NCBI GenBank assembly: GCA_043754515.1 | Contig: JAYUUO010000274.1 | Location: 1-23,201 of the forward strand | Length of the DNA: 23,201 bases | Direction: 5' to 3' | DNA from: Armatimonadota bacterium | Lineage (GTDB): Bacteria; Armatimonadota; Armatimonadia; Armatimonadales; Armatimonadaceae | Part shown: positions 1-23,201 of the stretch, piece after piece | Layout of the letters: every line of letters begins with the position of its first letter | Numbering within the stretch: position 1 is the stretch's first letter | Notes under the pieces: generated by a model | Seen by the model: the letters and a program-made list of their open reading frames with translations, nothing else | Databases searched by the model: none | What the model was told of the DNA's origin: nothing | Position numbers and translations under genes: made by a program

Positions 1-2
1 CC

Positions 3-791
3 GGCTACGAGGGGCAGTTAGTGACGGCGACGCTTCGGCGCGGCAAGACCATCACACTCCCGGTGACGCTCGTCGCGTCGGCACCCGCGAACGTTGCCAC
101 GAAAGTGCTCCTCGCGTACCGCGTGCGGAAGGGGCAGACGCGCCGCTCCATCATCAACCTGACCCTGAAGGCGGTACGCGAGGAGCATGTTCTGAAATCG
201 ACTAGCGGACTGGTCAGCGAAGCCCGCGTGGAGTCCGTCGCCGCGAACGGCGACTTTAGCGTCGTGGACAAGAGCCGAACCGAGTCCATGGAAACAACGA
301 TGGACGGCGCGAAGCTGCCCTCGGACAGGGTGCCGGATGCCACTGCTCGGGTGACATGCCGGGCGAGCGGCGAGGTCATCGCCTACTCCGACAATGGCCT
401 GATCCCGGAGACCGGCGACGCCCACGCCGGGGCGCGGACGCAAATCGCGACCACCATCATTTTCCCCGCGACTCCCGTCGGGGTGGGCGACATCTGGACG
501 CACGAGTATACGGCGAACGCGCGGTTCGGCACCCCGAACGCCGTCGCCACATTTGAACTTGTCGGGTTCGGGAACAGCGACGGCGTTCCCTGTGTGCGGA
601 TTCGGTTCTCCTACAAAGAGACCGACGCCTACCCGATGTCCGTCCAAGGAGTCGCGTATCTAAACCGGGCGACCGGCGAAATGCTTCGCGGCGATATCTC
701 GGTGACCGGGTTCCCCATACTCCCGGACGGCGCACTGTCCGGGGAAGCGACGATGACATACCGGCCGGCAGCGGACAAGGGCGTGCAATAG
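3..791 (+). CDS. 5'-truncated protein: end of a PEGA-like domain followed by a beta-rich C-terminal domain (DUF6263-like); probably the tail of another caspase-PEGA paralog
   Basis: The frame is open from base 3: GYEGQLVTATLRRGKTITLPVTL closely matches PGYEGQLMSVTLLRGRTVNLPVTL (16149..18083) and PGYETVVMTVTLRRGKTEPLKVTL (13988..16111). The downstream FPATPVGVGDIWT resembles the P..PV.VGD.W motif of DUF6263-like domains. Stop TAG at 789-791. Confidence 0.75.
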   Translation, partial: GYEGQLVTATLRRGKTITLPVTLVASAPANVATKVLLAYRVRKGQTRRSIINLTLKAVREEHVLKSTSGLVSEARVESVAANGDFSVVDKSRTESMETTMDGAKLPSDRVPDATARVTCRASGEVIAYSDNGLIPETGDAHAGARTQIATTIIFPATPVGVGDIWTHEYTANARFGTPNAVATFELVGFGNSDGVPCVRIRFSYKETDAYPMSVQGVAYLNRATGEMLRGDISVTGFPILPDGALSGEATMTYRPAADKGVQ

Positions 792-980
792 CCCCCGCGC
801 CGCGAGCGTGATCCGCCCGCGTAGCCGGTACGTGGGTTTGTTCAGCGGGATGAGAAGGCGCGTGACGGCCCGGTTCAGGTCATCCGTTCTCACATGCCGC
901 CCAGGGTGCCGGGCGCGGTGAAGATGTGCCCTTGCACCGGAAAGCGTGGCAGTCAAGCTCAACTGCTCCGAGATAGATCC

Positions 981-1316
981 TCATGTCAGGTAGGCTTCAG
1001 TGCCACAAATCGGACAGATGCTGTGTTTCACGTGCCCTACGAGATCGTGCTTGTATGCTCCACACGTTCCGTACTCTGAAGCGTGTTCCTCAATGAGTTG
1101 CTCATCAATGCCCGCACACCACTCTTTGTCATCATTGGCTAAGAAAAATATCTCCCTTACTTCCTCGCAGTTATTTTCTTCATCCAGTTGCGTTATGACA
1201 AGAGCCATAGCGTATCTTTCCCGATGATGTTTGTGGTCCGCTCTCAACGAAAGTTCGCGGACAAAATCCGACAACTCTCTGTCAGTTACGTCAGATTTTA
1301 TTTTATCTAAATCCAC
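981..1316 (-). CDS. Small acidic hypothetical protein (111 aa) with a C-terminal Cys/His zinc-ribbon-like motif, in a low-GC islet
   Basis: GTG start with GGAG about 13 nt upstream. The ORF spans nearly all of the AT-richer segment. C-terminus is TCGAYKH...HSICPICGTEAYLT. Confidence 0.65.
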   Translation of the reverse strand: MDLDKIKSDVTDRELSDFVRELSLRADHKHHRERYAMALVITQLDEENNCEEVREIFFLANDDKEWCAGIDEQLIEEHASEYGTCGAYKHDLVGHVKHSICPICGTEAYLT

Positions 1317-1427
1317 GGTTGATTTTACCGCTCCATCCTACGCGGTGGGGAGATTGCACCATAGTCATGTTGCTAGCTTCAGATATATTGGCGGACGCAG
1401 AGGGCGGGAACGGCACGCCACACCCGA

Positions 1428-1455
1428 TGATCCTTTTCCCGCGTTCGCCGCGTCT
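1428..1455 (+). promoter_or_regulatory. Candidate ECF-type (possibly autoregulatory) promoter TGATCC-N17-CGTCT
   Basis: TGATCC (1428-1433) is followed by a T-tract and by CGTCT (1451-1455) directly upstream of an ECF sigma gene. A CGT(C/A) -10 element is typical of ECF promoters. Confidence 0.4.
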
Positions 1456-1506
1456 TTAATGAGGAAGGGCGGAACCGACAAGGCTCCGACGAAATCCGAG
1501 CCGAAC

Positions 1507-3099
1507 ATGACCGACGAATCAGCCACCGAATCCGACGCCGAACTGATCCGAGACGCACTCGCGGGTAGGCGGCTGGCGGGGGAGCGGCTGATCGAGCGGC
1601 ACCGCCGCTCCGTTCTCGCGCTTGCGTTCCGCGTGCTGGGAAACAGCGACGACGCGCAAGATGTGGCACAGGAGGTCTTGATGTACGCCTACCAGCGGCT
1701 CTCCGACGTGCGCGACCCGGACAGATTCGGCGGCTGGCTCCGACAGGTCACCCTGACTATAAGCGCGGACTACCGGCGGAGGCGCGGCACGCGTCGCTTG
1801 GGGGAGCCTATGACGTGCGCGGACGAGGCCGGCGCGAGGGAGACATTCGCCGAGAGTCTGACGACCCGCGAGGCGGTTAGTCACCTGTCCGGGGATCTGC
1901 GGACGACGCTCCTGTTGCGCTACGTCGGCGGATGGTCCGTAAACGAAGTCGCGGTGATAACAAACGCCCCGATCAACACCGTGCGTAGCCGATTGATGGC
2001 GGGGAAGCGTTCCCTCCGCGCCACGCTGGGCGAGGCTTTCGGCCCCGCCCCCGACCGGACCGTTTTTACAAACCGCTCCGTTTCGACCAGAGGAAAAACG
2101 ATGACAACCGACAACCATGACCTGACCGAGAACCACATTGCTCTGATCCAGAAACTTTTCCCCGGCGCGGAGCCGCTCTCGGTGAAATACCAGCCCGAAC
2201 TCTGGCAACCGTTCTCCCCCCGGGTCCGATTGCGATTGGCGGGCGGCGCGGAGACCACGGTTGACTTCCGGGGCGACCTGTCCCCCGCGAGAATACCGCT
2301 ACTGTCGCTACTGGAGCGGCTGGATATACCGGGGCCGCGTATACTTGCGGGGCGGGAGACGCCGGAGGGCTACCTGACGCTGTGCGAGAAGGCGCGGGGG
2401 GAGAACCTGACTCTCTGGGCACTCGGGGGCACCCCGCACCGAATTCGACTGGCGACGGAGCGGGCGATCGAAGGGATTGATCGGTTGCAGGGGGTGACGG
2501 ACGCCCTGATAGCCGACCCCGTCGGTAGCAAGATTCCGCGCCGTACCCTGTCGGACGAGGTGGCGATCCTCACGGACGACTCCCTGTGGGCCGCCGATTC
2601 CTGGCTCGCCGAGGAGGGGAAGTCGCGCCGGGACTGGCTAAGCGATCCGTGGTTCGCGGCGGCAGTCGCCCGCGTCCGGGACGCCGCCCGTGACATCACC
2701 ACGCCGCTCGTTTACACCCACTACATGCAGTTCTTCCCCCAGAACTACCGGATCGCGCCCGGTACCGCCCCGACCGACGAGCCGCTCGGGTATCCCGGCG
2801 ACCCCCACTACCAGCAGAACCCGCTGGTGGAATTTGTGTTCCCCTTCGGGCACTTCGGCGACCCGGTGTTGGGCCTCGCCATGGTCTGGGTGCAGGACTG
2901 CTATCCGTTCGTTCACACCGGATTCGTGGAGCAGTTCCTCTGGCGGCGGGGCGTCACCCGGCGGGAGTTCGCGCCCCGTCTCGCGATCAAGGCCATGCAA
3001 ATGGTCGCGCGAGAACTGCCCCTCGCGCGTCCCGCCGAAGGCGGCGGGTACTGGGACAGCCTGCGCGGGTGGGCGGAGCAGGGGCTGGCATGGATGTAA
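1507..3099 (+). CDS. ECF RNA polymerase sigma factor (sigma70 regions 2 and 4) with a C-terminal APH/protein-kinase-like (probably inactive) extension
   Basis: N-terminus SDAELIRDALAG...DAQDVAQEV...RFGGWLRQV (region 2) and LLLRYVGGWSVNEVAVITNAPINTVRSRL (region 4 HTH). The C-terminal part has an APH-like layout (LLERLDIPGPRIL, PLVYTH....PQN, GDPVLGLA). Start placed at ATG 1507 (alternative 1459); the ORF-track start at 1231 lies in the low-GC islet. Confidence 0.85.
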   Translation: MTDESATESDAELIRDALAGRRLAGERLIERHRRSVLALAFRVLGNSDDAQDVAQEVLMYAYQRLSDVRDPDRFGGWLRQVTLTISADYRRRRGTRRLGEPMTCADEAGARETFAESLTTREAVSHLSGDLRTTLLLRYVGGWSVNEVAVITNAPINTVRSRLMAGKRSLRATLGEAFGPAPDRTVFTNRSVSTRGKTMTTDNHDLTENHIALIQKLFPGAEPLSVKYQPELWQPFSPRVRLRLAGGAETTVDFRGDLSPARIPLLSLLERLDIPGPRILAGRETPEGYLTLCEKARGENLTLWALGGTPHRIRLATERAIEGIDRLQGVTDALIADPVGSKIPRRTLSDEVAILTDDSLWAADSWLAEEGKSRRDWLSDPWFAAAVARVRDAARDITTPLVYTHYMQFFPQNYRIAPGTAPTDEPLGYPGDPHYQQNPLVEFVFPFGHFGDPVLGLAMVWVQDCYPFVHTGFVEQFLWRRGVTRREFAPRLAIKAMQMVARELPLARPAEGGGYWDSLRGWAEQGLAWM

Positions 3100-3155
3100 G
3101 GCGGTGCCGGGTTTAGCCGGGGGATCGGTCAGGCCGCGCACGGCGGTCCGACCCT

Positions 3156-4592
3156 TTACGGGACGACCTCGAAGTGCAGGTCGTCGGTCACGAAAGTGGG
3201 GGCACCCCCCGCCGCGCGGACCTTTCTCAGGCTGCGCCCGCGTGCGCCGGCGATAGGCAATGTCCGGCGCCCGTCCGCGCCGGGCGGGGGGAACGCATCG
3301 AGCACCGCGCGGGCGGACTCCTCGTCCGTGAACAGGATCGCTTTGATCCGCTCGTCGCCCTCGGTGTCCGCGACGAAGGTGCCGAGTGTGATGCGCTGAC
3401 CCGCGACCGCGGCGACGGGCACGGGGGACTCGTCGGGGTAGATCAGGTTTATATCGCCCGCCGTCCCGCGCTCCATTACCACCAGGTACCCCGGCTGCAT
3501 TGCCAGCACCGCGAGCGTGATCCGCTCCCCTTTTTTGTTGGTGGACTGGTCAGGCGACATGATCAGGCGCAGAGCGGCACGGTTCGGGTTGTCTGTGTTG
3601 TATTCCCCCCACAGATTTCGCTCTCCGACACGCCCCGCGTTAGCCGTTCCCGATGTTTTGGCCGGGGTGGGGGACTGAGGTGCTAGGAAGTTCAGCCCCC
3701 GGAATGTCGGCGTCAGGGCGGGGTGTTGCTGATCGCCGGTACTAAAAGCGACTTCGGCGGCGACGGCGGTCTGCACGTCCGACCAGCGTAGCGCGGCACT
3801 CCCGGACTGGCCCAGAACATGCAACAGGCAGTAGGTGAAGACCCCGCGCGGCTCGCCCCCGAGGCGCTTCTCCGCCGCCTGTTCGGCGGGGCGTGCCGCG
3901 ACGAAATAGCAGATACTCGCGTCGCTCGCGGCGGCGAAGGCGAGGCTAGCACTGCCCGAGAGCGACGTCTGATCGCTGCCGCTGTCGCGGAAGCCGCCCG
4001 CGACGCCGTCCGCCCGGACGCCGCTCCGGGCCTTGCTCCAGTAGCGCGTCTTTACTGTCTTGTCCTGCTTTTTGACCGAGCGCATCATCGCGCCGGAAAA
4101 GCACGAGTCGAGGAACACGGTGCGCGAGGAAGCCGGCACGGCACGCACCAGCGTTTCCAATTCCGTGGCGGCGATGTCATGCGCGGTGCCGTCCCGGTCG
4201 GTATCGGCGGGGAGGATGAACCCCGTGTTGCCGCCGTCGCTCGTGCCGTGCCCCGCGAACGCGAAGACGAACGGCACCCCGCTGCTCCCCCGCGTTTTAG
4301 CGTCGGCGAGCGCGGCGCGTATGGCGTCGCGGGATGCGTTCGTTAGCACGGTGACCGTGAAACCACGCGCCGTGAGCACCGCGCCCAGACGCGTCGCGTC
4401 GTTCACGCACCCGGTGAGTTGCGCCGCGTCATCGAGCGCGGGGTAGTGGTCAACGCCGACCACGACCGCGATTCCGGCGGGGGGCGACGCGGCTACCGGG
4501 CCTTGCGCGGACGCGAATGGCAGAGCCGCAGGACCTGAAATCGCGGGGCACAGGATGACTGCGGCCGCGTGAATGATGAAACGTACTCTCAT
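3156..4592 (-). CDS. Exported caspase-family (peptidase C14, metacaspase-like) protease with C-terminal DUF4384-like domain
   Basis: Signal-like N-terminus (MRVRFIIHAAAVILC...ASAQ); VVVGVDHYP...LTGCVNDA; catalytic His in FAGHG and Cys in FLDSCFSG; GVFTYCLL; C-terminal GERITL...PGYLVVM...INLIYP. Real start taken as ATG 4592, 14 nt after the upstream stop. Confidence 0.9.
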   Translation of the reverse strand: MRVRFIIHAAAVILCPAISGPAALPFASAQGPVAASPPAGIAVVVGVDHYPALDDAAQLTGCVNDATRLGAVLTARGFTVTVLTNASRDAIRAALADAKTRGSSGVPFVFAFAGHGTSDGGNTGFILPADTDRDGTAHDIAATELETLVRAVPASSRTVFLDSCFSGAMMRSVKKQDKTVKTRYWSKARSGVRADGVAGGFRDSGSDQTSLSGSASLAFAAASDASICYFVAARPAEQAAEKRLGGEPRGVFTYCLLHVLGQSGSAALRWSDVQTAVAAEVAFSTGDQQHPALTPTFRGLNFLAPQSPTPAKTSGTANAGRVGERNLWGEYNTDNPNRAALRLIMSPDQSTNKKGERITLAVLAMQPGYLVVMERGTAGDINLIYPDESPVPVAAVAGQRITLGTFVADTEGDERIKAILFTDEESARAVLDAFPPPGADGRRTLPIAGARGRSLRKVRAAGGAPTFVTDDLHFEVVP

Positions 4593-4606
4593 TAGCGTGG
4601 GGGCTG

Positions 4607-6811
4607 TTACGGCGCGGAAATGACGCAACGGAACCCGACATCCTCCTGACCTATATTCGGGAGCGAAAAGGCTCGCAATGTGACGCCTAGATCGGCGGCG
4701 ACCGCCGGGAGCAGGAACGACCCGCCGCGCAGACAGTAATTCTTTTTGTTGGCGTTCGTGTCGAACCCCGCGTTGCCCGGATATGCCTCGTAGACGGAGT
4801 CGCACCACTCCCAGACGTTGCCCAGCATATCGAGCGCGCCGTAAGGACTGGCACCGCCGGGGAGCGAACCGACCGGCAGGGCGCGACGGATACCGTAGGA
4901 TCGCCCGTTCTGGAGGAGCGGGTTTGCGACCGTGCCATAGGGGAACGGCCGCTCGTCCGTGCCCCGCGCCGCCTTCTCCCACTCGGCCTCCGTCGGCAGT
5001 CGCTTGCCTGCCCAGACCGCGTACGCCCGCGCGTCGTCGAGAGTCACCCGCGCCGCCGGAAGTTTCCCCTCTTCCACGCCGGACGGCGGGACCCAATCGC
5101 CCTTCACCTTGTAGCTGGTCTCCTTGACGAACTCGGCGTACCGCGCGGCGGTGGTTTCCGTCCGGTCAACCCAGAATCCGGCGACGGTGACACTATGGCG
5201 CGGGCGGGCGTTCGCGGTGTCGTCGCTCCCCATGATAAAGGCGCCTGGCGCGACGAACACCATGGCGGCGTGATCCTTCTGCCACACGGAACCGCCACCT
5301 TCCGCGCCCGACAGGCCCGCCGGGGTCTCGCCCGGACCCGGCGCCCGTAGCCCAGGCAGTGTTTTGCTCAAGGGGATTCTGACCAGCACCGCGCCGCCTT
5401 TCGGGACCAACGCCGTTTGTTCACTCGTCGCGAACCCGTCCCGCTCGGCGCGGATCGCGTGGCTGCCGGCGGGTAGGTTCGCGAAGCGGGTCAGTGGCGC
5501 GAGGGTGGCCCCCGTGTCACGCCCGTCCACCGATATGCGCGCGCCCGTCTCCGTTTCGAGCAGCAAGTCGCCCTGGGTTTCCTCGACGCGTAGCACATAG
5601 CTACGGAACGCCGGGCGCACCGGGCTGACGAACACCTCCTCGGTCTCCGGCAAGTACCCCGGCTTGTAGACCGTGATCCGGTGCGAACCGCGTCCGAGCG
5701 CGGCGGAGAACGGGGTCACTCGCGGTTCGGTCTCCCGGTCGATATACACCGTCGCGCCGAGCGGGCTGGTGGTGACTTTCAGGCTACCGCTCCCCGCGAC
5801 TTCGCCCGCCGCGCCCGTGGGGGCCGACAGGCTAAGTACACCCGCTACCGACGTCGCGAGGATCGGCGTCTGCGGCGCGCGGGTGTTGTCCGTGCCGCCT
5901 TTACGGAGCTGGGTGTACACATAGCGGTACAAGCCGTCCACGCTCACCTGGCCCGTCGCCGGATCGGCGGCCTCGCCATCCAGCCCTTGCAGGAGGTAGT
6001 AGGTGAACGCGCCGTGTTTCAGGTCGTCGTACTCGAACGCCCGCTCGCCGGGGTCGCAACCCGTCATCACGGCCCGCCCGCGCCCCGACAATGCCAGCGA
6101 GTCCACGAACCCGCTTTTGATGCGCCCCTCGACGCTGACTCCGGGACGCGGGAAAGATCGTGCGTGGGGCGCGCCGCCGGCCGCGCTCGCCGCGGTGCCG
6201 CTGTAGCAGCAGTCGAGTAACACCACGGTCTGCTCGGAGCGCAGGCGCAGGAGCGAGGCACTCAGGTCGTCCATCGGCACCGCCGTGCCGAAAAGGTCGT
6301 CGGTGCGGGCGTCGTAAGGGATCAGATATTTACGGATCCCGTCTTCAGCGACGCCAGGGTCGAGGTCGGGCGCGCCGTGCCCGCTAAAATAGATTACCAC
6401 CATATCCTGCCGGCCCGCGACCTGGGGGAGCCAGGTGCCGAGCGCGGTGCGGATGTTCGCGGCGGTGGCGTCCTCGTCCACCAGGAGTTTGATGTGGTCG
6501 CGCGCGAAACTGCTCCGCTTCTCCAGCATGTCGGCGACGGAGCGGGCGTCCGCCGCCGGGTAGCGCAACTGGATCGCTGGGTCGCGGTACTTGCCGACCC
6601 CGATCACAACCGCCCAACGGTCCGCCGCGCCCTGCTCGTCAAGGCCGCGCACGCGGACCAGGTCTCGCGGCCTGCCGGGCGTTGGTTCGGTCGCGGTCGG
6701 CGTTTGCGCCCGTGCCCCGACCGCCACCATTGAGGCGGCCGCGAACAAACACGTCAGCAGTGCCCGCACGTGCATTCCGCCCCGTTTCCGTCCTCTGGTC
6801 ATTGTTCGCAT
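4607..6811 (-). CDS. Exported caspase-family protease with two PEGA domains and a C-terminal FGE-sulfatase (SUMF1/EgtB/PvdO-like) domain
   Basis: Signal peptide ending ARAQ; RWAVVIGVGKY, FSGHG, LLDCCYSG, HGAFTYYLLQGLDGEA; PEGA-like GSLKVTTSPLGATVYID...KPGY and GARISVDG...RDGF; FGE motifs RLPTEAEWEKAARG, DMLGNVWEWC, RGGSF, GFRCV. Start uncertain (GTG 6844, ATG 6811 with GGGAG, 6802 or 6775). Confidence 0.9.
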   Translation of the reverse strand: MRTMTRGRKRGGMHVRALLTCLFAAASMVAVGARAQTPTATEPTPGRPRDLVRVRGLDEQGAADRWAVVIGVGKYRDPAIQLRYPAADARSVADMLEKRSSFARDHIKLLVDEDATAANIRTALGTWLPQVAGRQDMVVIYFSGHGAPDLDPGVAEDGIRKYLIPYDARTDDLFGTAVPMDDLSASLLRLRSEQTVVLLDCCYSGTAASAAGGAPHARSFPRPGVSVEGRIKSGFVDSLALSGRGRAVMTGCDPGERAFEYDDLKHGAFTYYLLQGLDGEAADPATGQVSVDGLYRYVYTQLRKGGTDNTRAPQTPILATSVAGVLSLSAPTGAAGEVAGSGSLKVTTSPLGATVYIDRETEPRVTPFSAALGRGSHRITVYKPGYLPETEEVFVSPVRPAFRSYVLRVEETQGDLLLETETGARISVDGRDTGATLAPLTRFANLPAGSHAIRAERDGFATSEQTALVPKGGAVLVRIPLSKTLPGLRAPGPGETPAGLSGAEGGGSVWQKDHAAMVFVAPGAFIMGSDDTANARPRHSVTVAGFWVDRTETTAARYAEFVKETSYKVKGDWVPPSGVEEGKLPAARVTLDDARAYAVWAGKRLPTEAEWEKAARGTDERPFPYGTVANPLLQNGRSYGIRRALPVGSLPGGASPYGALDMLGNVWEWCDSVYEAYPGNAGFDTNANKKNYCLRGGSFLLPAVAADLGVTLRAFSLPNIGQEDVGFRCVISAP

Positions 6812-6850
6812 TTGACTCCCGTCATCGGCCGATGACACATTCACGCCTCA

Positions 6851-8752
6851 TCACTTCGGTAGGGCGATCTCGGATAACTTCCCGTCGTCGGACATCACAT
6901 ATAACTTGTCGCCCGCGATGTATGGCTCGCCGCACACCTTGCCGTTCGTCTCGTACTTCCAGATGAGCTGTCCGGTACGCGCGTCCAGAGCGTAGACGTG
7001 CGTATCCATGCTACCCACGTAGACGATGCCCTCGCTCACGAGCGGCACCGAGAGCGGGGCGGTCGCGTTTTTGAACGTCCACGCGACGGAGCCGTCCTGC
7101 CGACTGATGGCAATCATCTCGTTGTCGGACGTCGTGCAGTAAAGGAACTGGTCGCCGATCACCGTGGTACCGGCGTACTCGCCTTTGGTGAAAATCTCGT
7201 GGTGCCAGAGCAGTTTCCCCGCCTCCGCGTCCGCCGCGAACACCTCCCGCGCCGTGGTGCCGTAGCAAAACTTGTGGTTCGCGCTCATCAGAAGGGTCCC
7301 CGCGAGTGCCGCCTTGCTTCGGGAGGAGGGTACGGCGATGCTCCACAGCGGCGTCAGTTTGCCGCTTCTTTTGAGCGAGGCTATGTCGAGCGAGACGCAT
7401 TCCAGCACGGCACCGCCGTCCTGCTCCAGGCGGAATGGCTCGCGCCTGGTCCCGCTCCCGGTCAGTTTAGTCGGCATCGCCATCGTCCATACCTTTTCGC
7501 TGTCGGCCCCGGCGATGGTGTAGTAGCGGGCGTTGGCGTCGCCTCCCTGCTCGCTCTTCTCCCACACCGGCTTGCCGTCCGCGAGATTCAGAACCCCGAT
7601 CACGTCCAGGCCACCGTAAACAACCTTGTCGCCGACGATCACCGGTTGCGACGGGAAGTGCGATTCGTGCTCCCAGCGGAACACGCCGCTCTCCTTATCC
7701 ACGCAAGCGATGACGCCCCCGTCGTAGATATGTCGCTTGCTCTTCAGGGAGGGCATCCCGGTCAGGAAGCTTGAGAAGTCTTCGCTCGCCTCCGTCACCG
7801 CCTGGAAAAACATCACCCCGGACGCGGTGAGGATCCGCGACGTCCCCACGGTGGGCGGGAAAAACATCGGGTACTTGTTCTCGAACACCCACTCGCGTTG
7901 CATGGTCGCCAGATCCACGCAGTAGAGCACGCCGTTGGTCGCGCCGAAGACGACGTTCGCCCCGGAGATGCGCGGCGACGTGAAGGTGTTGACCCAGAAG
8001 CCGGTGTTCCGTCGCCATTCCTGTAGTGCCCTCGCGTTCCGCGCGTTCTCGCGCCCGGCGGCGACGGAGCGGAACTCCAGGGACCGGATCGGCGTGGAGG
8101 CAGTGCGCCCGCCGTCATACTGTATCGCGGCGACACGGGGCGGCTCGCCCGCGCCGACGACCAGATTCTCGGAAGCGAGTCGCTCCCTGATCGTGGACGA
8201 ATGCAGTATCAGGCAGGGAGACGCACTCCCCGTCGCGGGGGGGAGCGTCAGCCCGAACACGACCCCGGTTTCCGGGTCGAACAGCACCGCGCCGGAAGCG
8301 AGCGCGCCGCCGATGACGTTCGCCTCGTAGTAGGAGCCGTCGCGCCCTTGCTCGGGGACGCGGCGGCGGACGCGCAGAATCGCCGCGTCATACCCGACCA
8401 TGGCCGCGTCCGCCGGGCCGCCCTCCGGCAGTCCCCAAACGCGCAGCCGGGCGGCGGTGACCGCCTGCTTATCGGAGAGCGGCGTGATCGGGAACGGCTT
8501 CTGCCGCGAAACCCGCAGGAACGTGATCCCGTAATGAACCGACACCGACAGCACAGTGGCCGGGTACCGCTCGCCTTCAAACGTTACCGTCCAATCCTTC
8601 CCTGGTTTCGTGGGCGTCGGCACGACCAGCACGCCGTCCGCGTTCAGAAAAAACCCGGTCAGGGCAATATCGCCGGTCTGCGCCACGGGGAGGACGGGGG
8701 GCGGCGACACGGCGGCGTAGGCGACGACCGCGGGTAGGCAGGGTAAAAACAT
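6851..8752 (-). CDS. Degenerate trypsin-like domain plus PQQ/BamB-type beta-propeller repeats (probable pseudoprotease)
   Basis: N-terminal TGFFLNADGVLVV...ASGAVLFDPETGVVFG aligns by eye with the neighbouring trypsin domain. Propeller repeats include VVFGATNGVLYCVDLATMQREWVF and VYVGSMDTHVYALDARTGQLIWKY. ATG preceded by AAAGGAA. Confidence 0.8.
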   Translation of the reverse strand: MFLPCLPAVVAYAAVSPPPVLPVAQTGDIALTGFFLNADGVLVVPTPTKPGKDWTVTFEGERYPATVLSVSVHYGITFLRVSRQKPFPITPLSDKQAVTAARLRVWGLPEGGPADAAMVGYDAAILRVRRRVPEQGRDGSYYEANVIGGALASGAVLFDPETGVVFGLTLPPATGSASPCLILHSSTIRERLASENLVVGAGEPPRVAAIQYDGGRTASTPIRSLEFRSVAAGRENARNARALQEWRRNTGFWVNTFTSPRISGANVVFGATNGVLYCVDLATMQREWVFENKYPMFFPPTVGTSRILTASGVMFFQAVTEASEDFSSFLTGMPSLKSKRHIYDGGVIACVDKESGVFRWEHESHFPSQPVIVGDKVVYGGLDVIGVLNLADGKPVWEKSEQGGDANARYYTIAGADSEKVWTMAMPTKLTGSGTRREPFRLEQDGGAVLECVSLDIASLKRSGKLTPLWSIAVPSSRSKAALAGTLLMSANHKFCYGTTAREVFAADAEAGKLLWHHEIFTKGEYAGTTVIGDQFLYCTTSDNEMIAISRQDGSVAWTFKNATAPLSVPLVSEGIVYVGSMDTHVYALDARTGQLIWKYETNGKVCGEPYIAGDKLYVMSDDGKLSEIALPK

Positions 8753-8826
8753 AGCGCGTTCCTTTTCTCGTTGACTCGTTGTCCCGGTCGCGGGGCGGGT
8801 GGGATCTTATCCGGCGGTAACATGGC

Positions 8827-8863
8827 GGGTGCTTCCGGGGGACGGACAACCCCCGGAGCACCC
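8827..8863 (-). terminator. GC-rich stem-loop just downstream of the trypsin-PQQ gene (stabilising hairpin or weak terminator)
   Basis: GGGTGCTTCCGGGGG (8827-8841) pairs with CCCCCGGAGCACCC (8850-8863) with one bulge; 12 nt after the stop; no clear U-tract. Confidence 0.5.
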
Positions 8864-8875
8864 ATGCTCGGGCGG

Positions 8876-11089
8876 CTAGGCGACCGGGATACGCACGGTG
8901 TAAATGGTCCCGTCCTCCGTCGGTGCGTAGACCATGCCGCTCTTGATGAGCGGTTGGGAGCGCACGGGGCTGTTCGTCTGCACCCGCCAGTTCAGCGTGC
9001 CGGTGTGCGCGTCAATCACGTGGATGTAGCCGTCCGTGGAGCCGAAGAACAGCTGGCCGTCGTGGTAGGAGGGCGTGCCCACCTCGCCGCGCGTCGGGTA
9101 GACCCATAACTCTTTGCCGTCCGCGCCGTTGAAGGCGTGCAATTTGTGGTCCGTGGAGCCGATGTAAACGATGTCGTCCTGGATCAGCATATTCGACGTG
9201 AAGGAGACGGCACGCGCCTTGATCTTCGCGTCCTTATCCTTGCGCTTTTTCATCTCCTCTTCGGCTGCTTTCTGCTGGTCGTACATCCAACGGAGCTTGC
9301 CGTCACTCGCATCCACGGCGGCGATAACCTGCGCGGCGAGCGCGTAGATGACGCCTTTCTTCTCGTCCACGAACATCGCGGTCGAGAGCGGGCGGAGCCG
9401 GTCTTTGATGTCGCCGAAGTCGCGCCGCCACAGCACCTTTTTGGATTCGGGGTCGTAACGCTCCACGCGTGCTTTCCCGTTGCCGTAGAGTCGGAGCCGC
9501 TTGTTCTCCTCGTCCTTGCGCTTGCCCTCGACCTGCACCCCGATGCCGTACACGCCGAGCTTGCCCGCGTACCCGATGTGAAACCAGTCCGCCTTCGCGC
9601 CCTCCCGTTGCACCTCTCTCCAGATCTCCTTGCCCTGGAAGATGTCGAGGCACCCACGCTCGCCGATGCCGCCGTAGTAGACGCGGTCGTTGTAAAGGAC
9701 GGGGGTACCGACGAAACCGGTGTCAATCTGCCAATCAATGTTGCCGTTTCGCCGGTTCAGCCCGAACACGTGCCCGACGCCGTCTATGGTGATCGCCTCT
9801 TTGGGGCGGCTACCGAAGCCGAACATGGAGCCGAGCACGGAGCCGAGGCTGGTATCGGTACGCATTTCACTGCTCAGGTCGAGCGAGCCGGATACCGCGC
9901 AGATGATCTGATCGCTGACCACGGGGCCGTACGCGAACACCGTGCCGTCCGCCGCGTCCAGGAGCACTTCGGCGGGCTGTGTCGGTTGCGAAACATCCCA
10001 GCGTCGGAGGCGGCCGTCCGTGCTCCCGAAGAACATTTCGTTTTTCTGTAAAAACATCGGGGAGACGGCGGGCATCTTCAGCCCCGTGCTGTCGCGCCAG
10101 TCCGAAACGGCGCGGGCGGTGTTTTCGTCCTGGCTGGTCGTCGAGACGATGGGGAAGTTATAGCCGAATAGGACGGGCAACTCCTTCGAGACGCTGATCG
10201 TGTTCAGGATGCGGAGTTCGCCCGACTCGACCACGGCGAGAGGGTCGGTGTGCGCGACCGGCTTCGGCTTCAGAGTCTTCCCGGCGGACGAGATCAGGGT
10301 CTTGACCGGGTTGGACGGCACGGCGAGCGTGAGGTTCTGCGCCCCCGAGGTCATGCCCCGAGTCAGCACGCCGACCACCTCGCCCGTGTCCACCCGGAAG
10401 ACTGGCCCCCCGCTGTTGCCGTGCGTGACCGGCGCGTCTATCTGGAGCGCGGTCTCCCCCACGTAGGAGTTGGAATCGCCGCTGTAGCGCAAGCCGTTCA
10501 CCGAGCCGCGCGAGGTCGAGGAGTCGAGTGCCATGCCGAGCCAGACGACGACGAGCGGCTCCGGGTAGCCTGTCACCGCGATAGGCGAGCCGGTCGCCAC
10601 CGCCTCGGAGTCGCCCAGAGTGACGGTCGGCACCTCGCCTTTGACCGCGACCTGTAACAGCGCGAGGTCGTACTGCGCGTCTATCTTCAGCACCTGCGCC
10701 GACAACTTCTCCCGGTTTTTGTAGATGCAGGTGAACTTCTGGCCCCGGTCAACGACGTGCCGGTTCGTGATGAACAAGCCGTCCGAGGATACGAAGAAGC
10801 CCGACCCCCACTGTATGCCGCGCTCTGTGACCACCTCTAACATCGCCACAGCGGGCTTTACGGAGGCGATAAACTCACGCGCCTTCTGCTCGTCGAGCGA
10901 GTTGTTGGGGGGGGGTAATGGTGACGACGCGGGGAGGGGCGGGGGCGTCGCTGGCACAGCGGGGGCGGGTACCGGAGCCGGGGGGGCTGGCTGTTGCGCG
11001 CGGGCGTCGGTCGTCAGCGCCAGCGCGGCACCGGCGGGTAGAAGCGTGCCGATGCGCTTGATCAGGTCACGGCGGTTCAGTTCGGGCAT
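8876..11089 (-). CDS. Tat-exported trypsin-like (S1/HtrA-type, no PDZ) serine protease with C-terminal PQQ/BamB-type beta-propeller
   Basis: Start ATG 11089 with GGAG 7 nt upstream; twin-arginine signal MPELNRRDLIK...ARAQ; Pro-rich linker; GSGFFVSSDGLFITNRHVV (His), YDLALL (Asp), HGNSGGP (Ser); propeller repeats VYIGSTDHKLHAFNGADGKELW and FFGSTDGYIHVIDAHTGTLNW. Confidence 0.9.
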   Translation of the reverse strand: MPELNRRDLIKRIGTLLPAGAALALTTDARAQQPAPPAPVPAPAVPATPPPLPASSPLPPPNNSLDEQKAREFIASVKPAVAMLEVVTERGIQWGSGFFVSSDGLFITNRHVVDRGQKFTCIYKNREKLSAQVLKIDAQYDLALLQVAVKGEVPTVTLGDSEAVATGSPIAVTGYPEPLVVVWLGMALDSSTSRGSVNGLRYSGDSNSYVGETALQIDAPVTHGNSGGPVFRVDTGEVVGVLTRGMTSGAQNLTLAVPSNPVKTLISSAGKTLKPKPVAHTDPLAVVESGELRILNTISVSKELPVLFGYNFPIVSTTSQDENTARAVSDWRDSTGLKMPAVSPMFLQKNEMFFGSTDGRLRRWDVSQPTQPAEVLLDAADGTVFAYGPVVSDQIICAVSGSLDLSSEMRTDTSLGSVLGSMFGFGSRPKEAITIDGVGHVFGLNRRNGNIDWQIDTGFVGTPVLYNDRVYYGGIGERGCLDIFQGKEIWREVQREGAKADWFHIGYAGKLGVYGIGVQVEGKRKDEENKRLRLYGNGKARVERYDPESKKVLWRRDFGDIKDRLRPLSTAMFVDEKKGVIYALAAQVIAAVDASDGKLRWMYDQQKAAEEEMKKRKDKDAKIKARAVSFTSNMLIQDDIVYIGSTDHKLHAFNGADGKELWVYPTRGEVGTPSYHDGQLFFGSTDGYIHVIDAHTGTLNWRVQTNSPVRSQPLIKSGMVYAPTEDGTIYTVRIPVA

Positions 11090-11166
11090 TGGGTTCTCCG
11101 TTTCAGCGACGTACGCTCGGGTAGCGACACGCCACCCTTTCCCTATCGTATCTATACATCTCCCGA

Positions 11167-11216
11167 CGGGAGCAGACACTTATTCGGCGTGTCCGCTCCC
11201 GCTTCCTTCTTATTTT
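11167..11216 (+). terminator. Stem-loop followed by a pyrimidine/T-rich tract on the + strand (antisense to the array)
   Basis: CGGGAGCAGACAC (11167-11179) / GTGTCCGCTCCCG (11189-11201), one mismatch, then CTTCCTTCTTATTTT. Confidence 0.4.
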
Positions 11217-11282
11217 CGAGAAAATGTTTTGCCTACAGAGAAACCCTAATGATCCAATCGTTGTCCTGCTATACGAAGTGTG

Positions 11283-13673
11283 CTACCGCCCCCCGGCGAT
11301 CACCTCCAGCGAGGACTCCGCCAGCACTGGCACCGCCATGCCGGACGGGACGGGGATCCGGCGGCGCGCGACCGCCGGGGAGTCACCGGCCGTAAGGGAC
11401 GCGGCGAAGGCGCGTGCCGCCTTCGCGTCCGCGAAGAGGTAGGCGCGAACCCGATACATCCCTGGCGCGTCGGGGGACAGGGCGCGTCGCGCATCTTTCG
11501 GGATCTCCGCCGTGTCGCCGCTCGCGACCTTCGCCCCGTCAACGTTCCCCCCGGCGAGGCCCGAGACGCGTGGGGACAGCAGTATCTCCTCGCCCGCCGC
11601 GTCGCCGGAATCGCGGCGCAGGAACACGAACAGGTAGCCGGGCGCGCCGACGCCGATTCGGAAGCGTAGGCGGTCCGTGATCGAGATCTTCTCACCGTCC
11701 GGGGTGCGGGTCAGCGAGAGCCGCGCCGGGTTGGTTTCCGCCCTGGCGAGGAGGTTGGCGAGCGTGACGCTTCCCGAGGCGGGAGTCAGCGCGGCGGGCT
11801 TTATCTTCGTCTTCGTGACGGGGGGCGTTGGATGAACCACCGGGGTCGGGGGCGTGTTGCCGCCGACGCCATTCGCGACCCGTAACGTCACCGTGCGCGT
11901 CACGGCGGTGCGCCCCTTGCTGTCGCGCACCGAGACCGTGAGCGGCACCGGCCCGTTCGGGAGTGCTGTCGTATCAAGCGCGTATTCATAGGTGCCGGGC
12001 ACCGTGAACGTTTTTACCGCTTTGCCGCGTACGCTGACCGTGACCGTCGGGCGTTCCTCGTACGTTTTCACCCAGGCCGAAAGCGTCACGACGCCCGAAA
12101 CCGGCGTCTTATCCGCGAGCGGCACGATCTCCTCTGTCGCCATCGCCCGCGCGGTCTGTGTCGAGGGAGTGTCCAGATAGTAACCGGACGAGACCATTTC
12201 CTTGTACTGCGCGGCGACCTTCGGGTCGGAAAGTAATGTGTAGTCGTTCGTTTTGCGCGACTCCACGGCGGCGTAGCGCATCGAGTTCATGTCGAACCAA
12301 TGTACCGCTTTAACGCGCGGGTATTTGCGCGGGATCGCCGAATATAGCTGCCCGATTTTGTTCACGGCGAAGTCCGCGCGGATCACTCCGTCCGTCTGGG
12401 AGTTGTGTGTCGCCGCCCACTCGCCGACCAGAATCGGGTGTTTCGCGGCGTAACGCTTGTAGATGAAGTCCAGGTTGTCCGCCGGGTTGCGCCACCAGAC
12501 GGGCCGTTTCGCGTCGTTATTGTTGTAATAGGTGCTGTAGAAGTTGACGCCCACCCAGTCGGTCGCGTCCTCGCCGGGGTAGTATTCCGCGATCGAGTTT
12601 TCGGGCAGGTTGTTCGGACACCAGACCATCGCCACGTTCGGGGCGGTGTCGTGGAATACTTTGGCAACCAGGCGAAACTTCTCCCGGTACAGCGCGGCGG
12701 GCGCGTGATACGGGGTCCAGTTGCCGTTCATCTCGGACGCGAAGCGCACGAAGATCGGGATCTTAGCATCCCGCGCCGCCCGTGCCATGTTGTGTAGCGT
12801 CTCGTCGTCCCGGACATCGTCTAATCGGTTCGGCTCGATACACCACTGCGCCGCCGCTCCGTTCTCGCGCAGATTGGAGAACCAGCCGGTCGGGATTTTG
12901 CCGCCGTAGCCGTTGTAGGTGAAGAACGAGGCGTGCTTGCGCCCGATCTTTTCGTTGAATTCGCCCGCGTCTCTGAACTTGCGGTCGCCGTCCATGAAGT
13001 GCTTTTCGAGCGAGTCGTCGTGGTCAATGAACGCGCCGATGTAGGTGCCGTAAACGGGTTCGAGTCGCCGCCCGGTGTCGTAGGCGCGGACGCTCGCAAG
13101 TGTCGGCTTGCGCGAGAAGTAGAGTCTCAGTTCGGTGGTATAGCGGGACGCCTGCGCTCGCATCACGAGCGCGGTGTTGCTGTCGCCTTTCGCGTCGTAG
13201 ATGTCGGCGGCTTTGCCGAACGACTCGGCGGCGGTCGCGTAGTCCTCGCTCTGCGCCGCCGTTAGACCACGGTTGGCCCAGCCGCTCGCCGATCCGGGTA
13301 GCCCGCGCGGCCCGCGTTCGTAGGCGCGGGTCTGCGCCGAGCGTACCGACGGGGGCAGGTCGCCGAGGTCGGGGGTGGTGTGGCCGCGTTCGCCGAAGCC
13401 GAGGTCGCCCGCGCCGTCGCTGGTGACGCCGCGCAACACGAGCGGCGGCTTGGCGGCGTCGGTGGGGGCGGTGCCGACAGGCCGGGTCGGCGGGTCGGCG
13501 GGTTTAGGCGCGGGCGGCACTGGCACGCCCGAAGCCGGAGTAACTGGGGTTGGGGTCTGCCGCGCCATCGCCCGCGCCCCGAAACAGACGCCGCCGATCA
13601 GCGCGGCGGCGGCGAGCGATACCGTGAAGCGACTCGGTCGGGCGAGAAAGAAAAAGGACGATGATTGTTTCAT
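11283..13673 (-). CDS. Exported GH26-like glycoside hydrolase with N-terminal helical (TPR-like) segment, Ig-like domain and C-terminal DUF4384-like domain
   Basis: Signal peptide; clan GH-A/GH26 motifs FVRFASEMNGNW (acid/base Glu), YYPGEDATDWVGVNFY, PILVGEWA (nucleophile Glu); Ig-like VSGVVTLSA...LDTTALPNG...VTLRVAN; tail RLRFRIGVGAPGYLFVF...VRAYLFADAKAARAF. Confidence 0.85.
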   Translation of the reverse strand: MKQSSSFFFLARPSRFTVSLAAAALIGGVCFGARAMARQTPTPVTPASGVPVPPAPKPADPPTRPVGTAPTDAAKPPLVLRGVTSDGAGDLGFGERGHTTPDLGDLPPSVRSAQTRAYERGPRGLPGSASGWANRGLTAAQSEDYATAAESFGKAADIYDAKGDSNTALVMRAQASRYTTELRLYFSRKPTLASVRAYDTGRRLEPVYGTYIGAFIDHDDSLEKHFMDGDRKFRDAGEFNEKIGRKHASFFTYNGYGGKIPTGWFSNLRENGAAAQWCIEPNRLDDVRDDETLHNMARAARDAKIPIFVRFASEMNGNWTPYHAPAALYREKFRLVAKVFHDTAPNVAMVWCPNNLPENSIAEYYPGEDATDWVGVNFYSTYYNNNDAKRPVWWRNPADNLDFIYKRYAAKHPILVGEWAATHNSQTDGVIRADFAVNKIGQLYSAIPRKYPRVKAVHWFDMNSMRYAAVESRKTNDYTLLSDPKVAAQYKEMVSSGYYLDTPSTQTARAMATEEIVPLADKTPVSGVVTLSAWVKTYEERPTVTVSVRGKAVKTFTVPGTYEYALDTTALPNGPVPLTVSVRDSKGRTAVTRTVTLRVANGVGGNTPPTPVVHPTPPVTKTKIKPAALTPASGSVTLANLLARAETNPARLSLTRTPDGEKISITDRLRFRIGVGAPGYLFVFLRRDSGDAAGEEILLSPRVSGLAGGNVDGAKVASGDTAEIPKDARRALSPDAPGMYRVRAYLFADAKAARAFAASLTAGDSPAVARRRIPVPSGMAVPVLAESSLEVIAGGR

Positions 13674-13723
13674 AAGTTGGTTTCGATGCTTCCAAGTCTG
13701 CTACGTACAGGCTCTATAGCCAC

Positions 13724-13753
13724 AGTATACGACTCCGGCAACGCCGCGGACAA
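13724..13753 (-). promoter_or_regulatory. Candidate sigma70-type promoter for the GH26 sub-operon (TTGTCC-N18-TATACT)
   Basis: On the minus strand, TTGTCC at 13753-13748 and TATACT at 13729-13724, about 50 nt upstream of the ATG at 13673. Confidence 0.45.
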
Positions 13754-13758
13754 TGACG

Positions 13759-13782
13759 CGGATCACATTGCCGGGTGATCCG
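13759..13782. promoter_or_regulatory. Perfect 8-bp inverted repeat CGGATCAC-N8-GTGATCCG (possible operator or hairpin)
   Basis: Directly upstream of the candidate -35 element in the 314-bp intergenic gap. Confidence 0.35.
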
Positions 13783-13921
13783 GACCAAACAGGGCGACGC
13801 GGGGCCTTCGCCCGCGCTTAGACGCCGCCCGCGAACGACCGGGCGATGGCGCGATTGTTACGGGGCGCGTGTACTCCTAGGGCGATTGCATCACAGACCG
13901 GTTGCCGATTCCCGTTTCGTG

Positions 13922-13940
13922 CGGGGATCAACGATCCCCG
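13922..13940 (-). terminator. Stem-loop CGGGGATC-AAC-GATCCCCG downstream of the caspase-PEGA-TPR gene
   Basis: Perfect 8-bp stem about 47 nt after the stop at 13988; no U-tract. Confidence 0.35.
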
Positions 13941-13987
13941 AACCCCGCTCCCCACCCCGGACCGTGATCGCGGCTAAGCGTGCGAGC

Positions 13988-16111
13988 CTATTTCTTCGCC
14001 CTCGCCAGCACCGCGGCGATTCCCGCGAGGGCTTCCGCCCGCCGTTGCGCGGGGATAATCCCGTCCGCGGTGGCTTTCGCGCCGCGTAGGTTCCCTCCGG
14101 TCGCCTGTTGCACGGCGATGGCGACGAGTGCCTCGGACTTGCGGGGGGCGTCCACGATCGGGGACGCGGTCTCGATCGCGCCCGCCACGTCGCCCCGTTC
14201 CGCCTGCGCTTTGCTGATCGCGCACAACGCCTCGGACTTACGGTACAGGTTGAATACCTGCTCGACGGTTGTTTTCGCTTCGGCGATGTCGCCGCACGCC
14301 GCCTGCGCTTGCGCGATAAGCGAAAGGGGTCCCGAGTTCACGGTGGGGTCGGTGACCGTGCAGGTGAGGGTTTTGGCAAGCACGATAGTCCCCCGCGCGC
14401 CCGCAATGTCGCCACATATCGCTTGCGACCGGGCGACGTTCGCGAGGCTCCCGCCTTTCAGCGCGACGTTCCCACCGCGACTCAGAATATTTTTCGCTTG
14501 GGCGTTCGTTTTCCTCGCCCCCTCCGCGTCGCCGCATTTCGCCTGCAAAATCGCGATCTCGGTCAGGGTGTTCGGTTTGCCCCAGAAGTCGCCGATTCGT
14601 CCGGCGGCGGTTTTCGCTTCCTCCAGAGTCCGGGCGGCCTGGGCGGTATTCCCGAGAGCGATTTGTGCGCTGGCCATCCGCGTCAGGGTCATGGCGCGGC
14701 CGCTCGATCCGGGTTCCTTTAGCGCGAGCGTGTCGCGCGCCCAGCCGATGTTTTGATCGGCTTCCGCGATGGTTTGCGCCGCGCCGCCGGTGTCACCCGC
14801 CACCGTCTGCGCCCGCGCGATTCGGGCGAGGGCGTTCGCTTTCAGTTCGCACGTCAGGTCCCGCGCCGCGCTTTTCGCCGCGCCCACGAAATAGGCGGGC
14901 GTGAGGGCGATAGCCACGGGAGCCGATGGCACCGCGCCGTTGTTCGGAGCGTTCACCGACGTCAGCGTGACCTTCAGCGGCTCTGTCTTGCCGCGCCGCA
15001 GGGTGACGGTCATCACGACGGTTTCATAACCGGGCGCGGAGATGGTCACCTGGACGTCCTTTTGCGGCTCGTCCAGCAGGTTCGCGGCGTAAGTGCCGCC
15101 CGCGACCGTTTCGCCGTCCACCGCGATCATCGCCTCGGGTACGTTCGCTTCCACGGTCAGTCGCGCCCGCGTGTTCAGCATTTTGGGGATGCCCGTCGCC
15201 GCGATTGATGGCGCGGCGACCCGCGACGCGACGCTCGCCAGCACGAACGTCTCGACGCCGTTCCCGTCCAGCGACGGGTACGGGTTCTGGTCGAAGTGCT
15301 CGACCCGCGACACCGTCGCCTTTACCTGTCGCCCCACATAGTTCGCCAGCGAACGCCCCGTTACGACACCCGCCACATCCGCCGCTTTGCCGCGCAAGCC
15401 CTGCTCCAGAAAATAGGAGAAGTAGCCGCGCCCCTTTTCCGCCCATTCGTAGGAACGCTCGTCGGGGCTGCACGAGAACAGCGTGATCGTCACCGCCGCG
15501 TTCGCGGTGCTAGCGGACGGCGACTGTTTGAAGTCCAGACCGCGCGTCAGACTCCCGGCCATCTTGCTGTCGGCGGCGGAGACATCTTTGCCGCCTTTCT
15601 TCGGGCTACTGCGGCACATGTCGAAGGCGAGTATCAGGGCTTTGGTGTGAATCTGTCCAAGCCGCTGGCGGAACTTGGAAACCTCGAGCGCGCTTTCCGC
15701 GAGCAGTTCGTCGTCGAACGCGGTGGTGTCGTAGGGGAGGAGATACGGCACGCCCTTGACCTCGACCCCGTGCCCGCTAAACAGCACGAACACCGTGTCG
15801 CCCGGCCGCGCGCTGTCGCCCAGACGCCCGAGCGCGTTCAGAATGTTCGTCCGCGTCGGCTTCAAGTCGCCGTCGGACACCAGGAGCTGGATATGATCGG
15901 TGTCGAACCCGGCGACCTCGTGGAGCGTGGTCGCCATCGCCTTCGCGTCGGCGGCGGCGGCACCGAGCGGGTTGATCCGGTTCGCGTCGGCGTATTGGTC
16001 AATGCCGATCAGTAGTGCCCACTTTTCCGCGCGTGCCGCGCCGCAGACCCCGAGCAGGACCGGCACAAGTAGTAGCAACGTCGCGATAACTCTTCGTGTC
16101 ATGGATTTCAT
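13988..16111 (-). CDS. Exported caspase-family protease with PEGA-like domain and C-terminal TPR-like helical repeats
   Basis: Start ATG 16111 (or 16102); signal peptide ending ARA-EK; KWALLIGIDQY, FSGHG, FDMCRS, RGYFSYFLEQGLRG; PEGA-like ARLTVEANVPEAMIAVDG...APGYE; about 8 repeats of the type ALARIARAQ..GD...A / ALCAISKAQ..GD...A. Confidence 0.9.
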   Translation of the reverse strand: MKSMTRRVIATLLLLVPVLLGVCGAARAEKWALLIGIDQYADANRINPLGAAAADAKAMATTLHEVAGFDTDHIQLLVSDGDLKPTRTNILNALGRLGDSARPGDTVFVLFSGHGVEVKGVPYLLPYDTTAFDDELLAESALEVSKFRQRLGQIHTKALILAFDMCRSSPKKGGKDVSAADSKMAGSLTRGLDFKQSPSASTANAAVTITLFSCSPDERSYEWAEKGRGYFSYFLEQGLRGKAADVAGVVTGRSLANYVGRQVKATVSRVEHFDQNPYPSLDGNGVETFVLASVASRVAAPSIAATGIPKMLNTRARLTVEANVPEAMIAVDGETVAGGTYAANLLDEPQKDVQVTISAPGYETVVMTVTLRRGKTEPLKVTLTSVNAPNNGAVPSAPVAIALTPAYFVGAAKSAARDLTCELKANALARIARAQTVAGDTGGAAQTIAEADQNIGWARDTLALKEPGSSGRAMTLTRMASAQIALGNTAQAARTLEEAKTAAGRIGDFWGKPNTLTEIAILQAKCGDAEGARKTNAQAKNILSRGGNVALKGGSLANVARSQAICGDIAGARGTIVLAKTLTCTVTDPTVNSGPLSLIAQAQAACGDIAEAKTTVEQVFNLYRKSEALCAISKAQAERGDVAGAIETASPIVDAPRKSEALVAIAVQQATGGNLRGAKATADGIIPAQRRAEALAGIAAVLARAKK

Positions 16112-16148
16112 AGTGTGTTTTGTTCCCGAGCGTGTATTAGAGAGGCGG

Positions 16149-18083
16149 TCAATATCCGGGGGAGACCGCGCGGAAGCCGTACCCGTTGTAGCGGGTCGCG
16201 GGCGCGACTTTACCGCGGTACGTCGCGCGGAAGTAGGTGGGGTTGTTCTCGTACCAGGAGCCGCCGCGCAGAGATCGGAAGTCCCCCCCGCCCGCGCTGA
16301 CCGGGTTGGGACTTGACGCCCGCTGGCGGCGGTAAAACCCGGCGTCGTAAACATCCTCGCACCACTGCCAGGCATTGCCCGCCATATCCAGAACCCCGTA
16401 CGGGGACGCGCCCGCCGGGTAGGACCCGACGGCGCGGGTGCCGACATCGGCGCGGCGTCCGCTCCCGAGCCGCAGGTTGCGCGTGTTCCAGCCGTTCCCC
16501 CACGGGTATATCCGCCCGTCAACGCCCCGCGCGGCCTTCTCCCACTGTGCTTCCGAGGGAAGCCGCAGCCCCGCCCAGCGGCAATAGTCGCGGGCTTCGC
16601 CCCACGTGACATTCACGATCGGATGATCTTTGTTCTGCCAGCCGTCGTTGAACGGCGGCGCGGGCGGCATGGCGCGTTTCGTCGCCTGGCAGTACTCCTC
16701 GAACATGGCGACGGTGACGTCGGTCTTCCCGATCCGGTACTCGGCGAGATATACCCTATGCGCCGGTTTCATATCCTCGCGCCCGCCGTTCTCGCCCCTG
16801 TAAAACTCGCCTTCCAGGATCGTGACCATCTGCTCCTTGTATTCGGCGAGCGTCATAGGCGGCGCGGTCGGTGCCAGCGGCGCGATAACGGGCGCGTGTC
16901 CCGACGGCGGCGGCGCGACCACCCGCTCCAGCGTCACCGGCAGATTCACCGTGCGGCCGCGCAGGAGCGTGACCGACATCAGTTGCCCTTCGTAGCCGGG
17001 CGCGGTGACTTTAACGTCCACGTCCTTTTCCACTTCGGCGGCCAGATCCGCGACGAACACGCCGTTCTCGGCCACCTTTCCCGCCACGGTTACGGTGGCA
17101 TCGGAAGCGTTGGCGGTCACGGCGAGCCGCGCTTTGCCGTCAATCGGCGTCGCCGCGACCGGCTCGTCGGGGGGCGGCGTGACGCTCACGGGGGTACCAG
17201 TCGTTAGCACGAAGCCGTCCGCGCCAGGGCCGTCGAGCGACGGGTACGGCGTCTGATCTTTCTGTTCGCCGAGCCGTACCGCCTTATGAACCTCGCGGCT
17301 GACATAGGTCGCGAGCGACGCCAGCGTCACCCGCCCGCCCGCGTCCGCCGCCTTCCCCCGCAAACCCTGCTCCAGATAGTATGAGAAGTAGCCGCGCCCC
17401 TTCTCCGTCCATTCGTAGGAACGTTCATCCGGCCCGCACGAGTAGAACGTCGCCGCGACGAGCGACGCGGCGGGTGAATCGCCTGTGGCCGCCGCGCTTT
17501 TCTTGAAGTCCAGCCCGCGAGCGACGGAGCGTGTCATGTTGTTGTCGGACGAAACGGCGGTCTTGCCGGTTTTGAGCGGGCTGGAGCGGCACATGTCGAA
17601 CGCGAGAACCAGCGCCCGCGCCTTGATCTGCGCGAGTCGTTGTCGGAACTTGCCGACCGGGAGCGCGCTGTCGGCGAGCGATTCGGCGTCGAACGCCGTG
17701 GTGTCATAGGGGAGCAGATACGGCACGCCCGCGACCTCCATGCCGTGCCCGCCGTAGAGCACGAACACCGTGTCGCCGGGCGCGGCGTTCTGAGCCAGCC
17801 GCGCCAGTTCGGTCAGGATGTTGGAGCGCGTCGGTTTGACGTCGCCGTCGGAGACGAGTAGGCGGATATTGGCGTCGGGGAAGTTCGCGGCCTCGACCAG
17901 CGCGGCTTTCAGGGAGCGGGCGTCGGCGGCGGCACCCCCGAGCGCGTTGATGCGCCCCTGATCTTCGTAGCGGTCAATGCCGATCAGGAGCGCCCAGTTG
18001 TCGGCGCGGGCGGAGGCGGGCGGAATCAGGGCGAGAATTACCGCCATTAGTATGGTGGCGGAAAGACGGAGGTTAGCTCTCAT
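16149..18083 (-). CDS. Exported caspase-family protease with PEGA-like domain and C-terminal FGE-sulfatase domain
   Basis: Signal peptide ending ARA-DN; WALLIGIDRY, YGGHG, FDMCRS; PEGA-like ARLAVTANASDATVTVAG...APGYE; FGE motifs HPIVNVTW, RLPSEAQWEKAARG, DMAGNAWQWC, RGGSW, GFRAV. Confidence 0.92.
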   Translation of the reverse strand: MRANLRLSATILMAVILALIPPASARADNWALLIGIDRYEDQGRINALGGAAADARSLKAALVEAANFPDANIRLLVSDGDVKPTRSNILTELARLAQNAAPGDTVFVLYGGHGMEVAGVPYLLPYDTTAFDAESLADSALPVGKFRQRLAQIKARALVLAFDMCRSSPLKTGKTAVSSDNNMTRSVARGLDFKKSAAATGDSPAASLVAATFYSCGPDERSYEWTEKGRGYFSYYLEQGLRGKAADAGGRVTLASLATYVSREVHKAVRLGEQKDQTPYPSLDGPGADGFVLTTGTPVSVTPPPDEPVAATPIDGKARLAVTANASDATVTVAGKVAENGVFVADLAAEVEKDVDVKVTAPGYEGQLMSVTLLRGRTVNLPVTLERVVAPPPSGHAPVIAPLAPTAPPMTLAEYKEQMVTILEGEFYRGENGGREDMKPAHRVYLAEYRIGKTDVTVAMFEEYCQATKRAMPPAPPFNDGWQNKDHPIVNVTWGEARDYCRWAGLRLPSEAQWEKAARGVDGRIYPWGNGWNTRNLRLGSGRRADVGTRAVGSYPAGASPYGVLDMAGNAWQWCEDVYDAGFYRRQRASSPNPVSAGGGDFRSLRGGSWYENNPTYFRATYRGKVAPATRYNGYGFRAVSPGY

Positions 18084-18111
18084 GGGATGGATTGCTTTCG
18101 CGCGACACGGC

Positions 18112-19896
18112 TCACGGCGCGAGGCCGAGCGACTTGAACACCCAGTGGTTTTTGGCAGGCTCGCCCAGTTCGAGTGCTTTCTTCGCGTAGGGCGTGGCTT
18201 CCGCGCGCCGGTTCTGGTTGACGAGTGCCCCGGCCAGGTTCGCGTACGCCATGCGGAACGTCGGGTCCAGGCGGATCGCTTCCCGATACTGCGCCTCCGC
18301 CTCGGGTTGTTTCAACTGTGACCCCAGGCATACCCCGAGCTGGTTTCGGTAATTTTTGTTATTCGGTGCCAGGCGTATCGCCTCCTGGTACGCCGCCTCC
18401 GCTTCCACGAACTTCGTTTCGAGCCTTAGCGCGTTCCCCAGGAAATCCCAGACGACCGGGTCCGTGGGTGTCAGGCGGGTGGCCTCACGGAGCGGCACTT
18501 CGGCTTCCAGGTACTTCGTTTCCCCGTAAAGGGCGCGGCCCAGCCAGAACTGGTTCGGGCCGCTCGGGTCGAGGTGCACCGCCTCGCGCATCTCCTTCTC
18601 TGCCTCCGCGAACTCGCCGTTGAGGGACAGAATCGAGCCGAGCCAGTTCCGATACATCGCCGTTGTAGGCGCGAGTCGGATGGCCTCGCGGTAGAGCGGG
18701 ATCGCATCGGCGTACTTGCCCTGTCGGTACAGGCAGAAGCCGAGGTTACCCTGCATCACCGCGTCGCCGGGCGCGGCGGACGCCGCCAGGCGGTAATGCG
18801 GCTCCGCTTCGGCGTACCGCGCCTCCCCGTCCAGCGCGACGGCGAGCTGGTTGTGATACAGGGCACTATCCGGGTCCGTTTCTAACGCGAGGCGGTAAGC
18901 GGTTTCGGCGTCCGTCCACTTTTTATCCGCCAGTGCCTTGTTCCCGCGCGCCGCGTATTGCGCACCCGCCGATTGTTTGCTCTGTGACTGTGGGAGTGTC
19001 GCGACCGGGGGCGGGACGAGGGCGACGGGCGCGGCGGCCCGTGTGAAGGCGAAATCAACGGTCAGGGACGACTCATCCCAGGGGACCTGCTCGCCGTTGC
19101 TTTTGTCAATCACCACCTGGCGTGTCTTCTTGAACACCTGCTCAATGGACAGGCCGGGCGTCTGTAAGGACTCCAGGAGCGTCGCCGCGTACAGGCCGTT
19201 GTCGCTCGCGGTGTGTCCTGGCGCGGTCGCGTACGCGATGAACGAGCCGAGGGGCGCGTCGAGTTTCGCGAGTCCTCTGCCGCCGACGGAGCGGGTTTTG
19301 AGGTAGGGGTTGTTGCGGCAGGCGTCGAGGATCACGACGCTCATCCGGCATTTGGCGTCCTGCATCTCGTCGAGAACGCGTTGCGTGGGCAGGGAATCGT
19401 ACTCGATGTCGCGCTCGGTGTGTAGCGCGAAGCCGATCGGGATCAGGTAGTTCGTCCCCCGCACCTGCGCGCCGTGCCCGGAGTAGTAGAACAGAGCCAC
19501 CGTGCCCGGCCCGCGCGCCCGTATCGCGTCGCTGAAATCCGCCAGGTCGCCGCCCATCTCGCGGTTCGTGCGGTCGAGACGTAGCAACACCGTGAACCCC
19601 ATTTTTTGTAAGGCGTTCGCGAGCGAATGGGCATCGTTGACCGGGTTCATCAGCGCGTTGCTACCGTCGTAGTTCGTGTTCCCGATGATGAGCGCGACGC
19701 GCGGCTCGGCCGCGGCGACGGCGGCGTCCGCCTCCAGCCACTGTTTCCGGTCGGTTGCGCCTTGCGCTTTCGGCACCGGGGCCTGGGGCTGGGGGTCCGC
19801 CACTTGCGCGATAGCGGCCGATAGAGGGAAGGCCGCGAGCAGGGTGAGTACCACCCCAGCGCGGGTCATAGGACCGAAAACACGGCGTCTGTCCAA
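18112..19896 (-). CDS. Exported caspase-family (ortho/paracaspase-like) protease with C-terminal TPR repeats
   Basis: TTG start with AAGGAG 9 nt upstream; signal peptide ending AIAQ; RVALIIGNTNY...LMNPVNDA, YYSGHG, ILDACRNNP, FIAYATAPG, EQVPW; about 8 canonical TPRs (e.g. YADAIPLYREAIRLAP). Confidence 0.93.
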   Translation of the reverse strand: MDRRRVFGPMTRAGVVLTLLAAFPLSAAIAQVADPQPQAPVPKAQGATDRKQWLEADAAVAAAEPRVALIIGNTNYDGSNALMNPVNDAHSLANALQKMGFTVLLRLDRTNREMGGDLADFSDAIRARGPGTVALFYYSGHGAQVRGTNYLIPIGFALHTERDIEYDSLPTQRVLDEMQDAKCRMSVVILDACRNNPYLKTRSVGGRGLAKLDAPLGSFIAYATAPGHTASDNGLYAATLLESLQTPGLSIEQVFKKTRQVVIDKSNGEQVPWDESSLTVDFAFTRAAAPVALVPPPVATLPQSQSKQSAGAQYAARGNKALADKKWTDAETAYRLALETDPDSALYHNQLAVALDGEARYAEAEPHYRLAASAAPGDAVMQGNLGFCLYRQGKYADAIPLYREAIRLAPTTAMYRNWLGSILSLNGEFAEAEKEMREAVHLDPSGPNQFWLGRALYGETKYLEAEVPLREATRLTPTDPVVWDFLGNALRLETKFVEAEAAYQEAIRLAPNNKNYRNQLGVCLGSQLKQPEAEAQYREAIRLDPTFRMAYANLAGALVNQNRRAEATPYAKKALELGEPAKNHWVFKSLGLAP

Positions 19897-19919
19897 CTGC
19901 GATTACTCCTTCGCGGGAA

Positions 19920-19965
19920 TAGAAAAATCGCCCGCCGGGGATAGTGTATCCCATCCCCGGCGAGC
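19920..19965 (-). terminator. Intrinsic terminator-like hairpin inside the array
   Basis: The minus strand reads GCTCGCCGGGGAT-loop-ATCCCCGGCGGGC then GATTTTTCTATT, starting 8 nt after the stop at 19974 and just before the RBS of the caspase-TPR gene. Confidence 0.6.
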
Positions 19966-19973
19966 CGAACCGA

Positions 19974-21275
19974 TCAGGGCGCGGTTTTGATGGTACCCAG
20001 GGGTGTCTGTACCGTTTTCGAGCCGCGCGATTTCTCCGCCGGTGCCGCGGAGCCCGTTTTGCCGTCGGCGGGCACTACCGGCAGTTTCAGCGAAAGCGCG
20101 ACCCACGTTCCGGGCGCGTCCCGTTTCATCATGCCGAGGATACGCTCGGTCTCCTCGTCCAACTTCCCTTTCGTCGGCGCGACCGCGACCGGGGCGACCC
20201 CGACCGCCCCGCCGATCACCGCGACCGGCGCGCCCGCCGAGATTGTGTCCGGGACGCCGTACGGGGGCAAATCGGGAACGCCGTACTGCGGCGTGTCCGG
20301 CTCCAGCGCGCCCGGCAGGAGCGCGACCCCGCGCATCGAGAGGAGCGTGACGCCCGGCACGGCGACGTTCGCTTTGTCCGCGTCCTTGCGGCGGAGCAGG
20401 ATCACCCATTCCGTCGCGCCCGACTTCGGCGCGATAAACGGCGAGTTCGGCGGCAGGGTGACGGCGCGGCCCGGCGATCCGTCCAGCGGCTCGTTCTGCG
20501 CGTAGGGCGAGGACGGCTTGCCGTTCACACCCAGCGACAGGATATAGATCGTGCCCGCGTCCTGCGGCGAAACGCGGAGCCGGTACTTCTCGCCCGGTAG
20601 CAGCGTGTTACGTGGCTGCGCGTTCCCCGCGCCCTCGGTGATGACGTCCGCCGTTAATCGGGGGGACGCCGTCGCGGTTTTGATCAGGGCATTGTAGACC
20701 TCGGGCGGCGTGCCGCCGCCGCCGCCCGCCTTTACGCCGCCGGACGCGCCGCCGACCACGGTCGCGATGCGGCTTGCCAGTTCCCCGGCGAGGCCGAGAG
20801 TGCTGACCCCCGCGTCCTTGCCGATGTTGCCGGTCAAATCGCGCAAGCCGCGCGCCGTCCCCGCCCACTGGCCGACGAGGTGCCGACCGTTCCCACCGGC
20901 GTGGAAGAGGCGCACGACGCACAGATACGCCTCGTTGCCGCTCCGTTCGCCTTCGAGTTGCGACAGTTCGCCCTCGATGGTGAATGCGTCGCCACGGCTC
21001 GCCGCGCCGCTCTCCGGGGTGAACCGGCCTTTCGACGATTCCGAGAGTGCCTTGCGGAGTGCGACCGAGAACCGCTCGTTGATCGGCACGCCGTCCGGGC
21101 CTTTGGGCGTCGCGCCGCCGGGGTTTTCCAGCGACTTGACGCGCACGACGATCCCGCCGGGTGCCTCGGCGGCGCGGGCGATTCCGGGGTGCAGGACGCC
21201 GGTACTCAGCACCGCCCCTCCGGTTAGTAATAGGGCGCATGCGAGCACGCCCGTTGACTTCAGATTCATTAACAT
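19974..21275 (-). CDS. Exported non-protease protein: alpha/beta N-terminal domain (possibly CsgG/FlgO/TolB-N-like) plus DUF4384-like domain
   Basis: AAGGA RBS; signal peptide ending ARA-AE; N-domain FSVALRKALSE...FTIEGELSQL...YLCVVRLF; DUF4384-like LLPGEKYRLRVSPQDAGTIYILSLGVNGK...VTLP; no HG/DxC dyad. Confidence 0.75.
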   Translation of the reverse strand: MLMNLKSTGVLACALLLTGGAVLSTGVLHPGIARAAEAPGGIVVRVKSLENPGGATPKGPDGVPINERFSVALRKALSESSKGRFTPESGAASRGDAFTIEGELSQLEGERSGNEAYLCVVRLFHAGGNGRHLVGQWAGTARGLRDLTGNIGKDAGVSTLGLAGELASRIATVVGGASGGVKAGGGGGTPPEVYNALIKTATASPRLTADVITEGAGNAQPRNTLLPGEKYRLRVSPQDAGTIYILSLGVNGKPSSPYAQNEPLDGSPGRAVTLPPNSPFIAPKSGATEWVILLRRKDADKANVAVPGVTLLSMRGVALLPGALEPDTPQYGVPDLPPYGVPDTISAGAPVAVIGGAVGVAPVAVAPTKGKLDEETERILGMMKRDAPGTWVALSLKLPVVPADGKTGSAAPAEKSRGSKTVQTPLGTIKTAP

Positions 21276-21415
21276 GGTTCCTTCAGCCGCGTCAGTCGCG
21301 GGGAAAATAGAGTGGGGGACTTGCCCGCCCGTCAGCGCGTCCTGGTATGCGCGTTTCGCTTCTACCGCGCGGTTGACCGGCGCGAGCGGGTATGTTCCCC
21401 GAATGCTTCCGTTTC

Positions 21416-21467
21416 ATCGCCCCAGAAAGGCGATACGGGGACGGGTCGCGCCACGGCTCCCGTCCCC
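21416..21467 (-). terminator. Two tandem stem-loops downstream of the caspase-DUF4384 gene
   Basis: GGGGACGGG (21437-21445)/CCCGTCCCC (21459-21467), 10 nt after the stop at 21478, plus ATCGCC/GGCGAT (21416-21434). Confidence 0.45.
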
Positions 21468-21477
21468 CTCGTTCGCT

Positions 21478-22944
21478 CTACGGCGCGGCGACGCCGGGGG
21501 CGGCGGATCCCGTGTTCGCGGACCCGGTGTTCGCGTCCACGATCTGCGTGATCACTTCCGAGGTCGCGTAGTTGACGCCAGGGTTCGTGCGGTCCGCCGG
21601 CTCAACCCATTCGCGGATGCCCATCTTGCTCTGCCGGATCGCGCCGCGCGAGAACGTGCGCATGAACTTGCGCGCCGCGTCGGGCGCGGTGAAGAGCATC
21701 GCCTTCACGCTGTCGGTGCCGACCGCGTCGTTGACGAAAGAGCCGCTTGGTTTTTTCGGGACGCCGATGTTGCTCCCCGCCGTCACCTGCGCCGCCGAGA
21801 TCTCCGCGTTCGCGCCGCGCGGGAACAGGAGCGTCAGCTTGCCCTTCGGGTCGCGCCCGATCACGATCAGGTAGCCGCTCGCGCCGACCGAAATGTCGAA
21901 GCGGATTTGTGTCTGGTTGACCACCACGGGCGAGGTCGCGGGGCGGAACACGAGCGATATTTTCGATGGGTCGGGCGCGGACAGCGCGTACAGTTTCTCC
22001 AGCGTCAGCGGCTGCGGTTGCGGCGGTGTCGGCTCGCTCCCGCCGGGCTGGTCGAACGCGACGCGTTGCAGGTAGTCAGTGGGGTACAGGAGCGGCTTCT
22101 GCTCGCCCTCCGTGGCGTCCGAAACGTCGCGGCTGACCGTCGCGCTCAGATCCTGCCACAGGCTGCGCTTCCCGGTCATGTTCCTCGCGAGGCTGTAGGT
22201 GAACACGCCGTGCGTCTCGCCCCCGAGCTGGGTTTCGGCGGCGACCTGTGTCTTCAGGGCGGCGGTGAAGTAGCAGATGCTCCCGTCCGGCGGCAACTGT
22301 TTCTTCAAATCGTCCGCGCCGTTGGTCTCGACTTCCTTCCACTCCTTCGTGCCGCGCTTCTTGGTGCGCACATAAAAGCGGGGCACGCGGTTCTTGAAGC
22401 TCTTCAGTCCCTTCAGGTCGCGCACCATCCCGCCCGAGTGGCAGGAGTCGAGGACGATGGTTTTGCTACCGCTCGGCAACGCCTTGACCGCCTCGTACAG
22501 TTCGGTGGTCTGGATGTCGTGATCTTCGGAGCCGTCCCGCGCGTCGCCGGGCAGGATTACAGAGTCGCCGCTGCTACCGACGGTGCCGTGTCCGGCGAAG
22601 TAGAACACCACGCGGTCGCGGTTCGTGACCCTGGTGGAGAGCGAGTGGATCGCGGCGAGAATGGCGTCGTGCGACGCTTCGGCGTCGGTCAGTATCACGA
22701 TGTTGGACGAGGAAAAGCCGTACGCGGGCAGTCTGCTGGCGAACAGCCGCGCGTCGCCGTCGCACCCGTTCAGGTTCGATCCGGGGCGTAGGCCGGGGTA
22801 CTGATTAACTCCGCAGACGATGGCATAGTCGGCGGCATGCGCGGCGGGCGCGGCGAGCACGGCGGCGAGTCCGGCGGCGACGGCCCCGGCGACGGGGGAG
22901 TAGCGCGGCAAGCGGCTTAACGAACGGTAGAGTGTTGAAAACAT
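21478..22944 (-). CDS. Exported caspase-family (metacaspase-like) protease with C-terminal DUF4384-like domain; paralog of 3156..4592
   Basis: GGAGG RBS; signal peptide ending AHA-AD; AIVCGVNQYP...LNGCDGDA, FAGHG, VLDSCHSG, HGVFTYSL; tail IRFDISVGASGYLIVIGRDPKGKLTLLFP. Confidence 0.92.
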   Translation of the reverse strand: MFSTLYRSLSRLPRYSPVAGAVAAGLAAVLAAPAAHAADYAIVCGVNQYPGLRPGSNLNGCDGDARLFASRLPAYGFSSSNIVILTDAEASHDAILAAIHSLSTRVTNRDRVVFYFAGHGTVGSSGDSVILPGDARDGSEDHDIQTTELYEAVKALPSGSKTIVLDSCHSGGMVRDLKGLKSFKNRVPRFYVRTKKRGTKEWKEVETNGADDLKKQLPPDGSICYFTAALKTQVAAETQLGGETHGVFTYSLARNMTGKRSLWQDLSATVSRDVSDATEGEQKPLLYPTDYLQRVAFDQPGGSEPTPPQPQPLTLEKLYALSAPDPSKISLVFRPATSPVVVNQTQIRFDISVGASGYLIVIGRDPKGKLTLLFPRGANAEISAAQVTAGSNIGVPKKPSGSFVNDAVGTDSVKAMLFTAPDAARKFMRTFSRGAIRQSKMGIREWVEPADRTNPGVNYATSEVITQIVDANTGSANTGSAAPGVAAP

Positions 22945-23000
22945 ACAGAGTCCTCCAGATTGATTACGAACGGTCGCTGCCGGGCAGTCCCGACAGCAGT

Positions 23001-23006
23001 AGTATA
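23001..23006 (-). promoter_or_regulatory. Candidate -10 element TATACT upstream of the caspase-DUF4384 gene
   Basis: TATACT on the minus strand about 56 nt upstream of ATG 22944; the -35 match is poor. Confidence 0.3.
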
Positions 23007-23046
23007 GTACACGCGGGGAGGCGTGTGCTACGTGCGGGAACGCACA

Positions 23047-23070
23047 TTAAAAGAGTGATCATTGTCACTC
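23047..23070 (-). terminator. Short hairpin GAGTGA-N6-TCACTC plus TTTT (weak terminator; alternatively a CRP/FNR-like operator)
   Basis: Perfect 6-bp inverted repeat 2 nt after the stop at 23073, followed by TTTTAA on the minus strand. Confidence 0.4.
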
Positions 23071-23072
23071 CG

Positions 23073-23201
23073 TCACTTTTGCTTCAGCGCGACCGGGAAA
23101 TCGGGCACCGTCGCGGGCTTGGTCGTGGTCGGCGTCTGCGTGCCCTTCGTCAGTGCTTTCACCCGCTCCGAGATATACAGGTCGAGCATATTGATCGTGA
23201 T
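23073..23201 (-). CDS. 3' end of an upstream gene: C-terminus of a caspase-family protein (not in the ORF track)
   Basis: Manual translation of the minus strand from 23201 gives ITINMLDLYISERVKALTKGTQTPTTTKPATVPDFPVALKQK*. This matches the caspase C-terminal I...L..Y...V...T...QxP motif, also seen here as VSVDGLYRYVYTQL...QTP and LATYVSREVHK...QTP. Confidence 0.75.
   Translation of the reverse strand: MTINMLDLYISERVKALTKGTQTPTTTKPATVPDFPVALKQK

Follow-up and report, generated by a model that had tools for sequence, protein, structure and literature searches.

The window, i.e. the whole stretch of 23,201 nt analyzed here (contig JAYUUO010000274.1 of an environmental Armatimonadota bacterium), carries ten minus-strand genes (A-J) within positions 3156-22944, all co-oriented, as an earlier note on this DNA had it. 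The features are:

3..791, + strand: C-terminal part of an eighth caspase gene (PEGA end and weakly DUF6263-like tail) of the F/G clade; its start resembles the PEGA end of G
1459..3099, + strand: ECF sigma factor whose C-terminal domain is unannotated; convergent to the array
3156..4592, - strand: A, predicted signal peptide, C14 domain of the J clade, Ig domain resembling DUF4384; the second gene of the core caspase type
4607..6775, - strand: B, predicted signal peptide, C14 domain (DCCYSG), two PEGA domains, FGE/C-lectin-fold domain
6851..8752, - strand: C, predicted pseudo-trypsin and PQQ-type propeller; paralog of D
8876..11089, - strand: D, twin-arginine-type leader, HtrA-like trypsin, PQQ-type propeller
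11283..13673, - strand: E, predicted signal peptide, GH26-like glycosidase, C-terminal domain resembling the DUF4384 domain of J
13988..16111, - strand: F, predicted signal peptide, C14 domain (DMCRS), PEGA, helical repeats; local paralog of G
16149..18083, - strand: G, predicted signal peptide, C14 domain (DMCRS), PEGA, FGE/C-lectin-fold domain
18112..19869, - strand: H, predicted signal peptide, C14 domain (DACRNNP clade), TPR array
19974..21275, - strand: I, core adaptor of an unnamed family, predicted TolB-N/PelC/CsgG/FlgT-like domain (residues ~41-178) and Ig-like sandwich
21478..22944, - strand: J, core metacaspase-like C14 domain and DUF4384, with a basic linker after the catalytic Cys
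22327..22350, - strand: linker copy of a co-varying basic-x-hydrophobic motif in J, candidate self-cleavage site
21598..21618, - strand: tail copy of this motif in J, directly before the last DUF4384 strand
23073..23201, - strand: K, last 42 residues of a WD40-C14 protein (W-type core gene), resembling WD40-C14 C-termini of relatives

The left edge of the window and contig C102 of the assembly are joined through one public contig of 31,647 nt, in which window positions 17996-9000 lie at 1-8997 and C102 at 18218-22654. The implied gap between the window and C102 is 221 nt, or 75 codons in frame; the linker of F and G has 76 residues. Given this in-frame gap and the public join, the ORF at 3..791 is the rest of a caspase gene whose C14 domain lies on C102; the earlier note had overlooked this ORF as the PEGA and tail part of a further caspase. 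C102 contributes two further C14 genes and also encodes a CsgG-like protein and a papain-type (C1) protease, and with the C102 side included the island comprises nine C14 genes within ~28 kb. The public contig extends 8,993 nt past the right end of C102, and no contig of the assembly (genome completeness 92.7%) was identified for this last part. At the right edge of the window, the 42-aa frame of K resembles the extreme C-terminus of WD40-C14 proteins; the seventh caspase gene suspected there is therefore real, but only its tail is present. This tail is a two-copy repeat that breaks the assembly, with the other copy at the start of contig C7, and a tblastn search of the assembly did not find the body of K. 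The GC3 of the island (0.82-0.89 vs 0.79 +/- 0.07 genome-wide) gives no clear sign of a recent foreign origin, which was not retained.

The Peptidase_C14 domain was identified far over the Pfam cut-off (E-value 1e-17 to 1e-36) in A, B, F, G, H and J, all of which exhibit the GHG and DxC motifs, i.e. complete His-Cys dyads, and are thus the six complete caspase genes reported previously; together with the predicted fold of J, close to that of AtMC4, this places them in the C14 family. The DxC motif varies (DSCFSG, DCCYSG, DMCRS twice, DACRNNP and DSCHSG) and the domains form four clades (A/J, B, F/G and H) with 18-40% identity between genes, except for F and G (65%), which agrees with the distinct subtypes described before. 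F and G are also 71% identical at the DNA level over 820 nt, with similar paralogs on contigs C102, C37, C271 and C279. Arg/Lys is the cleavage preference of non-animal C14 enzymes according to the text of PMC5756287; as judged from the sequences, acidic S1-type (pocket-type) Asp residues are invariant in the J alignment, and the island caspases may cleave with Arg or Lys at P1. Some J-like genes have lost the dyad. Against the model of the EACC1-associated caspase (NF047832, threshold at least 140 bits) the six window caspases score 51-105 bits.

A hand-written Sec heuristic was used to predict leaders; it was passed by 8 of the 10 array genes vs 253 of 1194 background genes (21%). D has a leader of the twin-arginine type, and C starts with a short hydrophobic stretch only. 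These predicted leaders, together with the envelope-type fold predicted for I, suggest that the island products are likely exported and extracytoplasmic, as had been proposed.

Other Pfam-type domains found are Trypsin_2 with PQQ_2 (C and D), GH26 (E), PEGA, FGE-sulfatase, TPR and DUF4384. The pair of trypsin-propeller proteins seen before was recovered, but the trypsin His and Asp are replaced in C, which is, by its predicted active site, a pseudo-enzyme; D, 23% identical to C, has an intact His-Asp-Ser triad. The GH26-like enzyme E holds both catalytic-type Glu motifs, and a relative (37% identical) is found directly upstream of C1-J in genome G095. A full-length relative of D was detected in one of 300 other genomes of the phylum, with no caspase near, and a C14 search gave a match in none of three same-genus genomes. 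Tails are exchanged among C14 clades and the accessory content is different in each genome seen. The RG-hydrophobic motif occurs 13 times in ten window proteins vs 6.9 expected (p 0.025, four patterns tried); this enrichment is too weak to establish a cascade site that the accessory genes would share, and a site common to all window proteins was dropped.

Protein I, previously taken for a DUF4384-like adaptor, shows no match to Pfam DUF4384 (PF14326), and has a language-model lead of 0.90 and a predicted Ig-like sandwich; it consists of two domains and forms a separate, unnamed family. The predicted structure of its N-terminal domain matches the periplasmic and outer-membrane folds of PelC (Z 11.3, rmsd 2.3, 109 aligned), TolB-N (Z 11.2) and CsgG (Z 10.0). 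Ig matches reach only Z 7-8, this being a common arrangement. For the model of J (pLDDT 83, pTM 0.86) the nearest structure is the type II metacaspase AtMC4 (Z 25.9, rmsd 3.3, 231 aligned).

Conservation does not extend to the full 20-kb array, in which C/D, B, F, G and H are variable additions; what recurs in the phylum is a core set consisting of the C1 papain, the caspase-DUF4384 protein J, protein I and a WD40-caspase (W). I was identified (E-value <1e-30) in 18 of 401 genomes of the phylum, and J and the C1 subfamily are present in 18/18 of those, although these counts span kin and not independent genomes. I is encoded directly downstream of J in 16/18 cases (11/13 outside the training set), C1 immediately precedes J in 17/19, and a W-type gene lies at most three genes from J or I in 13/18 (2 of the 13 are cut at contig ends); 11/19 C1 genomes and 5/18 I genomes had already been part of the training alignments, and the C1 cut-off (E-value <1e-65) was picked after the list was seen. 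The order C1-J-I-W is fixed over five families, J and I are fused in P0066 and P0077, and DNA-pattern scans with I returned two loci each in genome and metagenome collections. J-like genes are also found without I (32 genomes vs 18), and a gene of 466 aa that separates J from W in G095 was rejected as a version of I (hhalign probability 0.3). The island genome itself departs from the core order, with C1 on the opposite flank, >25 kb from J, and W preceding J. No sigma homolog is labelled beside the core in 14 loci, and the ECF sigma gene, not seen there in relatives, was rejected as part of the system.

In the C1 subfamily, R-[G/S/A] occurs at most 8 residues from the likely mature N-terminus in 42/49 members vs 3/18 other C1 proteases (background 10.6%); some Arg is present in the propeptide window in 46/49, but also in 9/18 of the outgroup. 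Bacterial C1 proteases may self-activate. The catalytic set of C1A (Gln, Cys, His, Asn) is complete in the full-length relatives, and the contig-cut copy of the island genome shows Gln, Cys and His. The closest solved relative of the operon papain is xylellain (PDB 3ois, E-value 4.5e-22), from which the operon subfamily differs by the conserved Arg-Gly propeptide site and a GGPxxR tail. In J, the best 8-mer score between linker and tail is 21.9 for the own tail, 15.7 for tails of other proteins and 14.8 +/- 0.6 for shuffled ones; the own tail outscores that of the nearest relative in 23/32 proteins, and the reverse is seen in 8/32. The linkers of the six W proteins compared carry a TRG-hydrophobic site, with TKS in one. 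The C1 Arg-Gly/Ser/Ala site and the co-variation of the basic motifs in J suggest, at the level of sequence patterns, a proteolytic relay for the C1-J-I-W core; the protease network envisaged for the entire array is thereby narrowed to this core.

The island caspases belong to the same family as the prokaryotic metacaspases/orthocaspases, with which they have the C14-FGE, C14-TPR and C14-WD40 architectures in common (PMC3501461). The main text of this 2012 survey lists 98 of 671 metacaspases as membrane-linked, mostly by an N-terminal helix that is maybe a signal peptide, and 20 operons with two or three metacaspases; its maximum of three per operon compares with nine C14 genes in ~28 kb here, and the C1-J-I-W order is not described in that main text. 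AtMC4, according to the text of bioRxiv 2020.03.09.983940, is kept inactive by a Lys of its linker and becomes active once the linker is cleaved; J resembles it as its best structural match and in the basic linker after the catalytic Cys, but has a much shorter linker, a leader and the DUF4384 Ig domain. The damage-triggered processing of AtMC4 is our working analogy for J. The statement that the characterized caspase-like systems are cytoplasmic has an exception in DdvA of the Myxococcus DdvA-DdvS pair, for whose periplasmic TPR-CHAT domain PMC11506125 proposes a role in defence through sensing and self-cleavage; exported and multi-gene metacaspase loci were noted in 2012 (PMC3501461). Like DdvA-DdvS, the island combines caspase-like domains, here probably outside the cytoplasm, with an ECF sigma gene nearby; however, DdvA is a membrane anti-sigma factor that contains a TPR-CHAT domain and lacks a complete dyad, whereas the window proteins are C14 enzymes with complete dyads, a TPR-CHAT protein and an anti-sigma factor were not found among the window ORFs, and the sigma gene is convergent and does not recur beside the core. 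Craspase (Csx29-Csx30) and the gasdermin-protease systems share with the island a caspase-like protease with a dedicated substrate, in the island a candidate one, and DUF4384, often fused to proteases, makes up one group of the C-terminal domains of Csx30 (text of bioRxiv 2022.08.17.504292), but both systems are cytoplasmic and come with Cas7-11 or gasdermin. PADLOC run on 12 window proteins, as the earlier note had advised, reported a generic caspase model and trypsin/TPR domain matches only, with no match to Craspase (Cas7-11, TPR-CHAT Csx29, Csx30) and, as expected, no gasdermin; a genome-wide search for gasdermin (PF04598) gave no match, its positive control matching nowhere either. Diversification of the C-lectin sensors by a DGR (PMC10907252) was ruled against: blastn of the window against the genome (92.7% complete) revealed no near-identical copy of the B or G 3' end that could be a template repeat, and two RTs are on other contigs. 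No named system matching the island was found, and the literature searched (most subscription journals and the supplementary operon tables of PMC3501461 were outside its scope) contains no description of a C1-J-I-W operon or such a relay, nor does it name a substrate or partner of the exported bacterial metacaspases catalogued since 2012.

We consider it quite possible, somewhat short of an even chance, that the island is a lineage-specific expansion around the conserved four-gene operon C1-J-I-W, with products likely exported and likely forming a zymogen relay of the envelope. J, W and the accessory caspases would exit the cytoplasm as self-inhibited zymogens cutting after Arg or Lys; the trigger would be a ligand bound by a tail (WD40, TPR, C-lectin fold or propeller), or else clustering on I, the adaptor with the ring-type fold, and J would then be cut in its basic linker and in its DUF4384 tail, where a look-alike site lies. 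An active caspase, with W as the simplest choice, could next strip C1 of its short propeptide at the conserved Arg-Gly site; the output enzyme would be the papain. The island would add further caspases with sensor tails, a glycosidase that bears a DUF4384-like tag, and the trypsin/pseudo-trypsin pair. The most likely purpose, and the weakest step of this explanation, would be envelope surveillance against damage or attackers. More speculatively, and as less likely than not, we envisage an extracytoplasmic cascade of pattern-binding caspases on a CsgG/PelC-fold ring, with mutual processing at co-evolved basic sites, DUF4384 as a docking and cleavage tag, and a swappable papain-fold effector (C1A in this genome, LysM-NlpC/P60 at the loci behind contractile-injection operons).

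By analogy to the maturation of type V pili by Arg-gingipain, the caspases could mature a surface or periplasmic structure: a cut before the last DUF4384 strand would free it for Ig-Ig exchange, and J, A, E and I would polymerise or dock on a ring of I. The position of the J tail motif, directly ahead of the final Ig-sandwich strand, the use of the I fold in rings elsewhere (PelC, CsgG, FlgT), the CsgG-like gene on C102 and the DUF4384-like domains appended to several partners are consistent with this, but it leaves the conserved papain with its Arg-Gly site and the many ligand-binding tails unexplained, and the Ig matches are those of a common arrangement; we regard it as rather unlikely. The same low probability is given to a hotspot of independent secreted proteases and hydrolases for feeding or predation, built by C14/PEGA duplication and recombination with no ordered relay; the similarity of F and G, their paralogs on four other contigs, the tail swaps and the variable accessory content would fit such a history, while the C1-J-I-W order fixed over five families, the J-I fusions, the kept pseudo-enzymes and the co-varying internal motifs would be unexpected.

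Triggered self-lysis, in which the caspases would switch on a papain-fold wall hydrolase and break the producer, e.g. to free contractile injection particles, appears improbable for the island. It draws on J-like genes that adjoin a LysM-NlpC/P60 gene and further caspases in genomes of other families (G167, G077, G143, G207, G270 and G306); the locus is directly behind a sheath/tube/spike/baseplate operon in G167 and beside one in G306, and in G077, G143, G207 and G270 it is behind relatives of the last two genes of the G167 operon. In the island genome (92.7% complete), however, the sheath PF04984, as the marker of an extracellular contractile injection locus (sheath, tube, baseplate), has no match (control positive in 3/14 genomes), the partner is a C1A protease without LysM, and no contractile-system genes were seen at the examined C1-J-I-W loci. 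A Pvc16 search gave no match, nor did its positive control, and neither a killing effector nor a regulated sigma factor was identified.

The locus offers a four-gene minimal set in which the C1 propeptide, with its Arg-Gly site, is a candidate substrate and J has two candidate sites of self-cleavage; it also gives DUF4384 a testable role and provides the first fold prediction for the unnamed adaptor family of I. The eCIS-linked variant is a lead on the release or control of contractile injection particles in Armatimonadota. If true, the cascade would be the prokaryotic equivalent of complement or of the metacaspase-papain signalling of plants.

Ten minus-strand genes (A to J in coordinate order) run through the window, which is the entire contig C274 of the source genome (5.13 Mb, 313 contigs, 92.7% complete). 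The named relatives belong to Armatimonadota (Armatimonadaceae, Armatimonas, Capsulimonadaceae, Abditibacterium), which places the genome in that phylum and probably in the family Armatimonadaceae.

Features of the window and of contig C102 of the same genome
3-791: ORF whose start resembles the PEGA end of G
981-1316, minus strand: 111-aa ORF with a terminal CPxCG and no Pfam match
1459-3099: ECF sigma factor fused to a C-terminal domain of roughly 350 aa without a Pfam match
22944 down to 3156, minus strand: A to J, i.e. C14 caspases with DUF4384 (A, J), PEGA-FGE (B, G), PEGA-helical repeat (F) and TPR (H) tails, trypsin-propeller proteins C and D, GH26-like enzyme E and unnamed adaptor I
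23073-23201: 42 residues matching a WD40-C14 C-terminus
Contig C102: part of an eighth caspase, a CsgG-like protein, a ninth C14 and a papain-family C1 protease truncated at the contig end

The earlier note had counted six complete C14 genes and a seventh at the right edge; A, B, F, G, H and J indeed have intact catalytic dyads, and the edge fragment is the WD40-C14 end. In its GH26-like enzyme both Glu motifs are retained, and the C-terminal domain resembles the DUF4384 of J. Of its two trypsin-propeller proteins, D holds, combining an HtrA-like trypsin and a PQQ-type propeller with a leader of twin-arginine type; in its paralog C the catalytic His and Asp are gone. Its view that this is not one simple tandem duplication agrees with a tree of 74 C14 domains, where the window members fall into four clades and only F and G are close paralogs. 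The PADLOC check for a named system that it proposed returned a generic caspase model and matches to trypsin and TPR domains, and none of the window caspases reached the NCBIfam EACC1 cut-off. A simple leader heuristic (not SignalP) was passed by 8/10 window genes vs 253/1194 genes of the 45 largest contigs. The 111-aa ORF (GC 45%, GC3 47%, far under genome values) is likely a small foreign insertion; the C-terminal domain of the ECF sigma protein looks phosphotransferase-like by eye.

The island extends past both window edges. At the right end the sequence depth is 38.8 vs about 24. The 3' end of this WD40-caspase gene (window 23034-23201) recurs almost unchanged at L059:2-170, where contig C7 starts (97.6% over 169 nt); the assembly breaks here because the end is a two-copy repeat. 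The C7 copy is followed by a helicase/PLD-type gene region. On the left, a public contig of 31,647 nt, from a run that may have sampled the very DNA of the window, carries window 17996-9000 at its 1-8997 and all of C102 at 18218-22654, implying a window-C102 gap of 221 nt, or 75 in-frame codons (the corresponding linker in F and G has 76 residues); the eighth caspase on C102 would thus be completed by ORF 3-791. In runs from three other studies (ice, glacier and unspecified metagenome by label), short and mostly 95-100% alike pieces fill 29-30 of the 30 bins into which window 9000-23201 was divided, so the island is carried by close strains.

C14 genes are patchy in relatives (22/40; same genus 0/3). 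Reading 20 relative loci showed that a gene related to the unannotated I lies behind J. When 401 phylum genomes were searched with profiles, I turned up in 20 (the counts use the 18 at E<1e-30 and leave out two weak matches), J-like genes in 32 and C1 in 48. Nineteen of these 48 make up a strong subfamily (E<1e-65, a cut picked after the results were seen). J and strong-subfamily C1 are present in 18/18 I genomes, I is immediately preceded by J in 16/18 (11/13 outside the training set), J by C1 in 17/19 (exceptions: the source genome and G038), and a WD40-C14 caspase (W) lies within three genes of J or I in 13/18; the I genomes represent five families, kin among the counted genomes are not independent, and 11/19 C1 genomes were in the search profile. 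An unbroken C1-J-I-W order occurs in G240, G393, G121, G320, G221 and G173, although in G320 and G221 the contig stops within W; in the source genome the core has a different layout, W-J-I lying at the right and C1 past the left edge. Among 300 other genomes D had a single relative, which has no caspase in its vicinity, and in G095 a relative of E immediately precedes C1-J. We therefore take C1-J-I-W as the core and the rest as variable accretion; conservation is seen for the core and not for the array as a whole.

Other arrangements were also seen. Behind J in two I-less genomes lies another conserved 414-aa protein (L015:11294-12538, L017:8640-9884), which belongs to no Pfam family and lacks an obvious leader. 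J paralogs without the catalytic His and Cys, but with linker and tail kept, adjoin active caspases (L044:11462-12733, L002:714-2084). TPR-CHAT proteins adjoin C14 or DUF4384 proteins (L018:8429-12966, also with CHASE2; L019:4487-10549; L057), another recurring caspase pairing in the phylum. Six near-identical tandem ORFs of 184-188 aa occupy L082:2632-6029 (G092).

The I family counts 116 representatives (E<=0.001) in a set of 1.84 billion. The predicted structure (mean pLDDT 60; domains about 70-85) combines an N-domain resembling PelC, TolB-N, FlgT and CsgG (Z 10-11.3) with an Ig-like sandwich, for which Z is about 8 or less. Scanning 19 longer members gave two complete J-I fusions and a DUF4384 match in seven others, which ties I functionally to J. 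In P0040 and P0060 a degenerate caspase-like domain is fused C-terminally, and in two metagenome loci an unannotated 660-690-aa protein lies behind I (L060:3033-5090, L061:1823-3817).

The J model is compact and two-domain (pTM 0.86), with plant type II metacaspases as the nearest structures. According to published accounts, a linker Lys blocks AtMC4 and linker cuts activate it (bioRxiv 2020.03.09.983940), and non-animal C14s cleave after Arg/Lys (PMC5756287). In 32 J proteins (52 collected, 33 non-redundant, one dropped; under 65% identity) the linker after the catalytic Cys resembles, within the same protein, the stretch that leads up to the final DUF4384 strand (mean best 8-mer score: own tail 21.9; other proteins' tails 15.7; shuffles 14.8). 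The own tail outscores that of the nearest relative in 23/32 and scores below it in 8. The motif is a basic residue, then a small or acidic one, then a hydrophobic one, and its copies change together (K-E-W/R-E-W in the window, K-D-L/R-D-L elsewhere), which suggests that a single binding site, in the simplest case the active site, reads both. In the C1 subfamily, Arg followed by Gly/Ser/Ala lies at most 8 residues before the likely mature N-terminus in 42/49 non-redundant proteins (82 collected, 53 non-redundant, 4 without anchor), as against 3/18 other C1s (24 collected, 20 non-redundant, 2 dropped) and 10.6% of random windows; for any Arg in the propeptide window the figures are 46/49 vs 9/18. 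A TRG-hydrophobic site is present in most W linkers, and this type of site is only weakly enriched across the ten window proteins. We give somewhat less than an even chance to a relay in which the probably exported caspases and the C1 papain would activate one another outside the cytoplasm.

In six genomes (G167, G077, G143, G207, G270, G306) J-like genes are paired with a LysM-NlpC/P60 hydrolase and further caspases, so the papain-fold partner appears swappable. In G167 the caspase cassette lies behind, and in G306 it adjoins, an operon with sheath, tube, spike and baseplate genes. Contractile injection operons with a signal-peptide caspase cassette were seen at L077:1-19998, L078:2-7747 and L063:1-9315 (G167), L079 and L070 (G306) and L002 (G011); the cassette includes the LysM-NlpC/P60 hydrolase in G167 and G306 and a TPR protein in G167. 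No sheath gene was seen in the source genome (92.7% complete), and we therefore regard this context as a lead and not as the function of the window.

A possible analogy for caspases that would mature a surface structure is Arg-gingipain, which matures type V pili. Signal-peptide metacaspases, C14-FGE fusions and operons of up to three metacaspases were already reported (PMC3501461), DUF4384 has been noted on cyanobacterial orthocaspases (PMC7475262) and in Csx30 (bioRxiv 2022.08.17.504292), and DdvA is a periplasmic caspase-like sensor (PMC11506125). The C1-J-I-W gene set is not described in the accessible portions of the papers on ternary conflict systems (PMC7159879) and DGR sensors (PMC10907252), and no account of it was found in the literature searched. 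In composition the operon combines known enzyme families with one unnamed adaptor family. C1-J-I-W is a real conserved operon, undescribed in the literature searched and strongly expanded in the source genome.
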